Source of the DNA: an uncultured bacterium
GTDB lineage: Bacteria > Omnitrophota > Omnitrophia > Omnitrophales > Aquincolibacteriaceae
Assembly: GCA_964482725.1 (NCBI GenBank)
Contig: CAYZYT010000005.1
Location: 24,133-88,132, forward strand
Length of the DNA stretch: 64,000 nucleotides
Direction of reading: 5' to 3'
In this document: in pieces, positions 1-64,000 of the stretch
Position numbering within the stretch: the stretch's first letter is position 1
Layout of the letters: the number at the start of each line of letters is the position of its first letter
Program-made: the position numbers and the translations under genes
The notes under the pieces: model-generated
Database searches by the model: none
What the model was told of the DNA's origin: nothing
Seen by the model: only the letters and a program-made list of their open reading frames with translations

Positions 1-574
1 TATGTTCGTTGATACTTTCGCTGAGTTCGAGCTTGCCCTTATTGATGCGAAAAAGGAACTGCGTCTTGTTCGTGTCATTAATGACAAGCTTCGGAAAAAC
101 GGGACGCCCCGATTGAAAATCATACACGCACGCATAGATCTTTTTAAAATATTTCCGGATACTGACGCCATCCAAAAGATCCTGAAGCCCGCTTGAGATG
201 ATGTAATGTTCCAAAGTGATCCCGGCCTCTGAAACTTCCGGGAGAGATCGGATGAACACGTCCAGCTGGTCGAAATAGCCCTCATTAACGCCGGGGTAAT
301 AAGGTACGTGTTTCGCGAATTCTTTCAGCTTTTTCTTGGTGAGAGGGCGCCTTTTAAAAATGGGGTCATCGATCAAAAGCTTCAAATAAGCGAGTGTTTT
401 TTCATAGCCTCTGCGGATCACCAACGACTGGGATCTTGCCCAGAATTTCTTCTTGTCGATCCCATACGCCCTAAAGATCGTTTCTTCCTGCATATTGCCG
501 GGCGAAAGCGTCCCGTCAAAATCATAGACGATCGCAATAATATTTTGCGCGGCTTTTTTGGATTTTTTCAGCAT
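1..574 (-). CDS. HAD-superfamily hydrolase, 3' end runs off the window
   Basis: Own translation of the minus strand from the ATG at 574..572 gives an uninterrupted frame to position 1. The N-terminus reads MLKKSKKAAQNIIAIVYDFDGTLS, the classic HAD motif I (DxDGT). The plus-strand ORFs 2..196 and 308..655 are shadows of this gene. Confidence 0.55.
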   Translation of the reverse strand, partial: MLKKSKKAAQNIIAIVYDFDGTLSPGNMQEETIFRAYGIDKKKFWARSQSLVIRRGYEKTLAYLKLLIDDPIFKRRPLTKKKLKEFAKHVPYYPGVNEGYFDQLDVFIRSLPEVSEAGITLEHYIISSGLQDLLDGVSIRKYFKKIYACVYDFQSGRPVFPKLVINDTNKTQFLFRINKGKLELSESINEH

Positions 575-709
575 TCAACATATCCTAATTTTATCAAATA
601 CGAAAGCCCTCACTCCCAAAACGACTGCGGGCCTGATCCGGAAGGCTCTTCATAGATCCTTCACGAATCAGACCCGCAATGTTAAAGCTAAAACTTAATT
701 CCCAAAATA

Positions 710-1072
710 TTACTTCGTCGGAGCTGCTTCCACCTTCAAACCAAGACTGCGGGCCCGCTCGACTTGAAGATACTGGGAAAGCGTCCGGATGTTCTGCGAG
801 AAGCTCTTCTTCTGCTCATCCGTCAGCTTTTCGTTCGCGCCGGGAAGCTGGATCTGACCGACCGGGAAAAGAAGCGCGGCTTCATTACTCGGCACAAGCA
901 CATCGATCCGGCCGTTCACATTATTCAGACGATAAACCACCCCTTCATAGCCAAAAAGAGAATAAGCTTCCGGAGGGCTCATGCGCTTGGAATTCTCGAT
1001 GCCTACTTTGACAACAAACGCGGACGTAACGATCGCAGCCGCAACGATCACAGCAATAATAATATTCTTCAT
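710..1072 (-). CDS. hypothetical small membrane-anchored protein
   Basis: 120-aa ORF with an N-terminal hydrophobic helix (IIIAVIVAAAIVTSAFVV). GC-rich third codon positions are consistent with a real gene. No recognisable family. Confidence 0.4.
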   Translation of the reverse strand: MKNIIIAVIVAAAIVTSAFVVKVGIENSKRMSPPEAYSLFGYEGVVYRLNNVNGRIDVLVPSNEAALLFPVGQIQLPGANEKLTDEQKKSFSQNIRTLSQYLQVERARSLGLKVEAAPTK

Positions 1073-1156
1073 CTACTTCCTCCTGGGTTTTCTTGATTCA
1101 GTTGCTTCTTCACTATTAACGACCTTTCTTCACATTCTTTAAACTCTAAAAACGCC

Positions 1157-1702
1157 TTATTTAAAATACCGTTCTCTGTAAAACTTGAGCTCTGCGATCG
1201 ATTCCCGGATATCGGACAACGCCCGGTGCGACTTCCCTTTCGTTTGTTCCTTATCCTTCGGATACCAGCGAGCAATAAGAGCCTTAAGAGAACTCACGTC
1301 CACATGTCGGTAATGAAGATACCCATCGATCTTTGGCATAAACTTCAGGAGGAACCTTCGATCATGATGCACAGAATTACCACAAAGGGGTGCTTTCTTG
1401 GGTTTGCAAAATTCCTGAATGATCTCCAAGGTCAACTGCTCCGCCTTTTTGACCGTCATGGTCGATACCTTCACCGCCTCGATAAGACCCGACTTGGCGT
1501 GATGAGCCTGATTCCATTCATCCATCCCCTTGAGAATGCTCGTGGGTTGATGAATCACAAGATCCGGGCCCTCCGCCAGGACATTCAAGTTTCCGTCAGT
1601 AATGATTGTGGCGATCTCAAGGATCTTTTCTTTTTCCGGATCAAGCCCCGTCATTTCCATGTCGATCCAGACCATGTTATTGCGATGGATCTTTTGGATC
1701 AT
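1157..1702 (-). CDS. orn: oligoribonuclease (DEDDh 3'-5' exonuclease)
   Basis: 181 aa, WIDMEMTGLD...HHDRRFL...H-x-ALSDIRESI, the typical Orn/DnaQ-like exonuclease motifs. Confidence 0.88.
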   Translation of the reverse strand: MIQKIHRNNMVWIDMEMTGLDPEKEKILEIATIITDGNLNVLAEGPDLVIHQPTSILKGMDEWNQAHHAKSGLIEAVKVSTMTVKKAEQLTLEIIQEFCKPKKAPLCGNSVHHDRRFLLKFMPKIDGYLHYRHVDVSSLKALIARWYPKDKEQTKGKSHRALSDIRESIAELKFYRERYFK

Positions 1703-1703
1703 G

Positions 1704-2261
1704 CTATCCCTTCTTTCTCATGTCCGCGAGGCGGAGATCTTGGTGAGCATAAAAAAATTCGTCGAATTGAGCTTCAAAAGCGACCTTGAGCGCCTCGCTG
1801 GCATGCATCATAAAATGAAAACCTGCGTTGAGGGCATCGACGTTACTATCGCCGGGTTTCACGATAGCCTCAAGCCCTAGCTTATGAAAAAGGTGCACCA
1901 GAACGCCCAAGACCGGCGATTGCTCCTTATCCGCATTCGAAGCATAAAGGCTCTCGCTAAAGCGCGTCGCTTCCTCAAGGGACTTCGGTGAGGCAAAAAG
2001 CTGCATCACTTCCTTAAAATAGAGATTTTTGAGATCCTTATCCTCGATCCGGTGATGCGCGCAACATCCGACCCAATAGACACATCCCAAAGCCAGCTTG
2101 GCAGGCACATACTCCCGGCAAAAAATGACAAGCGTGGAATTCTTTAGCTGGGGCTCCGCGGCGCAAAACTCACGATAAACGAGCTCATGGCTTTCCGTCT
2201 CTAAAACGAGATCGATCAGGGTCTTTGCGCATTTTTGAAGCGATTGTTTTTCAATCCCCAT
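1704..2261 (-). CDS. hypothetical protein with a CCAHH motif; start trimmed from track ORF 1704..2651
   Basis: The long N-terminal extension of the track ORF overlaps the divergent gene at 2362. The internal Met at 2261 (MGIEKQ...) gives a compact 186-aa protein ending 1 nt before orn. No confident family; a CCAHHRIEDKD motif suggests metal binding. Confidence 0.45.
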   Translation of the reverse strand: MGIEKQSLQKCAKTLIDLVLETESHELVYREFCAAEPQLKNSTLVIFCREYVPAKLALGCVYWVGCCAHHRIEDKDLKNLYFKEVMQLFASPKSLEEATRFSESLYASNADKEQSPVLGVLVHLFHKLGLEAIVKPGDSNVDALNAGFHFMMHASEALKVAFEAQFDEFFYAHQDLRLADMRKKG

Positions 2262-2361
2262 CGCTAGCAATCTCCAAGATTTAAGTGCGGGTATCCTATC
2301 AAGACCCGCGCTGACTTGCAAGACGCGAAATATTTTTCGCACTGTTAATTCGACGGGCTTT

Positions 2362-3282
2362 TTGCCGTTCTTATGGTATAAAGGACGTTCCATGGCCCGA
2401 CGAAAACTGTTCAAATTCAAGCTGACAAAAAAACATAAACGAGGGCTTATCCTGTTCGTTACGATAGCCCTTTGCACCGCAGGTATTTTTTGGATCCTGG
2501 CTCGTCCCGTTACCGTAAAAAAAGCGACCCACATTCGCACCCGTCTGACTTCCACGGCAACCGTCTCCGCCGCTAAAAGGCCCGTCAAAAAAACGCTCCG
2601 AAGATTCACCTCGCAGCCGAAGGTCGCGTTCGTCATTGACGATGTCGGCAACCATCTTCAAGATCGAGACCGGCTTGCGGCCTTGAGCGACAAAGTCACG
2701 TACGCCATTTTGCCGCTACTCCCCTATTCCCGTTATTTCGGTAATTTGAGCCGCACGACGGGAGCCGAGATCATCCTGCACCTTCCTCTCGACACGGTAC
2801 AAGATAAAATCCCGGGCCGAGGGCTCATTGTCGACACCATGAGCCCCGAAGACATACTCAACATGCTCTCGCGAGATCTGGATTCTGTTCCCAACCATGT
2901 CGGCGTTAACAATCACATGGGCTCCCGCGGCACCGCGAGCCACGATATGATGACCGTCATTCTCAAAGACCTCAAGAGTCGAGGGCTCTTTTTTCTGGAC
3001 AGCTACACGACCAAAGAGTCCGTAGTCCCCGCCGTAGCCCGGGAGATCAACCTGCCGATCCTCACCCGTGGCGTTTTTTTAGATAATGAAGATTCCAAAC
3101 CCGCCATCCTTGCCCAGCTCAAAGAGCTGCGACAAGTCGCCCGGGAGAAAGGCAATGCCATCGCGATCGGGCACTACCGCACGAAAACCCTTGAGGTTCT
3201 GGCAACCGAGATCCCCGCTATGGAGGACGAGGGATTCCAGATCATCAATCTGGAAGAAATGTTAATGGTCCAACAAGACTAG
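2362..3282 (+). CDS. divergent polysaccharide deacetylase family protein (YibQ-like)
   Basis: 306 aa with an N-terminal TM helix, then VAFVIDDVGN...NHMGS...IGH blocks typical of the divergent polysaccharide deacetylase fold. The start may be the downstream Met (MARRK). Confidence 0.65.
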   Translation: MPFLWYKGRSMARRKLFKFKLTKKHKRGLILFVTIALCTAGIFWILARPVTVKKATHIRTRLTSTATVSAAKRPVKKTLRRFTSQPKVAFVIDDVGNHLQDRDRLAALSDKVTYAILPLLPYSRYFGNLSRTTGAEIILHLPLDTVQDKIPGRGLIVDTMSPEDILNMLSRDLDSVPNHVGVNNHMGSRGTASHDMMTVILKDLKSRGLFFLDSYTTKESVVPAVAREINLPILTRGVFLDNEDSKPAILAQLKELRQVAREKGNAIAIGHYRTKTLEVLATEIPAMEDEGFQIINLEEMLMVQQD

Positions 3283-3315
3283 TTTCGTAGCCCCTCGGAT
3301 CAAAAAGTCTCCGAT

Positions 3316-4731
3316 TTAAACAACCCTCGCGCGAAAAGTCTCATGATGCAGCCCGGTAAATTCCATCCGGACAAATTGCCCCGAATAGTCCTGATCCGCT
3401 TCGAAAATCACACGCCGGTCTTGATCCATGCGTCCGATCTGCTCCTTGGGATTCTCCATGTTGCGTTTTTCCACAAAAACCACGAATGTTTTCCCGATGA
3501 ACGATCGGCCCTTCTCTTCCGTGATTTTCCTCTGAGTCATGATCAGCTCCTGATTTCGAGAAGCCTTCAGGTCGGACGGAACATCATCTGGAAGCTGGGC
3601 TGCGGGCGTTCCTGGCCGCACGGAATATTTGTAGATAAAAGCGCTATCGAACCGTATCTCCTCGAGCGCGCGTCGCGTCGCCCCTTGGTCTTCCTCTGTT
3701 TCCCCTGAGAATCCCACAATAATGTCGGTCGTGATCGAGATCTCCGGCACGAGCTCCCGCAACCGATCGATCTTCGCTTTATAGTCCGCGTAGGTGTGCA
3801 GTCGCTTCATGCGTTTCAGCAAACGGTCCGAACCGGACTGGAGCGGCAGATGGAACCGGCGGCCGATCTTCGGATTCCGCGCGATCACTTGAAAAAGCTC
3901 TTCCGTCGCATCCTGGGGATGCGACGTCGTGAATGAAATTCTCTCCAAGCCGTCTATCTTGCAGAGGATTTCCAACAATTCAGGGAAGAACGTATCCTGA
4001 ACCGCGGGGAACGGGCAAGGATCAACGGTTCGGCCACTCGTTGTCCGTTGTCCGTTGTCCGTCGATCCGCCGTTGTAGCTGTTGACATTTTGTCCCAGCA
4101 GCGTGATCCATTTCACTCCTGCAGCGACAAGACGCCGCGCCTCGCGCTCCACTTCTGCGGCCGGCATCGAAACTTCACTTCCCCGCGTCATCGGAACAAT
4201 GCAGAACGTGCATTCTTTATTACAGCCGGTCATGATCGGAAGCCACGCATGGAACCCGCTGTCGCGTTTGGTGGTTTCGCTATATTCGATCGAGATCCCG
4301 TCCTGTTTGATCCGGGCGATCTGCTTCCGAACTTCATAAACTTGACGGATCATCTCCGGAAGTTCCTTGATGTGACGCGTCCCAACCATCAGATCCAGGT
4401 ACGGAAATCGCTTAAAGAGCTTTTCCCGGTGTTCCTCAACCATACACCCCATGAGACCAATGACAAGTTGCGAACGCTCCCTCTTTTCAGCGCCAAGGAG
4501 CCCCAGGCGGCCCCAGACACGTTCCTCGGCATGGTCACGGACCGAACACGTGTTCATCAAGACGATATCCGCACCTTGCGAAATAGAAGGCCTTCCCGAG
4601 ATCAGCACACCATCCCCGGGCCCCTCGCCTTCCACGACGATTTCAAACCCAGCCTTTTCCAGAATCCCCGCCGCCACCTGGGAATCGTAAGAATTCATTT
4701 GGCAGCCAAAAGTTTTCAATAATATTTTCAT
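3316..4731 (-). CDS. miaB: tRNA-i6A37 methylthiotransferase MiaB (radical SAM MTTase with TRAM domain)
   Basis: FGCQMN N-terminal MTTase motif, CNKECTFC radical-SAM cysteine triad and a C-terminal TRAM domain. Contains a short low-complexity insert encoded by a 3x CGTTGTC repeat at 4039..4059. Confidence 0.88.
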   Translation of the reverse strand: MKILLKTFGCQMNSYDSQVAAGILEKAGFEIVVEGEGPGDGVLISGRPSISQGADIVLMNTCSVRDHAEERVWGRLGLLGAEKRERSQLVIGLMGCMVEEHREKLFKRFPYLDLMVGTRHIKELPEMIRQVYEVRKQIARIKQDGISIEYSETTKRDSGFHAWLPIMTGCNKECTFCIVPMTRGSEVSMPAAEVEREARRLVAAGVKWITLLGQNVNSYNGGSTDNGQRTTSGRTVDPCPFPAVQDTFFPELLEILCKIDGLERISFTTSHPQDATEELFQVIARNPKIGRRFHLPLQSGSDRLLKRMKRLHTYADYKAKIDRLRELVPEISITTDIIVGFSGETEEDQGATRRALEEIRFDSAFIYKYSVRPGTPAAQLPDDVPSDLKASRNQELIMTQRKITEEKGRSFIGKTFVVFVEKRNMENPKEQIGRMDQDRRVIFEADQDYSGQFVRMEFTGLHHETFRARVV

Positions 4732-4734
4732 TTT

Positions 4735-5634
4735 TTAATCCAGATAGGCCCCTGACCCTACAATAAATACATCACCACCGCATTTGACCTTTTTAACATA
4801 CGTATGTTTCTTGGAAGGGATCGTGGCCCCCGGTTTGGGCCAGAAATAATCGACCCACCCGGATCCCTGGGTCAAGGCCACCTGGATATAATCGCGAACG
4901 AGGGAATCTCCCTGGCTGTCTTTATAATCCAACAAATTCCTTCCTTCGATATTCGGAAACGCACCGTTCACGAGCTCTACGCCTTCGGGGCTATCCACAA
5001 AGACATAAGTGTCCATGAACATAAACGGCCCGGTTTTGTCCCTCAATTTCGGGAAAGCCGCCCGACCCTCCTTCTCGATCAATGCCGCCGCGGAGTCTAC
5101 CACCGCAACAATAAACCCCTTTTCCATCTTCATATTGTACAAACCGCTTCCAACAACATATTTCTTGCCTGACGGCGCAATCGCGAGCTTCACAAAAGAG
5201 CTCTTCCAGAGAGGAAAGAGGCTTCCCGGCTCGGGCCATTGATAATGGAACCACCCTTCCTTCGGATCTCCGTTTACAACATCAAAGAACCCTTGGATGA
5301 TGGGCTTACTATTAACATCCCTGAGTCCCGACTGATTTTTCCCCTCGAGAACAGGATCGGGATGCAAAACCGTATTCCCATCCATGTCGATAATAAAAAC
5401 ATAGAGATCCCCATGCCGCCATGGACTGCCTTCCTTTTTAAAATTGGGGAAAGCAGCTTCACCCTCCTTTTCAACAACCGCGGCCGCATCCTTCACGAGA
5501 GATACCAACGCCTGACCCGGGGCAACAACCGAACCCGCCAGTTCTTTAGAAACATTTGCCGCCTCGAGAGAAAAAACATTCGTTGCGGAAAAAGCCAGCA
5601 ACCCCGTAGCTAATAACAACGCGCGCATAGACAT
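4735..5634 (-). CDS. secreted tandem single-Cache (sCache-like) domain protein
   Basis: Two repeated blocks (YVFIIDMDGNTVLHPD...WFHYQWP.PG and YVFVDSPEGVELVNG...WVDYFWPKPG) typical of Cache ligand-binding domains. Signal peptide MSMRALLLATGLLAFSATNVFS. Start reassigned to ATG 5634 (or 5628), preceded by AGGAGG; the track ORF extends to 5793. Confidence 0.6.
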   Translation of the reverse strand: MSMRALLLATGLLAFSATNVFSLEAANVSKELAGSVVAPGQALVSLVKDAAAVVEKEGEAAFPNFKKEGSPWRHGDLYVFIIDMDGNTVLHPDPVLEGKNQSGLRDVNSKPIIQGFFDVVNGDPKEGWFHYQWPEPGSLFPLWKSSFVKLAIAPSGKKYVVGSGLYNMKMEKGFIVAVVDSAAALIEKEGRAAFPKLRDKTGPFMFMDTYVFVDSPEGVELVNGAFPNIEGRNLLDYKDSQGDSLVRDYIQVALTQGSGWVDYFWPKPGATIPSKKHTYVKKVKCGGDVFIVGSGAYLD

Positions 5635-5803
5635 CCTCCTTTTTGGACGACAGACGATTCCAAAGGCCGTGCGACAAGAAGCTCCTCTTACAGCAACACC
5701 AAAAATCCGACCTTTCCTGAAATTCACACCTGCACCTGACTGTCGCAGGTTTTCTATTAAATTCAAAGGTTTAAACAAAACTTTTTGCGGCAAAACAAAC
5801 GCT

Positions 5804-6580
5804 TTATTCTCGAACTAGAAAATCAGGAAACAGAGCTTTAAGATTTTGGCGAAGATCAGAGGAAATGCCTGCCATGGGGATGGCCTTCTCACGAAGTTCT
5901 TTATCAAAACAATGGTCGGGGTGGAACATTTGAAGAGCATAGCGTTTGCACCCCTTCTCTGCAAGTCCTCGGGCCATAGCCAGGACATCATCCTCCGAGA
6001 GAACCGCAGGATGGAACGTGGTGCGGAATTCGTAAGCCACGCCGCTTGCAAGGACCAACTCCACGCTTTGCCGAGCCTTATCACCACTCTCCGGAATCAG
6101 AGTCACCTTTTCGTAGAGATGAAACGGAGCTTTGATATCGAGGCCGACCCAGTTGCAAAACGGGAGAACTTGCTCGAGGCGCTCGGGAACCATACCTCCG
6201 GTGTGAAGACCGACCTCGAAACCCCTATCTTTGACCGCTTTTACCCAAGCTGGAAGATGATCATGAATCGTGGGTTCCCCACCCGAGAACACGATCCCGT
6301 CGAGGTGCCCCTTACGGGAATCCAGGAAATGCAGTATTTTTTCAAGCGGAATGGACTGTCCGGCAGGTAGGGGCCAAAACTCAGCGTTATAACAATAGCG
6401 ACATCGCCACGAACACCCCTGAAGATAAAAAACCCCGGCCAAGCGGCCGGGGAAATCTATCGTCGTAAAGGGCGTAATGCCCGCGACGCAAATGTCGCTT
6501 AGATCACTTGCAGCCACACCCGGCTTCTTTGGGTTCGGCGAAATATTTCCGCTCATAAAATTCGCCTTTTTTTCCAACAT
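5804..6580 (-). CDS. nrdG: anaerobic ribonucleoside-triphosphate reductase activating protein (radical SAM)
   Basis: CSWRCRYC (CxxxCxxC) followed by GGEPT, lying downstream of nrdD. The true start may be the GTG at 6517, which overlaps the stop of the small glycyl-radical ORF. Confidence 0.78.
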   Translation of the reverse strand: MLEKKANFMSGNISPNPKKPGVAASDLSDICVAGITPFTTIDFPGRLAGVFYLQGCSWRCRYCYNAEFWPLPAGQSIPLEKILHFLDSRKGHLDGIVFSGGEPTIHDHLPAWVKAVKDRGFEVGLHTGGMVPERLEQVLPFCNWVGLDIKAPFHLYEKVTLIPESGDKARQSVELVLASGVAYEFRTTFHPAVLSEDDVLAMARGLAEKGCKRYALQMFHPDHCFDKELREKAIPMAGISSDLRQNLKALFPDFLVRE

Positions 6581-6677
6581 TGAACCCGGCGACCGGGCGA
6601 TGGTACCCCATCACGCGCGTCCAAACTTCGCAGCGCGTCCGCTCTTCATCTTTTAAAACAATAGAGTCTTTTGTCAT
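6504..6677 (-). CDS. small ORF encoding a class III RNR glycyl-radical domain (RVxGY ... NxGKxxE..R)
   Basis: Own translation: MTKDSIVLKDEERTRCEVWTRVMGYHRPVAGFNVGKKGEFYERKYFAEPKEAGCGCK. It contains the RV(C/M)GY glycyl-radical signature and the NxGKKxE block that normally form the C-terminus of NrdD. A GGGGGA Shine-Dalgarno sits 4-5 nt upstream. Absent from the ORF track coordinates but open on the minus strand. Confidence 0.55.
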   Translation of the reverse strand: MTKDSIVLKDEERTRCEVWTRVMGYHRPVAGFNVGKKGEFYERKYFAEPKEAGCGCK

Positions 6678-6769
6678 TTGTTCCCCCGTTAGAGATAGGA
6701 GGCGCTTCTTTCAAAGCACTTCCGTTCATTTCAAAATCTTGACCCCAAAAACCTAAAATTTTCGTTCGT

Positions 6770-6810
6770 TTATGATTCAAAAACTAACCCCGCGCATCTC
6801 TAACGGGGCA
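6770..6810 (-). terminator. putative intrinsic terminator directly after the nrdD stop
   Basis: On the minus-strand RNA: CCCCG-uuagagaugcg-CGGGG followed by UUAGUUUUUG. Confidence 0.35.
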
Positions 6811-6814
6811 AGAT

Positions 6815-8878
6815 TTAAAGCTTCGCTTCGATCGTCGCCGTTGATTCGACTTCCTGAGCGTCGTGGTGGTGAACCGTTTTTTGATTGATAAGCTCTTGAT
6901 CGCATTTGGTACAAAATTCATGTTCGCCTGCAAGATAACCATGCGTCGGACAGATCGAGAAGGTCGGCGTGATGGTAATATAAGGGATCCGATAACCTTC
7001 CAGCGCCCGCTTGACGAGATTCTTGCAGGATTCCGCGCTCGACATGCGCTCGCCCATATAAAGATGCAGCACGGTCCCTCCGGTGTAGCGACGCTGTAAC
7101 TCCTCCTGGCGGCCCAGAGCCTCGAACGGATCATCCGTGAATCCCGCGGGAAGCTGGGAAGAATTCGTGTAATACGGACGCTCCACCGTGCCGGCATGAA
7201 GAATGTCTGGAAAACGCTTGATATCTTCTTTTGCAAACCGATAAGTCGCACCTTCCGCAGGTGTGGCCTCGAGATTATAAAGATGTCCGGTCTCCTCCTG
7301 GAACGCAACGATGCGCGCGCGGATATGATCCAGCATCTTAAGAGCAAACTCAAAACCCGCCTGGGTCGTGATGTTCTCGCTTCCACCCGTAAAGTTACGA
7401 ATGCATTCATTGATCCCATTAACACCGATCGTTGAGAAGTGATTGCGCAGGGTCCCGAGGTAACGCTTGGTATACGGGAAAAGCCCGGCATCCATGTGGC
7501 GTTGAATGATCTTACGCTTGAGCTCCAAGCTCGTCTTCGCGATCTGAAGGAGCGTGTCGATCCGGTTGAAGAACGCGCCCTCATCCCCTTTGGAGAGATA
7601 ACCGATCCGGGCACAGTTCAGGGTCACGACTCCGAGAGAACCGGTCTGCTCGGCAGACCCGAAAAGCCCATTCCCGCGCTTTAGAAGTTCACGCAGATCG
7701 AGTTGAAGGCGGCAGCACATGGAGCGGACATGGTTTGGCTTGAGGTCCGAATTAAGGAAGTTTTGGAAATACGGCAACCCATACTTGGCGGTCATTTCAA
7801 AAAGAGGGACGCAATTCGGATGGTTCCAGTCAAAATCCGGCGTAATGTTGTAAGTCGGGATCGGGAACGTAAAAACACGTCCCTTGGCATCACCACGCAT
7901 CATGACTTCGATATAGGCCTTGTTGATCATCGCCATTTCTTCTGAAAGGTCCCCATAGACGAAATCCACCTCTTTGCCGCCAATGATCGGATGCTCGTTA
8001 CGGAGGTCGTCAGGACAAACCCAGTCGAACGTTACGTTCGTGAAAGGCGTTTGCGTTCCCCATCGGGAGGGAACGTTCAAGTTATAAATGAACTCCTGAA
8101 TGCTCTGTTTGACGTCTTCGTAAGGAAGCTTGTCGATCCGGATAAAAGGTGCGAGGTAGGTATCGAACGAAGAGAACGCCTGAGCCCCCGCCCATTCGTT
8201 CTGAAGCGTGCCAAGGAAATTCACCATCTGCCCGACTGCGGAGCTCAGATGCTTCGGGGGCGCGGATTCCACCTTGTCCGGAACGCCGTTAAACCCTTCG
8301 CGGATCAAGGTCTTGAGGGACCAACCGGCACAATAGCCAGAAAGCATATCCAGGTCATGAATGTGCACATCACCATGACGATGCGCGTTCGCAACTTCCT
8401 CAGGGTACACATGAGAGAGCCAGTAATTTGCAAGCACCTTGCCGGAGATATTGAGGATCATACCGCCCAAAGAATACCCTTGATTGGCGTTCGCGTTCAC
8501 GCGCCAGTCCAGTTTATAAAGGTATTCATTGACCGAAGAGGTTACATCGACCACGGTCTTTTGATCCCGGCGCAATTTCTTGTGCTGTTCACGGTAGACG
8601 ATGTAAGCGCGGGCGGTCTTGAGATGGTTGGACGAGATCAGGACCTGCTCCACAATATCCTGGATCTTTTCGATATCGAGAAAGCCGGGAGAGTACCGGT
8701 TATCAATAACTTTTATAACTTCTAAGGTTAAGATCTGAGCTTCCGCACCGTCATATTCCCCCGTCGCCTGCCCCGCTTTGACGATCGCGTTGTAGATCTT
8801 GGTTCCGTCAAAAGGAACGATGGAACCGTCGCGCTTGCGGATGCTGGTGATCTTCTTGGAAAGGAACTGATGTGCCAT
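6815..8878 (-). CDS. nrdD: anaerobic (class III) ribonucleoside-triphosphate reductase catalytic subunit, lacking the C-terminal glycyl-radical motif
   Basis: 687 aa with an N-terminal ATP-cone (ITSIRKRDGSIVPFDGTKI), a large class III RNR core and a C-terminal Zn-ribbon-like CPTHGY...CTKCD. There is no RVCGY motif before the stop. Confidence 0.85.
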   Translation of the reverse strand: MAHQFLSKKITSIRKRDGSIVPFDGTKIYNAIVKAGQATGEYDGAEAQILTLEVIKVIDNRYSPGFLDIEKIQDIVEQVLISSNHLKTARAYIVYREQHKKLRRDQKTVVDVTSSVNEYLYKLDWRVNANANQGYSLGGMILNISGKVLANYWLSHVYPEEVANAHRHGDVHIHDLDMLSGYCAGWSLKTLIREGFNGVPDKVESAPPKHLSSAVGQMVNFLGTLQNEWAGAQAFSSFDTYLAPFIRIDKLPYEDVKQSIQEFIYNLNVPSRWGTQTPFTNVTFDWVCPDDLRNEHPIIGGKEVDFVYGDLSEEMAMINKAYIEVMMRGDAKGRVFTFPIPTYNITPDFDWNHPNCVPLFEMTAKYGLPYFQNFLNSDLKPNHVRSMCCRLQLDLRELLKRGNGLFGSAEQTGSLGVVTLNCARIGYLSKGDEGAFFNRIDTLLQIAKTSLELKRKIIQRHMDAGLFPYTKRYLGTLRNHFSTIGVNGINECIRNFTGGSENITTQAGFEFALKMLDHIRARIVAFQEETGHLYNLEATPAEGATYRFAKEDIKRFPDILHAGTVERPYYTNSSQLPAGFTDDPFEALGRQEELQRRYTGGTVLHLYMGERMSSAESCKNLVKRALEGYRIPYITITPTFSICPTHGYLAGEHEFCTKCDQELINQKTVHHHDAQEVESTATIEAKL

Positions 8879-8917
8879 GGTATCTCCTCTTTTCTCGCCT
8901 TATCTTTATCGGCGATC

Positions 8918-8966
8918 AGACAACATATTGTAGTTTTTTTTTAGGCAGCCACCACATCTAGTGCGG
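8918..8966 (-). promoter_or_regulatory. candidate tandem NrdR boxes upstream of nrdD
   Basis: Two imperfect palindromes, ACAACATATTGTAG and CCACATCTAGTG, with centres 32 bp apart, 40-90 bp upstream of the nrdD start. They resemble the 16-bp acaCwAtATaTwGtgt NrdR operator, which typically occurs as tandem boxes about 3 helical turns apart. Confidence 0.35.
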
Positions 8967-9238
8967 CAGACGAACAAACGCTTCAAAAGGCTCGATGTTA
9001 GATTTTTTTAGATTAGGTCAGAATTTTTGTTTTTTTGAATCTCTTTTGAAGAAGCAATTCTCAAGACAGCGAGAATAATATTCGCATCAGAAAAAAGTTT
9101 CAAGAAGAATTATGATTTTTTTTTGCGAGGATTTTGCGATGAAAATATTTTTCAAAAAAAAGCTTGTAAAATAAAAACTTGCGTGAAAACCACCGTCTAA
9201 AAATCGGCGAGGATCCCGCCCAAGGCGGAAAAAACCAC

Positions 9239-9952
9239 TCAGCAGAGTCCGGCCGCCTTGTCCCGGATCATCTCGATCAGGAGCTTCGCGATCTCCTCGA
9301 TCGGAACGCGGTCGGTGTTCCAGACGGCGTCATAAAGGAGCGGATCACGGATATCTTTATGGAAAAATGTTTTTACAAGCTCGGCCTTCGCCTTGTCTTT
9401 TTCCTCCACAGCCTCCCGCGCTTTTCTCGCATCGACCTGCAGCGCCCCCATCATGCGTTTCACGCGTGATTCCATGGTCGCCTCCAAGCGAACCTGAATC
9501 CCCAACGGCAGGTCGCGCGTCAAAAACGAGGAACCCCGCCCCACGAAGATCACTTTCCCGTGAAGCGCAAAGGCCCGGACAAGATGGAACATCTTTTTGA
9601 TCACGAGGTCCTGAGAGGAGCCGCCATAGATAAACTGGGAGATGATGTCTTCAGCGTGGGAATGATACTCTGTGCGTTGCAGCGAGTCGACCAGAGTCTT
9701 GAGCTTCGGATCTTGGGCGACCAGATGGCAAAGCTCCTGATTGCAAAGCTGCCACCCACGGAACAAGGGCTCAGCGTGAAGTTTTTGGATCTTTTCATCC
9801 AGGAGTGTGGCGAGAGCCTGCCCTCCGGCACCGGCCTGGCGCGAAATAGCAATAAAAGGAAAACAGCCCTTCTTAGGATCGAACTGAGGCCCCGCCTGAT
9901 CACGATAATGAAGACTGTCAATGAATGACGCCAGCTTATGGATCTCGCTCAT
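9239..9952 (-). CDS. cytidylate-kinase-like family protein (P-loop NTPase)
   Basis: 237 aa with FIAISRQAGAGGQALATLL, a P-loop-like N-terminus characteristic of the cytidylate-kinase-like family. Confidence 0.55.
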   Translation of the reverse strand: MSEIHKLASFIDSLHYRDQAGPQFDPKKGCFPFIAISRQAGAGGQALATLLDEKIQKLHAEPLFRGWQLCNQELCHLVAQDPKLKTLVDSLQRTEYHSHAEDIISQFIYGGSSQDLVIKKMFHLVRAFALHGKVIFVGRGSSFLTRDLPLGIQVRLEATMESRVKRMMGALQVDARKAREAVEEKDKAKAELVKTFFHKDIRDPLLYDAVWNTDRVPIEEIAKLLIEMIRDKAAGLC

Positions 9953-9978
9953 GGAGCCTCCCCGGATTTAGACTCTGT

Positions 9979-10057
9979 CATCCTGAGTCCCGCAGAGGAC
10001 GAAGGATCTCACTTTTACAGGAGATCCTTCCTTCGTCCTTCGGATTCTCTCAGGATG
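9979..10057. repeat. long imperfect inverted repeat (stem-loop) between the ACD stop and the cmk-like gene
   Basis: CATCCTGAG...GAGGACGAAGGATCTC / GAGATCCTTCCTTCGTCC...CTCAGGATG gives a roughly 30-bp imperfect stem. No downstream U-run. Confidence 0.5.
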
Positions 10058-10082
10058 AGCGAGACTGAAAATACCAGTCTCC

Positions 10083-12227
10083 TCATTTTAAAATAATACG
10101 AGCGTCAATGACCCCGGCACCCTTCCCCTCGCCATAAACCATGAGGGGATTGATATCGATTTCATCGATCTCGGGATGATCGCACGAAAGTTGGGAAAGC
10201 CTTTTCAGACAATCCGCGATCGCTTCAAGATCCGCCGGCGGCTCGCCGCGAACACCTTCCAAAAGCTTGAAGGCGCGAATATTCCGCAACATGTCATGAG
10301 CGCTAAGTTCACGGATCGGCGCCACACGAAAGGTCACGTCCTTGAGAGCTTCCACGTAAATACCACCCAGACCGAACATCAGGATCGGGCCAAAGTGAGG
10401 ATCGCGCTTCATCCCCAGGATCACTTCCCGGCCTTTGGGCGCCATACGCTGCATAAAAACACCATCGATCTTGGCCTTCAACCTTTCGCCGACCGCCATG
10501 ATATCCCGAAACGCATGTTGCACATCATCCGCGGTATTCAGATTGAGCCGCACCCCTCCCACATCGACCTTGTGGATGATCTGCTGGGAAACAACCTTCA
10601 TCACAACCGGAAAACCGATCTTCACAGCCTGCTCCCACGCATCCTCAGCCGTCCTGACGAATGCCCACGGGATCACCGGGAATTCATAGGCGCTAAAGAT
10701 CTCCATCGACTGATTGATCGGAAGGAATTTTTGTTTTTCTTTGATCGCATTATCAATGACCGCATCCGCAGACTGACGATCCACCTTATAATGCTTCACA
10801 CCCGTCCGTGACCTGTGGAGCCACTGCTGATACCTGTTCATGGCCGCGAGCGTCCTCGCCGAATCCTCGGGGAAGGAACAGTGCGGGATCATGTTCTCCT
10901 TGAGAACTTTCACGCCAGCTTCCACATCCGAATGCCCCATAAAGCAGGTTACGATGGTTTTGTCCGATTCCTTATCCACCGCCACGATCACCTTGGCCGT
11001 TGCTTCAGCCTCGGTCATGGCCTGAGGCGTTAAAAGCACCATCACACCGTCCACATTCGGATCGGCGATCACACAACGAAGGGCATGCTCGTAACGGTCA
11101 TGCTGCGCGTCCCCGATCACGTCGATGGGATTTGAAAAATTCGAGGTCGGCGGAAGTTTCTCTTTGAGCTTCGAGACCGTCGCCGGGCTCATCTCGGCCA
11201 TTTGAAGACCGAATTTCACACAAGCGTCGGTGGCCATGATCCCGGGACCGCCGGCATTCGTCACGATCGCCACACGGCTCCCCTTCATCAAAGGCTGATT
11301 CGCGAACACGATCGCAAGATCGAACATTTCCTGAGCCGATTCCATACGCATCACGCCCGACTGGGCGAATACCGCATCATAAACCTCATCGGCGCCCATC
11401 AGCGATCCGGTATGTGAACTTGCCGCCTTAGCGCCCTGCGCGGTACGGCCGGACTTGATCACAAGAATGGGTTTGGTCTTGGCGATCTCCCCGGTGATCT
11501 CACGAGCGAGCTCAATGAACTCCTGTCCTTTTCCGATATCTTCGAGGTACATCATAATGACATCGGTGTTGGGATCATCTTTTAAATACCGGAGAATCTC
11601 AAGCTCTGTCACATCCACCTTATTACCCAAACTCACAAACTTGGAAAAACCGACGTTCTCACCCCGGGCATAATCCAGCAACGCCGTCCCAAGCGCGCCA
11701 CTCTGGGAGATAAAAGCAATATTCCCGTTCTTCGGAATCGTCCCGGCAAAACTCGCGTTCAGGGCAAGGTTGGGATCATTGTTGATGAGCCCAAGACAGT
11801 TCGGGCCCAGTACGGCGATACCATAAGCGTCTGAGATCTGTTTGATCTCACGCTCAAGCCGCACGCCTTCTCCGCCGATTTCACGAAACCCCGCTGAAAT
11901 CACGATCGCGGCACGGGCTCCCTTTTTGGCACAGGCCTCAAGCTCCGCCGGCACCGCGGCTCCCGGGATAATGAAAATAGCCATGTCGATCGTTTCCGGA
12001 ATCTCGGCCACCGTCGGGATGCACTTCACGCCCAGAATATCCGAAGCCTTGGGATTGACCGGATAGATCTTCCCCTTGTAACCCGTTTGGAGCAGATTCT
12101 TGAGAATAGCGTAGCCCACGGCCTCGGTGCGCCTTGAAGCCCCCACCACCGCGATCACCTTGGGTTCAAAGAGAGCCTTCAGATCTTTTTTCTTGGGCGT
12201 CACAACAGTTCCTGTGCTCATGGTCAT
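10083..12227 (-). CDS. acetyl-CoA synthetase (ADP-forming), fused alpha/beta subunits
   Basis: 714 aa with an N-terminal CoA-binding fold (VIAVVGASRR...GYAILKNL...GKIYPVNPK), CoA-ligase/succinyl-CoA-synthetase-like flavodoxin domains and a C-terminal ATP-grasp. There is no GNAT tail. Confidence 0.82.
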   Translation of the reverse strand: MTMSTGTVVTPKKKDLKALFEPKVIAVVGASRRTEAVGYAILKNLLQTGYKGKIYPVNPKASDILGVKCIPTVAEIPETIDMAIFIIPGAAVPAELEACAKKGARAAIVISAGFREIGGEGVRLEREIKQISDAYGIAVLGPNCLGLINNDPNLALNASFAGTIPKNGNIAFISQSGALGTALLDYARGENVGFSKFVSLGNKVDVTELEILRYLKDDPNTDVIMMYLEDIGKGQEFIELAREITGEIAKTKPILVIKSGRTAQGAKAASSHTGSLMGADEVYDAVFAQSGVMRMESAQEMFDLAIVFANQPLMKGSRVAIVTNAGGPGIMATDACVKFGLQMAEMSPATVSKLKEKLPPTSNFSNPIDVIGDAQHDRYEHALRCVIADPNVDGVMVLLTPQAMTEAEATAKVIVAVDKESDKTIVTCFMGHSDVEAGVKVLKENMIPHCSFPEDSARTLAAMNRYQQWLHRSRTGVKHYKVDRQSADAVIDNAIKEKQKFLPINQSMEIFSAYEFPVIPWAFVRTAEDAWEQAVKIGFPVVMKVVSQQIIHKVDVGGVRLNLNTADDVQHAFRDIMAVGERLKAKIDGVFMQRMAPKGREVILGMKRDPHFGPILMFGLGGIYVEALKDVTFRVAPIRELSAHDMLRNIRAFKLLEGVRGEPPADLEAIADCLKRLSQLSCDHPEIDEIDINPLMVYGEGKGAGVIDARIILK

Positions 12228-12233
12228 CTCTCC

Positions 12234-15200
12234 TTAAGCTTTCGCCGGGTTAGGAGCTTCGATCGCGGGCTTTCCCTGGGCCAGATATTCGAAACGCTTC
12301 CAGCGGGCTTCAACATCCTTTTGCGCGATCTGGTAAAGTTTTTTGGCTTCCTCGGGATTACTCTTCATAATCATCTTGAACCGGTTTTCCATCATGAGAT
12401 ATTGCTCAAGCGGGATCGTCGGCGCCTTCGAGTCGATCACGAGAGGATTCTCCCCCTTCTCGGTACGACGAGGATCAAAACGGTAGAGGATCCATTGACC
12501 GGATGCGACGGCGGCCTTTTGGTCCTGTAGACCGTTGATCATATTGATGCCATGCGCGATGCAATGGCTGTAAGCAATGATGAGCGAAGGACCGTCATAC
12601 GACTCGGCTTCCTGGATCGCCTTGAGGGTTTGCTGGTCATTGGCCCCCATGGCGATCACCGCCACGTAAACGTTCCCGTAAGTCATGGCGATCATCCCGA
12701 GGTCCTTCTTACCGGCGGCTTTCCCGCCCATCGCGAATTTCGCGGTGGCGCCGCGCGGCGTGGATTTCGACGCCTGGCCGCCCGTATTGGAATAGACCTC
12801 CGTATCGAGGACGAAAACATTCACATTTTTCCCGGACGCAAGCACGTGGTCAAGACCGCCGTACCCGATATCGTAGGCCCATCCGTCACCCCCGAATATC
12901 CAGACGCTCTTTTTTACAAGCGTGTCCGCCAGGCTCAAAAGCTGCACGGCGTCGGCTTCCGCGCTAAGACCGGCCAGTTTCTTTTTAAGCGCCGCAACGC
13001 GTTCCCGTTGATCATAGATCTCCGCTTCGGTCTGTTGCGCCGAACTAAGGATCGATTGAACAAGATCCGCGCCCAGCTTATCCTGGAGCTTCACGAGAAG
13101 CTCGGAGGCATATTCTTTCTGTTTATCGATCGCCATCCGGAACCCGTAACCGAATTCCGCGTTATCTTCGAAAAGAGAATTCGACCAAGCGGGCCCACGG
13201 CCGTTACCATCCTTAGCCCAAGGCGTCGTCGGCAAATTACCGCCATAGATAGAAGAACAACCCGTCGCGTTCGAGATCACGGCGCGATCCCCGAAAAGCT
13301 GCGACACGATCTTCACATAAGGCGTCTCCCCGCAACCGGCACACGCACCTGAAAACTCGAAAAGCGGCCTCATCGCCTGCTGCTGGTTGATCATCCCGGT
13401 CTTCAATTTCCTGCGATCATACTCAGGGATATTAAGGAAGAACTCCCACTTCGGCGCTTCAATGCAGCGAAGCGGCATTTGCGGCTGCATATTGATGGCT
13501 TTTTTCTTGGGATCCGTTTTGCTCTTGGCGGGGCAAACATCGACGCAAAGCCCGCAACCCGTGCAGTCTTCAGGCGCAGGTTGAATCGTGAATTTCTGGC
13601 CCTTAAAATCCGGCATCTTCGCATCCGCCGACTTGAATCCCTCAGGGGCCTTCTCAAGACACTTCGGATCATAGACCTTCATACGGATCACGGCATGGGG
13701 ACACACAAAATTGCACTTGCCGCACTGGATACAAATATCCTGCTCCCAGACCGGGATCTCAAGCGCGATATTGCGCTTTTCATACTGAGTCGTGGCGGTC
13801 GGGAATGTCCCGTCCACCGGCATTGCGCTCACAGGGATCTCGTCCCCGCGGCCTTCAATGATCGCGCCAAGCACTTCCTTAACGAACGCCGGAGCGTTCG
13901 AAGTAACTGGGGCAAGCCTCTTGAGCTTGCTATTCGCAACCGCAGGAACTTTTACCTCATGAAGATGCGCAAGGGTCATGTCCACAGCATTGAGGTTCTG
14001 CTGAACCACGTCTTCGCCCTTTTTGCCGTAAGTCTTCTGAATGGATTTTTTGATCTGTTCAATCGCCTGCTCACGCGGCAGCACGCCCGAGATCGCAAAA
14101 AAGCAGACCTGCATGATCGTGTTGATCCTCATGCCCATACCGCTATCCGCCGCGACCTTGTAGGCATCGATCACATGAAACTTGAGTTTCTTTTCGAGGA
14201 TCTGTTTCTGAACTTCGACCGGAATATTCGGCCACACTTCTTCCGCGCTCCAGGGAGCGTTCAATAGGAACGTGCCGCCGGCCACGATATTGCGCAGCAT
14301 GTCATACTTTTCAAGGAAAACAGTCTGGTGGCATGCCACAAAATGAGCCTTACTAATCAGGTAAGGCGAGCGGATGGGCTCGGGACCGAAGCGAAGATGC
14401 GACACGGTGATCGCGCCGGACTTTTTGGAATCGTAAACGAAATACCCCTGCGCGTAATTTTCCGTGTTCTCGCCGATGATCTTGATGGAGTTCTTGTTCG
14501 CGCCAACCGTTCCGTCCGCACCGAGACCGTAGAAAAGTGCGCGCACGACCTTGTCGGATTCGATGGAATACTCCGGATCATAAGGAAGGCTGGTGTGGGT
14601 CACGTCATCATTAATGCCAATCGTAAAACCGTGTTTTGCTTTGCCAGAAGCAAAGAAATCAAACACGCCCTTGACCATGGCCGGGGTGAATTCTTTGGAG
14701 GAAAGACCGTAGCGGCCGCCATAGATCTTGGGCGCTTGATGGAACTTCGACCATCCATTCTGCGCAGCTTCCTGAAGCGCGCAAACGCAATCCAGATAAA
14801 GCGGCTCGCCGATCGCTCCCGGTTCTTTGGTCCGGTCCAGCACGATCAAGTTCTTGGTGGTTTGCGGGAGGAGGCCGACAAAACGCTTCACATCGAACGG
14901 ACGATAAAGAGAAACTTTGAGGCAGCCGACCTTCGCGCCTTTGGCGCTGAGCGCCTTCACGGTTTCCGCGGCCACCTCCTCACCCGAACCCATGATCACA
15001 ACGACTTGTTCCGCGTCTTTGGCCCCGGTGTATTCGAAAAGCTTGTAACTGCGGCCGGTCAGGCTCGCGAACTTGTCCATGGTTTGCTGAACGATATCGG
15101 GACATGCATCATAGAACTTATTGACCGTCTCCCGGCCCTGAAAATAAACGTCCGGGTTCTGCGCCGTACCGCGAAGCACGGGACTATCCGGCGAAAGCGC

Positions 15201-15857
15201 GCGGGCGCGATGCTCGAGGACCTTCGCCATGTTGATCATGCTGCGGATCTGATCGTCGGAAAGAAGGCTGATCTTTTGGACTTCGTGCGAAGTGCGGAAA
15301 CCGTCAAAGAAATGAAGGAAAGGAATGCGGGATTCAAGGCTCGCGACCTGTGAGATCAGCGCAAAATCCATGGCTTCCTGCACCGAATTGGAAGCCAGAA
15401 GCGCGTAGCCGGTCTGACGGACCGACATCACGTCCGAGTGATCGCCAAAAATCGAAAGTCCTTGGCACGCGAGCGAACGCGCGGAAACATGCATCGCCAT
15501 GGCGGTGAGTTCCCCGGCGATCTTGTACATGTTCGGGATCATGAGAAGAAGTCCTTGCGACGCCGTAAAGGTCGTGGTCAATGCCCCGCGCTGAAGCGCT
15601 CCATGCACCGCACCGGCGGCGCCGCCTTCGCTTTGCAGTTCGGCGACCGAAGGAACCGTTCCCCAGATATTCTTCTTTCCCTGGGAAGCCCATTCATCCG
15701 CCCATTCCCCCATGGTGGAAGACGGCGTGATCGGATAAATAGCGATACATTCATTAATGCGATACGCAACATGGGCAACGGCTTCGCCGGCATCCATGGT
15801 GACAAATTTTTTGCTTACGGATTTTGCTTCGGATTTTTCGAGAGCTTGTTCGGCCAT
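12234..15857 (-). CDS. por: pyruvate:ferredoxin (flavodoxin) oxidoreductase, single-polypeptide PFOR
   Basis: 1207 aa with two 4Fe-4S ferredoxin motifs (CIQCGKCNFVCP, CTGCGLCVDVCP) and a TPP-binding GDGWAYDIGYGGLDH block. It lies 6 nt upstream of the ACD gene. Confidence 0.9.
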   Translation of the reverse strand: MAEQALEKSEAKSVSKKFVTMDAGEAVAHVAYRINECIAIYPITPSSTMGEWADEWASQGKKNIWGTVPSVAELQSEGGAAGAVHGALQRGALTTTFTASQGLLLMIPNMYKIAGELTAMAMHVSARSLACQGLSIFGDHSDVMSVRQTGYALLASNSVQEAMDFALISQVASLESRIPFLHFFDGFRTSHEVQKISLLSDDQIRSMINMAKVLEHRARALSPDSPVLRGTAQNPDVYFQGRETVNKFYDACPDIVQQTMDKFASLTGRSYKLFEYTGAKDAEQVVVIMGSGEEVAAETVKALSAKGAKVGCLKVSLYRPFDVKRFVGLLPQTTKNLIVLDRTKEPGAIGEPLYLDCVCALQEAAQNGWSKFHQAPKIYGGRYGLSSKEFTPAMVKGVFDFFASGKAKHGFTIGINDDVTHTSLPYDPEYSIESDKVVRALFYGLGADGTVGANKNSIKIIGENTENYAQGYFVYDSKKSGAITVSHLRFGPEPIRSPYLISKAHFVACHQTVFLEKYDMLRNIVAGGTFLLNAPWSAEEVWPNIPVEVQKQILEKKLKFHVIDAYKVAADSGMGMRINTIMQVCFFAISGVLPREQAIEQIKKSIQKTYGKKGEDVVQQNLNAVDMTLAHLHEVKVPAVANSKLKRLAPVTSNAPAFVKEVLGAIIEGRGDEIPVSAMPVDGTFPTATTQYEKRNIALEIPVWEQDICIQCGKCNFVCPHAVIRMKVYDPKCLEKAPEGFKSADAKMPDFKGQKFTIQPAPEDCTGCGLCVDVCPAKSKTDPKKKAINMQPQMPLRCIEAPKWEFFLNIPEYDRRKLKTGMINQQQAMRPLFEFSGACAGCGETPYVKIVSQLFGDRAVISNATGCSSIYGGNLPTTPWAKDGNGRGPAWSNSLFEDNAEFGYGFRMAIDKQKEYASELLVKLQDKLGADLVQSILSSAQQTEAEIYDQRERVAALKKKLAGLSAEADAVQLLSLADTLVKKSVWIFGGDGWAYDIGYGGLDHVLASGKNVNVFVLDTEVYSNTGGQASKSTPRGATAKFAMGGKAAGKKDLGMIAMTYGNVYVAVIAMGANDQQTLKAIQEAESYDGPSLIIAYSHCIAHGINMINGLQDQKAAVASGQWILYRFDPRRTEKGENPLVIDSKAPTIPLEQYLMMENRFKMIMKSNPEEAKKLYQIAQKDVEARWKRFEYLAQGKPAIEAPNPAKA

Positions 15858-16113
15858 TTTATGATTCCTTTAGGTTCGAGGTTTATGATATCGATCCAAT
15901 GCAGGCAAAAATATGTCTGCGCAAAATACACGGATAGCTCCCTGCTGCGTGCTGCTTGTCCTCCGGATATTCCAAATATGAGGCATGGAACGGGGGAACT
16001 TCGAAAGGCTTTTCAAGTCGCGTGAGAGCGTGCGGATGGAGGCCATCAAGCTCTCGCAACTCGCGGACCGCATTGTATGATTTTGGAAAGCATTTTTCAA
16101 GCAATTATTGCCC

Positions 16114-16206
16114 GGAGGGAGGAAGGCGGATGGTGGATGGCGAAAAATCCTCGGGAAAGATAATGAAATGATCAAAACCAAAGCTCCCTCCTCCATCCGC
16201 CATCCC
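16114..16206. repeat. G-rich/C-rich hairpin repeat element, copy A
   Basis: GGAGGGAGGAAGGCGGATGGTGGATGGCG ... CTCCCTCCTCCATCCGCCATCCC. A second copy, about 80% similar, is at 46561..46635. Confidence 0.55.
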
Positions 16207-16266
16207 TTTTTAGTTCTTAAGCGCCCAAAACTTGAAATGCCCACCGATATCGCATAGTATGACGCC

Positions 16267-16662
16267 ATGTCCCACGACACGATCCGTCTTCTTCAATTCA
16301 TGGTCTGCAAAGACTTCGAGCCCGGTGAACAGGATTGCTACACGGCCAATCTCGTCCGGAGCAATCTCCATGTGCCGTCTTTTCCCTACCACTTCGAGAA
16401 ACTTTACGCCGTCACCTGTTGGCGCAAGGACAAGATGTTCCACAAAGAAGTGATCGAATATGAGACCGAGGACGGCCGCATCCTTAAGACACCGCCCATG
16501 GACATCGAGCCCGTCACCTCCAGCGTCCTCTTCCGCTGGCACAAGCACGCGTTCCCGCCGGACCTCGAGATCAAAGAAGACGGCCTGCTCCATATCCGCG
16601 TTATTCTGGACTGGAAAGTCAATTTTGAATCCTATCTCATGATCGAAAAAAGGCCGGCATAG
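16267..16662 (+). CDS. hypothetical protein
   Basis: 131-aa ORF with GC-rich codon third positions. Its stop overlaps the start of the downstream permease (TAGCATG). No family recognised. Confidence 0.4.
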   Translation: MSHDTIRLLQFMVCKDFEPGEQDCYTANLVRSNLHVPSFPYHFEKLYAVTCWRKDKMFHKEVIEYETEDGRILKTPPMDIEPVTSSVLFRWHKHAFPPDLEIKEDGLLHIRVILDWKVNFESYLMIEKRPA

Positions 16663-16663
16663 C

Positions 16664-17908
16664 ATGCCCCAGCACGAATGGCTGCCGGAGATCTGGACGA
16701 CGCTCCCTTTCATCGGACTTCTTCTCTCGATCGCGATCTTGCCGCTGGCCGCCCACAAATTTTGGCATCATTTAAAAAATCAGGCGCTCGTCGCCGCCCT
16801 CTTTTCACTTCCGGTCATTTATTTATGTCTTGTCCATAATCCCCATCTTCTTTTGACAGGATTGGAGCATTACTTGTCGTTCGTGATCCTGCTGGGTGCG
16901 CTTTTCATTGTTTCGGGAGGGATCTGCATCACCGGAGATCTCGTCAGCACCCCGATCGCAAACACCGGCATGCTGGCATTAGGCGCCGTCCTTGCGAACT
17001 TCATCGGAACGACCGGTGCCAGCATGGTCCTGATTCGCCCGCTACTCTTCGCGAACAATTATCGGAAACACCACATCCACATCCCGATTTTTTTTATCAT
17101 GATCGTCAGCAATATCGGCGGCCTGCTGACGCCGCTCGGTGATCCGCCGCTTTTCCTGGGTTTCCTGCTCGGCGTTCCTTTTTTCTGGACCTTGAAGCTT
17201 TTCCCGTTCTGGATACTTGCAGTGGGAGTCCTTCTGGCGGTCTTTTTTGTGATCGATCACAGGGCTTTTGATCATGAGACCAAACGGCTACAGCGCGAGG
17301 CGAGGTCGGACGCTCCGATCCACATCAAAGGCCTCCGGAATCTCGGCTGTCTTGGAATGATCATCGCAGCAACGATCTGGATCCCCCAGCCCTACCGGGA
17401 AATGCTCATGATCCTTGCGGCAATCCTCTCTCTGAAGATCACGCCTAAGACCTACCACCAGGCTAACGGATTTAATTTTGATCCGATTCTCGAAGTCGCG
17501 ATCCTTTTCCTTGGCATCTTCATCACGATGGAACCCGCACTTGAGATCCTCTACCTGCGCGGCGCGGAAATGGGCATCACGGTTCCCTGGCAATTCTTTT
17601 GGGCCACAGGAGGCTTTTCATCTTTCCTCGATAATGCGCCAACCTATCTGACGTTCGTGGCGCTTGGGCAGGGATTAAAATTAGCGGGACCTCATCTTAA
17701 TCTTCCGGAGGCAATTCTCATCGCGGTCAGCGTTGGCTCGGTATTCTTCGGCGCCATGACCTATATCGGGAACGCCCCGAATTTCATGGTGCGGTCGATT
17801 GCGCAGCATCGCGGCTGGAAAATGCCGAGCTTCTTCGGATATATGGCGTGGTCAGGGGCGATCCTTCTGCCCCTGTTCTTGCTCATCACCGTCATCTTTT
17901 TCAGATAA
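16664..17908 (+). CDS. NhaD/ArsB-type (ion transporter superfamily) permease
   Basis: 414 aa, polytopic, with the duplicated architecture and GxxxP-rich helices characteristic of NhaD/ArsB/CitMHS-type permeases. Confidence 0.65.
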   Translation: MPQHEWLPEIWTTLPFIGLLLSIAILPLAAHKFWHHLKNQALVAALFSLPVIYLCLVHNPHLLLTGLEHYLSFVILLGALFIVSGGICITGDLVSTPIANTGMLALGAVLANFIGTTGASMVLIRPLLFANNYRKHHIHIPIFFIMIVSNIGGLLTPLGDPPLFLGFLLGVPFFWTLKLFPFWILAVGVLLAVFFVIDHRAFDHETKRLQREARSDAPIHIKGLRNLGCLGMIIAATIWIPQPYREMLMILAAILSLKITPKTYHQANGFNFDPILEVAILFLGIFITMEPALEILYLRGAEMGITVPWQFFWATGGFSSFLDNAPTYLTFVALGQGLKLAGPHLNLPEAILIAVSVGSVFFGAMTYIGNAPNFMVRSIAQHRGWKMPSFFGYMAWSGAILLPLFLLITVIFFR

Positions 17909-17924
17909 CCGCTCAAAGACAACG

Positions 17925-20900
17925 TTATGCTGCCTGATCGACCGATTGACGAGCCGTATACTCCTCCACAAGTCTTTCTAAATTGAAGACCAGTCCTTTG
18001 GAACTAAATCCGATAAAGGCCGGTATCCCAAACTGCTCCAAATAACCGCGGATCAGCGCCGGCTTCGCAAGAATTTTGTTTTGAGTCTCCTTCTCGAGCG
18101 TCGCGAAACGCAGGATCGCTATTCGAACCGCGGTTAATGCCAACTCCCGCAACCGGGGATCCGCGATCCTGCCGACCTCCGCAAGAATGGAGTAAATACC
18201 GAGATTGTCCATGCCTCGATCCTGGGTCCAGAAAGAAACGACCAGATCGCTACTCGACCGGACCGCACGACTCACCGCATTCTTATTTCGTAACGACATC
18301 ACGGAAGCCACCTTGTCCCAGGCTCGCCCAAAAGGCTTCTCGCCGGGACCACTATAAACCATCAGTCGTGAGGGTTTTAGCATCTTAATCATCTCGAGGA
18401 CCTCCTCAGCGATCCCATCACCAGGACGGTCCATCAAGAGAACGAATGACGGTTCCTTACCGTTCATGACGAGCCCTGCGGCCACAACATCAAGCATAGC
18501 CTGATCTCGTGCGATCTTAGCATTGTTCAGCTGTGATGCATTGTCTGCCAATCTGTCAAAGCTCAAGGATTCTTCGTTGAACACTGCACGGCTCCGGATC
18601 CGCGATGCGAACTCCGTCGTGTCCCCAAATTCCCCAAGGAGTTCTTGAAGCCTCTGATCAAGGGCCGGAGAACGAATATAAGAGACAACCTTTTGAAGAG
18701 TCGTGTATTGATCCAATTCTTTCCCGAATTGAACGATCCTTGTCTCGATCAGTTTCTCCATCTTTGCCTGTTGCGTGACCGCACGCACGCGTAACTCAGC
18801 CCGATATTTTTCCACCGACCCGGCGCTCTGAATTCCATGGGCCACATTTCCGGGATTCACCTCCAATAATCCTCCAAGTTTCACGCGCAACTCAGCCCGC
18901 ACCTTCGCGCTCGCCGGTTCTACAGGACGGCTGTCGCCCACGTATTTGATCGCGGAGGCAATGTCGGTCACGATCAACCGGATCGTTCCGTCCGGATCGA
19001 GCTTGAGCATGACATTCTCGCTACTCTCCAACGTGATCCCGGTAACAGCATATTCCTCCGCATTAATTTTTATCGGGCTTGTCATAATCTCATTTGACTG
19101 CCCCGCAAGCATCGTCTTGATCGAACCCAACACTTTACGATCCGGCGCGGCGATCGCGTTGCAAACCAATCGAAGATCTCCCGCCTGCGGGACTTTATCT
19201 AAATTCCCCGCGACAAGATCTCTCAACCATATCCCATCGATCAAAGGGCTTCTCGATAAACGTTTCCCCTCCATTTCATACACATCGAGGATAGGATTCA
19301 CTTCGATCACAACTTTATGATCCACACCCCCGATCTGAACCGAGCCGATCTCTTTCTGATCGAGCTTCGTTTTGACAGCCGAAGTCACCGCTTGGTAGAA
19401 CTCAAGGAGTTTGAGACTGATATCGCGATAGATCTTGTAGGCGGCATCCTCAACCTGATAAACCTCGCTATCGGCTCCCTGCCCTAAAGAAGGCTTCGTC
19501 CTCACAGTCTCCGCGGAAAGCCTCCGGTTTTCTTGACGCTTTTCAGCCGCCGGGGGCGCTTGTTGTTCCGGAAACGACTGCTTCATTTGATCCACGAATT
19601 GGCGATAGGCCGACATCAGCGGAGCCTCTTGGATCCAATCTCCATTTTCAAGCAACGGGATCAAAGTCTTGTCCAGGATGGCGTGAGTCTTTGCGACTTC
19701 TGAATCAGAAAGGTTATATTTCTTACCCAGTTCACTCCGCAATGTTTTTTCTCTCTCAGGGAATGCTTTCTCGAACGCATGTTGCGCAAAAAAGTACCGC
19801 ATGGCATAACTCGCAGCCCGGATCAGGGTGCTCGGAGCCGAAGTTCCGGGGTCTGCAAGATCTTGGCTATTCTTCAAATAAGCCTCTGCGGAGCGAATTA
19901 AGGGCTGCGGCTGCCCTAGTTGGAATGAAACCACTTCATGATCTTGAAGAGCCCTCACAAGCCTCTCGATCGCCATGAATTCTTTCATCCTCTTCACAAC
20001 CCCTTCATCGGGAACATCCGATTGCTTCACCAACTCAACACGGAGGATATGACTTATCTCATGCTGGAGACGCCACAGGTTGACCGCGTCGCTTTCTTTG
20101 CGCCAATCATCACGCAAAACAATAATAAAACCTTCTGGGTCAAGCGTCACTCCCGGCGTCCAGGCATCCACGCCAGTTGCGACCTCCTCCGGGCGATTTT
20201 TACCGGCAAGGAAACGTTCTAGGGTCAGGTTCACCATCCAGTTGTCCTCCTTAACCCTCAACATTTGAGTCTGATTTCCATCCCGCACAAAATACACCGT
20301 CGTCTGCGGAGGCAGGGCCCGGAGCATTCGCTGGATCTCATCATCCATGAAAAGCTTGTCGATCGCTTGTTTGTCCGGCGCCGATAAAGCGTAAGAGATC
20401 TTGGGCTCCGCCCGCAATTCTGCTCGCGTCGCCCGTTGCGTCTCCAACCTAGCGGCAGACCGCGCCAAGGGCTCGCTCCAGCGGATGCAAATCTCCCGAA
20501 GGAAAATTTCGAACTTTTCGATCTGTTTTTTATCTTGGATCTTAATACTCATGCCCAAGATACCCTTCACCGCTTTTCCCAAATCGAGGTAATGTTGAAG
20601 CCGTTGCCCCCTGACTCCCGGAAGCTCCCCATCTTCACTCAAATGGTCCACAAAGAATTTTAATCGCTCTATCGGATCTTTGATGGAGGCAGGGATAACA
20701 AACCCGCTTACGGATTCTAATCTCGGACCTTTCCCTGTCGTGTAAAGTTTAAGTTCCTCATCCAACTGCAAAAGATTCATCGATTCTAATTTCTTCGCAT
20801 AATCCGGATCCTGACCAATGATTCTTTTGCTTTCAGCCCCGGTCCTGGGATCGACGGCCCAAAGATCCTGAGGAACCGTGCTATCCTTTTGCTGGTTGTG

Positions 20901-23900
20901 GAGCGAAATCATAATCTCATCGAACGTCTGTTTTTTCGAGTTCCTGATCTGTCCATACCTCGCGGCAATACTCCGACCCTCCGAGCGCGCGACACGGGCC
21001 TCCGCCCCTCCCGGAACGGGTTGCCGGTCATAGGCCCAGCCACGAGCCTTGATCCTATCGATGCCGATTCCCTGTTTTCCCCAGCTATCGTGGGCGTACC
21101 CCAAATCCAAAGAAGAGGCTTGATCCTTCACCGCCAGATCGTACGTCCGGAACTCGATCGCTTTCGATTTGGAGCCGTCAAGTTTCACGTAGAGGAAAAC
21201 CGGCATATCGAGGTTCAGCTGATTTCCATGCTCCAGAGCATTTTTAAGCAATTCCTGGACAACATACCGGCCATCCCCGTTTAAGGTAAGCCCGGCATCG
21301 TCAAACTCCTGCCCGATCCGGATGAGAACCGGCAACAGTTCCTTAAATCTCTTATTTTTTCCGGACAAACCCTGGGTCTTAAGCCGAAGAACGCTCCCGG
21401 CGCGAACGGCATCCGCAAAAGCACCGGCAGGGATCAGCGCCGGGTTCGCAAGGTCAAATTCTTGGAAGGCTTTAGACCCCGTTCGCTCCCGGATCGCCGC
21501 CGTCAGGTCGGCGCGGCCTCGAGATACCGTTACATTCATCCGGTTCTCGGAACGGAGCATCATCCGCGCATTTCTGACTTTGGCATCAACACCGGAGTCG
21601 AGCTGCCCCGCCTTACTCTCCGGTGAATCCCAGATCGCCCGGTTCCTCTTGATGAATTTCTTGGCCGAACCCTTGGAGATCAACCCCTCGGACTTAGCCA
21701 AGTTAATCCAGCAATCCTGCAAGTCGCCATAAGCTTTCCAATACGCCTTTTCGGCGGTGTTATAGGCAGCCACGCTCTCCGCCGGCAATTTCGCTCCGGA
21801 GAGCGACTGGGCGATCACTTCTTCGGCCTGGAGCACAAGTACGCTTTTCTTCGCCTCAAGTTCTTCGCTCTTGGCCTGTTCCCCCCGGAAACCCTCGATC
21901 ATTATCCGTTCCAGGCTACGTTGATTCTTGTCCTTCAGGCCGGAACGCTCTTCTTCCAGGATCATACTCCGGAGCTTTGGCCCTATCTCATTCACAAAGA
22001 CAGAATAATTCTCCTTCAAATCGTTCAATAACGGCGCCAGAACATAATCCAGTTGCAATTCGAGCACGAAAGCAGCCATTTTCGATTGACTGACCGTCTT
22101 TCCATCCTGAATGTCACGCGCAACCTCATCCTGGATCATCGGGATCTGCAATTCGCTCGATTGATAGGCTTTCGATGCATTGGCAAGAAGTGAGTCATAG
22201 ATCGCGTGAGAGGCCCCGCGTAAGTGAGCTATAAATGCGTCCGGGGCTTGCGCCCGAATTTGAGCGAGCAGGTCCGCAAACGGGAGTTCCCTTTCCCACA
22301 TGTTCGCACCCCTCACCCGAAGCCACGATGTCAGTTGGTCATACCACTCCGTGCGAAGCCCCGCGCCGGATTCCTGAACACCCTGAAGAACATAGCCCGG
22401 ATTTCCGCGCCACGGAATGTCTCCCAAAGATTGACGGTCCTTCCAAACCTCGAACGGGACCCTCTCAAACCGGAAACTGAAGACCGGATAACGCGCCCGC
22501 ATCGTATCGATCACTTTCAAAATCAGCGGTGTCGTCATCGGATTCTGCCGCATTTCCTCGAACGCCTCAGGGGTCTCATGGTAGTTTTGGTAAGCCTCAT
22601 AGAGCTTCTTGAGATCGGAACGCTGCAGAAGAGCTTCCACTGTCGGGACTTTCGATTCCCCGGCGGTGATTTCATGGGCATTCACATAATCGAGCAGTCC
22701 ATCCGGAGAAAGCACGAATTCCTGGATATAAATAAATTCCGGAAGACTTGCTTTCCCGCGCGCATAGCGCCGGTACGCCTGATCGATATCTTTCAACGGT
22801 GCGAGAGCATTTTTTTCCGAATCATGAAGTACATAGCCAATGTACGTCTGCGAAACCTCGATGATCTGTGTTACTTTATACAGCACTGAGCGCCACATCT
22901 TGGCGGAGACATACGCAGCCGTTCCTCCGACCCCGAGAGCCAGTGTTACCGCAGCGAGCACGCCCAACATGACACCCTTGAGACTCACCTTCCGGATCTC
23001 CGATCGAAGGACTTCGGGTTGGACGGCAGAAACGTCACCTTTAAACTGGAGCAACGGAACAGCTGCCGCGGTTTTAATGGCATCTGCAAATTCTCCGACC
23101 GGTTCATGAGAGAATCCGCCCGTATCATGGACCATCGCAAAGAAGATCCATGGAGCGATCTTCCCGAGGAGCCGGCCCAACCGCCCTTTCTGGATCGCAG
23201 ATACGGTCTCAAGAAGATGGGCTGTTTCATGAGCCAGAAGATTGCTCCGCTTGTTGATATAACCCTTCTCATCGATGCCCGAGTGGCGAAGCTCCTGCAC
23301 AACGTCTTTGTTTAGAATGAAAACATTCCCGATCAGAAGCCCCGCAGCCCCCATCCAGCCCGGCCAGAAAACAACACGTTTGATCCCGAACGGTTTCGCG
23401 AACTGCAACACCTCATCCACCAGCCTCTTTTCATCATCGGTCTTTGGTTTTGTCTGAAGGACCCTCTTAAAAACAAAAATAAGCGGAAGCGCCCACACCC
23501 CAAGCTTCGTCAATCCGATCCAGAATTCACGCTGAAACTCCCCCTGCAAAACGCTTTGAGCCGCTCCGACCGCTACACCGATAGCACTTCCCGATACATT
23601 CCAGAGGATAATGACGAGAACGCCTAAAAGGATACTCACCGCAAGTCCCGCCCACGTAACTGACCGGTTACTACTCAAAATCTCTTGAATGTGGGGCAGA
23701 TTCGAGACTTCCGATACAGACTTCCCGGTCAGTCGTGACTTGATGCGCTCCAAAAAGGTATAAACGCTCGAGCCCAGAAGGGCCGCACGCGACACAGCCC
23801 TCATCTGCCCGGCCAAGCTTTCTTGAGTGTTGGGTTCATTCGGTGACGGAACGCGCAGGAGCGATACAAACTTCACCATGTCTTCTGTACGTTTGACAGA

Positions 23901-26900
23901 ATCGAGATCACTTGTTCCCGCATCACCGGAAAAGAGTTCCAGATCGTTGACGGAGACCCGCCCATAACGACCCCGGTTAATCTGATTCGCCGCATGCACG
24001 ATCGTATAAGCCTTCTGGAAAACAAGAATACCCAAGAACCTCAGCAATGCGGCAACGCGATACTGGAACATCAGATTGCGCATGATCTGCCCATTCCGAT
24101 TGTCCGTCAGCCAATCATGGGGAAATCCGTGAAAAACAAATTGCGGTTCATCCTTTGACGCGGGGATCAAAAGGGTCTTTCGCGCGAGGGCTTTGTAGAA
24201 TTCGATCGCAACATAGCGCTGGATCCACGGCAGATAGATATCTTCACGCTTGAAAGCCCCGCGCCCTTCCACCTGAGGGAGCGGGATCCGAATGACAAGA
24301 TTCAACTGTTTGATCAGATATCGCAAAGATGGCGGGATCAGCGCCACATAGCGACTGCTTTCATCGAGCGAAGCGACGCGAAGACCCGCGTTGTCAACCA
24401 CCTGCCTCACAGTCGCAGGAACACTGAGGATCCCGAACTTGCCTTGCACCCGATCCGACGGCTCCGTGGCATACGGATCGCGCCACTCGGTCTCACTCAG
24501 CGTCTCGCTCGCAAGGGCAAGCGGCGTTCTCGCGGCTTCTCCGTTCCTGAAATAGATCTGAAATTGTTCGTCTACCGCCAGACCCGTAAAAATCAGCCAG
24601 TTCCTCCGGCTAATGCGTTGCGCAAGCTCGGGAATGGTATTGCGAACATTCTTGATACGGCGGGTCATGACCCCGTCTTTTTTCATAACTTCATTCACTG
24701 GCCGCAGATCGGTGATCTTTCGAAACTTCACGAGGCTGATGTCCGTCACTTCACCGGAATCGCTTCGCTCAATTTTGATCTCGAAATAGTAAGCCTTCCC
24801 CCCCCTTCGGGTGAGGATCTCAACACGGTCCGCATCTTGGTAAAGCGGCCCTTTTCCGCCCGAACCATACATCCCCGTGAGAGCCCGGAGCAGGTCATCC
24901 GCTTTCGTCGATTTTTCGATCACAAGCGCCAATGGATCCTCCGCCCCGCCGGAGTCATCCAGTGTCTGTTCGACGAATTCCGATTCGCCGTCTTCGCCTT
25001 TCTGGATGTAGAAATCCACTTCGAGCTCACCCCGGGAAAGCCCCATGGTCTTCATCGCATCCTTGGAATTCTGCGCGATCTCCCGCACCGCAGCCCCGCT
25101 CTCGTGACGATCGACTGCAAGTCGGTTGCTGGTCTCCAGTTTTTCATCCCGCTTGGGAAGTTTCCCGGAGGCGATCACATCTCGCGTTTCTTCCGGAGTT
25201 ATGACCTTCCGGCCCTTTTGTTCACGGACCGCATCGGCCTGCGTGATCTGGGAGATCCCGATCTTTTGGCCTTCCGGAATAAAATCTTCACCCGCAGGAA
25301 CAAAACGCTCCGCAACACGGACCGGATCCAACCGAGCGCTCAGAAACTCCAGATACGACACCGCATCCCCCAGCGCAAATTTCGGATCGTGAGGATTATC
25401 CCAATAAGCCTGAAACTGTTCCTCCGAAAGATCGGCGAGGCTGCTCAGCATTCTTGTCTTATATTGAGGATGAGACTCGAGCCTCGCGAGTTGCTCCATC
25501 AGGATCGTATTTGCTTCACGGCTGCGAGCGCTTAATCGGGAAAGATACGTCACAATTCGCATCGCTTGATCCGGAGCCAAACGCTCCCCTTGCTCCCCTC
25601 CCGAACGGATCAGGGCCTGAAGTTTGGAGAAGTTATTCTGATCCCTCTGCCATTCTTCTTTGACCGACCATCCCATGCCGAGACCATTGAAAAGATCGGG
25701 AGTAACCTCCGGCAATGAAATATCTCGGGAGTCAGACGCAAGCTCAAAAAGACCGCGGAACAGGTTGGCAAGGTAGCTACGCCCCGTCTCATATTTCTGC
25801 ATCGCGATCTGAGCTTCGTCTGAGGCAAGAAACTGCGCCAATCCATTCTTTAGCAGCTCAAGCCTTGCTGCAAAACGAACGAAAGGCATTTCCTCACTCT
25901 CGTAATCCGCAGATTCCCCGGCCCTCGTAACAAGGAATTTTTGACGGACCGCATTCTCTTCCGCTTCATAGATCCCGGTTATGAGGGGCTGCAGCACCGC
26001 CGCGACATCTGCCCGGTATCTTTGCGGGACCGTGTCCCAATACCCCTGAGTCCATGCTTTCCGGAAATCTCCGGACAGTCGATCTCGCAATGCAGGAGCG
26101 CTCTCGCGTCCCTTGATAAATGTTCCCGCCCAGACCTGATCACGTTCGTCTCTGGCAGGTTTTGCCTCCGGAGTCGCCGGCCCAGCCTCCGCAATGAGCT
26201 TTTGAAGATCCGCATAGGACAAAGGTGCCCCGAGAGGGACTTGGCTCTCCGACCCTTTTGGAAATTTAAACAATAACTGTAATCCGTTGTCGGAAAAACC
26301 AACAAACGCACCGTAAATGTCCGTTTGCTTATCCATCAATGTCTGATGAACGGCATAGGAATCTCCCCCCCCTCGTTTTCTGGAGATGATAAAAAAACTG
26401 TGCCCATCGTAGTAGCCCCGAACACCGGATGAATACTCAAAGACCCCCTGTGGCAATGCTTCCAGCCGTCCCATCAACTCCGGAGTCATCAGGGCTTCAC
26501 TCCATTCACGACCCCAAACAAAACCCCCAGGAATCTCGGAAGGCGCCGTCGCGCGAAACTGGGGCCGGCGATTCTCCTCCTTCAAGATCCGGTCTTTTTC
26601 AGAAAGTTCTCTCAGAGCGGGCTGGGCCGCCGCGGCCGCGGCCTCCTTGACCGCGACTTCACCTCCGTGGGCTTCAAAATCCCAGGTTTGATCACTTTTA
26701 GGTGTGATCTTGATCGAGACGCCCCACGCCGGTAAAACTTCGGGAGAGGATTCATATTGAAATCCTTGAAGGTACAGCACGGTGAAGTATTTTCCGTCTG
26801 TGGCGATCTTGTGCATTCCCCCTGCCGCCACCGGCATGCCTTGGCTCAACTGATCTTCTTTGAAACGCGTAAGGGTGAACTCCCCCGCATTTTCCGAAAT

Positions 26901-29900
26901 GCAGAAAACAGCTCCTTTCCATTTAACCAACACGGACCCATCCTTGGAAATCTGACTTTTCAATCCTGTCTCTGAGACGGCCTTCCACTCCGTATCCCCC
27001 TGAACCACACTTTTGAATTTTTCGCTTTCTTTCAAGAGAGCGGCGGCAAGACGAGCTTCCCTTTCCCGGCGAGCAGCAAGCTTTGCTTCACGAGAGGGCA
27101 CCACTTCCTCCTCCGGAAGAGCCGGCACCGAAGAAACCGCCGGCGCAAGATTTTCCTCTACCGCGGCTTCTTTCTTTGCCTCAACGGGTTTCCCCTGAGA
27201 AAAATCCAGAGGGACATAGCGAGTGGCTTGAAAATCCGTATCCGCGAAGATCAAATACCGGCCGTCAAAGTCAATCAACCGCATCCCCTCCGGCACACGA
27301 ATATCAATCTCCCGCACCTCCTGCCCCGTGAGCAAGTAGGCTTTCCCCATATCGGGGACGACGTAGACTTTACCGCCCGCGGATGAAAATTCCTTGAAAT
27401 AGCCCGAACGCGTCTCCACGCTATCTTCGCCCTTGATTTTTATGGCATCCACGGAGGCAAAACTACCATCCGCATCGATATGGAGTTTCTTAGCAGCCCT
27501 ATCAAGGAAAAGCATGCTTGTATGGTGCATGTTGTATCTAAAAATACTGTTGGTCTGCGGATCCAAAACAACTTGGTCGAATTTATTTTCAGCGTTGGGG
27601 ACGTGCACAAGAAAATAGTCGCTTTCGGCAATATATTTGGCTGGAAGCTCGGTGTCCGGAGAAACCCCGAGCTGATCCGCGAGGTTTTTTGACAATTGAA
27701 TTCTCTGCGTTTCAAAGTTCCAGTCGACGTCACCTTCATAATGCGCAAACGCGCCAGCGTGCGATTCGAAAGTACCCCCGACCAGATGATGCTCCTGAGA
27801 CAAGTTTTTAGACACAAGCACTTTATGAAAAGCTCGTCCTTTACCCGCGGCCATATTGAGCACGGTCATCCGGCCGCCTCTGATATCTCGCTGCGCTTCC
27901 TCCGGGCCGACGCGTCTGTAGCTCTCTTCCCTATCGCCTCGGTAAAAAACAGATATCACTTTCCCGTTGGCATCTTTGGCCGCGATCAATGACGTGGGAA
28001 GGTTTTCTTCGACAAGAGGAACATCATGTATCTCGCTATTGTCCGGCATGATGAGGACGCCCCTTCTCGCCTTCGAAGGAATCAACCGGTTGTACCATTT
28101 CGGATTTCTAGGCTTCAAATGGATCACGTTCCCGATTTCTCTTATCTCCACCCCTTCGCCTTCATCGCGCCATAATTCGAGTCTCGTTTCATTTTCCTGC
28201 GTTTCATTTTCCTGCGTTTCTATATTAGTAATGGCAGCACCCACCTTATTCTTCCAACCTGTCTGCGGCACAGCCACCACATAGCGATTGAGGCGAGATT
28301 TAAGAAATCGAAAGGTCACGGGATCACCGCTTTCCCAAACGGTTTTTCCGGTTCGTGAATCGAAAACCTTGTAAATATCACCGGCTTTCCCAGCCCCTTT
28401 GACTTTGTTTGATATAAACCGGTTATCCGGGGAAAACTCGACGTCACCCTCAAAATCTTCAAGGACCGTTTCGGCCTTGATCTGATCCCCTTCCCGCGTC
28501 AGGGCAAAGACCTTGACAAAATAACGGCCAAACACATCCGCCTGAAATGTCATAGCATGAAATTCTTTTCCGTTTACTTTGTCCTTTCTCAAGAATCGGG
28601 AGCCTGTGATTCTCATGCTGGATGAAACTGGCGTACTGAATTTGTTCAAGCCCAGCGTTGAAAAAGGCATCCTCTTCCCAGTACTAAGATCCATGAGCTC
28701 CAAGGGCGCATTGCCGGAGGACAGGGAGATAAATTCCTGCAGAGCGTCCTGCGGTATGACCCCCATCGCGGAAGGTTGGGCTTGGGTTGCCCCAGCCTGA
28801 ACCGGAACACCCTCCGATTTCTTGGCCGGAGCCTGAGAAACAGGCGCGGCAGGTTTCGAGAAGTCTGAAGGCATCGTCACCAGGAACTTCGCCGCTTGAA
28901 CAGAATCAAGAAGTTGCTGTTCGGCCACCGCCATAGGCTCGAGTTGTTCTTTTTGAGAAACGTGTTGGATCTCGAGATGCGGTTTAGGTTTTGTGATCTC
29001 GTAGTCCGTCACAACTTGTTTGGAGGTAAGGATATTGACCGCTTCAAGAAGGCTCGTGAATTCATATTCTTCCTCGGGAGCTCTCCAGCTCATTAAAGCC
29101 AACTCCAAGAGCCGACGGGTCGCAGGCACATCCGGCAAAGCAATCATCTCCTCGGTTTCAAAAAAGGGAAGATCTTCTGCCGCGAGGATCGCTTTCCTCG
29201 TCATCCGGTAGTCGCGGATCGCCTTAAGCGATTCATCCGTGAACGGCACGATCACGAGCGCTTTCCCGCCGAAGCTCAACCGGACCTTCTTGCCGTCCAA
29301 TACGACACGTGAGGGCAACGGCTCGCCTCCGATCTGTTGGAGGCTCACCACACCGCCCCAGTCGAATAGCGCGGGATCCAGATAAAGAACCGGACGCTCA
29401 CGTCCCTCCTTGTCTCGAGGAACCTGCACTTTCGCGAACGCGCGGTCATGCGGCAAGAAGACATATCCTTTCGAAATCAACTCCTCCCGCAGAGCCGACA
29501 TCGCGTTCTTGGCATAAAGGCGAAGGTCATTAACCGTGGTCGCATAGCCGGGGTTCCCCTGCACAAGCGCTTCCAACCCCACAATGATCGTATTCACGTA
29601 CCGGATCTTCTCTTCCGGTGTCAGCGGATGCTTCGGATCCGTGATGGAGCTGATCAGATACTCAATCGCAGATTTAAACTTCGATTTCCCCTGGAGGTTC
29701 GTCGGTAGCCGCGGCTTATCCCAGGAATCAGGAATGGGGACTGAGGTGCTCAGCTCGATCATGACGCCGGTGTCCGCGGTCGCAGTAGGCTCGAGATCCT
29801 CGGGGACCCGGACCGTGGCCACCGCTCTGCCATTTCTGAGAAACGAGATTTCACCCCGAGGGCGCTTTTCGTCTCCCACCAGTTTAATGGGTACGGTTTT

Positions 29901-32900
29901 AGAGCTTTTTTGAGATTGCCTCGGAACAAACATGAACGCTATGTTGCGTCCGTTCATTCCTTCCCCGTTATCCAAAACCGAGATCGAATGACCGTTGGAA
30001 CGGATCAAAACATCTTTGCCCCGCGCCGCTTCGCGGGAATATCCGCTCGGCCCCGCGGGAACGATCTCGCGTTTGCTTTTAAACCCGTTCACTTCATCGG
30101 GTTTGTTATTGCCATACTGGGTCTGGATCGTCATTCCGGGGACATAGCAAAAGACCCGGTGGATCTCGTTCATCAGCTTTGCCTGAGCCTCTTCCGATAT
30201 CTTCTCGCCGGTCGTGACTCGGACGAGCGTCCCCTTTTTGAGATCGACTCCCGTCTCTCGCGTCGCCATATCCGCACGGATCTTCCGGACCTGGATATAA
30301 CTCTGTCCCTTCGTATCTTGCAAAATAGTCAGTTTGTAAACATTTCCACTTTCTTGGGCCGTGTAAACATCCACGCGATCGCGCCCCGTCCCTTTGAGCC
30401 ATGCGAGGATCTGCTTCACCCCTTTGCCGAATTGGCCCAGGCCGGCGCCCAATGCGTCCAGACTGTTAGCCACCGCTTCGATCAGACCCTGGGTCGGAGC
30501 ATTAGGATTTTGACCATCGATCGCTTTATCCTGGAACCGGGGATCCTCGTAGGTTCCGTTCAGGATCGTATCCAGATCGGCTGCCGTTTGCCCCCGATCA
30601 AGGAGCGCCTCAAGGATCCTGTCATAATCTTCTTTATCGCGGTCCTCCGGCTTCTCAGCGCGGCTGGCGGTAATACCAAAGTGAGCCAGGAGATCCTGCT
30701 TTTCGCTTGGCGTGAAATTCTTCTCGGAGAGACGCGTCATCGCTGCAACATAGTGATCCATATCCGGGCCGTTAAATCCTTCCCGGTCGTTGCGATAGTC
30801 CGTGGCCGCTTGCCTTGTCTTCACTTCCTTAGACGCCGGCCGTCCCTTTTCACTTCGAGCAAGAGTCCGATCCGAAACCCAATTCCAAAACTGACCCCAG
30901 TCGGGCATCGTAATGGATCTCACCTCGGCACGAACGAGGGGGGCTTCCCCCAATCCCTGGCCTCGGACATCGGAACGTTGCATCAGCTCCGGAGGATGGA
31001 TCCTATCGCGATTGCGAAGCGCCGATTCGACCGCCTCACGCGGCACCACCGTGCTGTCCAAGGATATCTGTTCACCCGTCGCAACATGCGCACAGACCAG
31101 CTTAACGGCCTTCATAAGATCTTCGACAGCGGACTCGAGGATCGGCCAGGTCACATCCGTAGACGAAGCGTTGCCCTTTGCGATCGCGGAATGAAGTTTT
31201 TCGATCTTGATTTCAAGGTCAGAAAGTTTGCTCTCAAGGAGATACGCGTCGAAAGCCTCTCCGACCGCTTCCTGAACCAACTCGGCCGGAACGCGCCGCG
31301 ACAGGTCCTCCTCATAGCCCTTTTCGTAAGATTTCATTTTGGAAGTTGCAATGATCTGCGTCCCGCCATAGGGCGCGATAAAAAACGGTCCTTTTTTATC
31401 CCCCATGAATGCTTCCAGGAAATTCCACATGGCGACCACATCGGTACGCATGATTTCCAGTTTCTGCAATTCAGTGACTGAATTCTGCTTCGGGGCGGAG
31501 GTTGGGTGCCACCAAGAGGCATCGACCTCACCAAGGAGTGACATCAATCGGGAATTCAACTCGTGTCGCAATCCCCGTGAAACCATGTGCCGGACCTCGT
31601 CAAGCGTGAGCGATCTCCCATTAACTTTACCGTTTACAATCTCCATGTGGGATATCGTCTCATCCGATGTTACCGGGGATATGATCCGGCCCTCAGAACG
31701 GCTTTGAACACCTAAGTCCTTCGCGAGCTTGCCGTGAGCCTCTACCAGAAATTTTTTCGTTAGCATCCATTCTTTAGGCCATGTTTTTGTGGAATCAAAA
31801 CCCGGAAATTTCGCGAACGGAATATGGACATACACCTCCGTCCCCTTATCCAGATACGCGACAAGAAGTCCTTGGGCTCCATTGTTGCGTCTGCCCGTCA
31901 CATAATTCACGACGTTCTCAAAATCGAACACCGCTCCCGCCTTGGTGACCCGGAGCCCTCCCTGGACCGCGGGCACTTGCGACAGGACAACATCGTATGA
32001 ATTCTTGCGCGACGGATCCCCGTTGTTCTGATTAATTTTCCCGTTGATCTCAAAGTTCTTCTTCATAATTGTGTCGTTGCCCATCACCAGCCGCAATTCG
32101 GAGCGAGGGGCAATCCCGGAGCGGGTTTCGGCGCGTCCCTCCGGAATAACTGCGGATGAAACAATCTTGTCACCCCGTTTGAGCGCTGCCTTCAAATACA
32201 AAGGGGTATAGGTTACTTCCGAGAGAACAATTCCTGGATCTTTAACTGTAAAGTCGTTATACGAAGCAGTCTCTGTTCCGAGCATATTTTGAACCGCAAA
32301 ATCCATCGTCGCAGCATCGGCAAAGATCAAATCCCTGCGTCCTGCCGAATCTGGCCGTTTACTGACCCAAGCATTCGGCGCCATCGGTTTTCCATCCTTA
32401 TCGAATGGAGGCTTAAAACCATATTCCGTCACCAGCTTATCAATCACCGCGGGGATCACCATATTCGGATCGGTTCGATTTGCGTTGGGATAGAGCGCGA
32501 AAAATGCATCCAAAAGCTGCCTCATTAACCCGCGAGGCAAAGAGGAATTGATTATGCATCCACGAATCGCCAGATTTCCTTCCGTCGGGATCCCATACAC
32601 CATCAGATCCGGCATCCTGCTTTCGGGCACGCGAACAAGACTCAACCCCTGACTTCCCTTCGGCAAAGTTTTTGAAACATAAAAAGGATGCTTTGTCCCG
32701 TCAGGCAGCCCAAAAACAACCACTTCCAGATTCCCCTCACGGCCGCCTTTAACCGTTCCATAGGGGTTTTTAATATCTAACGCCTCTACCGCAGACGCTG
32801 CTTGTTCCTCAGCTTTCGAACTGGCGCGTTCCTCGGAAACGACGGCCACCGCTGGTTTTTCCATCACCTCAACCGGCACAACTTCCTTCGGTTCCGGCAG

Positions 32901-35114
32901 CAACGCTGGTGTTTTCATAGAAACAATCGGCCCACTAAACCCATTGGACCGATCAAGAATTTGCGCAAAATTTATAAACGACGGCTTGGTCTGGCCGGCG
33001 CGGTCAAGAAGAGCAGAGACGGACTGAGCGTTGAGATCTTTTTTTGTGATAAGTTGTTTGAGGCCATCGGTAAATACGTTGAGTTGGAATTCAAAGGTTT
33101 TCCAGAGGCGCTCGAGGGAATCTGCTTTGAACTTCTCGAGTTCTTTTCGGACAATATCGAGAATCTCATCCTTGCTGCGCTTGGGGCCCATGGCGGTTGC
33201 CGCTTCGGGCATGCTTTGGAGGACCTCATCAATGTACGGCAGGAATTTTCCGGCGTCGGTAATGCGCCCTTCCTTGGCAAGTTCACGGATCACATTGTCG
33301 CGCCAGACCTTCAAGGTCCTCACGCGATCCGGAATGGGAAGAGCCTCGACCAAGGCCTTTGCAGCATGGCGCATCAGCGCGTCAAAGTAGGTCGTCTTGA
33401 GATAGTCCTTGAACGAAACATCGCCTTTCATGACCTTGGCATAATTCTGACTTCCCGTCAGGGAGGCGATCTTGGGAGTCACGACCGCGTAAGAAACGCC
33501 TTTTTCTTTCAGAATGCGCTCAAGACCCTTGGTGTGGAACCCCCCGGCGACAACGGCGATGGTCTTTTGCTTCGCATCCTTCATCATCGCGTCGATCTTT
33601 GTCATGAACGCCTGGTCACGTTCCAGAGCCGCCTGATAAAATTCCAGCGCAGGCGCGAGGTTCTGCTTAAACGCAGGGTCCGATATCAGACCGAGGTATG
33701 CGTCCGGATCTTTTTGATATTCCGCAAGGGCCTCATGCGTCAGCTCGAGCGTGATCATTTCTTTCAGGAGGAAAAGCTTTTCGTATTGATCCGCGATTTC
33801 ACGCTGAGCCGGAGTCTTGATAAGACTAGCTTCCACTTCGGGAAGAAAACGCTGGAGCTCGTCATAAAGGCGGCTCCCTTTGATCTCGGAAAGAAGCTCC
33901 GCATGCCCGAGGAGCTTTTTGAGGGCCGGAGTCAACTTCACGTTCTTCCCATTTTCGCGTCCCACTTCGACAAGATATTGGAGCATCTGACCGGCGGTGA
34001 TCTGCCCGGTCATAAAAGCCTGATAGCGATTGTAAAAGTTCATCTCGACCTTCACGCCGAGACCCCTCAAATACTTCATCTTGAACTCATCCGCGATCTG
34101 GCGAACCAAAGGCACGAGAGCCTCCTGCTTGCCCGATTTTTCATAGCCGATCGATTCGATCAGACCGGGCAACTCCTGATAACCCGTAGCCTGGGTCGCG
34201 TCATTCTGACCTCTGTGCTTTCTTGCGAAAGCAAGATCAGAGGGAGGAATCTCGGCTTGAGATCCTTCGGCCTTTCCGGCCTCAGTCTGACGGGCAGTAA
34301 AAAGCCCCTTGAAATTCGAGAGGTAGACCAGAAGATCGAGAAGTGAGGCGCGTTCGGTAAGAAAATTCTCACGGGCTTCTTGAAATTCGTTCAGTTTCGG
34401 ATCATAGGCCTTGGCGCGATCGCTATCGAGCTTCCGCTTGAATTCATTCCATCGCTCAAGAAGCGCCGCTTTTTTCTCTTGGGCACGAAGATAAGCAAAA
34501 TAATTTCGCTCATACAAACTCCAATCCTCCATCCCTCGGAAATCGGTGGCCTCTTCTTGCAGTACCGCCGCCATCTCGGGGCCGGAGAGCTCAGCTCGGT
34601 TTTCATAGCCCGCGAGGATCTTGCGTTTCACGATGGAATCTGGAAATGTCCTGAGCAGCGTAGGCTCAAGCCGACCTTTGCCGCCCTCGAGCGCTGCAAG
34701 GCGGACACCGTAGGCTTTTCCAAGATGGCCGAGGATCTTCGAAATGTTTTCCTGGGCATCGATCACAGCATGAGCGTCTTGGATGAGCACGACGAACCGG
34801 CTTTCGCCGGTTCGAGACTGGAGACCCGAGACCGGAGACTGAAGACTCTTATTCTTGGAATTCTTTTGATTTGTTGAGTCGATAGTCTGTGGTCTGTAGT
34901 CTGTTGTCTGCGAAAGTGAAACTTTCGCTATGGTTCCCATCTCCACCGGGATCGAAAGTTTGTCAATCGACAAAACAGACGATGCAATCACATCTGCCGT
35001 GGCAGCGTTCGCAGGCGTGGTCCAGGTGACACTCGTTGCGGTGAAGACAAACGCCACAACAAGCGCCGTGAACCTCATGCCTCGACTGTGATTTTGATCA
35101 CTTCTTATACTCAT
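17925..35114 (-). CDS. giant 5729-aa secreted/membrane multidomain protein: conserved N-terminal module, at least 3 GHKL-type ATPase-like modules, internal HExxH membrane domain
   Basis: Single uninterrupted ORF in the track. Sec-type signal peptide (positive n-region, hydrophobic core, ANA-A cleavage site). Domain landmarks were located by back-translating motifs to the DNA; see the sub-features below. Confidence 0.85.
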   Translation of the reverse strand: MSIRSDQNHSRGMRFTALVVAFVFTATSVTWTTPANAATADVIASSVLSIDKLSIPVEMGTIAKVSLSQTTDYRPQTIDSTNQKNSKNKSLQSPVSGLQSRTGESRFVVLIQDAHAVIDAQENISKILGHLGKAYGVRLAALEGGKGRLEPTLLRTFPDSIVKRKILAGYENRAELSGPEMAAVLQEEATDFRGMEDWSLYERNYFAYLRAQEKKAALLERWNEFKRKLDSDRAKAYDPKLNEFQEARENFLTERASLLDLLVYLSNFKGLFTARQTEAGKAEGSQAEIPPSDLAFARKHRGQNDATQATGYQELPGLIESIGYEKSGKQEALVPLVRQIADEFKMKYLRGLGVKVEMNFYNRYQAFMTGQITAGQMLQYLVEVGRENGKNVKLTPALKKLLGHAELLSEIKGSRLYDELQRFLPEVEASLIKTPAQREIADQYEKLFLLKEMITLELTHEALAEYQKDPDAYLGLISDPAFKQNLAPALEFYQAALERDQAFMTKIDAMMKDAKQKTIAVVAGGFHTKGLERILKEKGVSYAVVTPKIASLTGSQNYAKVMKGDVSFKDYLKTTYFDALMRHAAKALVEALPIPDRVRTLKVWRDNVIRELAKEGRITDAGKFLPYIDEVLQSMPEAATAMGPKRSKDEILDIVRKELEKFKADSLERLWKTFEFQLNVFTDGLKQLITKKDLNAQSVSALLDRAGQTKPSFINFAQILDRSNGFSGPIVSMKTPALLPEPKEVVPVEVMEKPAVAVVSEERASSKAEEQAASAVEALDIKNPYGTVKGGREGNLEVVVFGLPDGTKHPFYVSKTLPKGSQGLSLVRVPESRMPDLMVYGIPTEGNLAIRGCIINSSLPRGLMRQLLDAFFALYPNANRTDPNMVIPAVIDKLVTEYGFKPPFDKDGKPMAPNAWVSKRPDSAGRRDLIFADAATMDFAVQNMLGTETASYNDFTVKDPGIVLSEVTYTPLYLKAALKRGDKIVSSAVIPEGRAETRSGIAPRSELRLVMGNDTIMKKNFEINGKINQNNGDPSRKNSYDVVLSQVPAVQGGLRVTKAGAVFDFENVVNYVTGRRNNGAQGLLVAYLDKGTEVYVHIPFAKFPGFDSTKTWPKEWMLTKKFLVEAHGKLAKDLGVQSRSEGRIISPVTSDETISHMEIVNGKVNGRSLTLDEVRHMVSRGLRHELNSRLMSLLGEVDASWWHPTSAPKQNSVTELQKLEIMRTDVVAMWNFLEAFMGDKKGPFFIAPYGGTQIIATSKMKSYEKGYEEDLSRRVPAELVQEAVGEAFDAYLLESKLSDLEIKIEKLHSAIAKGNASSTDVTWPILESAVEDLMKAVKLVCAHVATGEQISLDSTVVPREAVESALRNRDRIHPPELMQRSDVRGQGLGEAPLVRAEVRSITMPDWGQFWNWVSDRTLARSEKGRPASKEVKTRQAATDYRNDREGFNGPDMDHYVAAMTRLSEKNFTPSEKQDLLAHFGITASRAEKPEDRDKEDYDRILEALLDRGQTAADLDTILNGTYEDPRFQDKAIDGQNPNAPTQGLIEAVANSLDALGAGLGQFGKGVKQILAWLKGTGRDRVDVYTAQESGNVYKLTILQDTKGQSYIQVRKIRADMATRETGVDLKKGTLVRVTTGEKISEEAQAKLMNEIHRVFCYVPGMTIQTQYGNNKPDEVNGFKSKREIVPAGPSGYSREAARGKDVLIRSNGHSISVLDNGEGMNGRNIAFMFVPRQSQKSSKTVPIKLVGDEKRPRGEISFLRNGRAVATVRVPEDLEPTATADTGVMIELSTSVPIPDSWDKPRLPTNLQGKSKFKSAIEYLISSITDPKHPLTPEEKIRYVNTIIVGLEALVQGNPGYATTVNDLRLYAKNAMSALREELISKGYVFLPHDRAFAKVQVPRDKEGRERPVLYLDPALFDWGGVVSLQQIGGEPLPSRVVLDGKKVRLSFGGKALVIVPFTDESLKAIRDYRMTRKAILAAEDLPFFETEEMIALPDVPATRRLLELALMSWRAPEEEYEFTSLLEAVNILTSKQVVTDYEITKPKPHLEIQHVSQKEQLEPMAVAEQQLLDSVQAAKFLVTMPSDFSKPAAPVSQAPAKKSEGVPVQAGATQAQPSAMGVIPQDALQEFISLSSGNAPLELMDLSTGKRMPFSTLGLNKFSTPVSSSMRITGSRFLRKDKVNGKEFHAMTFQADVFGRYFVKVFALTREGDQIKAETVLEDFEGDVEFSPDNRFISNKVKGAGKAGDIYKVFDSRTGKTVWESGDPVTFRFLKSRLNRYVVAVPQTGWKNKVGAAITNIETQENETQENETRLELWRDEGEGVEIREIGNVIHLKPRNPKWYNRLIPSKARRGVLIMPDNSEIHDVPLVEENLPTSLIAAKDANGKVISVFYRGDREESYRRVGPEEAQRDIRGGRMTVLNMAAGKGRAFHKVLVSKNLSQEHHLVGGTFESHAGAFAHYEGDVDWNFETQRIQLSKNLADQLGVSPDTELPAKYIAESDYFLVHVPNAENKFDQVVLDPQTNSIFRYNMHHTSMLFLDRAAKKLHIDADGSFASVDAIKIKGEDSVETRSGYFKEFSSAGGKVYVVPDMGKAYLLTGQEVREIDIRVPEGMRLIDFDGRYLIFADTDFQATRYVPLDFSQGKPVEAKKEAAVEENLAPAVSSVPALPEEEVVPSREAKLAARREREARLAAALLKESEKFKSVVQGDTEWKAVSETGLKSQISKDGSVLVKWKGAVFCISENAGEFTLTRFKEDQLSQGMPVAAGGMHKIATDGKYFTVLYLQGFQYESSPEVLPAWGVSIKITPKSDQTWDFEAHGGEVAVKEAAAAAAQPALRELSEKDRILKEENRRPQFRATAPSEIPGGFVWGREWSEALMTPELMGRLEALPQGVFEYSSGVRGYYDGHSFFIISRKRGGGDSYAVHQTLMDKQTDIYGAFVGFSDNGLQLLFKFPKGSESQVPLGAPLSYADLQKLIAEAGPATPEAKPARDERDQVWAGTFIKGRESAPALRDRLSGDFRKAWTQGYWDTVPQRYRADVAAVLQPLITGIYEAEENAVRQKFLVTRAGESADYESEEMPFVRFAARLELLKNGLAQFLASDEAQIAMQKYETGRSYLANLFRGLFELASDSRDISLPEVTPDLFNGLGMGWSVKEEWQRDQNNFSKLQALIRSGGEQGERLAPDQAMRIVTYLSRLSARSREANTILMEQLARLESHPQYKTRMLSSLADLSEEQFQAYWDNPHDPKFALGDAVSYLEFLSARLDPVRVAERFVPAGEDFIPEGQKIGISQITQADAVREQKGRKVITPEETRDVIASGKLPKRDEKLETSNRLAVDRHESGAAVREIAQNSKDAMKTMGLSRGELEVDFYIQKGEDGESEFVEQTLDDSGGAEDPLALVIEKSTKADDLLRALTGMYGSGGKGPLYQDADRVEILTRRGGKAYYFEIKIERSDSGEVTDISLVKFRKITDLRPVNEVMKKDGVMTRRIKNVRNTIPELAQRISRRNWLIFTGLAVDEQFQIYFRNGEAARTPLALASETLSETEWRDPYATEPSDRVQGKFGILSVPATVRQVVDNAGLRVASLDESSRYVALIPPSLRYLIKQLNLVIRIPLPQVEGRGAFKREDIYLPWIQRYVAIEFYKALARKTLLIPASKDEPQFVFHGFPHDWLTDNRNGQIMRNLMFQYRVAALLRFLGILVFQKAYTIVHAANQINRGRYGRVSVNDLELFSGDAGTSDLDSVKRTEDMVKFVSLLRVPSPNEPNTQESLAGQMRAVSRAALLGSSVYTFLERIKSRLTGKSVSEVSNLPHIQEILSSNRSVTWAGLAVSILLGVLVIILWNVSGSAIGVAVGAAQSVLQGEFQREFWIGLTKLGVWALPLIFVFKRVLQTKPKTDDEKRLVDEVLQFAKPFGIKRVVFWPGWMGAAGLLIGNVFILNKDVVQELRHSGIDEKGYINKRSNLLAHETAHLLETVSAIQKGRLGRLLGKIAPWIFFAMVHDTGGFSHEPVGEFADAIKTAAAVPLLQFKGDVSAVQPEVLRSEIRKVSLKGVMLGVLAAVTLALGVGGTAAYVSAKMWRSVLYKVTQIIEVSQTYIGYVLHDSEKNALAPLKDIDQAYRRYARGKASLPEFIYIQEFVLSPDGLLDYVNAHEITAGESKVPTVEALLQRSDLKKLYEAYQNYHETPEAFEEMRQNPMTTPLILKVIDTMRARYPVFSFRFERVPFEVWKDRQSLGDIPWRGNPGYVLQGVQESGAGLRTEWYDQLTSWLRVRGANMWERELPFADLLAQIRAQAPDAFIAHLRGASHAIYDSLLANASKAYQSSELQIPMIQDEVARDIQDGKTVSQSKMAAFVLELQLDYVLAPLLNDLKENYSVFVNEIGPKLRSMILEEERSGLKDKNQRSLERIMIEGFRGEQAKSEELEAKKSVLVLQAEEVIAQSLSGAKLPAESVAAYNTAEKAYWKAYGDLQDCWINLAKSEGLISKGSAKKFIKRNRAIWDSPESKAGQLDSGVDAKVRNARMMLRSENRMNVTVSRGRADLTAAIRERTGSKAFQEFDLANPALIPAGAFADAVRAGSVLRLKTQGLSGKNKRFKELLPVLIRIGQEFDDAGLTLNGDGRYVVQELLKNALEHGNQLNLDMPVFLYVKLDGSKSKAIEFRTYDLAVKDQASSLDLGYAHDSWGKQGIGIDRIKARGWAYDRQPVPGGAEARVARSEGRSIAARYGQIRNSKKQTFDEIMISLHNQQKDSTVPQDLWAVDPRTGAESKRIIGQDPDYAKKLESMNLLQLDEELKLYTTGKGPRLESVSGFVIPASIKDPIERLKFFVDHLSEDGELPGVRGQRLQHYLDLGKAVKGILGMSIKIQDKKQIEKFEIFLREICIRWSEPLARSAARLETQRATRAELRAEPKISYALSAPDKQAIDKLFMDDEIQRMLRALPPQTTVYFVRDGNQTQMLRVKEDNWMVNLTLERFLAGKNRPEEVATGVDAWTPGVTLDPEGFIIVLRDDWRKESDAVNLWRLQHEISHILRVELVKQSDVPDEGVVKRMKEFMAIERLVRALQDHEVVSFQLGQPQPLIRSAEAYLKNSQDLADPGTSAPSTLIRAASYAMRYFFAQHAFEKAFPEREKTLRSELGKKYNLSDSEVAKTHAILDKTLIPLLENGDWIQEAPLMSAYRQFVDQMKQSFPEQQAPPAAEKRQENRRLSAETVRTKPSLGQGADSEVYQVEDAAYKIYRDISLKLLEFYQAVTSAVKTKLDQKEIGSVQIGGVDHKVVIEVNPILDVYEMEGKRLSRSPLIDGIWLRDLVAGNLDKVPQAGDLRLVCNAIAAPDRKVLGSIKTMLAGQSNEIMTSPIKINAEEYAVTGITLESSENVMLKLDPDGTIRLIVTDIASAIKYVGDSRPVEPASAKVRAELRVKLGGLLEVNPGNVAHGIQSAGSVEKYRAELRVRAVTQQAKMEKLIETRIVQFGKELDQYTTLQKVVSYIRSPALDQRLQELLGEFGDTTEFASRIRSRAVFNEESLSFDRLADNASQLNNAKIARDQAMLDVVAAGLVMNGKEPSFVLLMDRPGDGIAEEVLEMIKMLKPSRLMVYSGPGEKPFGRAWDKVASVMSLRNKNAVSRAVRSSSDLVVSFWTQDRGMDNLGIYSILAEVGRIADPRLRELALTAVRIAILRFATLEKETQNKILAKPALIRGYLEQFGIPAFIGFSSKGLVFNLERLVEEYTARQSVDQAA
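20900..21270 (-). other. giant protein 1: GHKL (histidine-kinase/anti-sigma-type) ATPase module 3
   Basis: N-box VVQELLKNALEHGN (21209..21270) and downstream G2-like GKQGIGIDRIKARG. Confidence 0.5.
22890..23690 (-). other. giant protein 1: multi-pass membrane segment carrying HExxH (LLAHETAHLLE)
   Basis: Hydrophobic helices run from VTWAGLAVSILLGVLVIILW (23641..23685) to MLGVLAAVTLALGVGGTAAYV (22895..22985). The HETAH motif is at about 23183..23240. Confidence 0.5.
24700..25110 (-). other. giant protein 1: GHKL-like ATPase module 2
   Basis: AVREIAQNSKDAMKTMG (around 25060..25110), with downstream DDSGGA and GSGGKG glycine-rich boxes. Confidence 0.4.
29850..30500 (-). other. giant protein 1: GHKL/Hsp90-like ATPase module 1
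   Basis: N-box LIEAVANSLDALGAG (30421..30500) and G1-box ISVLDNGEGMNGRNI (29913..29980). Confidence 0.55.
33400..35114 (-). other. giant protein 1: N-terminal module shared with giant protein 2 (VVLIQDAH ... VVAGGFHTKG ... GVSYAVVTPKI); tentatively TraB/GumN/TIKI-like
   Basis: Motifs map to 34765..34800 (LIQDAH) and 33510..33560 (AGGFH). Giant protein 2 has IVLIQDAH / LVYGGFHANS / GISYVVISPRI at equivalent positions. Confidence 0.5.
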
Positions 35115-35292
35115 ATTTTATGTGCCTTCTTTCATTCAAAAAGTTGCCACCTAGTTCTATCCTAAACACGACCTAACTCATTCAACCGTCCAATATTCCA
35201 TTCAATTTACTCCAGGTTCTTTCTCTACTAAAAATATGCCATCCATTCATAGTTATTACAAGGATTTAAGAGCATTTATTTGATACATTTTG

Positions 35293-35337
35293 GCTATATT
35301 TTGCTATAGGAAGCTATAATTGCTATACATTGCTATG
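35293..35337. promoter_or_regulatory. helically phased GCTAT(A/G) array in the AT-rich region upstream of giant gene 1
   Basis: GCTATA at 35293, 35303, 35313 and 35322, and GCTATG at 35332 (spacing 10, 10, 9, 10 bp). The array lies 180-225 bp upstream of the ATG at 35114. Confidence 0.3.
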
Positions 35338-35561
35338 CAGCAAAAGTGAAAGTCGTGGCCTTACAGAAAACGAGGGCGCTACTGAATTTGGGGCAGGTAT
35401 TTTAAAAGGAGCTCAAACTGACTTATTTTTTTCGCAAGACGCGGACAAAAGTAACGACCACCATAATGAGGATCACAGACCAGCTCAACGACATAAAGAT
35501 CCATCCAGAAAGTTTCACGGGGCTTTACCCTCTCTACAAACAGGCGGCATTTGCGGGGTCA

Positions 35562-37133
35562 TTAGGGCACCCGATGCTGAATGACGTGCTTCCTCTGCCA
35601 GGCAATGCGCACCAGCAGTATCATAAGGGCACCCGCGCCCACCAGCAGGAACCGGGCAAACCAAATGTAGGGATAGTTCTCTTTCAAAACGCCCTTCATC
35701 ATCAGAACATTCCAGCCGTCCTGATACATCCAGAATCCAAGTAAAACGACAAGGTAAGTCAGGGTCACATATTTCATGATCGGCAGTATCCATTTCGGAA
35801 GCTTGATATCCGAGCCGGACATGATCTCCTTCCAAGCATTCTCGGCCCCAAAAACCCATATAAAGAGGATGAGCTCAATGATCGCGAAAACGACAAGCCC
35901 GACCGTGCCGATCCAAAAATCAATCTCGTTCAGAAAACCGTACTTCAGAAAAAAGATCACGGGGAGCGTAAAAAAGAATGTCATCCCCCCGACGATCAGC
36001 GCCGTGGCCTTGCGCGACAGCTTGAACTCCTCCTGAAAAAACGCCATGAGAGGCTGAGCCAGCGCGACCGAGGAAGTGATCCCGGCCAGAAAAAGCAGAA
36101 AGAACCAGATCGTTCCGAATAAAGGGCCGAACGCCATTTTCTGGAAGATAAGCGGCAAGGCAAAAAACCCGAGGTCAAAGGCTCCTCCAGCGGCGATCTG
36201 CTGGGTTTGAGCCAAACCGAAGAACGCGACGACCACAGGGATCGCGATCGACCCTCCCAGGATCACCTCGCAAAACTCGTTGGTCGAACACGTTGCCAAA
36301 CCCGAAAGAACAACGTCGTCTTTTTCTTTCAAATAGCTCGCATAGGTTTGGATCGCCCCCACGCCGATACTCAAGGTAAAAAAGACCTGCCCTGTCGCGG
36401 CAAGCCAGACCTTGCTTTGCTTGAGGATACTAAAATCCGGATTCCAGATGAAACCAAAACCGTTCAAGATGTTGCGCTCCGGAAAATTCGGGTCGGGCGT
36501 TCCGATGCACAGGACCTTAATGACAAGGATGATCCCACAAAGGCAGATCAGCGGCATGGCGACCTTGGCCAGCAACTCGATCCCTTTGGTGACCCCTCGG
36601 GAGATGATCCCCATCACGCAAAAATGCGTGATGCAGAAAAAAAGAAAAGCCGTCCAGATATTTGCAAAATAGAAATTAGAGGTCTTCCCCTGATAGGCGC
36701 CTAAAAAATCGACCATCCCCCGATAATCGGGCACCGCAAGATATTTCCCCGTGAACGAGAAGACGCTGTAGGCAAGCGTCCAAGAGACAATATAGTTGTA
36801 ATAGACCACGAGAATGAACGGCAACGCGAGCCCGAGCGCGCCAACATACTTCGCCAGCGGATGCTTCCAGAGATAATGAAACATCCCGGGGGTCGTCCCA
36901 TGCCCATATTTACCCCCGAAGCGGCCGATCCCCCATTCGATCCATACCAGCGGAATACCCAGCACGATCAGTGCGACGAAATAAGGGATCATGAACGCAC
37001 CGCCCCCGTTGCTAGCACACTGAACGGGAAAGCGGAGAAAATTACCAAGGCCCACGGCATTCGCGGCCATGGCGAGGATGAGACCCATCCGGGTCCCCCA
37101 TCGTTCCCGAGGTTTGGGGAGATGTTGGTTCAT
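35562..37133 (-). CDS. sodium-dependent transporter, neurotransmitter:sodium symporter (NSS/SNF) family
   Basis: MGLILAMAANAVGLGNFLRFP N-terminal NSS signature and a 12-TM layout. Confidence 0.85.
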   Translation of the reverse strand: MNQHLPKPRERWGTRMGLILAMAANAVGLGNFLRFPVQCASNGGGAFMIPYFVALIVLGIPLVWIEWGIGRFGGKYGHGTTPGMFHYLWKHPLAKYVGALGLALPFILVVYYNYIVSWTLAYSVFSFTGKYLAVPDYRGMVDFLGAYQGKTSNFYFANIWTAFLFFCITHFCVMGIISRGVTKGIELLAKVAMPLICLCGIILVIKVLCIGTPDPNFPERNILNGFGFIWNPDFSILKQSKVWLAATGQVFFTLSIGVGAIQTYASYLKEKDDVVLSGLATCSTNEFCEVILGGSIAIPVVVAFFGLAQTQQIAAGGAFDLGFFALPLIFQKMAFGPLFGTIWFFLLFLAGITSSVALAQPLMAFFQEEFKLSRKATALIVGGMTFFFTLPVIFFLKYGFLNEIDFWIGTVGLVVFAIIELILFIWVFGAENAWKEIMSGSDIKLPKWILPIMKYVTLTYLVVLLGFWMYQDGWNVLMMKGVLKENYPYIWFARFLLVGAGALMILLVRIAWQRKHVIQHRVP

Positions 37134-37207
37134 ATCGAGAGTCTGAGGGAGTGAAGAAATTCAAACACAACGAAAGCTCTAAAAAACATCTTGAGAACTA
37201 CCCGCGC

Positions 37208-37420
37208 CTACCGAACCTTCCGCACATGATATTTATTTTTGATGTTCGACTCAAAAAACCGGCCGTGGGAGGGGGCCGTCAGAAATTCCTGATAGACGGT
37301 CTCGGGGACATTCTCATACTGGTAGATCGAACCGACAATAAACTCCACCTGAAGCATATTACGTTTATGCTCATACCCAATCCATTCAATCTCCCGCGAT
37401 AAGACCATGTTATTAATCAT
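37208..37420 (-). CDS. KTSC-domain protein (start trimmed to MINNMV...)
   Basis: The 70-aa core (IEWIGYEHKRNMLQVEFIVGSIYQYENVPETVYQEFLTAPSHGRFFESNIKNKY) matches the KTSC-domain pattern. AAGGGGGA lies upstream of the ATG at 37420. Confidence 0.5.
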   Translation of the reverse strand: MINNMVLSREIEWIGYEHKRNMLQVEFIVGSIYQYENVPETVYQEFLTAPSHGRFFESNIKNKYHVRKVR

Positions 37421-37692
37421 TGTGTCCCCCTTTGTTGCTAGTATTAACGGACAAAATGAAAAGAATCTTGAATTTTTTCCGCATTTTTTCATAAAATTTT
37501 TCAAGATACACCCCTCCCCTTGCATAAAAATCTGAAACATTGCCAAAATTCAAATTCTGTAAACTCAAAACCGGGCTTAGACCCTTGGGATGTCGGGTTT
37601 GAGATGGGTTTCGAACTTCGAGTTTCGACATTCGCATTTTAAAAGTCCGCACACCCCTCGCCTTGAAATAAAGACGACCGACATACCGGCCT

Positions 37693-37908
37693 TCAGGAAT
37701 TCGGGTGTCTTCGAGGATTTTCAAGCAAAACGCGTATCTCTGCATCAAGCGCTCCGAATTCTTTGGCGATCGAAATGAAATCGGCGCAGTCTTCGTACCG
37801 CTCCGAGATCAATGCCTCTCTGAGATAGATCAGCGCGGTCAGCTTCACAGGATCCCGAGCTCTCAGCCTGTACCTCACTATGCCGATCGTGCTTATTGTC
37901 GGGTTCAT
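37693..37908 (-). CDS. hypothetical 71-aa protein
   Basis: GGAGGAG-N5-ATG at 37908. No family recognised. Confidence 0.3.
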   Translation of the reverse strand: MNPTISTIGIVRYRLRARDPVKLTALIYLREALISERYEDCADFISIAKEFGALDAEIRVLLENPRRHPNS

Positions 37909-38035
37909 GTTCACTCCTCCTCTTGTTTTTTGGTTTTTGTTCACTGCTCTTGCTTCTATATGATGCCGGGGACATCCATCCGCCACACAATGCGGCGGAT
38001 TCGTCCTGCTCTTCCTTGAGTACGGGCTGCGCAGG

Positions 38036-38079
38036 CGAAAAAAAAAGCCCATGACCGCTATTGCGATCATGGGCTTTTG
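38036..38079. terminator. bidirectional intrinsic terminator-like hairpin
   Basis: AAAAAAAA-GCCCATGA-ccgctattgcg-ATCATGGGC-TTTTG: a perfect 8-9 bp GC-containing stem flanked by an A-run and a T-run. Confidence 0.5.
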
Positions 38080-38409
38080 AATGATTCCGTTTTATTCTAC
38101 TACCGACCTACGCTAGATCCTCCCGAGCGTCCCTCAAAAGCCCACGGCCACAAACCGCATGGCGACCCTTCGTGGACAGAAACCACGCCTGCGCCATGAC
38201 GATTGTCATGGGATATTTCGCTAAGCTATGGATCTGATTGAGGTTCCGCTTTTTCATAATTTTCCTTTGTTTGAATCTACAAAGCGAATGTAACAGATTT
38301 CAGGGATTTGTCAATCCTTCGACGCCTCCGCCAGGGAGACGGAGATTGCTCAGACTTGACCCTGAGCGTTTTTTGTCGAAGGGGTCAATCGCTCCCAATG
38401 TGAGCTCCT

Positions 38410-39222
38410 TTAATAGGCCCTGATCCGACGTTTGAATTCGTTCCAGGGAAAAAATTTTCCGGGGCATTCCGTCGCAGCGCCAGGCACATCGCGATGCCCG
38501 ACAACGTTCTGATCGGGAATGTTATAAAAGCTCTGAAGGGTCACAACCAAAAAAACCAACGAGTCATACATCTTATCGGGAAGACCCGTCTCGCTATAAT
38601 TGCCCACGACACATATCCCGATCGCTTTCTTGTTCCAATCCCCCTGCTTGGTATGCGCCCCATCCGATTGCTTCAGCCAGCGAGGACCGACTTCGATCTG
38701 CCCCATCGCCTTTCCGCGGGTGCCGTTATCGATCAGAAAATCATATCCCATTCCGTTATCCCATCCTCGCTGAAGATGAAGTTGGTCGATTTTGAAGGCG
38801 CTGCCTTGGTCGGTTGCCGTGTGATGGATCACGACATGCGTCCACCTCGTGGTCGGATAAAGCGGGATGTTTGCCCGAGGGCCCCGCGTATTCGGGATCA
38901 AAAGCTTCATCCCCTTTTTGAGCTGCGTCTTGCTCGTTAAATGATTGACGCGCATGATCGTTGCCATATCCACACTGTAGATCGTTGAGATGCGCCAGAG
39001 AGTCTCGTAGGGTCCAACTTCATGATAGATGTCGTGCAGAGCTCCCGACGGAGCCGGAAGCACCGTCGTGATGGCAGAGACCGGTCGCGGAGACAGATAC
39101 GTCGTCGTACGACTCGGAGAGGATGAAGCGCAGCCAGAAAGAAAGCTCGCACCTGCTAAAAGGACGATCACCGCCCAGGCTGGCATGCTCGGAGATCTGC
39201 TTGCGGCTATTTGTGGAAACAC
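38410..39222 (-). CDS. N-acetylmuramoyl-L-alanine amidase (amidase_2/PGRP fold) with LysM domain, secreted
   Basis: Signal peptide, LysM (YHEVGPYETLWRISTIYSVDMATIMRVNHL...GMKLLIP), then amidase_2 blocks (VVIHHTAT..., GYDFLID, GHRDV...ECPG). Confidence 0.82.
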   Translation of the reverse strand: MFPQIAASRSPSMPAWAVIVLLAGASFLSGCASSSPSRTTTYLSPRPVSAITTVLPAPSGALHDIYHEVGPYETLWRISTIYSVDMATIMRVNHLTSKTQLKKGMKLLIPNTRGPRANIPLYPTTRWTHVVIHHTATDQGSAFKIDQLHLQRGWDNGMGYDFLIDNGTRGKAMGQIEVGPRWLKQSDGAHTKQGDWNKKAIGICVVGNYSETGLPDKMYDSLVFLVVTLQSFYNIPDQNVVGHRDVPGAATECPGKFFPWNEFKRRIRAY

Positions 39223-39283
39223 TTATGAGACCTTCATAGCTATTTATTTACGCCCAAAAACCCCTGAGCTTGAGCCTGATTTT

Positions 39284-42157
39284 TTAGCCGCGTGTCTTCA
39301 AAAAAGCGGCTATCTTCTTTTGAAAAGAGCTGAATCCCGTCGCGAGGTTTGCTCCAAGATCGACCGCAAGGATTGGAAGGCCTTTACTGGAGATCGCCTC
39401 ATAATCCCCCATCGCCTGGGCCCGCTTGAGCTGGCTGAACCCATAGACCTCGCCCGGGATTTTCACATCTTTCAAGTCCTTCACAAAAAACTCAACAAAG
39501 ATACCTTGCTTCGGTCCGCCTTTGTAAAGCTGGCCGATCGAATGCAGATACCGCGGTCCAAAGCCGGAGAGTACCGGGACTTTCAATCCGGAGGCCATCG
39601 ATTTCTGTAACCCCTGGAGAGATTTCTTTGTGACGGATGAGCGGTCCACATACGCCAGAAGTGACACAAAACCGTTCTTGGGAAGTTGAGAGAAAAAAGC
39701 CCCCAGTATTTTCTTATCGCCTGGGGTGAGTGACGCGCCTTTAGCGAGCAGGAGTTTCCCAGGCTTCGGCAGAGCTTTTTTCTTTTTCACATCCTCTAAA
39801 AGCCGGCTGGTGATGTTCTTGGATTCTGTCACGTTCGGCTCGTCGAAGGGATTGACCTTGAGTACCACGCTCGCAAAACTCGTCGCGACTTCCCAGCGCA
39901 GAAACTCCCCTCCCACATTCGATCCATCACTCCACACAAAATCCAGGACCGGAAATCCCTTAGCCTTCAGTCCCTTGATCCGGGCCGCCCAAAGTTTTTC
40001 ATTTTGACCTTTGAGACGCAGCATCACGAATACGCGATCGCTGCCATACCGATCCAGGCTTAGCGGCATTTCATTCGCGACCGGCGTAATACCCTTGCCG
40101 TCTTTTCCCGTGCTCTCGGCGATCAATTGTTCGGCCCAATCCGCGAAAGACGCCAGCTCCGGAGAGGTCCAGAAAGTCAGTTTGTCTTTTCCCTTGAGGG
40201 CCAATGCCCCTAAGAGGATCCCCAACGCGATCCCCTCGTTCTTGGAAATATCTTTCGTCGCCCGCATGGCATCGAGAAAACGCTGGGCATCGTCAAGGAC
40301 TTGCCGCACGTCGATCCCCAAAAGCGCGGCCGGCACAAGTCCGAAGAATGACAGCGCGGAATAACGGCCGCCAATATCCTGCGGGTTCAGAAAAAGTCCC
40401 CCGAAGGACTTGCTGCGTCCCAGAGTTTCCAGAGGAGAGCCATGGTCGGTGATGATCACGAATCGCTCCGCCGCTTTATTTTCATCGTTCTTGTAGAACT
40501 TTTTCACACGATCAAAGAAATACTGATATTGCGAGCGCGTCTCGATCGTGGAACCGGACTTGCTCCCGACGAGGAACATCGTGGAAGGATAGCGAACGAT
40601 CTTTTCGACTTTAAGGATACTGGCCGGGTCCGTGGTATCGAGAAGATGGAACCGGATCCCTTGGAGCGCCCCCTTCACCTTATGAGCGGGCTTCTTGAGA
40701 ATGAGAGACAACACTTCCGCCGCGAGGCTGGATCCGCCCATACCCAGGAGGACAATATCGCGGACCTTTCCTTTGAAAAGTTTTTCCTGCAATTGATCGA
40801 TCTCGTAAAGCTTGCCGGTGATCTTCTCGCAGTTGTCCACCCAACCGAGACGATTGAGGATCACTTTTTGGTGAGCCGCGTCATTCGACCAAAGCGTCGG
40901 ATCCTTCGCAAGCCAGCGGGCATGGATATCTTTTTTCGCGAGCTGCGCGAACGTATCAGCCACGTTTTTTTCAAGGCTTGCCGGTAAGGAACAATTCACT
41001 TTGACGGGTGAGGCCATTTGGGAGTCTCTTTTCTTTTCCAAGGTTGTCATGAGGGATTCAAAAGAATTCACGAACGATTTCACACCGTCCTTCTGCAGAC
41101 GATCGCAGACGGCATGAATATCAATGCCAAAGCTTTTGAGGCCTGTGATCGCTGCCTCGGCCTCCGGGATATTCTCCTCCACAGTCCCCGGGCGGATCTC
41201 GCCATGCGCCAAGACTGCTTCCCAGGTATTTTGGGGGAGTGTATTCACGGTATTTTTTCCGACCAAGGTTTCCACATAAATCAGATCCGAATAAGCGGCG
41301 TTTTTGCAACTCGTGCTGGCCCAAAGAGGTTTCTGGACACAGGCGCCTTGACTTTTCAGTGCCTGAAAGCGAGAGGAACCGAAAAGGTCCTTGAAAGCCT
41401 GATAGACCTTCTTGGAGTTCGCGATCGCGGCTTTCCCCTTAAGATCATTCAGAAGCATCCGCTTGGCTGCATCCCCCTCAGTCGCAAGCTTGGCATCAAG
41501 CTGTTTATCGATGTCCGTATCGATCCTGCTGACAAAAACACTTGCCACCGAATGGACCTTAGAAAGATCGCCACTTTTTTTTGCAAAGATCTCAAGCCCG
41601 TCCAAATAGGCGCCGGCGACATCCCTGTAATTCTTTTGGGAGAAAATAAGCGTCACATTGACATTGATCCCCTCACCGATGAGACGGCGGACGGCAGCAA
41701 CACCTTGTTCCGTCGCCGGCACTTTGATCATCACGTTCGGACGGTTCACGAGACGAAAAAGCCGCCTTGCCTCCTCGACTGTCGCTTCCTCGTTGAAAGC
41801 GAGATTCGGAAGGACTTCGAGGCTCACGAAGCCATGTTCGCCGCCGGTCTTTTTGAATACGGGAAGGAAAAGATCGCAAGCCTCACGAATGTCGCTGATG
41901 GTCAGGGCATCATAGATCTCGACCGTGCTCGCCCCGCGCTTCAGAAGTTTCTGTATGTCCTGCTCATAACCTTCGCCCTGGCTGATCGCCTGCTGAAAAA
42001 TAGAGGGATTGGAAGTCACGCCGAGAAGACCGCTATCTTCGATGTAGGCCTGAAGCGTTCCGGATCTCAAAAGCTTTCGGCTGATGGTATCCAGCCACGG
42101 GCCCTGCCCGGCCTTATAGAGTTCAACGCTCGGCAAATTCGTCATGACTGTTTCCAT
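39284..42157 (-). CDS. tal-pgi: bifunctional transaldolase / glucose-6-phosphate isomerase fusion
   Basis: N-terminal transaldolase motifs (GVTSNPSIF, MIKVPAT, INVNVTLIFS) and C-terminal PGI motifs (GMGGSSLAAEV, VGSKSGSTIETR). Confidence 0.82.
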   Translation of the reverse strand: METVMTNLPSVELYKAGQGPWLDTISRKLLRSGTLQAYIEDSGLLGVTSNPSIFQQAISQGEGYEQDIQKLLKRGASTVEIYDALTISDIREACDLFLPVFKKTGGEHGFVSLEVLPNLAFNEEATVEEARRLFRLVNRPNVMIKVPATEQGVAAVRRLIGEGINVNVTLIFSQKNYRDVAGAYLDGLEIFAKKSGDLSKVHSVASVFVSRIDTDIDKQLDAKLATEGDAAKRMLLNDLKGKAAIANSKKVYQAFKDLFGSSRFQALKSQGACVQKPLWASTSCKNAAYSDLIYVETLVGKNTVNTLPQNTWEAVLAHGEIRPGTVEENIPEAEAAITGLKSFGIDIHAVCDRLQKDGVKSFVNSFESLMTTLEKKRDSQMASPVKVNCSLPASLEKNVADTFAQLAKKDIHARWLAKDPTLWSNDAAHQKVILNRLGWVDNCEKITGKLYEIDQLQEKLFKGKVRDIVLLGMGGSSLAAEVLSLILKKPAHKVKGALQGIRFHLLDTTDPASILKVEKIVRYPSTMFLVGSKSGSTIETRSQYQYFFDRVKKFYKNDENKAAERFVIITDHGSPLETLGRSKSFGGLFLNPQDIGGRYSALSFFGLVPAALLGIDVRQVLDDAQRFLDAMRATKDISKNEGIALGILLGALALKGKDKLTFWTSPELASFADWAEQLIAESTGKDGKGITPVANEMPLSLDRYGSDRVFVMLRLKGQNEKLWAARIKGLKAKGFPVLDFVWSDGSNVGGEFLRWEVATSFASVVLKVNPFDEPNVTESKNITSRLLEDVKKKKALPKPGKLLLAKGASLTPGDKKILGAFFSQLPKNGFVSLLAYVDRSSVTKKSLQGLQKSMASGLKVPVLSGFGPRYLHSIGQLYKGGPKQGIFVEFFVKDLKDVKIPGEVYGFSQLKRAQAMGDYEAISSKGLPILAVDLGANLATGFSSFQKKIAAFLKTRG

Positions 42158-42256
42158 GGTTCCCTTTCTAAATATTTATGAGATTTTCAAGAACTTCGGA
42201 GGGGTTAAAAAACGCGAAAGTATAGCATAGCGGGCCTGCCCGGTTCAATGGAGCTT

Positions 42257-43369
42257 TCACCCAAATTTGAGATCGGGTCTCGATCCCGGATCAAACCGGT
42301 CCAGCGCCTGACGGATCCTGGCGATCAGCTCCCGGACCCCTTGTTTTTGGGTGGCCGAAATGAGAACCGCCTCCGGAAAAACATCCTGGATCCTGGCCTT
42401 CTCAGGATCCCCCAAAAGATCCGTCTTGTTGAGAGCAAGAAGCCTCGGCCTTGCCTCGGCACCCAACTCTTTTAAGACCTCGTCCACCACACGCTTATGC
42501 TGTACGGCATGTTCGCTCGCGGCATCAACCACGAGCAAGATCAGATCCGCATCAAGCACCTCTTCTAAGGTCGCGTGGAACGCCTTCACAAGCCCGTGCG
42601 GTAGATTGCGAATGAATCCCACGGTATCAGAGAAAAGAATCCCCGGACCTCGGCCGTCCTCATAGATCCGCGTCTTGGGATCGAGCGTGGCAAACAGCTT
42701 ATCTTCAACATACGCGTCCGCACCGGTCAACGCATTCAAAAGAGTGGATTTTCCGGCATTCGTGTATCCAACGATTGCAACCTGCCGAAGACCTTTTTGA
42801 CGGCGGCCTTTACGGATCTGCGAGCGATGCGTCCTCAACTTCTCTAGCTGTTCTTTGATAGACTCAATGCGCCTCTGGATCTTGCGGCGGTCCACCTCCT
42901 TCATTTGTTCACCGGGCCCGCGAGTCCCGATCCCGCCTCCGAGACGCGATAGAACCACACCCAACCCCAGAAGTCGCGGCAATAGATATTGCATCTGCGC
43001 AAGCTCGACCTGGAGTTTCCCGTCGCTTGAGACCGCGCGCCGCGCAAAAATATCCAGGATGAGCCCGGTCCGGTCCACAACCCGGACACCGCATTCCGTC
43101 TCGAGATTCCGCGCCTGGACCGGCGTGAGATCCACGCTGAAGATAAGCACTTTGGCTCCGGTTTTTGCGATCTCCTCGCGGATCTCTTGGATCTTCCCCC
43201 CGCGAATGTAGTGACTCGCACTCGGATGCGGGATGCTCGCCGTGAGGCTCGCAACCACGATCCCCTGCGCCGATTCGGTAAGCTCCGTCATTTCCTCAAG
43301 CACCTCCCGAAGATCCGGAAGATCGCGGGCACCGGTTTTAATAATGACAAGGCAGACTTTATCGCGCAT
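42257..43369 (-). CDS. hflX: GTPase HflX
   Basis: HflX N-domain plus G domain (GYTNAGKSTLLNALTG, DTVGF, NKTD). Start trimmed to MRDKV at 43369; the track ORF extends to 43417. Confidence 0.88.
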   Translation of the reverse strand: MRDKVCLVIIKTGARDLPDLREVLEEMTELTESAQGIVVASLTASIPHPSASHYIRGGKIQEIREEIAKTGAKVLIFSVDLTPVQARNLETECGVRVVDRTGLILDIFARRAVSSDGKLQVELAQMQYLLPRLLGLGVVLSRLGGGIGTRGPGEQMKEVDRRKIQRRIESIKEQLEKLRTHRSQIRKGRRQKGLRQVAIVGYTNAGKSTLLNALTGADAYVEDKLFATLDPKTRIYEDGRGPGILFSDTVGFIRNLPHGLVKAFHATLEEVLDADLILLVVDAASEHAVQHKRVVDEVLKELGAEARPRLLALNKTDLLGDPEKARIQDVFPEAVLISATQKQGVRELIARIRQALDRFDPGSRPDLKFG

Positions 43370-43384
43370 GGAAATCCAGGATGC

Positions 43385-43520
43385 AAGAAGCAGAGAGACA
43401 GAGAGGCATAGAAGCAAAGAAATACAGAAAAGGCTTGTCAGTCATTGCTTCTCTGCCTCTCTGTTTCTTGTTCCCCGTTTCGTGCCTCTTATTTTTTCTA
43501 TGCATCTATGCCTCTTACTT
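43385..43520. repeat. cluster of purine-rich GAGGCA/GAAGCAAAGAA repeats in both orientations (imperfect 25-bp inverted repeat)
   Basis: CAAGAAGCAGAGAGACAGAGAGGCATAGAAGCAAAGAAA, then its inverted partner TGCTTCTCTGCCTCTCTGTTTCTTG, then two further TGCCTCTT copies. The same motif family flanks ogt at 47045..47600. Confidence 0.5.
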
Positions 43521-44480
43521 CTTATTTTTCAGAAAGTTAGCTAAGATAAAATCAGAAACGCCCGCTAACGCGGCCGTTTCCGGCCACCAGACCCAACGAA
43601 TGTCCTTCTCGCGTTTAAACCAGGTCCATTGTCGTTTGGCAAAGTGACGCGTCGTTTGCTTGATCCGGTCTTTCACCTCCGAGGTGGCTTTCGGGTGAAG
43701 CATTTTTAGACCCTCCAGAACCTCTTTATAACCGACGCCTTGAAGCGCGGTTTTTGAAAGCTTCTTCCTCGCGAGTTGTTTTACTTCGCGCACAAGCCCT
43801 TTGCGGAACATCGCCTCCACACGCCGGTTGATCTTCTGGTAAAGCGCGTCACGATCCCGGTGAATACCGATCACCATGGGTCTGTAACCCAGCTCACGCA
43901 GACCCGGTGTTTTCGGAGCTGAATCGGAGGCCTTCCTCCCCGACACAAGATAGATCTCCAAGGCTCGTACGATACGCCTCTGGTTATGCGGTCCAATAGA
44001 CTTTGCCCTTAAGGGATCCACCTTAAGAAGACGTCTATAGAGGGCCGGCAAGCCCTTTGCCAGGGCCTCCCGCTCGAGTTCCCGCCGTATAGTGGCATGC
44101 GTGCCCGGTAGAGGAGAAAGCCCCTCCAAGAGGGCTCTAACGTAAAATCCGGTCCCCCCGGCTACGATGGGGACTTTGCCCCTTCGGACGATATCCTTGA
44201 TGGTCTTGAGGGCAAACTGGCGGTAGGCAAAAACCGAGAAAGTCTTCGTGGGAGGGATTAGATCGATCCCATGGTGCGGGATACCACCGCGTTCTTTCTG
44301 TGTGGGTTTCGCGGTCCCGACGTCCATTCCCTTATAGATCAGCATGGAGTCGGCGGACACGACCTCGCCGTCGAGCTTTTTTGCAAGCGCAACCGCAAGC
44401 GCCGACTTCCCTGAGGCGGTAGGACCAACCATGAAAAGAACCAAAGACGGTGTCAAAGTGTCAAAGTGTCTGTGTGTCAA
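43515..44480 (-). CDS. miaA: tRNA dimethylallyltransferase
   Basis: GPTASGKS P-loop plus the DSMLIYKGMDVGTAKP block. The first roughly 10 codons overlap the inverted repeat of the upstream four-helix-bundle element. Confidence 0.88.
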   Translation of the reverse strand: MTHRHFDTLTPSLVLFMVGPTASGKSALAVALAKKLDGEVVSADSMLIYKGMDVGTAKPTQKERGGIPHHGIDLIPPTKTFSVFAYRQFALKTIKDIVRRGKVPIVAGGTGFYVRALLEGLSPLPGTHATIRRELEREALAKGLPALYRRLLKVDPLRAKSIGPHNQRRIVRALEIYLVSGRKASDSAPKTPGLRELGYRPMVIGIHRDRDALYQKINRRVEAMFRKGLVREVKQLARKKLSKTALQGVGYKEVLEGLKMLHPKATSEVKDRIKQTTRHFAKRQWTWFKREKDIRWVWWPETAALAGVSDFILANFLKNKK

Positions 44481-44842
44481 AGCTTTGAACGAACTCCGCG
44501 AATAAACGCCGTCAAGAGAAAACCTAATTCGCGCCGGTTTTTCTCAAGGGCTTCATAATCCATAGGGCTCAGATGCGTCAGATCTCTCGAAAACTCCAGC
44601 AAATACTCCGACTCTACTAAAGATCGGTTAGCTATATTAAGAAAATTCAAAAAATCTTTCTTACTGACACTGGCCTGACCTTCAACGATATTCAACGCAA
44701 CAGAAAGTGCCGCTCGCCGCAGCTGGGAGGTGATTCCGTACAACTCTTCGCGAGGGAACCTATTTGTAACCTTGTAGACCGCTAATGCATATTGATTTGC
44801 TTTGTCCCATACCTGGAGTTTTTTATAACCCTTGTCACTCAT
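44477..44842 (-). CDS. four-helix-bundle protein (23S rRNA intervening-sequence-type protein family)
   Basis: 121 aa with LQVWDKANQYALAVYKVTNRFPREELYGITSQLRRAALSVALNIVEG, the family signature. Its stop overlaps the miaA start (ATGA). It is flanked by inverted GGTGTCAAAGT-containing repeats at 44459..44494 and 44843..44880. Confidence 0.75.
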   Translation of the reverse strand: MSDKGYKKLQVWDKANQYALAVYKVTNRFPREELYGITSQLRRAALSVALNIVEGQASVSKKDFLNFLNIANRSLVESEYLLEFSRDLTHLSPMDYEALEKNRRELGFLLTAFIRGVRSKL

Positions 44843-44884
44843 ACTTTGACACCTTGATACTCTGATACTGTGACACGTTTTTTA

Positions 44885-46546
44885 TCACATCGATTCGGGT
44901 TGGGAGATACCGAGAAGCTCAAGGCCATTACGGAGAACGATGCGGGTGGCATCGGCCAAAAGAAGCCGTGCCTTGGTCAATTCTTTATCCTCGGTGACCA
45001 CACGGTGATGACTGTAGAACTTGTGAAAGTAGGCAGCCACTTGACGCAGGTAATCTGCAAGGCGATAGGGCTCCGTCGAGCGACTTGCCTGAATGAGATA
45101 CTCGGAAAATTGAGAAAGACAACCGATCAGCTCGGATTCTTCCGGGGACGCAAGCAGTTTAAGATCTACTTTTGCGGTAATATCCTGCTCGGCGTATTTC
45201 GACAGGCTGGCGATACGGGCATGGGCATATTGAAGATAATAGACGGGATTTTCCTGCGACTTTTCTTTCGCAAGATCAAGATCAAAATCCAGATGACTTT
45301 CCTGGCGTCGCATCACAAAGAAAAACCGCGCCGCGTCCACCCCGACCTCCTGATAAAGCTCCCGAAGCGTCACGAATTCCCCGGCACGCGTGGACATCCG
45401 CACCGGCTGTCCTTTCCTGAAAAGCGTGGTCAGCTGAACGATCCCGATATGAATGGCTTCCGGCGGATAGCCCAGCACCTGACAAGCGGCCTTGAGACGC
45501 GGGATATACCCGTGATGGTCCGGCCCCCAGAAATTGACAAGCATGTTGTAACCGCGCTCATATTTGGAAAGATGGTATGCAATATCCGGCGCCAGATAGG
45601 TGTATTCCCCCGTAGACTTTTTGACCACCCGGTCCTTGTCATCGCCAAGATCCGTCGAGCGGAACCAAAGCGCGCCTTCACTTTCATAAAGATAGCCCTT
45701 TTCTTTCAGGACCCCGAGCGCGTGCTCCACCTCATTTTTCGCATAGAGCGTCTTTTCGCTGAAGAAATGATCGAAATGAACCCGCATATTGGCGAGATCC
45801 TCTTCGATCGTGCCCATCAGATATTTCACCGCGTAAAGCCCGCAGTAGGCGACCGCCTTTTCTTCGAGATCTTTAAGAAGTGAATCTTTCTTTTCTTTTT
45901 CGATAATGTCGCGGGCGATCTCGCGAACATAATCCCCCTGATAACCCTCCTCCGGGAACGGCATTTCGATCCCCAAAAGTTCGTTATAACGAACCCAAAC
46001 ACTCTGGGCGAGCATTCGCATCTGCCGGCCGGCATCGTTCAGGTAATATTCGGAATGCACGGTGTGGCCCGTGAACTTGAGGATCCTCGCGAGACAATCA
46101 CCCACCGCGGCCTGGCGGCCGTGCGCGATCGTCAAGGGTCCCGTGGGGTTTGCGCTCACGAACTCCAGGATCGTTTTCTTCCCTTTTCCAAATTCCGAAC
46201 GGCCGTAATGCTGATCCTGTTTGTGGATCTCGAGGAGCACAGCACCGAGGTCTTCTTTCCGGAGATAGAAGTTGATGAATCCTCCCCCCGCCAACTCAGT
46301 TTTTTCCACGGGAGAATCCTTAGCGGGCATTTGCTCCAGAAGACTCAAAAGCCCGGCGGCGATCTCGGAAGGTTTCTGGCGTGTCACCTTGGCAAGTTTG
46401 AACGCCACATTACAGGAAAGGTCCCCGTGCTGGCTGTCTTTAGGAGGATGGAGATCGTAGCTGAAATTGTCTGGCAATATTGCACCCTGAGCGACGCAAT
46501 AGTCACGAAGAATGGACTGTAGGATCGTTTCTATGGATTTTTTCAT
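44885..46546 (-). CDS. argS: arginine--tRNA ligase
   Basis: 553 aa with the class I HIGH-type region, an anticodon-binding DALR-like C-terminus and overall ArgS layout. Confidence 0.9.
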   Translation of the reverse strand: MKKSIETILQSILRDYCVAQGAILPDNFSYDLHPPKDSQHGDLSCNVAFKLAKVTRQKPSEIAAGLLSLLEQMPAKDSPVEKTELAGGGFINFYLRKEDLGAVLLEIHKQDQHYGRSEFGKGKKTILEFVSANPTGPLTIAHGRQAAVGDCLARILKFTGHTVHSEYYLNDAGRQMRMLAQSVWVRYNELLGIEMPFPEEGYQGDYVREIARDIIEKEKKDSLLKDLEEKAVAYCGLYAVKYLMGTIEEDLANMRVHFDHFFSEKTLYAKNEVEHALGVLKEKGYLYESEGALWFRSTDLGDDKDRVVKKSTGEYTYLAPDIAYHLSKYERGYNMLVNFWGPDHHGYIPRLKAACQVLGYPPEAIHIGIVQLTTLFRKGQPVRMSTRAGEFVTLRELYQEVGVDAARFFFVMRRQESHLDFDLDLAKEKSQENPVYYLQYAHARIASLSKYAEQDITAKVDLKLLASPEESELIGCLSQFSEYLIQASRSTEPYRLADYLRQVAAYFHKFYSHHRVVTEDKELTKARLLLADATRIVLRNGLELLGISQPESM

Positions 46547-46560
46547 CGGACAATTTCAGT

Positions 46561-46635
46561 GGATGGAGGATAGCGGATGGAGGATGGCGTCAAACCGCAT
46601 GCTTTTGTTTTACGCCTTCCGCCATCCACCCTCCG
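46561..46635. repeat. G-rich/C-rich hairpin repeat element, copy B (15 bp upstream of the argS start codon)
   Basis: GGATGGAGGATAGCGGATGGAGGATGGCG ... CGCCTTCCGCCATCCACCCTCC. Same orientation as copy A relative to the minus-strand genes. Confidence 0.55.
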
Positions 46636-46646
46636 ATATACGTTTT

Positions 46647-46979
46647 TTAAATTTTTTTCGCTTCTCCCCAAAGCCGCTCGAGGCCGTAGAATTCGCGGGT
46701 TTCATGGTAGAAAATATGCGCGATCACCGACCCAAAATCAAGCAACACCCACTTACCCTCGGTCAGACCCTCGACATGAAAGGCCGGCATCTTCTTCTGC
46801 TTCATATCGTCCATCAGATGCATCGCGATGGACTTCACATGCCGGTCGCTATTCCCATGACAGATCAGGAAATAATGCGCGATGCTGCAATGTTTGGAGA
46901 TGTCAAGAAGCACCGGGTCTTCGGCCTTCTTATCTTCCACAAGCGTTCGTAATAATTCGGCGATCTTTTTAGGTTGCAC
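46647..46979 (-). CDS. rsfS: ribosomal silencing factor RsfS (Iojap family)
   Basis: HYFLICHGNSDRHVKSIA...FHVEGL...WVLLDFGSVIAHIF. Start reassigned to the GTG at 46979, preceded by AAGGTGA; the track ORF extends to 47030. Confidence 0.78.
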   Translation of the reverse strand: MQPKKIAELLRTLVEDKKAEDPVLLDISKHCSIAHYFLICHGNSDRHVKSIAMHLMDDMKQKKMPAFHVEGLTEGKWVLLDFGSVIAHIFYHETREFYGLERLWGEAKKI

Positions 46980-47088
46980 TGTTAACTCACCTTTTCGTAA
47001 GGAGCCTCGACGCAAGAAGCATGGAGGCAAGATTAAAAATTCAACGAATTATAGAGGCAAAGAGGCATGGAAGCAAAGAAAAACGGAC

Positions 47089-47556
47089 CTACAAGAGACC
47101 TTCCCCTCTTAACAAATACAACTTCCATTCGGTTCCGCGAGAGTATTTCCCGACATCACCACTCGCTTTAACAACTCGATGACAGGGCACAAAGACAGGC
47201 ACTCGATTGTTCTTCATTGCATTGCCAACGGCACGCCCCGCATCTTTGAATCCGCTTCTTCGAGCGAGCTCGGAATAGCTCACGAGACTGCGTCCGACAC
47301 GGCTGAGCGCCTCATAGACCTTTCTCTGAAACGGCGTCAAGACGCTTGAGTCTATCTTGACACATTCTAGCGGGATCCCGGGATCACGAAAGTAACGGCT
47401 CAACATTTTTCCGGCATTCCTAAGGAATGGCGTCACCCGACGAGGCAACCGGCTGGGAATGGAGAATTGCTCTGGAAAATGAACGGCTGAGAGACCGTGC
47501 GAATTCGCTTCCAATAAAAAAACTCCCGCGTTTGTTTTTACGAATAGTTTTTCCAT
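47089..47556 (-). CDS. ogt: methylated-DNA--protein-cysteine methyltransferase
   Basis: VPCHRVV active-site PCHR motif and a helix-turn-helix upstream (YSELARRSG). Confidence 0.85.
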   Translation of the reverse strand: MEKLFVKTNAGVFLLEANSHGLSAVHFPEQFSIPSRLPRRVTPFLRNAGKMLSRYFRDPGIPLECVKIDSSVLTPFQRKVYEALSRVGRSLVSYSELARRSGFKDAGRAVGNAMKNNRVPVFVPCHRVVKASGDVGKYSRGTEWKLYLLRGEGLL

Positions 47557-47605
47557 CGGTCCAGATCTCTGCTTCTTTGCTTCCCTGCCCCTTGCATCTT
47601 GAATT

Positions 47606-49258
47606 CTATCCCTGAAACCGATTCGTGATCGGCATGCGACGACCGAACCACGCTTTTTCGGTCACGCGCAAAATAGGAGGTGTTTGTCGGCGCTTGTATT
47701 CGTTATGGTCGACCTTGCGAATCACATCGGTCACGACGTCTGCGGAAACTTTCTTTCTGAGCTTGCGGATCATTTCATCGCTGCTCATGTTTTTTTCAAT
47801 ATAAAGGCAGAGCACCTCATCCAGAATGTCATAGGACGGCAACGAATCCTGATCTTTCTGATTCGGGCGAAGTTCTGCGGAGGGAGCCTTGGTGAGAGTA
47901 GGCTCCGGGATCACTTTCGTGATCGTATTCCGGTAGCGCGCAAGCCGGTAGACGTCGGTCTTATAAACGTCCCCGATCACCGCCAGTCCGCCCGCCATAT
48001 CCCCATAAAGCGTGCAATATCCCATCGCCAGTTCGGATTTATTCCCGGTCGTAAGGACCAAGCGTCCCTCATCATTCGAAAGGAACATCAACTCCAACCC
48101 GCGCAACCGGGCCTGGAGATTTTCCATGGCCAGCGTCGGTCCTGTTTTTTTTGCATCTCGTCTCTTGTCTCTTGTGTCTTTATTCAGGAATGTCTCGTAC
48201 ATCCCCTTGATCGGCCGCGTCTCGAACTCAATGCCAAGATTTTTTGCCAGAGCCTCGGAATCTTTCCAGCTCCCCTGGGACGAGAACGGCCCGGGCATCG
48301 TCACACCCTTGACGGCCTCTTGACCCAAAGCATCCACCGCGATCACGGCCACAAGTGCCGAATCGATCCCGCCGCTCAAACCGATCACGGCTTTCTTGAA
48401 CCCGTTCTTCCGGAAATAATCCCGCACGCCCATCACAAGCGCCCGGTACGTTTCATCGACCTCGTCACACTTATGCGCTAGGACAATTTTCTCTTTAAGA
48501 AAGAAAAGGCCTTCCTCGAACGCAGGCGCTCGAAAAAGGATCTGCCCTTTCGCATCCACAAAGGTGCTCTGACCGTCAAAAAGAAGATCGTCCTGCCCCC
48601 CCACCTGGTTCACGTAAAGAATCGGAAAACCATATCGACGAGCGTGACCTTTGAGGAGTTGCTCACGAGCGAAAGACACATCGCGATAATAGGGCGAAGC
48701 GGAAATGTTGAGAATAAAATCGGCTTTCTTTTTCGCGAGTGCGGCAAGAGGCTTCACTTCGTAGCGCTCATCCCAGATATCTTCGCAAATCGTCAGACCG
48801 ATCTTATGGCCTTTAAACGAAATCACCTTCGTTTCGCAACCCGGCCGAAAGAAAATCTCCTCCAGAAACACATCGTAGGTGGGCAGCAATTGTTTGTGAT
48901 AGACGGTGCGGACCTTGCCTTTTTCGATCCAGGCCAAAGCATTGTGCGTATTCGCTGTGCTTCGATTTCCATGGATCTTGCAAGGAGCGATAAAGCCCAC
49001 AACCGCCGCTATCTTTTTACTGCGCGTAGCCGCCGCAATTTGATCGAGACACTTCATCCCTTCAGCCAGAAATTGCTTTTTATTGGCAAGATCCCAGACG
49101 GGATAGCCGCAAAGAGCGGCCTCGGGAAAAACGATCAGATCGGCGCCTTGCCGCTCCGCCAGATCGAGCCAACGCAGGATCCTCGCCGTATTACCGGCAT
49201 AATCGCCCACGGTGGGATTCATCTGCGCGATGGCGATCTTCAAGGGGATTTTCTTCAT
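47606..49258 (-). CDS. nadE: glutamine-dependent NAD+ synthetase
   Basis: N-terminal nitrilase/CN-hydrolase domain and a C-terminal NAD synthetase domain (GLSGGIDSALVA PP-loop SGGxDS). Confidence 0.9.
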   Translation of the reverse strand: MKKIPLKIAIAQMNPTVGDYAGNTARILRWLDLAERQGADLIVFPEAALCGYPVWDLANKKQFLAEGMKCLDQIAAATRSKKIAAVVGFIAPCKIHGNRSTANTHNALAWIEKGKVRTVYHKQLLPTYDVFLEEIFFRPGCETKVISFKGHKIGLTICEDIWDERYEVKPLAALAKKKADFILNISASPYYRDVSFAREQLLKGHARRYGFPILYVNQVGGQDDLLFDGQSTFVDAKGQILFRAPAFEEGLFFLKEKIVLAHKCDEVDETYRALVMGVRDYFRKNGFKKAVIGLSGGIDSALVAVIAVDALGQEAVKGVTMPGPFSSQGSWKDSEALAKNLGIEFETRPIKGMYETFLNKDTRDKRRDAKKTGPTLAMENLQARLRGLELMFLSNDEGRLVLTTGNKSELAMGYCTLYGDMAGGLAVIGDVYKTDVYRLARYRNTITKVIPEPTLTKAPSAELRPNQKDQDSLPSYDILDEVLCLYIEKNMSSDEMIRKLRKKVSADVVTDVIRKVDHNEYKRRQTPPILRVTEKAWFGRRMPITNRFQG

Positions 49259-49341
49259 AGGACGGAATTATATCACGCGCAACGGAAAATCAACTGGGAA
49301 TGATACCCTGGATCGTTCCCCGAAGGAAGTGGGGTGAAAGA

Positions 49342-52300
49342 TCACGCTGCGGTGGCAAAAACAAGATTATTGTCGTAACTTCGCTGGAGGGCATTGACCA
49401 AATTCTCGGCAACCCTCCAAAAACCATCCGAATCCTTATTCACCCCCACAAAACGGGCCGTTTCCCCGCCGCCAAGGGCCCAAAGAAGCGCAACCGCCAG
49501 AGACCCGCTTTTCTGACCCTGAGTTTTAAAGAAAGAAACCCTCTTTCTCAGGCGCTGGACCAGTTCCGTGGAGGGAAGGATCTTCTTTGAAAGATGAATA
49601 CTCGGCGCATTCGGCCGGTCAAAGCGGCTCTGAGCTCCCGCCAAGTCTTGACCGGTCCTCGTCACGCGATCAAGCTTCAAAAGAGCCCCGAGCTCTTTAT
49701 CCTGCACCTGCCCGCGCTCATTATAAACCACCACATGAAGCGCTTTATTCGATAGCGCCACGATCAAGTATTCCTGTTTCTGAGCCAGAGAAAGATTCTG
49801 AAAATCTTCCGCATCCACAAATACCGTCGCCGGCTGAACGCCCATACGAACATTCCTCACCATCCGGTCGCCGAGATCCCCCGATATCACCCTCTCAGAA
49901 ACCACCGCTACCCGAGGCTGAAGACTTGCGATAAATGATTCAGACCCCATCTTTTGAGTAGTGGCTTGCAACCTCTTTTGGGCAACATCTTCCCCTTTCG
50001 AATCCCGCACCTCGGAGCGGTCCGCGGGTAATGCCTTGAGATAATTCTCAACGTCACTCAGGATCTTACGATAATCTTCCCGGGCGATCACCTCCGGACG
50101 CTGGGACAGGGCCTCACGGAACTCACGCGTAAGTACGCCTAATTCCCGAGCTTCCTCAGTACTTCCCCTTTCGATCACAAAATCCGCCTGTTCCCGGGTG
50201 GGATCCACAAAAGATTTCTCACCCGCCGCCACATTATCCCAAAGCGCCAGAGTCCGGAATGGATCGCTGAACTTTCTGACCTCAACATCCCGGAAAAGTC
50301 TCCGCATGAACCGGATCTGCCACGGCGTGTCGAGAAAGATCTTCAAAACCGGCACGTCAGGCCCTAAGGCAGACATCACTCTCGGATGCAGTGAATGAAG
50401 TCCTTCCACCCCAATAATGTCGCGACCTCCCAACTGAGAGGTCCTGGCAGGCTCCGCAACGCCAAAAGTACTGGCTGGGATCACCGCCGTACCGTCCCTA
50501 TTCAGCTTTCGGATCGTTTCCGTCATCACGGGAAGATTGTAAGCATCGATATGATCAAAATCAGGCTTGCCGTTTCGAAGAGGACATTCATCCTCCGGCT
50601 TAAAATAGCGATCTTCGGGGACCCATTCAATCTTCCGACCCTGCCCCGCCATCAGACGATTGAACTCATCGAGCATCCATGTTTTTCCGGTAGCGGAAGG
50701 TCCCCCCACAAGCAGAACCGCTCTCGCCGGCAACTGTCGAAGTCTTTCAGAAACAACTCCGCTCAGAACGTCCCAAGTCCCACGGCCCCTTTTCTCGGCC
50801 AGATCTTTCCTGACTTGTGTTTCCATCTGATCGACAATCCCGGAGATGGTCTGGTCGGAGCCGTTTACGATCACGACCGCGTCCGATGGCTGGCGAAGCG
50901 GGGCAAAGGTGCGCCGGCGATCGAGATCATCGCGCTGCTGTATCTTGGCCATAACATCCTCGATCGAAACAGCCTGGGAACCTTCTTTCGCCCGGAACTG
51001 TTCCGCGCGGCGCCTGGCCCGCACTTCGACGGGAGAATCCAAATAAAATTTGGTACCCGTGGCATCCGGGAATACTTCGGTACCCATCTGTCGGCCATCC
51101 ACGACGGCATTATATTTCTCACCGGTCTCGCGGATCTTTTGAAGGACAAATATCTGAACGGCTTTATATTGCGAGACTTCCGCCACCACGCGCGTCACTT
51201 CCTGAGAACGGATCACATCCGTCACGCTCGCGCGGTCCAGAAGAACCTGCAAATCGCTCCCTTTCGCATCGAGAGATACGCTCGTCTTTTCAAGAACCGC
51301 CGTCACGGCAGCTTCGTTCAGCGGATCGATCCCTTCCCGGATCATTTTGTAGGCGATGGCTCTAAAAATGACGCCCGAGTCCACGTACAGGTATCCGAGG
51401 CGCCGCGCCAATTCCAGCCCGGCGGTTCCCTTCCCCGATCCTGACGGCCCGTCTATGGTCACCACAACGGTGCTCAGCGGATTCATTTTAAGAGCGAGCG
51501 TTTTCCCGGCCTCGCGCACGTCCGAACGGTTTTGAGCGCGCACCGCAGGACGGGAGCTAACAAACTTTTGAATCTCGGCCACATCCTTCGCCGGGGCGTT
51601 ACTCACGCCGATATAGACGTCGAACTTCCCGTTCGGAACCTTTCTCATCTGCTCTATTTTCCGGTCGATCCACACACCGGGCACCCACTTGGGGAGTACG
51701 GTCCGCTTCTTGAAAAACTGCCTGTATTCTTGTTTGGCGAGATCTTGAACCGTTTTCGAAAGCAGGAATTCCTTGATTCCCTCCAGGGAAAATCTCACAA
51801 AGACATCTTTATTGTCCTCGATCTCCACCGACGGCATGCTATGGGGGCCGTTTTTCATGAATGCCACGATCGCCCGGTTGACATAGCCATCATCCATTTC
51901 TCCAAAATAGACAATATTACGGATCTTCTTGTACTTCGGGTTCTCGACCAGGACACGCATGTGCGGGTATTTTGCCGAATCCAACCCCCCGATCACTTGT
52001 TGATAAAGTTTGCGGAGGCTTAAAAAGAACTTGAACTCGAAAACCGTATTTTTACTCACGGCGTCCCATTCCTTCCCCGAGGAATCCCGGACAAATTCAT
52101 GGATCGCCCGGATCACGCCCACGTTGATCTTTTTCAGGGACTTACTCCGTTTGATGACCTCCCGGTAAACCCCGGAGATCTCCCCCGCCAGGCCCACCAT
52201 CTTGTCGCGAGGATTTCTCGGCCCCAGCATCGCCTCGACCATATCCGCGACCGACTCGAAGACAGCGGCATGAACCACCTTCGCCCCAGGACCGTTGAAG

Positions 52301-55300
52301 GCAAGCAGCTCACGGATCTTTTTTTCTAATGCCGCGAAGGAGAACTTCCATTCCCGGAATATCGAGATCACGGCCAGAGCGTCATTGAGCTCAGCCGCAC
52401 TGAGCTCGATCTTCGGCCGCTTGGCCGGACGGGCCGCATCGTCCGGTTTGCCGGTCCGATCGTTTCTAAGAACAAACTGACGGAGCTCCCGGCTCAAGGA
52501 CTTCTGACCTTTCAGGTAGGGCTCAAACGACTCCTGGACCTTACGGATCGTGTTGAGAACGGACTGCCTTTGTTCAGGGGCCGCCGTCGCCCCGTCGCCG
52601 AGGATCCTCGCCCCGTCTCTCCGGTAGAACCATCCCAGAAAATCCACCAAAAAATATCCGGGAAGTATATCGATCTCTGCGTCCGTCAAGCCTTGTTTGC
52701 CCGCGGTCCTCTGATAAACCGACAAGGCCCGGAGGAGATACTGCTCCAAATGATCCGTCACATAACCCTGCCGTGGATGCCCTGTCCGGAAAACAACCGA
52801 TGTAAAATCTTCCATTCTGTGACCGAATCGGACATCTTCCCAATCGGTAATTGCGCGTATCCTCCCGGCAGCATCAAAAAAGCAATTGGCGATATTCATA
52901 TCGGAGTTAATAGGCTTTTTCGGAATTTTCTTCGAGAGCGCCCAAACCCCGGGGAAAACATCATCCAAAACCGAGAGGATCGTCCGCGCCTCATCCGGAG
53001 CATAGGCTTGAAGAATACGCTCGCGTCCGTTCGTCCGGCTTTCCTCCATTTGCTCATAATTCCGGCTGCGGGTCCACCGGCCAAGCCCCGCCCAACGTTC
53101 CTCGGACACGTCCAGGGTGGCTGCATGGCTCGAGGCAAGCCATCGAACCACTTCATCGAGCATGGGGGGGGAAGCCTCTTCCCGGTATACATTTTTCAAT
53201 CCCTCGATCCAATTCTCGACCACAAAATATTCTTTGAGATGCGTCGACTGATTAGAAATGCTGAAAATGAGATTAGCGGGTTCACTCATTCCAAAACGAA
53301 AAAGCGCCGGAATAGGGATCCCCTTACGCATATTCCGGTGGATGATATCCGCGATAAACAGGCTCTCCCGTTCTTCGTTCGCCGAACTCAACCGGGAAAG
53401 CTTCTTCAGACAAAATAGCCCCTGTTCCGTTTTAAGGATCGGGATATCTCTTCCGTCATGCCTCTTGAACCGAACGGATTTTAGTGCACCAAGCCCGTAT
53501 TCCGTGAACAGCCGGGCGACATCCTCGTCCGTCCACCCCGCGAAGGCCTCCCTCGCCCTGGGAATTCCAAGAAGCGCGGACGGACTCACCTCCGTCTTGT
53601 CCCCCGGACCTCCACGCATCTCGGAGCGAACCACAAGCGAGTCCCGAGTAGTACTTGAATCAACAGAATTCAAGTGCATCTCGGAGCGAGCCTCACGCGA
53701 GTCCCGAGAAGTCTTTGGCGCAACAGGCGTCAAAGGCATCTCGGAGCGAGCAACGGTGATGAAAATTGCGGCGGTGCGCAGGTAGCGGCCTTGTGAGGAA
53801 GGTAAGGCATAGTCACCATTCGCCCATATCTTTGCATTGCCTCCATGGTCAAGAAGCATCGCTTGACTAAGGCCATATTTCGAGGCTAATGCCGCGCTTT
53901 CAACCAACGTGGAACCCTTACGACCGGATTTCCCCGAGATCCCAAGAACCACAAGTTCCCCGCCGGGAGTCAAGCCCATAAGGGTCCGCGGATATATCCC
54001 CGGTTTGAAAAATATTTTTATCTTCCCTTCCTCGAATTTGAACTGCCCTCGCTCCGTAATTTCACCGTCATTTTCGAGATACCCGCTATCCTTCAACGCC
54101 TTTCGGAGAACGGCTTCCGGAACCGCAACCTCCGTGGTCACTCGATCCGTTCCCTCTTTGAAGCTGAGAGCAACGGTCAGATCCATCCGCACCGGACTTT
54201 TCCAGGCGTTCTGGGCCAACGCATAACCGTTCCGGGACATTTGAGAAACATCAAAATAGATTTCTTCCTTGGAAGCCAACTTCCCCGTTGATGAATCGGG
54301 AAGGTCTCTGGCCAGGATTTTGGGTAAGGTATAAACATGCCGCAGATCTTGAAATTGGGGAATGATCGATTCGATGTCTTCCCGCGGATGACCTCTTCCG
54401 TCCAGTAAGAACTGTCCGAAGGTCGCGTAGTCGATATCTTTTTGAATCTCCCCCCCATTCGCGAAAGCATGGATCGTTCCGTTATTTCCGGCCCGGTAAG
54501 AAACATCCTCCATCAAAAACGTCCCGTTCTTCCGGAGGATCAACGAAGAATACGGATGAGCCCGGATATCCTCGCCGACCGGATAAAAGAGCTTCCCGTG
54601 TGCGAAGGTCACGAATCCTTGATTGGCGAATAAACTCGAATTGTCCACGGCAGCCACCACGGTCTGAGACGGATGGCTTGCTTCAAAACGCCGGATCATC
54701 GCGTCATCCGTTTCGATCTTTTCATGGACTGCGGCATTATCGGTTATCAAAGAACCATCGGCCTCGCGAAAAAAAGCGGTTTCCGTGTTCCGGTCAATGC
54801 CGAATCTTCCCTGAAGTTCCTCCTGGATGGCCACATGAACGCCCCTGCCTGAGGATGGCGAAATTCGAAAGGAAACCACTTCCGAAGACCCCGCCTGAAA
54901 TTGAACCGTCTCTTTTGCGACGGGGAGATACCTCACCTCGGAGCGCCGGCTCGAAGCAGTTAACGCCGTTTTTACTTCTGAGCTCAGAGACTTTTCTCCG
55001 TTAAAGTACGGCGCAAATTGCTTTTGAATTTCCTTGATCGCCCGGAGGATCATCGTCCTCTGGTTCGGGGTCGCTTCTCTTCCTTGCCCCGTCACTCCCT
55101 TCAGATCTTTCACATAAAACCAGCCCAGAAAATCCACGAGAAAGAACCCGGGAAGGCTGTCGATCTCTTCATCCGTCAGCCGCCGGTCTCCCGCGGCCTC
55201 CTGGTAGGCTTGCAGGATTTGGATCAGATCCCGCTCCAGATGTCCGACCACATAACCTTGGCGAGGTCGTCCGGTGCGAAAAAGGATCGAGGTGAAATCT

Positions 55301-58300
55301 TCGATCCGGTAACCCAACCTCGAAGCTTCCCAATCCGTGATCTCGCGGATCTTTCCGTCAGCGTCAAAAAAACAGTTCGCGAAATTAAAATCGGAGCTGA
55401 TGGGCTTGAGCGGAAGTTTCCGGAGCAACGAGGAAACCTTGGGAAGGGCCTGGTCCAAGACGGACAATATCGTCTCGCTATCTTCTTCCGAATAAAATCG
55501 TTTGATCTGCTCCCGGTCCTCGACGCGGCCCCGCTCCATATCCCGGAGCTGCCATTCACGGGTCCACCGCTCCAGCCCCTTCCAATCCGAATCGGTCACA
55601 TCCTCCGTCGCGGCGTGGATCCGATACAGCCATCGAGCGGCCTCTTGCAACATTTCGGGCGTCGCCTCTTCGCGATGGACGCTTGGGTATTCCGTGATCC
55701 ATCTTTCAACCATAAAGTATTCTTGGGTGTGCAACTCGGTGTCCGTGATCCTGAAGAATAAATTTTCGCGCTTTTCCTCTCCAAGACGATAAAGCGCCGG
55801 AATGGGGGTTCCCTTCTGTTTATTCCGATGAACCGTATCCGCGATAAAAAGCATCTGCCTTTCCCTGTCGATCGGATCGAAAGTCGTGATCTTTTTGAGG
55901 CCAAAGAACCCACGAGTCGTTTCAAGAATGGGAATACTTTTATCATTATGCGCTCTCAATTGAACCGCCTTTAGCTCACCGAGCCCGTATTCTTTAAAAA
56001 GCCTCGCGATGTCCTCATCCGCCCATCCCTGGAAGGCTTCCCTCGCCCCGGGAATTCCAAGAAGCACGGACTGACTCACTTCCGTCTTGTCCCCCGGACT
56101 TTTGGCGGCAGCCTCGCGCAGCGGGTATTCATTCATAGAAAGGTTGTGATGGGCGAAAATATTCATCGAATGGACTAGCTGTAATTTCTCTGCGCGTATC
56201 CTTCCAAAAGTATCCTCCCGATGCCTTTTCACCCATTCAAGAAGCTGCGCTCTTTCGTCACGCGTCAATTCCCTGATAGGAGAATAAAGCGTGATCACTC
56301 GCCGTTCCGGCGTTTTTCCGTCAAAAAGGATCGTCTCGGCCTGTATCCGGCCGTCCTCGGGATCCACCGTGACTCCCTGAACCCAAATATCAAAAGGTTC
56401 CCTTGCCTTGGCCATTTGTCCGGTTTTCTCCTGAGCATCTTGGATCTTTTCATCTGAGAAAGGTTGCTTCTGTAGGTGGAATGTCTCCAAAGTAAGGTGG
56501 TAGGCCTCGCGCGGAAAAATAAAGAATTTCTGGGCGAAGGGTTGTTTTGAAAATTCATCGGTAAGTCGGATCAACCCGCGTACGGTCTCATGACCTTCTT
56601 CGGGGTACACAGCAGCGGACAAACTGTAAAGAACCGCTGGGACACCTTCCCGGTTGGCGACACGCTCCCAGAGATTGATCTTCAGCCCCGGAACTTTTCT
56701 GAATTCAACGTATCTGGAATAGGACTCTTCCGTATAAAGTCGTCCCGCGGCTATCGCCTGCTCGGCCTTCAGGAAAGACGGCTCAAAAACAGTCCGCCGC
56801 GCCTCATCCAGGATCGTTTGTTCTTCCGGTGTCCTTACCTCGGAGCGGACTATCGGGTCGGATGGATCGGGCCTCGCATCATCATAAAGGGAACGCACAT
56901 CGGCCCAAAATTCCTTGCCGTCCCATTTGAACGGCATTCCGTAAATAACGAACCGCTGATCCTTCGTCAGTGCCGGCGGCATCTGTGCCTTGACCGCTGC
57001 CAGATCACAAATGTCGGGGATCTGATCTATGGCCGCTTCGATCTTTTTGTTGATGACGTCGGCCGCATACCAAAATTCGACAGGGTATTTTCTCAGGCGG
57101 AGATTACTGTTAAAGACCGCTTCCCCGCCTGGCGCAAGCAGTGAGATCTGGCCCAGGAGCCGCAACCATTTAGCCCATCGCTTGTAGGCATCATCCCCCT
57201 TAGCAAGTCGCGTCGAAACCATCATCAGCGAATTCAGGATATCGATCGAATCGCGCCACTGTCCGCGAAGCTTCTCTTCTTCCGCCCCAAAAATCGCCCC
57301 GATAGTCTTATTAAGATCTGAAACCTCTTCCGGGGTCAGGTCCTGATCCGAATTCATGGAGGATTTCGCCAGCTTTTCAAACCGGTACTGGTCATAATTC
57401 CGGAGAGACCGGTCCCGCGCTTCCGAATCGAGCCACGTCACCACCGTCGCGAGCCTTGCCGGGTAATACACCATACTGTCCGGAAGCACACTCGCCGCAT
57501 CCGCGATATTGTGCAGCAACAACTTCTCAAAACCTTTTTCATCAAGCCCTTCCTTGAATTTTGTGTAACGCAACTCTCCGAGATACAGCGATCCTGCACT
57601 CATGTGGCGTCGGATAAGCGAAGAAACAGCCCGAGCCCTCTGCGAAGACATGAGAAGATCGCTCTGGAAGAAAGATTCTGCATAATCCGCCCCGCTTGCC
57701 TCATGCCCCACATCCGCGTTGCCAAAGATGTATCCAAAATCATGGGCTTTGATCTCAAGCCACATTTCCGTTTTTTCATCCAGCGTTAATGCATCATAAA
57801 CGGACTTCACCCGTCCAAGATCTTTCCGGTACCCATCCTTATCAGGTGAGGTGGTTCCGTGCTTTAAGCGGTTGAGAAAGTAATCAAAATTGCCGGTGGT
57901 AAGGGCGCGAAAGAAACGTTCAACACGTATCATGTGCCGTGCTTTCTCGGGATTAGCTTCCAACGGTTTCTCTTCATTTCCCTCTTTGATCTTCCGGAAC
58001 GGTTCGCTGGCCGAAAGATCGAATTTCTCAACCTCGAGATCCGGAAGGTAAGTATTAACGATCTTCATCGTCGCATCGCTGACAGGCTCCGGGCCCTTAA
58101 GCCCTGAAAGGGCCTCAAGGATCTCATCGATAGTGATCTTGACATAATCCTTCTGGCCCGCCGACTTCGTCTGAGAGCGTTCCGCTTCCGCCTCGGCAAG
58201 ATAGCCTTCTAACATTTTTGCTACATCCCGCGCCTCGGAGCGAACGGACAGAAGACCTGCGCCTTGCGCCTCCCGAGAAACATTTTCCACTTCAGCCGCA

Positions 58301-61300
58301 TCCGATTCCGGAGAAACCATGTCGTTATAAACATCAGAAAGCACTACGCTGGCTTGCTGAGCGGTTATGGGCAAAAGCAGAGCAGGCGATTTTTCAGTCA
58401 CTGAATGTTCTTGAACCGCTTTTAAAAAAGAAGAACCGATAGCTTTCAGATTGGCCGAAAAAGCAAAACGCTCTTCGGCTGATTTTCTGGCCATCGCCCC
58501 CATTTGATCCCTCTCCGCCTCATCACCCGCAAGTTGACCGATCCTCCGCGCCAGATCCCGGTAATTTCCACGAGGAATCACAAAACCGGTGACACCCTCG
58601 ACCAAAGTTTCAGGCAGCCCTCCTCCGTCAGAAACGATGGCAGGAACACCGCTGGCCTGCGCCTCCACCGGGACGAGACCGAAGGGTTCAGCTCCCAACG
58701 TGGGATAGACCACAAGATACGATGCGTCATACCAGCGCCTCATTTGTTCGACTGACTGGCCTCCCACAAAAAGGACTTCCACCTTGAGGCTCTTCGCAAG
58801 ATCCTGCAGCTTGGCAAGATCATTTTGCAATGGATTGTGCTCGGGCCCCAAAACAACAAAAGACAATTGAGAGCTCCGTGCGGGATCCTGTCTCAATAGT
58901 TCTGCGGCAGCACGGAGGGTAACCTCCTGGCCCTTGCGGGGCTCGATACGGCTCGGGTGAAGGATGATTTTCTTGCCCGAAAGGCCATACTGCTTACGAA
59001 GCGCCTCAACAGACATACGATCTTCGGCATTCCGTTCTTGAAGAAAATAGCTCATGTCAGAAATAGGATATAGGCGCTCTACTTTTTCACTGCCAAGGTC
59101 TGAAAAAATCTTCTGAAAGGCATTACTGCATGTCACCGCCGCATCCGAGTTCCTTACCAAATAGGCAACCCCTTCCGTAATGGCGCCGCCATGGAAAAAG
59201 TAATGAGAAGGGATCCGTAACTGGTGAGAAAATGAAAGGGCGGTTTTCAAAAGGATAAACTGCGCTTTTGAGCTATTCAGAGCGATCAGATCGATCGGCA
59301 TCCGTCTCTGGATCTCAGCGAGAAGCCTTTCCAAATGGATGCTTACTTCCCCGTCCGTGAGAGGAATGTTGTCAGGACTCCTTTTAGGAATCCCATGGAG
59401 CACAAGGCGGTTCCCGCTTTTGGGGGCCTCAAACAATGTTTCCGATGGCTCTGTCCCCGCACCCAGGTACAGAAGCTCGAACGTAAATCCTTTTTCTGTT
59501 CTCAAGAGCGTCTTGATCAAATTCTGCTGGTAAGTCTGTATCCCACCTATTTTAAGCTGCTGAGGACTGATGGAAAGTACATGCCGCACGCCCTTCGCAC
59601 CAAGCTCACCTCCGGGCAAAGACGGAACGGTCCCCTCGTTCAATTCACGGAAGAAACGCGCCCAGTTTTCCTTCAAAAGCGCCTCACGTTGCTTTTCCGA
59701 CAGGACCGATTTATCAGAAACAGTTGGTGACCCAGCTGCCAATAGTCGCATCTCGGAGCGAGCTTCAAGCGAGTCCCGAGTAGTACTTGAATCAACAGGA
59801 TTCAAGGGCATCTCGGAGCGAGCCTCACGCGAGTCCCGAGAAGTACTTGAATCAACAGAATTCAAATGCATCTCGGAGCGGACAGAAGAAGTAGCAGTCG
59901 GTGCCGTTGCAGGTTCCGCTAAAACCTCTGTCGGAAAATTCGTGATTTTATAAAGAGCGTAGGGCTTCCCTTCAAAGAGAAAGGATTCAACGAGAGCGCC
60001 CTGCAGCGGGTACGCTTTGGGCTCATCTTTGCGGGATTTCGGCCAGGGCTTATAATTAAAACGTTTCACGGCAGGGGGCACTTTCTCAGCCTGCAGTGCA
60101 ATAAAGAAACCTTTTTTTGCTTTAAACAAATAAGATTCCTCATTGCGAGCCCAGGCAATCGGCCGAAAGCTCTCCAATCCGACCAGCAGGGGTTCTCCCT
60201 GAACATGCAAGCGTGCAAGCCTGCTACCTTTCAGAAGGGCTGCGATGTGTTCTCCATCCGAACCCGTCAGGAGGTTGCCAAGGACCCCCCAAAGAGAGAC
60301 TTGAAATATCATAAGCGAAACACCCGGGAAAAAACCCAGATACCACAAAATGAAGGATACGCAAGCAACGCTAAGTTCCATCAAAGGACCCGATACAGCA
60401 ATCCAAATACGTTGGATGGGGAGAAGTCTAAAATCGTCAGGCGAGTACGTGGTAACAAATCCCGGAAAAAGGCTATAAACAATATCCTGGACAGTCGCTT
60501 GCCCGTCAGCCTTCCCTCTTTTTTGAATTATCTTCGCCGAGATAAAATGACCTGCCTCATGCGCCGCTACTGCGCTAATGGCAATCAAGGCAAAAACAAA
60601 TCCCAAAAAAGGCATGTCGATCACGAATGCGCCATAAATACTCTTATAAGATTCAATCCGTTTTTTGACCGCACGACTTGGCTGTCTCGAAAGAAAAGGG
60701 CTGTACTCGGAAATGAACAATTCGCGGATAACAAAAGCTAGACTGAATGCGGTGAACATCACTATTCCGGGCATGCGATCGAGAACAAAAAAAGCCCCTG
60801 TCACGGAAAGAACAGCACGGAGAAGGTTGAGTCTCCGGTTAAAGGTTGCCACCTTTTTCCAGTCGAACACGCCGTGTCGCTTAAGATAAGATTCGTACTG
60901 ACTGACAAAAAAATGGATCGCATCCGAAAATATTTTATTACTGAAAACCACAAGACCCCAGGCAAGCCCGAATAGTACCGTCACAAAACCAAAACCGATA
61001 ACCCTTTGCCCAAACTTCATCGGGTTAACAAAATAGTCACGCAGAGCTTTTCCGATCGGCACGCGCTTTGCAGCCTGCGTGACGCTCTCCCCCCCGGAGG
61101 CATTTCGAACCACCGGCTGGGCTTGAGAAGGCAATGAAAATACTGGATCGGGTACCGGAAGGCGCCGGATCGAGAAATTGTCCGCAAGGTGGACCAGCTC
61201 CGCTTTCTCCGCACGGAACAAGCCCATCACCCGATCGCGATTCCGGATAACCCAGCTTTGCACCTGGCTTGTCTCATCCGCCGTCAAGGGCTCGAGGGGC

Positions 61301-63669
61301 GTCATCAGTGTCATGGCCTGAATGCGGGGCGCCCAGCGCCACGAAGAAAATGCGTGAACGCGGATCCTGCCGGTTTCTTCATCGATCGCGACCCCTGCCA
61401 CGTCAATATCAAAGGGCTGCTTATCCTTGAGAAATGCCTCCGTCTCTTCCCGTCCCGTTGTCACTTCCGAATCGCTAAAAGGCGTTTTCCGGGAATTACG
61501 GACGGGCCATAAGGTGAGATGGATCGCCTCTGAAGGAGTCCTGAAAAATTTCGAGGCCGCGAAAGGCAACTCTCTGTAGAAATCATCCTGGAGGCGGGTC
61601 ATCTCCCTGCTGACAGCTCCAGCATGATCCGGAGCAACCAGCAAGGACAAGCTGTAGAAAGGCGCCAGTGTCCCGTCGGATGCAAAAAACCGTTCGCGGG
61701 CACTCACCCCCCACTGGCCCGGAATTGAAAGCGCTTCTTCCGTATAAGAAAAACCAAGACCTTTTTCGAACGCTTCATCAAAAGCCTTCCCCCTCAGTTC
61801 CGAACGAGGTTTTACGATCCCGCCTTCTACAGACTCCGGCTGAACTTGATCGCCTGGGTTAAGGCCGGCAAGCCGGCGCTCGATCAGTTGCGGGTCTGAA
61901 ATATTTCCCATGGCCTCGACGGATGAAGTGATGGCGCGAAGCGTCGATTGAGCGGAAGCATCCTCGCCCGCAACGGCGGCCGAATAGAAAATGCTGGGAG
62001 GTTTATTGGCATGGGCCGCGAGAAACGGCGTTTCGAAGGTCCGATGGCCTTCCGTCATGAGCTGCTTATAGAAATCTTGGTGTCTTTTGTTCGCGGAAGT
62101 AATCCTGGGAGAAATGACAACATAGGAGATCCCTTTCTCCCGCAACATTTCTTTAATACTGTTGGCGTGGAAGCCGCCGTACACCAGCACTGCTGGTGCG
62201 GGACTCGGGGAACGGCTAACGGTGAACGATTGAGACTTTTCGTTCTGCGCTATGCTTTCCACGTCCCCCTTCGTAATTTCGTTTCCCGTTCCCCGTTCCA
62301 CGTTTCCCGCTTCTATGTATTTATCCATCGCTCCCGAGATCGTGCCATCCCGCTGCAGGGCAACTTCGTAGAACCGGACCGCCTCCTGGATATGGCGCTC
62401 CCATTCTCTGGACAAAACCAGGGGTCGGCGCGTCAGCGACACAATAAAATCTGCCAATCTCCGTGTGTCCAACCGACGCAGCGTCGTTTGGACCGCTTCA
62501 TATTCCGCCTGGGTCAGTTCGATCCGGTTAAGCCTCTTGAGAAGGCCCAGCCCCTGATAATAAGTGAATATTTCCCGATCTCTTTCATTTTGAAGTAAGG
62601 CCACCGAGACATTCTTTTCCAACCGCGTGATCTCTTCAAAGACCCCTTTGAAATCCAGGGCATTCAGCTGCTGGTTCAATTTCGGGTCATGAGTCGTCTC
62701 GGCCATGAGAAGCATAGAAATGGCAGGATATTCTTTAGCGAAATCCCAAGCAGAGCGCGATTCAGGGCTTTTCAAATAAAACGCCTGAAGCTCTTTTAAA
62801 TAATTAAGCAGGGGCAGCTTCCCTTCCGAAAAAAGCTTCCTCGCTTTCATCCAGGTCTTTAGGTCTTTGGGAAAGTATTGATTCGCAAGCGTGGTGATCT
62901 GGCCCCAAAGTTCCGCGAGATCTTCTTCGATGTCTTTGCGGCTCTGGGAGGAATCCTGATAGCATTTGATGTTCTCACCGTAGAGCTTGAGATCCTCAAC
63001 GCCGATCAACTCAAAATCCTTCGGGATGACCTGAGACTTGAGACTTGAGACTAGAGACTTGCCGTCAAAACTTTGGTCTTTTTTACTAGAGTCTCCGGTC
63101 TCTGGTCTCTGGTCTAATCGGCTTCGCCGATTAATATGCGCATACTCCGCGCCGCCGATGCGGAGCTGGTCCATCATAAAATACGAGACCTTTTCCTTGG
63201 TCGCGGGATCTTTGATAAATCCAAAGAACTTGTCGGTGGGAACCGGGCCTTCGTAGCCTTCTTCAAAGACGGTCCGGACGCCGTCCCGCTCCACCAGAAG
63301 CCGGATGATCTTGGCAATATTCACCTGCGCTTCGAGCGAGTCGTGGGCGTCTTGGATGAGCACGATCCTTTGATCGTGCCGGGAAATGGCTAACGATGAA
63401 CGGTTAACGATTTCGTTATTACGTTCCCCATTCCCCGTTCCACGTTCCCCGCGGTAGACTTCGTCTACCGAACCAAGTTCTTTCGGAATAGAAAAGGAAG
63501 CGGGAGCAACGGGTTCGATAACTTTGGAAGATTGACCGGCAATGGCCTGGGGGGCATAGCGGGAGACATCAAAAAGGACAAAAGCCAGGATGACAAAAAT
63601 CGCCGTAGCCTTTCGAAATAAAAGGCCCCTTTGACAGGTTTTACAAGACGATTCCGCATCGTAAAACAT
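49342..63669 (-). CDS. giant 4775-aa membrane multidomain protein fusing phosphoesterase, kinase, glycosyltransferase and glycosidase domains behind a conserved N-terminal module
   Basis: Single uninterrupted ORF in the track. N-terminal hydrophobic anchor or signal. Domain landmarks were located by back-translating motifs to the DNA; see the sub-features below. Confidence 0.85.
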   Translation of the reverse strand: MFYDAESSCKTCQRGLLFRKATAIFVILAFVLFDVSRYAPQAIAGQSSKVIEPVAPASFSIPKELGSVDEVYRGERGTGNGERNNEIVNRSSLAISRHDQRIVLIQDAHDSLEAQVNIAKIIRLLVERDGVRTVFEEGYEGPVPTDKFFGFIKDPATKEKVSYFMMDQLRIGGAEYAHINRRSRLDQRPETGDSSKKDQSFDGKSLVSSLKSQVIPKDFELIGVEDLKLYGENIKCYQDSSQSRKDIEEDLAELWGQITTLANQYFPKDLKTWMKARKLFSEGKLPLLNYLKELQAFYLKSPESRSAWDFAKEYPAISMLLMAETTHDPKLNQQLNALDFKGVFEEITRLEKNVSVALLQNERDREIFTYYQGLGLLKRLNRIELTQAEYEAVQTTLRRLDTRRLADFIVSLTRRPLVLSREWERHIQEAVRFYEVALQRDGTISGAMDKYIEAGNVERGTGNEITKGDVESIAQNEKSQSFTVSRSPSPAPAVLVYGGFHANSIKEMLREKGISYVVISPRITSANKRHQDFYKQLMTEGHRTFETPFLAAHANKPPSIFYSAAVAGEDASAQSTLRAITSSVEAMGNISDPQLIERRLAGLNPGDQVQPESVEGGIVKPRSELRGKAFDEAFEKGLGFSYTEEALSIPGQWGVSARERFFASDGTLAPFYSLSLLVAPDHAGAVSREMTRLQDDFYRELPFAASKFFRTPSEAIHLTLWPVRNSRKTPFSDSEVTTGREETEAFLKDKQPFDIDVAGVAIDEETGRIRVHAFSSWRWAPRIQAMTLMTPLEPLTADETSQVQSWVIRNRDRVMGLFRAEKAELVHLADNFSIRRLPVPDPVFSLPSQAQPVVRNASGGESVTQAAKRVPIGKALRDYFVNPMKFGQRVIGFGFVTVLFGLAWGLVVFSNKIFSDAIHFFVSQYESYLKRHGVFDWKKVATFNRRLNLLRAVLSVTGAFFVLDRMPGIVMFTAFSLAFVIRELFISEYSPFLSRQPSRAVKKRIESYKSIYGAFVIDMPFLGFVFALIAISAVAAHEAGHFISAKIIQKRGKADGQATVQDIVYSLFPGFVTTYSPDDFRLLPIQRIWIAVSGPLMELSVACVSFILWYLGFFPGVSLMIFQVSLWGVLGNLLTGSDGEHIAALLKGSRLARLHVQGEPLLVGLESFRPIAWARNEESYLFKAKKGFFIALQAEKVPPAVKRFNYKPWPKSRKDEPKAYPLQGALVESFLFEGKPYALYKITNFPTEVLAEPATAPTATSSVRSEMHLNSVDSSTSRDSREARSEMPLNPVDSSTTRDSLEARSEMRLLAAGSPTVSDKSVLSEKQREALLKENWARFFRELNEGTVPSLPGGELGAKGVRHVLSISPQQLKIGGIQTYQQNLIKTLLRTEKGFTFELLYLGAGTEPSETLFEAPKSGNRLVLHGIPKRSPDNIPLTDGEVSIHLERLLAEIQRRMPIDLIALNSSKAQFILLKTALSFSHQLRIPSHYFFHGGAITEGVAYLVRNSDAAVTCSNAFQKIFSDLGSEKVERLYPISDMSYFLQERNAEDRMSVEALRKQYGLSGKKIILHPSRIEPRKGQEVTLRAAAELLRQDPARSSQLSFVVLGPEHNPLQNDLAKLQDLAKSLKVEVLFVGGQSVEQMRRWYDASYLVVYPTLGAEPFGLVPVEAQASGVPAIVSDGGGLPETLVEGVTGFVIPRGNYRDLARRIGQLAGDEAERDQMGAMARKSAEERFAFSANLKAIGSSFLKAVQEHSVTEKSPALLLPITAQQASVVLSDVYNDMVSPESDAAEVENVSREAQGAGLLSVRSEARDVAKMLEGYLAEAEAERSQTKSAGQKDYVKITIDEILEALSGLKGPEPVSDATMKIVNTYLPDLEVEKFDLSASEPFRKIKEGNEEKPLEANPEKARHMIRVERFFRALTTGNFDYFLNRLKHGTTSPDKDGYRKDLGRVKSVYDALTLDEKTEMWLEIKAHDFGYIFGNADVGHEASGADYAESFFQSDLLMSSQRARAVSSLIRRHMSAGSLYLGELRYTKFKEGLDEKGFEKLLLHNIADAASVLPDSMVYYPARLATVVTWLDSEARDRSLRNYDQYRFEKLAKSSMNSDQDLTPEEVSDLNKTIGAIFGAEEEKLRGQWRDSIDILNSLMMVSTRLAKGDDAYKRWAKWLRLLGQISLLAPGGEAVFNSNLRLRKYPVEFWYAADVINKKIEAAIDQIPDICDLAAVKAQMPPALTKDQRFVIYGMPFKWDGKEFWADVRSLYDDARPDPSDPIVRSEVRTPEEQTILDEARRTVFEPSFLKAEQAIAAGRLYTEESYSRYVEFRKVPGLKINLWERVANREGVPAVLYSLSAAVYPEEGHETVRGLIRLTDEFSKQPFAQKFFIFPREAYHLTLETFHLQKQPFSDEKIQDAQEKTGQMAKAREPFDIWVQGVTVDPEDGRIQAETILFDGKTPERRVITLYSPIRELTRDERAQLLEWVKRHREDTFGRIRAEKLQLVHSMNIFAHHNLSMNEYPLREAAAKSPGDKTEVSQSVLLGIPGAREAFQGWADEDIARLFKEYGLGELKAVQLRAHNDKSIPILETTRGFFGLKKITTFDPIDRERQMLFIADTVHRNKQKGTPIPALYRLGEEKRENLFFRITDTELHTQEYFMVERWITEYPSVHREEATPEMLQEAARWLYRIHAATEDVTDSDWKGLERWTREWQLRDMERGRVEDREQIKRFYSEEDSETILSVLDQALPKVSSLLRKLPLKPISSDFNFANCFFDADGKIREITDWEASRLGYRIEDFTSILFRTGRPRQGYVVGHLERDLIQILQAYQEAAGDRRLTDEEIDSLPGFFLVDFLGWFYVKDLKGVTGQGREATPNQRTMILRAIKEIQKQFAPYFNGEKSLSSEVKTALTASSRRSEVRYLPVAKETVQFQAGSSEVVSFRISPSSGRGVHVAIQEELQGRFGIDRNTETAFFREADGSLITDNAAVHEKIETDDAMIRRFEASHPSQTVVAAVDNSSLFANQGFVTFAHGKLFYPVGEDIRAHPYSSLILRKNGTFLMEDVSYRAGNNGTIHAFANGGEIQKDIDYATFGQFLLDGRGHPREDIESIIPQFQDLRHVYTLPKILARDLPDSSTGKLASKEEIYFDVSQMSRNGYALAQNAWKSPVRMDLTVALSFKEGTDRVTTEVAVPEAVLRKALKDSGYLENDGEITERGQFKFEEGKIKIFFKPGIYPRTLMGLTPGGELVVLGISGKSGRKGSTLVESAALASKYGLSQAMLLDHGGNAKIWANGDYALPSSQGRYLRTAAIFITVARSEMPLTPVAPKTSRDSREARSEMHLNSVDSSTTRDSLVVRSEMRGGPGDKTEVSPSALLGIPRAREAFAGWTDEDVARLFTEYGLGALKSVRFKRHDGRDIPILKTEQGLFCLKKLSRLSSANEERESLFIADIIHRNMRKGIPIPALFRFGMSEPANLIFSISNQSTHLKEYFVVENWIEGLKNVYREEASPPMLDEVVRWLASSHAATLDVSEERWAGLGRWTRSRNYEQMEESRTNGRERILQAYAPDEARTILSVLDDVFPGVWALSKKIPKKPINSDMNIANCFFDAAGRIRAITDWEDVRFGHRMEDFTSVVFRTGHPRQGYVTDHLEQYLLRALSVYQRTAGKQGLTDAEIDILPGYFLVDFLGWFYRRDGARILGDGATAAPEQRQSVLNTIRKVQESFEPYLKGQKSLSRELRQFVLRNDRTGKPDDAARPAKRPKIELSAAELNDALAVISIFREWKFSFAALEKKIRELLAFNGPGAKVVHAAVFESVADMVEAMLGPRNPRDKMVGLAGEISGVYREVIKRSKSLKKINVGVIRAIHEFVRDSSGKEWDAVSKNTVFEFKFFLSLRKLYQQVIGGLDSAKYPHMRVLVENPKYKKIRNIVYFGEMDDGYVNRAIVAFMKNGPHSMPSVEIEDNKDVFVRFSLEGIKEFLLSKTVQDLAKQEYRQFFKKRTVLPKWVPGVWIDRKIEQMRKVPNGKFDVYIGVSNAPAKDVAEIQKFVSSRPAVRAQNRSDVREAGKTLALKMNPLSTVVVTIDGPSGSGKGTAGLELARRLGYLYVDSGVIFRAIAYKMIREGIDPLNEAAVTAVLEKTSVSLDAKGSDLQVLLDRASVTDVIRSQEVTRVVAEVSQYKAVQIFVLQKIRETGEKYNAVVDGRQMGTEVFPDATGTKFYLDSPVEVRARRRAEQFRAKEGSQAVSIEDVMAKIQQRDDLDRRRTFAPLRQPSDAVVIVNGSDQTISGIVDQMETQVRKDLAEKRGRGTWDVLSGVVSERLRQLPARAVLLVGGPSATGKTWMLDEFNRLMAGQGRKIEWVPEDRYFKPEDECPLRNGKPDFDHIDAYNLPVMTETIRKLNRDGTAVIPASTFGVAEPARTSQLGGRDIIGVEGLHSLHPRVMSALGPDVPVLKIFLDTPWQIRFMRRLFRDVEVRKFSDPFRTLALWDNVAAGEKSFVDPTREQADFVIERGSTEEARELGVLTREFREALSQRPEVIAREDYRKILSDVENYLKALPADRSEVRDSKGEDVAQKRLQATTQKMGSESFIASLQPRVAVVSERVISGDLGDRMVRNVRMGVQPATVFVDAEDFQNLSLAQKQEYLIVALSNKALHVVVYNERGQVQDKELGALLKLDRVTRTGQDLAGAQSRFDRPNAPSIHLSKKILPSTELVQRLRKRVSFFKTQGQKSGSLAVALLWALGGGETARFVGVNKDSDGFWRVAENLVNALQRSYDNNLVFATAA
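50175..50745 (-). other. giant protein 2: uridine-kinase / phosphoribulokinase-family domain
   Basis: VLLVGGPSATGKTW P-loop at 50690..50730; IGVEGLHSL..., FLDTPWQIRFMRRLFRDVEVR and ADFVIERG (50175..50192) line up with Udk blocks. Confidence 0.6.
50830..51480 (-). other. giant protein 2: cytidylate kinase domain
   Basis: VVVTIDGPSGSGKGTAG at 51425..51470, then YLDSG, VVDGRQ and the lid region. A complete Cmk-like unit. Confidence 0.65.
52450..53590 (-). other. giant protein 2: APH/CotS-like kinase-fold module, copy 2 (paralogous to copy 1)
   Basis: SDMNIANCFFDAAGRIRAITDWEDVRFG at 52800..52925, ending ILPGYFLVDFLGWFY. Roughly 50% identical to copy 1 over about 360 aa. Confidence 0.5.
53600..53770. 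repeat. 63-bp tandem coding repeats (2.5 copies; 21-aa unit RSEMxLNxVDSSTxRDS(R/L)EA), cluster 2
   Basis: CATCTCGGAGCGAGCCTCACGCGAGTCCCGAGAAGT... repeated. More than 90% identical to cluster 1 at 59745..59890 over about 110 nt. Confidence 0.75.
53780..54850 (-). other. giant protein 2: phosphodiester-glycosidase-like domain
   Basis: RTLMGLTPGGELVVLGISGKSGRKGSTLVESAALASKYGLSQAMLLDHGGNAKIW at 53815..53990, the characteristic C-terminal block of this family. Confidence 0.5.
55000..56090 (-). other. giant protein 2: APH/CotS-like kinase-fold module, copy 1
   Basis: SDFNFANCFFDADGKIREITDWEASRLG (Brenner-type D..N, then the DWE/DFE motif) at about 55290..55400. Ends with LPGFFLVDFLGWFY. Confidence 0.5.
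56130..56810 (-). other. giant protein 2: 2H phosphoesterase domain, copy 2 (both HxT motifs present: GHETV and YHLTL)
   Basis: GHETVRGL at 56572..56600 and AYHLTLETF at 56465..56525. Confidence 0.55.
57480..57790 (-). other. giant protein 2: HD-type phosphohydrolase-like domain
   Basis: LEIKAHDFGYIFGNADVGHE ... LLLHNIADAASV gives an H..HD..H..D arrangement. Confidence 0.35.
58400..59600 (-). other. giant protein 2: GT4-family glycosyltransferase domain
   Basis: EPFGLVPVEAQASGVPAIVSDGGGLPE (58621..58700) with an upstream Rossmann half starting at VRHVLSIS (59570..59620). Confidence 0.6.
59745..59890. repeat. 63-bp tandem coding repeats, cluster 1
   Basis: Same unit as cluster 2, in direct orientation and about 6 kb away within the same ORF. 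Confidence 0.75.
60250..61020 (-). other. giant protein 2: multi-pass membrane segment with HEAGH (M50/site-2-protease-like)
   Basis: Helices from MKFGQRVIGFGFVTVLFGL (60981..61020), through AISAVAAHEAGHFISAK (60530..60585), to VLGNLLTGSDG (60250..60300). Confidence 0.45.
61290..61800 (-). other. giant protein 2: 2H phosphoesterase-like domain, copy 1 (first HxT motif degenerate, second intact as HLTL)
   Basis: EAIHLTLWPV at 61495..61525; the upstream position reads DHAG instead of HxT/S. Confidence 0.4.
62000..63669 (-). other. giant protein 2: N-terminal module shared with giant protein 1
   Basis: IVLIQDAH at 63335..63375 and LVYGGFHANSIKEMLREKGISYVVISPRI at 62105..62200. A 19-nt stretch GCGTCTTGGATGAGCACGA is identical in both giant genes (63343..63361 and 34761..34779). 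Confidence 0.5.
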
Positions 63670-63870
63670 ACTTTTTAAAACCTCTTAGTTTTAGATTTCC
63701 TCAATACACGAGGATACTAAAAATGTAACACCTCATGCGCGATTGTCAATGAGGCGTGGGGTAAAAGTCTCTCCTGATTTCGGGGAACGAGAACCTAGGG
63801 GACAGACAATCAATGGACGCCCTCCCCTGTGTGAAGGTTAAAGTTTACGAAGAACTTCATTACAGCCCGA

Positions 63871-64000
63871 GGAACAAAGATTTCCACTACGCTGATTGCA
63901 CTTGCGCCCAACGCGCAAGTACTACACCGTGTGGAACAAAGATTTCCACTACGCTGATTGCCCGATGGCCTGAGCGGCCTCGATCGCAGCGCCAAGCATC
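63871..64000. CRISPR. candidate CRISPR array start: two identical 29-bp direct repeats, one 33-bp spacer and part of a second, truncated by the window end
   Basis: GGAACAAAGATTTCCACTACGCTGATTGC at 63871..63899 and again at 63933..63961. Spacer 1 (63900..63932) is not related to spacer 2. An AT-rich leader-like region lies upstream at 63670..63870. Confidence 0.35.

Follow-up and report, generated by a model that had tools for sequence, protein, structure and literature searches.

Results

The stretch of DNA analyzed here (the window, 64,000 nucleotides from an uncultured bacterium of the Omnitrophota) carries two very long genes, ORF A and ORF B, whose features are collected in Table 1. ORF A had been described in the initial annotation as a single giant ORF of 4775 aa, and it is indeed an uninterrupted frame of 4775 codons, with exact coordinates 49342..63669 on the minus strand; an identical protein is present in a public collection, where it derives from a 161,004-bp NCBI contig. 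Its gene neighbors are housekeeping genes. A mis-joined ORF created at internal repeats could in principle be envisaged, as an assembler might be misled by the two 134-nt linker repeats lying 6.1 kb apart, or by the two paralogous APH modules, which are 71–75% identical at the DNA level. Such a chimera is hardly credible, given that the linker repeats (the first of which is a 60-nt tandem repeat in 2.2 copies) are only 90% identical in DNA, that the frame stays open for 14.3 kb with an even GC content, that the protein begins with the signal peptide and N-module and ends with the C-module and AA tail that are canonical for its family, and that its length is typical of complete family members.

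Table 1. Features of ORF A, its upstream region and ORF B (positions in the window)
Feature	Position	Strand	Remarks
Upstream expression signals	63670..63760	-	AAGAGG Shine-Dalgarno ~9 nt before ATG; TTGACA-N17-TACATT promoter-like; read from sequence
Sec-type signal peptide, aa 1-45	63535..63669	-	Basic n-region, h-core AIFVILAFVLF, c-region ..YAPQAIA/G (slash, inferred cleavage); from hydrophobicity
Conserved N-module, aa 46-621	61807..63534	-	Predicted TIKI/erythromycin-esterase/ChaN-like alpha/beta core with large helical insertion
Linker motif 1 RSELR, aa 622-626	61792..61806	-	
2H-like module 1, aa 627-880	61030..61791	-	Paralogue of module 2; one HLTL motif
Hydrophobic multi-pass M50/S2P-like segment, aa 881-1145	60235..61029	-	~5 TM-like stretches, Kyte-Doolittle scan
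Segment aa 1146-1261	59887..60234	-	No Pfam match
Linker repeat 1, aa 1262-1308	59746..59886	-	20-aa units RSEM[HP]L..VDSST.RDS..
Strict motif 2 RSEMR	59746-59760	-	Closes linker repeat 1
GT4 glycosyltransferase cassette, aa 1309-1809	58243..59745	-	Glycos_transf_1 5.6e-32; GT4-conflict 4e-10
Linker motif 3 RSEAR, aa 1810-1814	58228..58242	-	
HD-like cassette, aa 1815-2274	56848..58227	-	Recurrent in family; invariant His/Asp pattern; no profile match
Linker motif 4 RSEVR, aa 2275-2279	56833..56847	-	
2H-like module 2, aa 2280-2500	56170..56832	-	Sub-threshold 2H-clan matches
APH/CotS-fold kinase module 1, aa 2501-2908	54946..56169	-	APH 8.7e-9; cassette shared with 2H-like module 2
Linker motif 5 RSEVR, aa 2909-2913	54931..54945	-	
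NAGPA phosphodiester-glycosidase cassette, aa 2914-3305	53755..54930	-	PF09992 9.2e-14
Linker repeat 2, aa 3306-3352	53614..53754	-	Closes with strict motif 6 RSEMR (53614-53628)
APH/CotS-fold kinase module 2, aa 3353-3760	52390..53613	-	APH 1.2e-6
Segment aa 3761-4047	51529..52389	-	No Pfam match; no PDB match below E 0.1
Linker motif 7 RSDVR, aa 4048-4052	51514..51528	-	
Cytidylate kinase domain, aa 4053-4300	50770..51513	-	PF02224 6.5e-55, full length
PRK/uridine-kinase-family P-loop kinase, aa 4301-4550	50020..50769	-	PF00485 1.3e-12; same cassette as Cmk
Linker motif 8 RSEVR, aa 4551-4555	50005..50019	-	Disordered in C-module model
Conserved C-module, aa 4556-4775, and stop codon	49342..50004	-	Rossmann-like alpha/beta; C-terminal helix ends ..NLVFATAA-COOH
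ORF B, 5729 aa, second family member	17925..35114	-	Signal peptide; divergent N-module; C-module ends ..QAA

Domain assignments were regarded as confirmed when they scored above curated Pfam or NCBIfam cut-offs. The cytidylate kinase (Cmk) is the strongest of these, with 186.5 bits in Pfam (aa 4070-4287) and 188.1 bits against a cut-off of 135.55 for TIGR00017, of whose 217 profile positions the match spans 3-213. The glycosyltransferase also exceeds its curated cut-off (Glycos_transf_1, 111 bits, aa 1555-1729) and matches the GT4-conflict model (39.7 bits, cut-off 26), as do the two APH kinase modules, which share 55% mutual identity (35.9 and 28.9 bits, cut-off 23.2), the phosphodiester glycosidase NAGPA (52.4 bits, cut-off 25) and the uridine-kinase-family domain (Pfam PRK, 48.4 bits, cut-off 22). 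The last of these is referred to as Udk-family rather than as a proven Udk because its scores against the NCBIfam udk equivalogs TIGR00235 and NF004018 (73.8 and 77.3 bits) do not reach their cut-offs (220.3 and 180). Small and normally soluble enzymes (Cmk, Udk-family, GT4, APH, NAGPA) are thus fused, as first proposed, in a signal-bearing chain with multiple hydrophobic segments.

Three further assignments of the initial annotation are borne out only in part. The proposed M50-like metalloprotease does have HEAGH (aa 1037-1041) inside the hydrophobic segment and a second motif, NLLTGSDGEH (aa 1132-1141), that is a shortened variant of the NxxPxxxLDG type, but its Peptidase_M50 match (E=1e-5, 25.4 bits) falls short of the cut-off of 27.2. 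The two putative 2H phosphoesterase domains are true paralogues (39% identity, E=2e-36), but the Pfam matches of module 2 are sub-threshold (2H-phosphodiest 0.0025, LigT_PEase 0.038, 2_5_RNA_ligase2 0.045), module 1 has no Pfam match below E=0.1, PDB sequence and profile searches found no match for either, and each has one HLTL motif while the second H-x-[TS] motif is absent, its place being taken by H-L-A and H-S-M. What speaks for the HD-like domain is a conserved H..HD..H..H..H..D pattern, invariant across six such cassettes; neither the single sequence nor a six-sequence profile matched Pfam or PDB, and a word-based search found no homologue.

Two further parts of ORF A named in the initial reading, the signal-like N-terminal segment and the conserved module of ~560 aa behind it, are confirmed, and both recur throughout a large family; the signal segment is borne out by hydrophobicity and by a family-wide three-part N-terminus. 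A profile of the N-module matches 8,907 representatives of 50% identity clusters, 4,809 of them at E<=1e-30, always at the protein N-terminus, and ORF A is its top match (P0065). By tblastn 171 genomic loci were confirmed, several per genome, and the 80 loci that were kept are titled Omnitrophota/Omnitrophica or uncultured bacterium, with one 'Planctomycetales'. Members share one layout, in which a Sec signal peptide comes first, then the ~560-aa N-module and a variable series of cargo cassettes, and last a C-module of ~200 aa whose final residues are [AS]A; complete ones among the 127 examined are 1,061-6,720 aa long. A basic charge, h-core and c-region are found in 112/118 representatives (net charge ahead of the h-core averaging +3.1) and the [AS]A end in 101/127; the C-module, kept across relatives at 52-73% identity to ORF A, has the linker motif described below just before it. 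ORF A is a complete member of this family of cassette arrays, which is specific to Omnitrophota and is predicted, from its signal peptides, to be exported through Sec. ORF B belongs to the same family, its N-module having the residues DAH, E at +28 and GGFH, and gave no match in a Pfam search. The membrane-embedded metalloprotease-like core proposed earlier for ORF A is not a feature of the family, in that 58/101 complete members have no internal TM-like segment and the conserved parts are the N- and C-modules. No consistently adjacent protease, chaperone or secretion gene was seen around the family loci. An ABC gene adjoining close relatives was considered as a type 1 secretion (T1SS) gene and rejected, since it is msbA-like and lies beside lpxB.

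The conserved residues of the N-module are D107-x-H109, E137 (+28), R170, E175/H178 and GGFH (~aa 497-500), and the D-x-H, E(+28) and GGFH set is found in 188/192 members. In structure prediction the module adopts an alpha/beta fold with a parallel beta-sheet core, as in Ere, ChaN, HopBA1 and RRSP, and the predicted fold and the His/Glu spacing are those of hydrolases of the TIKI/erythromycin-esterase type. The Foldseek match to this superfamily is not significant (E=0.05), and sequence searches gave no match at E<=1 in Pfam (including TraB_PrgY_gumN, Erythro_esteras and Cofac_haem_bdg) or at E<=10 in PDB.

Members of the family carry the motif R-[SA]-[ED]-x-R, in its narrower form R-S-E-[VLMAI]-R, between domain-sized cassettes at ~2 per 1000 aa, a density shared by ORF A, which has 8 strict copies against 0.64 expected (1.7 per 1000 aa), all outside Pfam domain matches; ORF B has 11 against 0.54, and the 19 other ORFs of the window (~9.7 kaa) have none. 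Across 82 family proteins RSE.R is the sole strongly enriched pattern outside the N-module (409 copies, 6.9 expected), and independent representatives contain 878 copies of the motif in 409 kaa, compared with none in 392 flanking non-family ORFs (147 kaa). Copies are spaced at a median of 268 aa, with 98/428 spacings below 100 aa, and pairs and triplets 10-50 aa apart are common. The motif directly follows the N-module in almost every member and sits in low-pLDDT linkers of predicted structures, and its flanks are unconserved except for small residues directly after it. It is selected at the protein level: its codons vary, and neighboring nucleotides are unconstrained.

The motif also delimits the units of exchange within the family: among 357 cargo homology blocks, 47% of starts and 43% of ends lie <=30 aa from a motif, against 13% and 12% in shifted controls. 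Of the cassettes of ORF A, those with HD-like, Udk, APH and GT4 domains recur singly elsewhere, at different positions. Counterparts include aa 3129-3639 of the relative L009/P0082 for GT4 (48% identity), aa 6248-6546 of P0162 for the PRK/Udk-family cassette (66%), and, for the HD-like cassette, six matches in five other family proteins at differing positions (29-68%). Overall, 148 sampled cassettes match 80 different Pfam families. The nearest relatives of ORF A have heads that are 44-55% and tails that are 52-69% identical to its own, with entirely different cargo, and no orthologue keeping its cassette set was found among the relatives compared. Only the head and the tail are common to these relatives, so nucleotide and phosphoester chemistry is the theme of one cargo set among others, and the earlier view of the cargo as a single nucleotide/phosphoester pathway does not stand: it would be wrong to take the enzyme set of ORF A for a conserved pathway. 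A nucleotide/sugar-phosphate theme may still apply locally, within ORF A itself.

Discussion

From its sequence features, we tentatively read ORF A as an exported, polyprotein-like cassette array in which the RSExR linkers serve as processing or recognition sites, and we would put the probability of this reading at about 0.4. The chain would be threaded out by Sec, and in ORF A the ~5 hydrophobic helices of the M50-like cassette would anchor it in the membrane. Exposed RSExR linkers would then be recognized and cleaved; the simplest cut would fall between the second Arg and the next position, at which small residues are favored, and would free or loosen single enzyme cassettes, as in a viral polyprotein or a MARTX toxin. 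The always-present N-module would be the most economical protease candidate, its own C-terminal junction being the least that it would cut. The cargo of ORF A (GT4, NAGPA, APH, Cmk plus Udk-family, 2H-like, HD-like) would represent nucleotide and sugar-phosphate enzymes acting at the envelope or host interface, and not one obligate pathway. A broader version, in which RSExR would be the processing code of a phylum-wide polyprotein system, with either the N-module or an Arg-specific protease in trans cutting thousands of differing Omnitrophota arrays and freeing cassettes beyond the cytoplasm of the producer, possibly into hosts, seems to us possible but doubtful.

Several observations speak against processing. 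Most of the cargo depends on ATP, SAM or NDP-sugars but stands in a chain with an export signal, which is a compartment paradox. With the five TM stretches predicted for ORF A, an odd number, the C-module and all but two of the eight motifs would lie on the cytoplasmic side, whereas the N-module would be periplasmic. A few members have an intact N-module and no RSExR (L032 and L057 have zero copies), or use other repeated linker strings, e.g. 'RPEARSE' and 'SGFGA', and the family loci have no consistent neighbor for proteolysis, folding or secretion. The lack of a dedicated protease gene nearby also speaks for ORF A staying uncleaved, as a membrane or surface multi-enzyme scaffold whose RSExR sites are bound (candidate binders being a chaperone, a scaffold partner, a modifying enzyme or part of a secretion system) or stabilize an extended linker. 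A sharply defined five-residue motif in disordered linkers suits binding as well as cleavage, the close pairs and triplets (98/428 spacings) would raise avidity, and the published view of Omnitrophota giants is that of membrane-anchored coats or adhesins (PMC10066038). We nevertheless regard an uncleaved scaffold as rather unlikely, as a binding partner would be expected nearby or co-occurring and none was seen, and as both the small-residue preference right after the second Arg and the position of the motif directly behind a hydrolase-like module in almost every member are typical of protease sites.

By analogy with MARTX or large clostridial toxins, ORF A could instead be an effector array that, once exported through Sec, is handed on to a host or prey cell and processed at RSExR, with its ATP-, SAM- and NDP-sugar-dependent cassettes acting in the target cytoplasm and its hydrophobic segment aiding insertion. 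This would resolve the compartment paradox (a signal peptide in 112/118, no internal TM segment in 58/101, cytoplasmic-type cargo), and the quick turnover of cargo between close relatives along with many paralogues per genome resembles conflict systems. The N-module fold is common to the effectors RRSP and HopBA1, the GT4 domain exceeds the cut-off of the 'GT4 in conflict systems' model, and a host-dependent or predatory way of life is reported for Omnitrophota (PMC10066038). All of this is circumstantial, Cmk scores as a genuine housekeeping-type equivalog, the neighbors of ORF A are housekeeping genes, and neither delivery machinery nor a translocation domain came to light; the proposal appears clearly unlikely. 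We give still less credence to the model of the initial reading, in which ORF A is one coherent machine, tethered to the membrane around an M50-like core, for the processing of nucleotides, RNA ends or nucleotide-sugar-linked polymers. Its cargo is thematically related (Cmk and Udk-family in one cassette, 2H-like and APH in another, GT4, NAGPA), and five hydrophobic segments would allow every NTP-dependent domain to be cytoplasmic. However, the combination is conserved in no relative, its cassettes occur singly in other contexts, the M50-like segment is missing in most members and scores below the Pfam cut-off, and the 2H and HD assignments are unconfirmed.

The function of giant and long multi-enzyme ORFs in Omnitrophota is an acknowledged open question, and in the main paper on these giants the missing information on cleavage points blocked even their computational dissection. 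With the family-wide, five-residue boundary motif, such proteins can be divided objectively into cassettes whose structures are then predicted and annotated one by one, and the motif explains how cargo can be reshuffled; combined with the hydrolase-like head and the conserved tail, it gives proteomics and biochemistry definite sites and reagents with which processing can be put to the test. Should processing indeed take place at the motif, a large and unrecognized bacterial polyprotein system would be at hand. The processing-code reading, if true, would provide the first defined cleavage code for long and giant Omnitrophota proteins, and bacteria would have their own equivalent of viral polyproteins, using a protease fold not previously known in such a role. 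Otherwise, the motif keeps its value as the signature that defines a family of ~9,000 protein clusters.

Comparison with known systems

The architecture of ORF A had been thought never described, a claim that must be narrowed, as its N-module family has thousands of members and as Omnitrophota are already known in the literature for long or giant multi-enzyme proteins that bear signal peptides or TM helices (bioRxiv 10.1101/2023.11.21.568195; bioRxiv 10.64898/2026.06.07.730766; PMC10066038). These include the 'Archaeovorins' of West-Roberts et al. 2023 (bioRxiv 10.1101/2023.11.21.568195) and the 'multi-enzyme metabolic cluster' long proteins of Nielsen & Lui 2026 (bioRxiv 10.64898/2026.06.07.730766). 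ORF A resembles them in its phylum, to which its exclusively Omnitrophota homologues assign it, in being a very long ORF with a signal peptide and/or TM segments, in a cargo of the same mosaic kind (one of glycosyltransferase, kinase, methyltransferase, HD and GHKL domains with much unannotated sequence), and in its poor conservation between genomes; in the published work, too, cleavage points are unknown, and whether and where the giants are cut is an open question. Those proteins are at least 10,000 or 30,000 aa long, whereas ORF A, at 4,775 aa, is well below the >30,000 aa that defines Archaeovorins. The latter are also marked by divergent SecA DEAD/preprotein-binding domains and by C39 or S8 peptidase domains near a terminus, while ORF A has no SecA_DEAD, C39 or S8 domain (Pfam, E<=0.01). 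Giant multi-enzyme proteins are thus an already published kind, and the layout of N-module, RSExR and C-module was not found in the literature searched; the TIKI-like N-module, the RSExR motif and the C-module with its [AS]A tail go unmentioned in both West-Roberts 2023 and Nielsen & Lui 2026.

In polymorphic toxins, demarcation motifs such as 'VENN' in CdiA and 'PxxxxDPxGL' in Rhs bound exchangeable modules, and one variable C-terminal toxin is paired with an immunity gene, its boundary being conserved in DNA for recombination. The ORF A family likewise has a short peptide motif bounding exchangeable modules and close relatives that differ in cargo, but it has many internal cassettes, no flanking nucleotide conservation and no immunity-like neighbors. 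The precursors of gingipains undergo cleavage at Arg/Lys, in the stretches that part their adhesin domains. The ORF A family shares with viral and gingipain-type polyproteins a long precursor with domain-sized units parted by a short repeated recognition-type sequence; it differs in having no demonstrated protease-substrate pair, and in carrying metabolic-type enzymes as opposed to replication or adhesin modules.

The predicted N-module resembles the TIKI/Ere/ChaN/TraB-PrgY superfamily in its alpha/beta core with conserved residues at strand ends, and in the succession of acid-x-His, a Glu 28 residues on, a basic residue and G-x-x-H. The superfamily has a catalytic set of two His, two Glu and a conserved basic residue, represented by E3900-x-H3902, E3930 and H4030 in RRSP and by H85 and E113 in Bcr135 (PMC6254334). 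It includes site-specific endopeptidases (Tiki, RRSP), as well as esterases, non-enzymes and a haem-binding protein. The N-module departs from it in having Asp in place of the first Glu and a ~250-aa helical insertion, and by sequence profile it matches none of the members in Pfam or PDB.

MARTX toxins differ from ORF A in having RTX/glycine-rich repeats and a C80 cysteine protease domain, neither of which ORF A contains (Pfam), and a C-terminal T1SS signal instead of an N-terminal Sec signal peptide. Both have conserved ends around a variable central array of enzymes or effectors, and the MARTX effector repertoire, like the cargo of the ORF A family, is reshuffled between strains. MARTX effectors are set apart by short linkers that are protease sites, whereas cleavage in the ORF A family is hypothetical. 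The MARTX effector RRSP has a TIKI fold, as is predicted for the N-module (PMC6254334), and the two systems place it differently: a TIKI-like domain is a cargo effector in MARTX and the fixed N-terminal module in the ORF A family.

Results

Integrity and surroundings of ORF A

The initial annotation proposed that ORF A is a single giant reading frame, and we confirmed this. A 14.3-kb ORF in DNA of 52% GC cannot be a product of chance. GC is even across the gene, an AAGAGG ribosome-binding site and a sigma-70-like promoter can be read from the sequence upstream, and an identical protein is already present in a public protein collection. Its internal repeats are too divergent for assembly collapse to be likely: a 134-nt linker repeat is present in two 90%-identical copies separated by 6.1 kb, and the two APH modules are 71–75% identical as DNA. 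Because the frame is unbroken, these repeats are divergent and the gene has the canonical start and end of a family member, we treated ORF A as a genuine full-length gene.

The neighbors of ORF A are housekeeping genes (NadE, Ogt, ArgS, MiaA, HflX, Tal-Pgi, amidase, transporters, PFOR). The stretch separating it from ORF B, a second member of the same family, holds a LysM + Amidase_2 protein, and the remaining genes there are likewise housekeeping (Tal-Pgi fusion, HflX, MiaA, ArgS, Ogt, NadE, SNF transporter). No tRNA, tmRNA or Rfam element was found within the window. Close upstream of ORF A, a 39-nt direct repeat (minus-strand core CAATCAGCGTAGTGGAAATCTTTGTTCC) runs towards the window end at 64000; with only two copies visible, it may belong to the margin of a CRISPR-like array or to some other spaced repeat.

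Features of the window, and recurrence of ORF A cassettes in other family members (P, cluster-representative proteins; L, genomic loci of relatives)
Feature	Position	Strand	Description
ORF A	49342..63669	minus	4775 codons, uninterrupted (ORF listing and translation)
ORF B	17925..35114	minus	5729 aa, same family
LysM + Amidase_2 protein	38410-39222	minus	N-acetylmuramoyl-L-alanine amidase, lipoprotein-like N-terminus
41-nt repeat in N-module DNA	62270-62310 and 63412-63452		88% identity
39-nt direct repeat	63861-63961		two copies, 62-nt spacing, 90% identity
HD-like cassette of ORF A	P0079 aa 536-1031		68% identity
HD-like cassette of ORF A	P0162 aa 5003-5483		54% identity
Udk-family cassette of ORF A	P0162 aa 6248-6546		66% identity
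APH of ORF A	P0162		53% identity
GT4 of ORF A	P0082/L009 aa 3129-3639		48% identity

Domain content of ORF A

Most of the initial domain calls were borne out. Several of the enzymes first named in ORF A scored above curated Pfam or NCBIfam thresholds, including a cytidylate kinase (PF02224, 186.5 bits; TIGR00017, 188.1 bits against a cut-off of 135.55), a GT4 glycosyltransferase (Glycos_transf_1, 111 bits; GT4-conflict, 39.7 bits against a cut-off of 26), two APH-family kinase modules that are 55% identical to each other, and NAGPA (52.4 bits). The proposed uridine kinase can be kept at the level of the PRK/uridine-kinase family (48.4 bits, above the curated threshold), but it fell below the udk equivalog cut-offs. 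The M50 assignment is plausible, although its score of 25.4 bits stops just short of the cut-off of 27.2; the segment carries HEAGH within a hydrophobic stretch and a shortened second motif, NLLTGSDGEH. The two modules annotated as 2H are true paralogues (39% identity), but each has a single H-x-T motif, Pfam matches were sub-threshold and confined to module 2, and a 2H profile returned only chance-level matches in the PDB. Similarly, the HD-like module has an invariant H..HD..H..H..H..D pattern, but none of six members carrying this cassette matched Pfam, neither a single sequence nor a 6-sequence profile matched the PDB, and a word-based homologue search found nothing. The segment at aa 3761-4047 was also without a match in the PDB.

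A large Omnitrophota family with constant ends

All matches to the first 600 aa of ORF A were Omnitrophota proteins. The conserved ~560-aa module seen earlier was recovered as the N-module common to the whole family, and its profile matched, always N-terminally, 8,907 representatives of 50%-identity clusters, 4,809 of them at E<=1e-30. Using one genome per species, we confirmed 171 family loci, with several paralogues per genome, and kept 80, titled Omnitrophota/Omnitrophica or 'uncultured bacterium', with one 'Planctomycetales'. The layout is constant across the family, and consists of a signal peptide, the N-module, variable cargo and a C-module of ~200 aa, with complete members ranging from 1,061 to 6,720 aa among the 127 examined. 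The N-terminal signal of the initial annotation is thereby a constant family feature, a Sec-type signal peptide being present in 112/118 representatives (net charge +3.1 before the h-core, often ..YA after it). At the other end, a terminal amphipathic helix ends in [AS]A-COOH in 101/127 representatives, and likewise in ORF A (..VFATAA) and ORF B (..VDQAA). ORF B itself has a signal peptide and a C-module ending QAA, and gave no Pfam match at E<=0.01; it contains two soluble HExxH motifs.

Family genes are frequently arranged in tandem, with the ..[AS]A tail also found on upstream ORFs (L010, L056, L003, L050, L063, L027, L017), and B-type members lie directly downstream of A-type members in L002 and L005. 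A search across the 80 loci for a conserved neighbor (protease, secretion component, chaperone) yielded generic ABC ATPases as the only recurrent cluster. Immediately upstream of the closest relatives of ORF A (L001, L004, L009) are an msbA-like ABC exporter, lpxB and a Gfo/Idh/MocA-type gene, a conserved synteny with lipid A genes that indicates a diderm, LPS-bearing envelope; the window stops short of the equivalent position. This exporter was rejected as a T1SS, because it is msbA-like and adjoins lpxB.

A linker motif bounds exchangeable cassettes

The motif RSExR (R-[SA]-[ED]-x-R), found in the linkers, occurs 8 times in ORF A (0.64 expected) and 11 times in ORF B (0.54 expected), and is absent from the other 19 ORFs of the window. 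Across 82 family proteins, RSE.R was found 409 times against 6.9 expected, and no other pattern outside the N-module was highly enriched; an independent set of 127 representatives contained 878 motif copies in 409 kaa. None was present in flanking non-family ORFs (392 ORFs, 147 kaa); motif-rich flanking ORFs were adjoining family members. Position four is V, L, M, A or I, and the flanks are free to vary, save for small residues directly after the motif and a disorder-type composition. Motif spacing is domain-sized (median 268 aa), and in ORF A the Pfam matches are free of internal motifs, with two modelled motifs sitting in low-confidence linkers.

The motif coincides with the edges of exchanged cargo. 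The closest relatives of ORF A share just its N-module (44-55% identity) and C-module (52-69%), and its cassettes reappear in other members at very different positions (see table), in alignments that end at motifs. Of 357 cargo-to-cargo homology blocks compared among 155 members, 47% started and 43% ended <=30 aa from a motif, against 13% and 12% in a control of randomly shifted blocks; the median distance from block edge to motif was 35 aa for starts and 51 aa for ends, as opposed to ~145 aa after shifting. The cargo is diverse, in that 148 randomly sampled cassettes matched 80 Pfam families (including methyltransferases, GHKL ATPases, epimerases, PLP enzymes, GNATs, HD, APH, WD40 and FHA), the majority of cassettes being without a match.

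Given this variety, and the recurrence of ORF A cassettes singly, its nucleotide/phosphoester set is one draw from a large cassette pool and no conserved pathway, and the notion of a unique nucleotide-processing machine finds no support. Nor does a membrane-embedded metalloprotease-like core, since an internal TM-like segment is absent from 58/101 complete members and the M50-like segment is itself one of the cassettes.

Motif codons vary and flanking nucleotides are uninformative, so it is the peptide that is under selection. A DNA-level recombination site was considered and rejected, as the flanking nucleotides are unconstrained and the codons variable. In ORFs A and B and the 80 related loci, CGY encodes the first Arg in 81% of copies (background 41%) and TCN the Ser in 94% (background 69%), with TCC favored; this synonymous bias may stem from toggling between S and A, from linkers sharing descent, or from an effect on translation or RNA. 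Rare lineages whose N-module is intact are nearly devoid of RSExR and have other repeated linker strings in its place ('RPEARSE' x8 in P0115, 'SGFGA' x5 in L057), a hint that the linker code may switch between lineages. Loss of the motif did not co-vary with loss of N-module catalytic residues, which the motif-less members keep.

The terminal modules

The N-module had no match in Pfam at E<=1, and its profile had none among PDB sequences at E<=10. The figures listed for it are EreC 8.9, ChaN 8.8, HopBA1 8.1, the MARTX endopeptidase RRSP 7.8 and a TraB protein 7.6; Foldseek also ranked EreC at the top, together with Bcr135, but not significantly. Invariant residues lie at strand ends and match the published 2His/2Glu spacing: D107-x-H109, the counterpart of E3900-x-H3902 in RRSP, is followed by E137 28 residues past the His, the same spacing as in RRSP (H3902/E3930) and Bcr135 (H85/E113) (PMC6254334), and then by a conserved Arg and G-G-F-H. 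These key residues are retained in 188/192 members and in the divergent B-type module; the N-module of ORF B is only 26% identical to that of ORF A, yet has the same DAH / E+28 / GGFH residues. From the fold likeness, the kept residues and their spacing, we place the N-module among the hydrolases of the TIKI/Ere superfamily, where it is probably active, as a putative peptidase or esterase.

The 41-nt repeat in N-module DNA codes for 'ERGTGNGERNNE'-type inserts of low complexity, which lie in two disordered loops, and akin 'GTGNGERG' strings occur in linkers of relatives, e.g. the L001 protein. The C-module was modelled as a Rossmann-like alpha/beta domain (pLDDT 81.1). As its fold matches were generic (Rossmann/HAD, none diagnostic) and its sequences do not conserve the HAD DxD motif, we made no HAD or other functional call.

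Discussion

The layout of the family, the motif and its place at cassette edges are established here; the mechanism is a matter of inference. The most economical reading of these data, to which we give a probability of roughly 0.4, is a polyprotein-like array that would be exported by Sec, with exposed RSExR linkers serving as recognition sites for proteolysis. Cleavage after the second Arg of the motif would be the simplest option, favored because small residues are preferred at the next position, and the TIKI-like N-module, being always adjacent, would be the prime candidate protease, cutting at least its own junction. Not everything fits this simple model: rare lineages keep their N-module intact yet lack the motif or have 'RPEARSE' or 'SGFGA' linkers, no partner gene consistently adjoins the family genes at the 80 loci, and ORF A itself is surrounded by housekeeping genes.

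Of the chief alternatives, a scaffold that stays uncleaved, its motif being bound and not cut, strikes us as somewhat less probable, and an array of MARTX-like effectors acting in a host cell, which would be compatible with processing, as improbable. The main difficulty for all of these models is a compartment paradox, as cassettes that depend on ATP, SAM or NDP-sugars are predicted, from the signal peptide, to be exported; moreover, judged by hydrophobicity, the five hydrophobic segments of ORF A would keep the N-module, in the periplasm, apart from the C-module and most cassettes on the cytoplasmic side.

Giant ORFs are a known Omnitrophota hallmark (PMC10066038), and ORF A, whose architecture was at first taken to be undescribed, is one ordinary representative of a very large and uncharacterised family of Omnitrophota proteins, part of a phenomenon that has already been published. 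West-Roberts et al. described 'Archaeovorins' of >30 kaa with mixed enzyme content, whose cleavage is suspected, with cleavage points unknown (bioRxiv 10.1101/2023.11.21.568195), and Nielsen & Lui catalogued proteins of >=10 kaa, including a 'multi-enzyme metabolic' class with signal-peptide-plus-TM topologies (bioRxiv 10.64898/2026.06.07.730766). Being far smaller and without the SecA_DEAD, C39 and S8 hallmarks, ORF A is not an Archaeovorin by published criteria. The N-module fold, the RSExR motif and the [AS]A tail are unmentioned in both reports. Searching the literature for the motif strings, or for Omnitrophota in combination with polyprotein, TIKI or Ere, returned nothing relevant, and the family layout was not found in the literature searched. 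The value of ORF A lies in the layout that it exposes, with which the open question of cleavage becomes directly testable. ORF A lacks the RTX-type repeats and the C80 cysteine protease domain of MARTX toxins and carries a Sec-type signal peptide in place of their type I signal, but MARTX toxins are the nearest functional analogue of the family: their ends are conserved, their enzyme effectors are shuffled and their linkers are cleaved, cleavage being hypothetical in the family.

Follow-up and report, generated by a model that had tools for sequence, protein, structure and literature searches.

The window analyzed here, a 64,000-nucleotide stretch of DNA from an uncultured bacterium, carries two giant genes, g1 and g2, on its minus strand (Table 1). 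The protein encoded by g2 is identical to P0053, an NCBI protein from a 161-kb contig, and is the sole member of its sequence cluster. Its head domain matches no Pfam or NCBIfam model, and the AF2 model of this domain (pLDDT 78) yielded only weak, non-significant fold matches of the erythromycin-esterase (EreC)/ChaN type (E 0.14–2.5).

Table 1. Features of g1 and g2, with positions counted from the first letter of the window.
Feature	Position	Strand	Residues in g2	Remarks
g1 (giant gene 1)	17925..35114	-		5729 aa; paralogue of g2, sharing its head and resembling it at the C-terminus
g2	49342..63669	-	1-4775	4775 aa; head-cargo-tail multi-enzyme protein, from ORF, translation, and Pfam and NCBIfam domains
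Head domain	61807..63669	-	1-621	N-terminal hydrophobic helix aa 14-32; family-defining
RSELR	61792..61806	-	622-626	Between head and 2H-like module 1
2H-like module 1	61015..61800	-	624-885	32-37% identical to aa 2289-2567
Membrane module	59881..61014	-	886-1263	Four hydrophobic helices; M50-like HEAGH motif
Linker cluster 1	59747..59880	-	1264-1308	Between M50-like membrane module and GT4; TRF period 60, 2.2 copies, 91% matches; RSEMHLNSVDSSTSRDSREA, then RSEMPLNPVDSSTTRDSLEA, then RSEMR
GT4 glycosyltransferase module	58243..59745	-	1309-1809	PF00534, 111 bits
RSEAR	58228..58242	-	1810-1814	Between GT4 and HD-like module
HD-like helical module	56848..58227	-	1815-2274	Invariant HD pattern, fold matches
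RSEVR	56833..56847	-	2275-2279	Between HD-like module and 2H-like module 2
2H-like module 2	55969..56805	-	2289-2567	Joined to APH-1 without junction motif
APH module 1 (APH-1)	54970..56121	-	2517-2900	PF01636
RSEVR	54931..54945	-	2909-2913	Between APH-1 and NAGPA
NAGPA phosphodiester glycosidase module	53749..54930	-	2914-3307	PF09992, 47.2 bits
Linker cluster 2	53615..53748	-	3308-3352	Between NAGPA and APH-2; TRF period 60, 2.3 copies; RSEMPLTPVAPKTSRDSREA, then RSEMHLNSVDSSTTRDSLVV, then RSEMR
APH module 2 (APH-2)	52480..53631	-	3347-3730	DNA 63% identical to APH-1
RSDVR (variant motif)	51514..51528	-	4048-4052	Precedes cmk-udk module
(d)CMP kinase + uridine-kinase-like module (cmk-udk)	50020..51513	-	4053-4550	TIGR00017, PF00485
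RSEVR	50005..50019	-	4551-4555	Precedes tail domain
Tail domain	49345..50004	-	4556-4775	C-terminus ...LVFATAA

Among the cargo modules, the (d)CMP kinase scored 188 bits against TIGR00017 (cut-off 135.55), an equivalog-grade match, and the membrane module scored 25.5 bits against PF02163, just below the cut-off of 27.2. The GT4 module is 48–51% identical to residues 3129–3639 of P0060, the NAGPA module is 41–45% identical to P0001 and P0002, and the tail is 55–73% identical to the C-termini of family proteins including P0057, P0060, and P0085 (26 subjects hit at E ≤ 1e-3). An initial annotation of this DNA had placed GT4, HD, a second 2H copy, APH, and phosphodiester-glycosidase domains in the block between the two linker clusters, and its GT4, APH, and NAGPA assignments were upheld by our searches. 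The 2H-like copy proved to be a real duplicate, about 35% identical to the first (32–37%), but its Pfam matches were sub-threshold (E 0.007–0.05) and limited to copy 2; each copy retains one clear H-L-T, while the second H-x-T/S motif is degenerate (MTL / ITL). The HD assignment is tentative: Pfam, NCBIfam, and PDB sequence searches with this module all returned no match. The module displays an invariant H..HD..H..H..H..D pattern (H98, H162-D163, H175, H208, H239, and D243) and a helical predicted model (pLDDT 85), whose weak fold matches (E 0.02–1) include a tRNA-processing enzyme (3wfo-3wfs) and PDE5/PDE10, PDEs being members of the HD superfamily. The second APH-like module, described earlier as about 50% identical to the first, is 54% identical to it over 383 aa, and the duplication does include the GDKTEVS..LLGIP.AREAF.GW lead-in. 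Both APH copies share D243, N248, and D262-W263-E264, and the family test gave 53.6 bits against PF01636 (cut-off 23.2) in two stretches; we take the D-x4-N and D-W-E residues to be catalytic, as in the APH / choline-kinase-type family.

The two tandem clusters lie in direct orientation within the single g2 ORF, as first described, and their reported spacing of about 6 kb corresponds to an in-register offset of 6132 nt, or 2044 codons, in frame. Their dimensions required correction. Both TRF and reading of the sequence gave a period of 60 nt (20 aa) in place of 63 bp (21 aa), and 2.2–2.3 copies in place of 2.5, that is, two full units plus RSEMR; the extents of 59745..59890 and 53600..53770 gave way to a homologous stretch of exactly 134 nt in each cluster. 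The clusters are indeed near-identical, although at 120 of 134 positions (89.6%) they fall short of the identity above 90% that had been claimed; the longest perfect-match runs are 37, 33, and 24 nt, 14 positions differ, and the DNA homology ends at the cluster edges. No third copy was found elsewhere in the 64-kb window, and shuffled sequences gave matches in 0 of 100 trials. Every unit opens with RSEM and both clusters close with RSEMR, but only the last RSEM of each cluster has an R after it, and the motif is incomplete in the first two units. Two other classes of repeat were considered and rejected: a phase-variable simple-sequence contingency repeat, given a 60-nt unit (a multiple of 3) present in only 2.2 copies inside coding sequence, and a CRISPR array, given units that run head-to-tail without spacers, in frame, and coding.

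The closing RSEMR belongs to a motif, R[SA]ExR, that recurs along both giant proteins. There are seven strict copies in g2 (0.37 expected) plus one RSDVR variant, all outside Pfam domain envelopes, and ten in g1 (0.31 expected), compared with none in the window's 18 other ORFs, which total 8,551 residues. Codons differ among the copies, and the signal therefore lies at the peptide level. Since the 2H-2/APH-1 and cmk/udk junctions of g2 lack it, the motif is not obligatory. In the predicted models, the modules form compact folding units and the motif-adjacent residues have pLDDT below 50: this holds for residues 607–621 of the head, just before RSELR, and for the last eight residues of the HD-like module, before RSEVR, while at the other end of that module a helix begins one residue past RSEAR.

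In this analysis, we defined a head-cargo-tail family by the head domain. A head-domain profile search recovered 8,938 cluster representatives, with g2 matching profile A2 at E = 1.3e-202; the g2 head is 50–58% identical to its nearest family members, and the g1 head aligns as well. All head-profile matches with source names come from Omnitrophica/Omnitrophota, and the family thus appears specific to this group. Among 173 family proteins, 108 end in AA or SA, as does g2 (...FATAA), and R[SA]ExR occurs 905 times where 28.6 copies are expected. The fourth position is L, V, M, A, or I in 88% of copies, the flanks hold at most 0.36 bit of information, and the median spacing of 301 aa is domain-sized, with the first copy usually located where the head domain ends (median position 514). 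Ends of cargo homology blocks fall within 40 aa of a motif in 52–53% of cases, as against 16–20% for random positions. Throughout the family, R[SA]ExR marks module boundaries; in the form R-[S/A]-E-(L/V/M/A/I)-R, it stands between modules in unconserved, probably disordered sequence. Paired motifs 13–45 aa apart are common, pairs no more than 45 aa apart being present in 65 of the 173 proteins. The cargo modules, in turn, differ in order and combination among relatives: modules of g2 reappear in P0060, P0062, and P0144 at different places and differently ordered, and the relatives closest to g2 by head share no more than one cargo module with it. In particular, the HD-like module is 72% identical to residues 575–1026 of P0062, where it is flanked by RSEIR and RSEMR. 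The repeat unit of g2 carries a family-wide module-boundary motif, which is the main point gained over the first reading of these clusters.

A proteolytic processing site would be expected to be a short conserved sequence recurring at unit boundaries, and R[SA]ExR is distributed in this manner. On these sequence grounds, we tentatively propose that R[SA]ExR is a putative processing site, a proposal to which we give slightly less than even weight. If processed, the g2 product would be a polyprotein from which the individual enzymes are set free, and each cluster would serve as a spacer peptide with a cleavage site at its end. Trypsin cuts after R, so standard tryptic data are uninformative on termini at R[SA]ExR. 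A rather less likely explanation is that the motif and its spacers serve as flexible hinges or as docking sites for a chaperone, scaffold, or export factor on an uncleaved chain, with the clusters acting as longer hinges. The location of the motif in low-confidence linkers rich in S, R, E, and D is consistent with such a role, as is the joining of some modules without it. Moreover, no protease partner for R[SA]ExR was found among the Pfam domains of g2 or by fold comparison of the head; M50-type proteases cleave within membranes. However, a hinge needs neither a near-invariant pentapeptide with uninformative flanks nor its presence on either side of short unconserved spacers, a feature of the paired motifs, an argument that leaves the docking version untouched.

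We further considered the origin of the similarity between the clusters. The cluster pair has synonymous differences at 0 of 34 conserved codons, whereas APH-1 and APH-2 differ synonymously at 94 of 208 (45%), and if the APH rate applied, finding none in 34 would have a chance of roughly 1e-8 to 1e-9. Purifying selection for a functional peptide of 45 residues, in place of recent DNA exchange, is an improbable cause of the similarity, since such selection would leave synonymous differences, and all 10 codons that differ between the clusters are nonsynonymous (6 of the 10 being grouped in one half-unit). The same residues are also specified by varied codons elsewhere in g1 and g2. In favor of selection, a homologous two-unit RSEM cassette is present in P0173, at a junction with different neighbors, and is 61% identical to that of g2, against only 36% for the head domains, a hint of constraint on the peptide or of transfer that a simple spacer picture leaves unexplained. 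The absence of synonymous differences nonetheless points to recent block copying or gene conversion as the source of the cluster identity. We therefore strongly infer from the sequence that the whole two-unit array was recently copied between junctions, or is subject to ongoing gene conversion, and that the module duplications of APH and 2H are much older than the clusters. Across the units, two informative sites support one grouping and three support another, mutually incompatible one, and none joins both units of one cluster.

The initial annotation had regarded the repeats as substrates for homologous recombination. Past exchange finds support in the missing synonymous differences, the incompatible sites, the reordered cargo, and a repeat pair in the P0033 gene, where repeats of 292 nt (99% identity, separated by 765 nt) start at junction motifs and bracket one module. 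Near-identical flanks at distant junctions were found in 9 of the 173 family proteins (17 pairs vs 2 in the control). Crossing-over at present is another matter, as RecA-dependent recombination should rarely use homology that is short and 10% diverged, and these 134 nt of 90% identity, in which no perfect run exceeds 37 nt, would serve it poorly. The P0033 repeats, the copying of the cassettes, and the reordered cargo together make junction-cassette recombination a plausible shuffling route; for the 6.1-kb block of g2, such recombination is hypothetical. Unequal recombination between cassettes would remove or duplicate whole modules with the reading frame kept, because the cassettes are in frame and at module boundaries; in g2, the affected block would be the 2044 codons of GT4, the HD-like module, 2H-2 plus APH-1, and NAGPA. 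If true, cassette recombination would be one way in which modules of the family have come to be shuffled.

The hazard for short-read assembly that had been attributed to the repeats looks modest for reads or k-mers above about 40 nt. A related concern is that the second cluster, or the join itself, is an artefact linking two family genes or strains via their shared repeat. The repeats are indeed shared within a family of many paralogues, two of which lie in this window, the contig is of metagenome type, and an independent assembly of the cluster region was not retrieved. Searches of genome and metagenome contig collections also returned no close relative of this region. We nevertheless consider an artefact very unlikely: the clusters differ at 14 positions, with no common exact run longer than 37 nt, an uninterrupted reading frame of 14.3 kb runs through both, the two joins show an even GC content, and the g2 architecture is complete from head to tail. 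Duplicated junction cassettes of like kind also occur in independently assembled genes, and elsewhere the window matches an independent Logan assembly at 100% identity. No more credible is the view that R[SA]ExR sites are internal translation starts yielding the modules as separate proteins from one mRNA, for although 70% of the copies have M, V, or L at position 4 (M enriched 9-fold) and NTG codons (ATG, GTG, and TTG being startable) stand at 6 of 8 g2 sites, this position also accepts A, I, T, S, G, and N and uses the codons GTA, GTC, GCG, and GGC, the flanking R-S/A-E and R are all but invariant where a start codon requires neither, and no site is preceded by a stop codon.

We thus consider it probable that the repeats are duplicated spacer cassettes at module junctions of an Omnitrophota head-cargo-tail protein. 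The two 134-nt clusters would be copies of one cassette, made of two 20-aa RSEM-initial units closed by RSEMR, at two junctions of a "beads-on-a-string" protein. The family plan consists of a conserved membrane-anchored head, a variable string of enzyme modules, and a conserved tail with -AA or -SA at its end.

Several known systems share parts of this organization. In bacterial surface proteins, intragenic repeats undergo concerted evolution by gene conversion, and the dispersed cassettes of g2 are likewise near-identical in DNA between diverged flanking duplicates; unlike those repeats, g2 has only two dispersed 134-nt copies, located at enzyme-module junctions and not in a repetitive structural region. 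Viral polyproteins and prohormones carry a short near-invariant cleavage site between units, sometimes doubled around a short spacer, whereas g2 belongs to a chromosomal bacterial gene family in which cleavage is putative. The MARTX toxins of Vibrio possess conserved N- and C-terminal regions around variable, recombining cargo domains that are released by processing, and the g2 family likewise combines conserved ends with a variable cargo string. In contrast to MARTX, no CPD-type (cysteine protease domain) or RTX-type family, the latter for glycine-rich repeat arms, is found among the Pfam matches of g2, its cargo consists of metabolic or housekeeping-type enzymes, its boundary motif is different, and nothing points to secretion.

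In content, g2 resembles the giant proteins of Omnitrophota: it combines sugar metabolism, kinase, and phosphotransferase Pfams, some repeated within one protein, and its named homologues are all from Omnitrophota. A 2026 preprint describes very long Omnitrophota proteins that form a multi-enzyme class, with a length of 10,000 aa or more, in which enzyme Pfams tile one polypeptide and nucleotide repeats are mostly decayed (bioRxiv 10.64898/2026.06.07.730766). The g2 protein is similarly tiled by GT4, APH (twice), NAGPA, cmk, PRK/udk, and M50-like domains, but at 4,775 aa it lies under the length cut-off of that class. In the literature searchable here, we found no description of the R[SA]ExR boundary motif, and term searches of both Omnitrophota preprints returned neither a boundary motif nor a head or tail domain held in common. 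For Omnitrophota giant genes, the earlier preprint suspects post-translational cleavage and states that the cleavage points are unknown (West-Roberts et al., bioRxiv 10.1101/2023.11.21.568195); R[SA]ExR is a candidate for the cutting sites of these proteins.

The two linker repeat clusters of giant gene 2 (g2) both lie within a single open reading frame (49342..63669, minus strand, 4775 aa) and, as the initial annotation had proposed, form direct repeats about 6 kb apart, with an in-register offset from cluster 1 to cluster 2 of 6132 nt, or 2044 codons. The repeat finder confined the homologous stretch to exactly 134 nt (59747-59880 in cluster 1 and 53615-53748 in cluster 2), of which 120 are the same, with longest exact runs of 37, 33 and 24 nt, and beyond the cluster edges the similarity stops. 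The proposed near-identity at the DNA level thus stood, at 89.6% rather than >90% and with 2.2-2.3 rather than 2.5 units. The proposed unit of 63 bp and 21 aa had to give way to one of 60 nt and 20 aa, as measured by Tandem Repeats Finder and as follows from the encoded peptides of both clusters, where an arginine follows RSEM at the last RSEM only. A 39-nt core of the unit was found three times in the window, confined to the two clusters, and in 0/100 shuffles. Readings as a CRISPR array or as contingency repeats were rejected, since the 60-nt units are in frame and present in just 2.2 copies. Taken by themselves, the clusters are intragenic repeats of an ordinary kind. Neither Rfam nor tRNA scanning of the window returned a match.

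Domains and repeat features of giant gene 2 (aa, protein positions; other positions, nucleotides of the window)
Feature	Position	Description	Basis
M50-like membrane module	aa 1026-1140	just under Pfam cut-off; HEAGH motif	
GT4	aa 1555-1729		Pfam/NCBIfam search
APH	aa 2618-2813, plus second stretch		Pfam/NCBIfam search
NAGPA	aa 3138-3302		Pfam/NCBIfam search
(d)CMP kinase	aa 4070-4287	188 bits vs cut-off 135.55	TIGR00017
Uridine-kinase/PRK domain	aa 4321-4505		Pfam/NCBIfam search
Tandem array	53616-53751	period 60 nt, 2.3 copies, 81% matches	Tandem Repeats Finder
Tandem array	59748-59880	period 60 nt, 2.2 copies, 91% matches	Tandem Repeats Finder
Cluster 1 peptide	aa 1264-1308	RSEMHLNSVDSSTSRDSREA-RSEMPLNPVDSSTTRDSLEA-RSEMR	coding strand
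Cluster 2 peptide	aa 3308-3352	RSEMPLTPVAPKTSRDSREA-RSEMHLNSVDSSTTRDSLVV-RSEMR	coding strand

The tetrapeptide that opens every cluster unit is part of a pentapeptide, RS[ED]xR, counted eight times in g2 (0.29 expected) and six times in its paralogue, giant gene 1 (g1; 0.23 expected). The form R[SA]ExR, hereafter the junction motif, was counted 7 times in g2 and 10 times in g1, and was absent from the 8,551 residues of the window's other 18 ORFs. The eight g2 copies of RS[ED]xR (aa 622, 1304, 1810, 2275, 2909, 3348, 4048 and 4551) lie between recognisable domains, and their codons vary, which places the signal in the peptide and rules out a DNA-level signal. Structure models gave pLDDT <50 for the residues immediately preceding the motifs, and in the model of the module at aa 1815-2274 a helix begins one residue past RSEAR; as predicted structures, the models agree with a beads-on-a-string layout of g2. 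Two joins of g2 carry no motif, namely that between the second 2H-like module and the first APH module (window 55969-56121), where REAAAKS aligns opposite RSEMRGG of the second APH module, and that between the (d)CMP kinase (cmk) and uridine kinase (udk) modules (about 50722-50802). The udk module of P0144, another member of the family of Omnitrophota proteins defined by head-domain homology, is preceded by RAELR, and from such presence and absence at equivalent joins motifs seem to have been lost or gained at single junctions.

The motif extends throughout this family. The N-terminal 620 aa of g2, its head, resemble the N-terminus of g1 and found about 50 homologues in the word-indexed database, of which all source-named ones are Candidatus Omnitrophica/Omnitrophota, the family taxonomy being taken from these names. 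A head-domain profile search of 1.84 billion representatives matched 8,938 at E <= 1e-3, of which 4,789 reached E <= 1e-30, and many of the best 150 measure 2,000-6,700 aa; the library includes g2, whose entry is an NCBI protein from a 161-kb contig and forms a cluster of its own. In 173 best-scoring or first-found members of the 8,938 (438,398 aa), R[SA]ExR was observed 905 times against 28.6 expected, an enrichment of about 30-fold, with L, V, M, A or I at its fourth position in 88%, a median spacing of 301 aa and a first copy typically at the end of the head domain (median position 514), and the flanking positions carry <=0.36 bit of information. Ends of homology blocks shared between the cargo of different family proteins fell <=40 aa from a motif in 52-53% of cases versus 16-20% for randomly placed sites, showing that the motif is a module boundary marker. 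Motif pairs <=45 aa apart occur in 65/173 proteins, and P0173 carries a homologous two-unit RSEM cassette, a repeat-bearing spacer (61% identity), at a junction with unrelated neighbours; on both grounds we regard the two clusters of g2 as elaborated junctions.

Neither head nor tail matched a Pfam or NCBIfam model, and the best fold matches of the head (erythromycin esterase EreC, its relatives 3b55 and 2rad, and ChaN) were not significant. Residues H109, E137, E175 and H178 of the head are nearly invariant. A hydrophobic stretch followed by a terminal -AA (63 proteins) or -SA (45) closes 108 of the 173 proteins (P0009-P0175), which makes this C-terminal dipeptide a conserved one; g2 ends in ...LVFATAA (tail, window 49345-50004) and g1 in ...SVDQAA. 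Such ends are reminiscent of C-terminal recognition tags such as the ssrA-type -LAA. In g1 (17925-35114, 5729 aa) no Pfam match was obtained at E <= 0.001, and its head and -AA C-terminus, shared with g2, make the two genes family paralogues <14 kb apart. A 41-nt direct repeat in the g2 head (62270-62310 and 63412-63452, 88% identical) codes for short inserts rich in G/N/E/R (aa 73-86 and 454-467), which the model places in loops of low confidence, and 39-nt direct repeats (63861-63899 and 63923-63961, 90% identical, 62 nt apart), found 190-290 nt upstream of where g2 starts, could represent a regulatory site.

Within the cargo, segment-wise self-BLAST revealed two older duplications, that of the 2H-like modules (aa 624-885 and 2289-2567, 32-37% identity) and that of the APH modules (aa 2517-2900 and 3347-3730), for which the identity of about 50% claimed at first, GDKTEVS lead-in included, was measured at 54%. 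The module at aa 1815-2274, initially annotated as an HD domain, matched nothing in profile searches; its H..HD..H..H..H..D pattern is invariant among six homologues, its model is confident (pLDDT 85) and its best PDB fold matches were a tRNA-processing enzyme (3wfo-3wfs, E about 0.02) and PDE5 and PDE10 (E 0.4-1); we call it HD-like, a putative assignment. The sole protease-like element of g2 is the M50 (site-2-protease)-like module in mid-cargo (window 59881-61014), with four hydrophobic helices and an N-x6-DG downstream of HEAGH. The cmk module (window 50800-51468) passes the equivalog cut-off of TIGR00017, and the window has just one stand-alone relative of it, a Cytidylate_kin2-type gene at 9239-9952; the housekeeping (d)CMP kinase may be present solely as part of this giant ORF.

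Modules homologous to those of g2 recur in other family proteins, where motifs again bound them while neighbours and order differ. P0062 matches the HD-like module at 72% identity over its aa 575-1026, which RSEIR and RSEMR flank, aa 3129-3639 of P0060 match the GT4 module at about 50%, and P0144 carries APH, HD-like and udk modules in an order unlike that of g2. The relatives whose heads are closest to that of g2 (50-58%) share head and tail with it, yet at most one cargo module. These comparisons show that modules have been shuffled among family members. Word-based searches gave no match for the HD-like module and, for the NAGPA-APH2 segment, two NAGPA proteins only, one of which carries a Chlamydiae MAG protein name. 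Neither the NAGPA-linker-APH2 segment nor the APH-1/APH-2 alignment picked up a relative in genome_contigs or metagenome_contigs. When the contig index was queried for exact sequences, g2, ArgRS and NadE gave no match, and NrdD led to a 16.6-kb Logan contig that stops short of g2. Across all 8,064 nt of window positions 3815-11878, the sequence agrees at 100% with a Logan contig assembled from run SRR12261223, in which the same strain is therefore present.

The clusters differ in age from the APH duplication next to them. In the APH pair, codons differ at 94/208 positions where the residue is shared (45%; DNA identity 63%), compared with 0/34 in the linker pair, for which the probability at the APH rate is ~1e-8 to 1e-9; all ten differing linker codons change the residue, six of them in one patch. 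Selection on the spacer peptide as the source of the similarity is therefore unlikely, and the DNA identity is recent. Duplication of the linker together with the APH module was excluded, as no cluster precedes the first APH module and the APH pair is synonymously saturated. Among the four units (1a and 1b of cluster 1, 2a and 2b of cluster 2), two informative sites support the grouping (1a,2b | 1b,2a), three support (1a,2a | 1b,2b) and none pairs both units of the same cluster, which rules out independent tandem expansion at each site and points to a two-unit array copied as a block, followed by segment exchange between the copies. That the clusters instead result from mis-assembly is unlikely.

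Similar copying was observed elsewhere in the family, with near-identical flanks at distant junctions in 9/173 proteins (17 pairs, versus 2 in a between-protein control). In the P0033 gene (GCA_964581425.1), the one other family gene compared at the DNA level, a pair of 292-nt direct repeats (99% identity, 765 nt apart; positions 7208-7499 and 7973-8264 of its locus, L002) begins at RAEVR junctions and encloses a single module. Junction cassettes have thus been copied within genes. Resolvase-family (serine) recombinase genes lie ~1.9 kb from the P0033 gene, with three small genes between. Unequal recombination between the g2 cassettes would delete or duplicate, in frame, exactly four motif-bounded modules; homologous crossing-over over 134 nt of 90% identity with a 37-nt perfect core should be rare.

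What the motif does can be proposed with less confidence. Our tentative reading, plausible though a little short of an even chance, is that R[SA]ExR is a candidate proteolytic processing site, because it is an almost invariant pentapeptide amid otherwise unconstrained linkers, because it often stands at both ends of short spacers, because the enzymes that it sets apart are autonomous, among them a CMP kinase of housekeeping grade, and because authors writing on Omnitrophota giant proteins already suspect cleavage and call the sites unknown. Its main rival, a hinge or docking motif of an uncleaved chain, appears somewhat improbable, and internal translation starts are unlikely. If the motif is a processing site, a broader reading can be offered, which we consider doubtful as a whole, of a phylum-wide Omnitrophota polyprotein system in which a head-type hydrolase would cut at R-[S/A]-E-x-R and cassettes would serve module reshuffling. 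Long and giant Omnitrophota ORFs would then be operon equivalents, whose enzyme modules a family-encoded hydrolase would separate, the candidate being the head domain with its weak fold matches to the erythromycin-esterase/ChaN superfamily. In-frame recombination and gene conversion at junction cassettes would reshuffle module content, and the two clusters of the window would be a fresh footprint of this process.

Whether the products of giant Omnitrophota genes act as one chain or are cut is a question raised in the literature on them, and West-Roberts et al. (bioRxiv 10.1101/2023.11.21.568195) describe domain-wise analysis as blocked by the lack of known cleavage points. Term searches of that preprint and of bioRxiv 10.64898/2026.06.07.730766 returned neither a junction motif nor any treatment of linkers, and full-text searching on the pentapeptides, or on Omnitrophota combined with polyprotein, yielded nothing relevant. 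We take a boundary motif shared across the family, together with copied cassettes at its junctions, to be new, if resembling known kinds. Enriched ~30-fold in a family of thousands, the motif offers concrete, testable cut-site candidates and a practical rule by which giant proteins can be split into modules when they are annotated or their structures predicted. The near-identical cassettes show that junction spacers are copied between junctions, which suggests how a single reading frame may gain, lose and reorder whole modules, and the equivalog-grade (d)CMP kinase embedded in g2 implies that housekeeping functions may be hidden in such proteins. Among known systems, g2 bears its closest functional likeness to viral polyproteins, of which cleavage is the defining feature and for g2 a candidate one only, and, as a modular multi-cargo protein with putative processing, to MARTX toxins, from which it differs in having no CPD among its Pfam matches. 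Shorter than the 10-kAA cut-off of the Omnitrophota preprint, g2 nevertheless fits the multi-enzyme class of long Omnitrophota proteins described in that work (bioRxiv 10.64898/2026.06.07.730766).

Follow-up and report, generated by a model that had tools for sequence, protein, structure and literature searches.

The window analysed here, a 64,000-nucleotide stretch of the genome of an uncultured bacterium of the Omnitrophota (family Aquincolibacteriaceae), contains two open reading frames that encode giant proteins, referred to below as giant 1 and giant 2 (Table 1). Both are members of a large family of Omnitrophota giants whose common plan consists of a signal peptide, a conserved Tiki/TraB-like N-terminal domain, a variable series of modules, linkers carrying the motif R-S-E-[VLM]-R, and a tail that ends in -AA. 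Giant 2, an identical copy of which is present in NCBI-derived collections, follows this plan with a signal peptide, the conserved N-terminal domain, an M50 cassette, a GT4 module, two APH-like kinases, NAGPA, a cytidylate kinase, a PRK/uridine-kinase-like module and a conserved C-terminal domain ending in -AA. For giant 1, we found no Pfam or NCBIfam match anywhere in the chain; one segment appeared GHKL-ATPase-like by eye, and a search of PDB sequences gave this assignment no support. BLAST homology between the two giants is confined to their N-terminal ~550 aa (aligned aa ~5-550).

The shared ends and linkers define the family well beyond this locus. Across GTDB species genomes, 162 stretches contain the N-terminal domain (~550 aa), and almost all belong to Omnitrophota. 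It contains invariant D/H/E/R/H positions and has weak Pfam matches to ChaN/Tiki and TraB; the Tiki-like assignment derives from weak E-values in 3 of 35 members, and a PDB match for the domain was not obtained. Signal-peptide-like N-termini, which the initial annotation had described for both giants, occur throughout the family. At the opposite end, the two giants terminate in ..DQAA and ..ATAA, and an -AA ending is present in 18 of 31 complete relatives versus 13 of 1118 background ORFs. The motif R-S-E-x-R occurs 10 times in giant 1 and 9 times in giant 2, against an expectation of ~0.4, and is enriched ~21-fold in family giants (354 occurrences in 208,593 aa, versus 27 in 333,925 aa). It coincides with Pfam domain boundaries and is flanked by A/S/G/P/E-rich sequence; its codons vary while the protein motif is kept, which rules out a DNA-level repeat. 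Some members (L042, L059, L077 and L080) lack these linkers.

Table 1. Positions of the two giants and their membrane-associated features in the window.
Feature	Residues (aa)	Window position	Strand	Basis
Giant 1 ORF	5729 aa	17925..35114	-	
Giant 1 membrane block	~3816-4072	22899..23669	-	hydropathy
Giant 1 HETAH, context NLLAHETAHLLE	3962-3966	23217..23231	-	polar loop
Giant 1 RSEIR linker motif	4037-4041	22992..23006	-	
Giant 2 ORF	4775 aa	49342..63669	-	
Giant 2 RSELR linker motif	622-626	61792..61806	-	
Giant 2 M50 cassette	860-1262	59884..61092	-	Pfam PF02163
Helix H1	887-912	60934..61011	-	Kyte-Doolittle profile
Helices H2 and H3	946-963, 967-986	60712..60834	-	hydropathy
Helix H4, bears HEAGH	1012-1043	60541..60636	-	hydropathy
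Stretch DIVYSLFPGFVTTY	~1061-1076	60442..60489	-	MjS2P alignment, hydropathy
Helix H5, with G1094-P1095 (M50 GP motif; GPLMEL of the initial annotation)	1086-1111	60337..60414	-	
Helix H6, closing in N1132-LLTGS-D1138-G1139	1113-1135	60253..60333	-	
Beta-rich tail domain of cassette, ends YALYKITNFP	~1165-1250	59920..60177	-	
Giant 2 RSEMH linker motif, closes cassette	1264-1268	59866..59880	-	

Giant 2 contains a polytopic block of ~253 aa (aa ~887-1139, window ~60253-61011) in which hydropathy analysis reveals six hydrophobic segments, in agreement with the block of roughly 250 residues that had been proposed. H2 and H3 are separated by a three-residue turn (D-R-M), and could form a hairpin or a single kinked helix. 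The HEAGH motif (aa 1037-1041, window 60547-60561) occupies the C-terminal end of the fourth segment. The cassette as a whole comprises three accessory helices, a three-helix M50 core and the beta-rich tail domain, with the RSEMH linker downstream. The tail domain is kept in all six M50 modules of the family, and produced no PDZ or CBS match. Upstream, the RSELR motif separates the conserved N-terminal domain from a soluble module lying ahead of the M50 block; downstream, RSEMH supplies the first unit of a linker repeat (aa 1262-1308) with a further occurrence at aa 3304-3352. The description of both blocks as lying in mid-protein holds loosely: that of giant 2 is located at 19-24% of the length of the protein, and that of giant 1 at 67-71%.

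Several profile comparisons connect this cassette to the M50/site-2-protease family. Pfam Peptidase_M50 matched giant 2 with an E-value of 2.5e-4 (20.9 bits) when the whole protein was searched, and with E-values of 1.2e-5 and 8.6e-6 (25.3-25.7 bits) when the block was searched alone; all of these scores fall below the PF02163 gathering threshold of 27.2 bits. The same model matches six of six family modules, with a best E-value of 8.8e-10. When a profile of the six modules was compared with solved structures, it matched the Aquifex RseP homologue aq_1964 (9j82, E 6.1e-7), MjS2P (3b4r, E 2.5e-4, with an alignment spanning the HExxH to the DG motif), an RseP-type protein (7w6y, E 1.3e-3) and SpoIVFB (8vjl, E 0.14). 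A PDB sequence search with the single giant 2 block returned nothing relevant. An AF2 model of the block, built from three sequences only, had a pLDDT of 46.7, its sole part at pLDDT 70-80 being the beta tail, all strands; Foldseek comparison of this low-confidence model with the PDB gave no match at E <= 1e-3.

We found that the motifs of the M50 core are also retained. The H, E, G and H of HExGH are invariant across the six modules and align with HELGH of MjS2P and SpoIVFB; H1037 and H1041 presumably bind zinc, with E1038 as the presumed catalytic base. In the GP motif, the G never varies and the P is found in five of six modules, and the giant 2 segment aligns with GGPLFN of aq_1964 and AGPLVS of MjS2P. 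The D-G pair is invariant in giant 2 and in its relatives P0002 and P0003, and aligns with NLIPAFPMDGG of MjS2P and NLLPIWPLDGG of SpoIVFB. The further zinc ligand that the initial annotation had proposed to seek in a downstream helix is presumably D1138, at the end of helix 1113-1135. The N..DG of giant 2 is a variant of NxxPxxxxDG that lacks the Pro and has an Asn-Asp spacing of 6 versus 8, and the L059b module carries a near-canonical NMLPWGSVDAG at this position. The Asp position is kept in five of six modules; its assignment in L050 is ambiguous because the alignment at the DG position is poor. Between the HEAGH and GP helices, the moderately hydrophobic SLFPGFVTTY of giant 2 aligns with LLPIGGVAM of MjS2P, and, judged by sequence, the stretch DIVYSLFPGFVTTY may correspond to the beta hairpin that reenters the membrane, or to the edge strand; the AF2 model was of too low a confidence to display strands in this region. 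In RseP and MjS2P, defining roles belong to the TM3 Asn and the MRE beta sheet as well as to the TM1-TM3 core (PMC9401612). The modules share 21-29% identity with giant 2 and 19-20% with MjS2P and SpoIVFB. Because the Pfam E-value reaches 1.2e-5 and three motifs persist at 21-29% identity, the resemblance of giant 2 to M50 proteases is beyond chance, as had been suggested from its HEAGH and downstream GPLMEL segment.

The cassette is rare. In an exhaustive HMMER search of 1.84 billion representative proteins, P0002 and P0003 were the only non-self relatives of the giant 2 cassette; further relatives are found in L050 (one) and L059 (two copies). Word-index homologue searches with the giant 2 block, and with the 3- and 6-sequence alignments, gave no match, and a metagenome scan with the giant 2 alignment gave no relatives. 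In g2, P0002, P0003 and L050, where g2 denotes giant 2, RSExR-type linkers lie on both sides of the module and provide clear cassette boundaries. The cassette is present in 3 of ~70 family giants, and is absent from the closest relatives of giant 2 (L001, L002, L006 and L064). Because so few giants have it, the M50 cassette cannot be the general processing device of the family, and its candidacy as the general linker protease was rejected.

The membrane block of giant 1 proved to be of another kind. It has hydrophobic helices at aa ~3816-3840, 3864-3886, 3913-3935 and 4043-4072, and the ~105-aa loop that separates the third from the fourth is polar around the HExxH but becomes moderately hydrophobic at aa ~3981-3998. 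The HETAH motif falls within the polar stretch NKDVVQELRHSGIDEKGYINKRSNLLAHETAHLLETVSAIQKGR, 27 residues past the third helix, and is inside no hydrophobic helix. Of the proposal that both giants embed an HExxH motif in their membrane block, the part concerning giant 2 thus stands (HEAGH lies in helix 1012-1043), and the part concerning giant 1 does not. A candidate acidic ligand, E4008-F-A-D4011 (GEFAD), is located 42 residues downstream of H3966, and the RSEIR motif comes after the HExxH loop domain and before the final helix of the block. Pfam M50 did not match the block even at E <= 10. Neither Pfam nor NCBIfam detected M48 or M56 (PF01435 or PF05569) in giant 1, PDB sequences searched at E <= 10 gave no HtpX, Ste24, BepA or BlaR1 match to the block, and scans of metagenomes and viral contigs with the block found no relatives. 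A single-sequence AF2 model of the block had a pLDDT of 41.9. Comparison of the block with the giant 2 family profile by hhalign gave a probability of 0.5%; this result and the BLAST comparison rule out the two blocks as homologues. We read the HETAH of giant 1 as part of a polar juxtamembrane helix in the loop between membrane helices, unrelated to M50; the intramembrane core that had been thought comparable to that of giant 2, and the relationship to M48 (HtpX/Ste24) that was to be checked, are not supported. At the level of sequence, membership of the block in M48 or M56 is not supported.

Together, these data favor the reading, to which we assign a probability of about 0.72, that aa ~860-1262 of giant 2 constitute a self-contained cassette for a divergent intramembrane zinc metalloprotease of the M50 (site-2-protease) type, one exchangeable module among many in a family of multi-enzyme giants that are secreted or membrane-associated, and that the HETAH of giant 1 is unrelated to M50. 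Because the zinc ligands and catalytic Glu are kept at 21-29% identity, we infer that the giant 2 cassette is probably active as a protease. Its predicted core would run from the HExxH helix through a short beta-hairpin-like stretch and the GP helix to a third helix ending in N..DG, with the three accessory helices placed before this core and the beta-rich domain of ~100 aa after it. By analogy with RseP, SpoIVFB and MjS2P, the enzyme would cleave a segment that spans the membrane or lies close to it, on the membrane face at which HExxH and DG come together. The substrate, like the timing of cleavage, is inferred: it may be an anchor helix, or the remnant of a signal peptide, in the same giant or in a neighbouring one.

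We found that M50 modules of the family contain either 4 or 6 hydrophobic helices, always an even number (six of six modules), and that the K/R distribution in the 4-helix modules places both flanks in the cytoplasm. Paralogous soluble modules are present on either side of the giant 2 block. The suggestion that the giants carry enzymatic arrays on both faces of the membrane is doubtful because the number of helices in the M50 modules is even, and the charge distribution and paralogous modules likewise count against it. The N-terminal signal peptide of giant 2 and its ATP-using C-terminal enzymes count the other way, in favor of two faces.

Two alternatives concern the motifs themselves. That the giant 2 module is a catalytically dead relic, serving as a membrane anchor only, appears improbable. 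Its sub-threshold Pfam score and degenerate NxxPxxxxDG, with no Pro and a shorter spacing, are consistent with decay; however, HExGH is retained in six of six modules, five of which also keep the GP and Asp positions, despite 21-29% identity to giant 2, and a bare anchor would have no need of catalytic residues. The corresponding question for giant 1 is more evenly balanced. Its HETAH may mark a small zincin-like domain or may have arisen by chance, and we give somewhat less than even odds to the latter reading, under which a non-catalytic HExxH happens to lie in a membrane-anchoring segment and the module of giant 2 is the only protease-like membrane module of the window. Related giants contain 15 HExxH motifs in 208,593 aa, or ~0.4 per 5.7-kaa protein, and because this background predicts ~0.4 in a protein of the size of giant 1, its HExxH alone is not beyond chance; moreover, every search of the block ended without a family, structure or homologue match. 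Against chance, the motif has the form hydrophobic-hydrophobic-Ala-HExxH, with a hydrophobic, strand- or helix-like stretch ~27 residues before it and E-x-A-D 42 residues after it, a local context that we take to be typical of zincins such as M48/M56, and soluble HExxH modules occur in zincin-like contexts in several other giants of the family.

The remaining alternatives concern the fate of the whole chain. The original model, in which both giants possess an M50/M48-like intramembrane core that divides exported from cytoplasmic halves, with one half released by regulated intramembrane proteolysis, is very unlikely. Both proteins do have signal-peptide-like N-termini, and in both an HExxH occurs close to hydrophobic helices clustered inside the chain; in giant 2, the C-terminal modules are nucleotide-dependent enzymes, expected in the cytoplasm, and the N-terminal domain bears a distant resemblance to Tiki/ChaN, whose superfamily is frequently extracytoplasmic. 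However, the HExxH of giant 1 is outside the membrane helices, in a block unrelated to that of giant 2 and devoid of M48, M50 or M56 signal; with 4 or 6 helices, the flanks of M50 modules are predicted on the same side, and giant 2 has its paralogous soluble modules on either side of the block; and the cassette is missing from most giants of the family, including those closest to giant 2. A second possibility, still unlikely though less so, is that the RSE-[VLM]-R linkers are cleavage sites, such that the piece of giant 2 at aa ~627-1263 (soluble domain, 6-helix M50 core and beta domain) would be liberated as an ordinary-sized, stand-alone site-2 protease, the linker protease being not the M50 module but some different enzyme, of which the universal N-terminal Tiki/TraB-like domain is one possibility. 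The excess of the motif in both giants, its placement at domain boundaries within A/S/G/P/E-rich flanks and its family-wide maintenance at the protein level are consistent with this idea, as are the ~640-aa size of the excised piece, which is normal for a site-2 protease, and the invariant D/H/E/R/H positions and weak ChaN/Tiki and TraB matches of the N-terminal domain. In addition, an earlier preprint on giants of the Omnitrophota put forward cleavage into several products, without cleavage points (10.1101/2023.11.21.568195). Yet a conserved linker would be equally fit as a docking, folding or modification site, the motif is lacking in the four giants named above, and the Tiki-like assignment has the few members, weak E-values and missing PDB match already described. 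We consider it a little less probable again that the giants as a class are self-processing polyproteins, each an 'operon in one polypeptide', in which RSE-[VLM]-R would be cut by the N-terminal Tiki/TraB-like domain or another enzyme, and freed M50 cassettes may cleave the leftover anchors.

The divergent M50 cassette that we favor for giant 2 resembles characterized site-2 proteases (MjS2P, 3B4R; E. coli RseP, 7W6X; aq_1964, 9J82; B. subtilis SpoIVFB, 8VJL) in having its HExxH inside a membrane helix, followed by a candidate hairpin-like stretch, a GP helix and an Asn...Asp-Gly that closes the helix after it, and in its profile-level similarity to solved members and PF02163. Site-2 proteases are stand-alone regulators that free membrane-tethered factors. 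Unlike these proteins of 200-700 aa, the giant 2 module lies within a multi-enzyme chain of 4775 aa, lacks PDZ or CBS domains, possesses three extra N-terminal helices and a novel beta-rich tail of ~100 aa, has a shortened, Pro-less Asn-Asp spacing, and is extremely divergent, with two non-self relatives among the representative proteins searched. In giant 1 alone, the arrangement recalls M48 (HtpX/Ste24) and M56 (BlaR1/MecR1), the HExxH belonging to a soluble domain that adjoins the membrane and is placed between its helices, with a hydrophobic stretch ahead of the motif and a candidate E-x-A-D-like motif behind; it differs in having no Pfam, NCBIfam or PDB sequence match at any threshold tried.

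At the level of the whole protein, the closest counterparts are the Omnitrophota 'multi-enzyme metabolic cluster' giants, which two preprints describe as proteins of at least 10 kaa with a signal peptide, TM segments and many unrelated enzyme domains, and with a peptidase content that includes C39/S8 peptidases, along with SecA-like domains and signal peptidase II (10.64898/2026.06.07.730766; 10.1101/2023.11.21.568195). Our giants share the long signal-peptide-plus-TM chain and tiled enzyme domains of that set, for which cleavage into products was proposed, and differ in size, at 5729 and 4775 aa. Term searches of the first preprint with one supplementary file, of the second preprint and of a collection of papers found no mention of an M50 module, of polyprotein processing or of the linker motif in such proteins, and the sections of both preprints that we consulted describe neither a common Tiki-like N-terminal domain nor an -AA C-terminus. 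Autoprocessing multi-effector polyproteins, such as MARTX toxins and viral polyproteins, offer by analogy a similar design of conserved terminal regions, variable central enzyme modules and short conserved inter-module sites; in the giants, however, the modules look housekeeping-type rather than toxic, and cleavage is hypothetical.

Our results correct the first reading of this locus: an intramembrane-protease core is found in only one of the two giants, and an arrangement across two faces of the membrane is not secured. A site-2 protease with kept catalytic residues, used as a swappable cassette in a multi-enzyme giant of an uncultivated, possibly predatory Omnitrophota bacterium, is unusual, and it bears on whether Omnitrophota giants work as intact chains or are divided by cleavage. 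The coincidence of the cassette boundaries with a strongly conserved linker motif provides concrete candidate cut sites. If the giants are self-processing, intramembrane cleavage of their anchors could set which enzyme modules stay membrane-bound and which are released.

We found the HEAGH motif, the polytopic block and the 'GPLMEL' segment of giant 2 where the initial annotation had described them, and D1138 fits as the second zinc ligand that it had sought in a downstream helix. Hydropathy analysis revealed six hydrophobic segments (H1-H6) at aa ~887-1139, within a cassette that closes with a ~100-aa beta-rich domain whose last residues are 'YALYKITNFP'; this tail is kept in all six modules that we assembled, including that of giant 2.

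The sole family match in this block was Pfam Peptidase_M50 (PF02163; E 1.2e-5), with a score of 25.3 bits that lies slightly below the curated threshold of 27.2 bits. When 1.84 billion representatives were searched exhaustively with HMMER, P0002 and P0003 were the only relatives other than giant 2 itself; the 80 genomic loci related to the giants supplied further M50 modules, one in L050 and a tandem pair in L059. PF02163 was matched individually by all six (best E 8.8e-10). A six-module profile matched solved structures of site-2 proteases (S2Ps), with E values of 6.1e-7 for aq_1964 (9j82), 2.5e-4 for MjS2P (3b4r; aligned from HExxH through the DG motif), 1.3e-3 for an RseP-type enzyme (7w6y) and 0.14 for SpoIVFB. 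The Pfam threshold, narrowly missed by giant 2 alone, was cleared through its relatives and the profile.

In multiple alignments of the modules, H, E, G and H never vary and GP hardly does. S-D1138-G of giant 2 aligned with MDGG of MjS2P and LDGG of SpoIVFB, and N1132 corresponds to the critical TM3 Asn of RseP (PMC9401612). The Asn-Asp spacing in giant 2 is 6, versus the usual 8, and the Pro is absent; the second L059 copy carries NMLPWGSVDAG, close to the canonical motif. At the level of sequence, the L059 modules bridge the giant 2 block to classical M50 enzymes. Three of the four defining sequence features tested for M50 membership were found in giant 2, the Asp motif among them as a variant. 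Together, these comparisons support the assignment of the block as a divergent M50 catalytic core, with putative ligands intact, packaged as a cassette.

Coordinates of features in the two giants and in locus L059
Feature	Protein position (aa)	Nucleotide position (window unless stated)	Strand	Remark
Giant 1 ORF		17925..35114	minus	5729 aa
Giant 2 ORF		49342..63669	minus	4775 aa
Giant 2 M50 cassette	~860 to 1262			H1-H3 accessory, three-helix core, beta-rich tail
Giant 2 three-helix core				H4 with HExxH, H5 with GP, H6 with N..DG
Giant 2 HEAGH	1037-1041	60547-60561	minus	C-terminal end of hydrophobic segment aa 1012-1043
Giant 2 'GPLMEL' segment	G1094-P1095
Giant 2 APH-like kinase duplication	2524-2900 and 3354-3730	54970-56100 vs 52480-53610
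Giant 2 ~45-aa repeated linker	1262-1308 and 3304-3352	59746-59886 and 53614-53760
Linker motif sites		59866-59880, 61792-61806, 22992-23006		16 further across both giants
Final two codons		giant 2 49345-49350; giant 1 17928-17933	minus
Giant 1 HETAH	3962-3966	23217-23231	minus	polar stretch of loop
Giant 1 hydrophobic helices	~3816-3840, 3864-3886, 3913-3935, 4043-4072		minus
L059 tandem M50 modules		L059:11837-12679 and L059:13337-14179		right behind N-terminal domain of a distant family giant

Survival of the ligands at only 21-29% identity between modules argues for an active enzyme in giant 2. Such an enzyme would work like an S2P and probably cut a segment that spans the membrane or lies close to it, at the membrane face where H4 and H6 would unite HExxH and Asp; plausible substrates may be the giants' anchor helices or signal-peptide remnants. 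Unlike known S2Ps, the module sits within a 4.8-kaa multi-enzyme chain, has the accessory helices H1-H3, and carries its beta-rich tail domain where known S2Ps have PDZ or CBS domains.

The initial annotation had further proposed that the membrane block places enzyme arrays on opposite membrane faces. A signal peptide ahead of the giant 2 block and ATP- or NDP-sugar-dependent enzymes behind it (by Pfam, GT4, APH-like kinases, cytidylate kinase and a PRK module) are in line with this model. However, the number of hydrophobic helices is even in all six M50 modules (four in L050 and both L059 copies, six in giant 2 and P0003), and the K/R distribution in the four-helix modules predicts that both flanks are cytoplasmic, together with the HExxH/DG side, as in known S2Ps. 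Moreover, the soluble module preceding the block (aa 639-839) has a paralogue far downstream (aa 2309-2512). We therefore consider opposite-face arrays doubtful. For giant 2 itself, hydropathy is compatible with five or six crossings and does not decide between them, because each nominal side of the membrane has a K/R-rich loop. Implausible predicted localisations have also been remarked on in the literature on Omnitrophota giants. The paralogous pair, which straddles the block with one copy on each side, shares 38% identity (E 1e-33; window 61153-61755 vs 56134-56745) and drew no family match; the APH-like kinase modules are likewise duplicated (55% identity, E 4e-146).

For giant 1, the claim of an HExxH motif embedded in a multi-pass segment holds only loosely: HETAH lies not in a hydrophobic helix but in a polar stretch of the ~105-aa loop that separates helices three and four. 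Sequence comparison ruled out a relationship between the two blocks. The giant 1 block matched nothing in Pfam, NCBIfam or PDB sequences, and a search of the 80 loci and scans of metagenomes and viral contigs yielded no relatives; its single-sequence AF2 model was of unusable quality. The motif context (NLLAHETAHLLE, with a hydrophobic stretch upstream and E-F-A-D downstream) is one that we take to recall M48/M56-type zincins, and profile tests for these families were negative. Across 208,593 aa, family giants contain 15 HExxH motifs, a rate at which ~0.4 would be expected in a protein as long as giant 1, and the odds are roughly even between a small zincin-like domain and chance. A second motif, HEISH (aa 5018-5022, window 20049-20063), occurs in a soluble context behind strand-like sequence ('GFIIVLRDDW..') and looks zincin-like; a Pfam search gave no match. 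All 5729 aa of giant 1 (window 17925-35114) yielded zero Pfam or NCBIfam matches. Among the 80 loci, relatives exist only for the initial ~600-800 aa, the final ~330 aa and, in a single locus apiece, two isolated stretches of the middle (aa ~1500-1999 and ~4094-4540).

Both giants, flanked in the window by ordinary anaerobe housekeeping genes (PFOR, NrdD, ArgRS, MiaA, HflX, NadE), are members of a large Omnitrophota giant family. Its members share a Sec-type signal peptide followed by a conserved ~550-aa N-terminal domain (giant 2 aa 46-620, window 61810-63534; giant 1 window ~33315-35000). GTDB species genomes yielded 162 stretches with this domain, nearly all from Omnitrophota and often several per genome; D107, H109, Q115, E137, R440 and G498-G-F-H501 are invariant. 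It matched nothing in the PDB and only weakly matched Pfam ChaN/Tiki (3/35 members, best E 1.9e-5) and TraB_PrgY_gumN (3/35, best E 0.034). At the other end, the conserved C-terminal domain of complete relatives terminates in -AA (18/31), -SA (7/31) or -HA (1/31), compared with -AA in 13 of 1118 background ORFs; giant 1 ends in ..DQAA and giant 2 in ..ATAA, a tail that presumably resembles ssrA-type C-terminal degrons.

Between these termini, weakly conserved middle modules are connected by R-S-E-[VLMAI]-R motifs. The motif R-S/A-E-[VLMAI]-R recurs at module boundaries, with 10 copies in giant 1 and 9 in giant 2 (~0.4 expected), a count that omits the RSEMP variants in giant 2's ~45-aa repeated linker. 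The giants of the family hold 354 copies of RSExR in 208,593 aa, compared with 27 for other ORFs in 333,925 aa. The flanks are rich in A/S/G/P/E, and the codons of the motif vary, indicating selection at the protein level; the motif may serve for cleavage or recognition. The repeated linker, with units 'RSEM[HP]L[NT][SP]V..S..SRDS.EA', occurs twice in giant 2.

Multi-enzyme Omnitrophota giants with signal peptides and transmembrane segments are described, and their cleavage speculated on, in two preprints (10.64898/2026.06.07.730766; 10.1101/2023.11.21.568195); term searches of these and of a collection of papers returned nothing on an M50 module, on polyprotein processing or on a linker motif. 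RSExR-type linkers border the M50 cassette in giant 2, P0002, P0003 and L050, and linker processing, if real, would free aa ~627-1263 of giant 2 as an ordinary-sized S2P, an outcome that we regard as unlikely. The cassette is present in only two of 67 giant ORFs sampled and absent from giant 2's closest relatives (L001, L002, L006, L064). Giants of four other loci (L025, L054, L079, L011) have internal helix clusters of other kinds, with 5-12 hydrophobic helices and no HExxH; non-M50 membrane cassettes therefore also circulate in the family. Because its occurrence is sporadic, the M50 cassette is not the family's general processing device, and the conserved linkers hint at a separate processing step.
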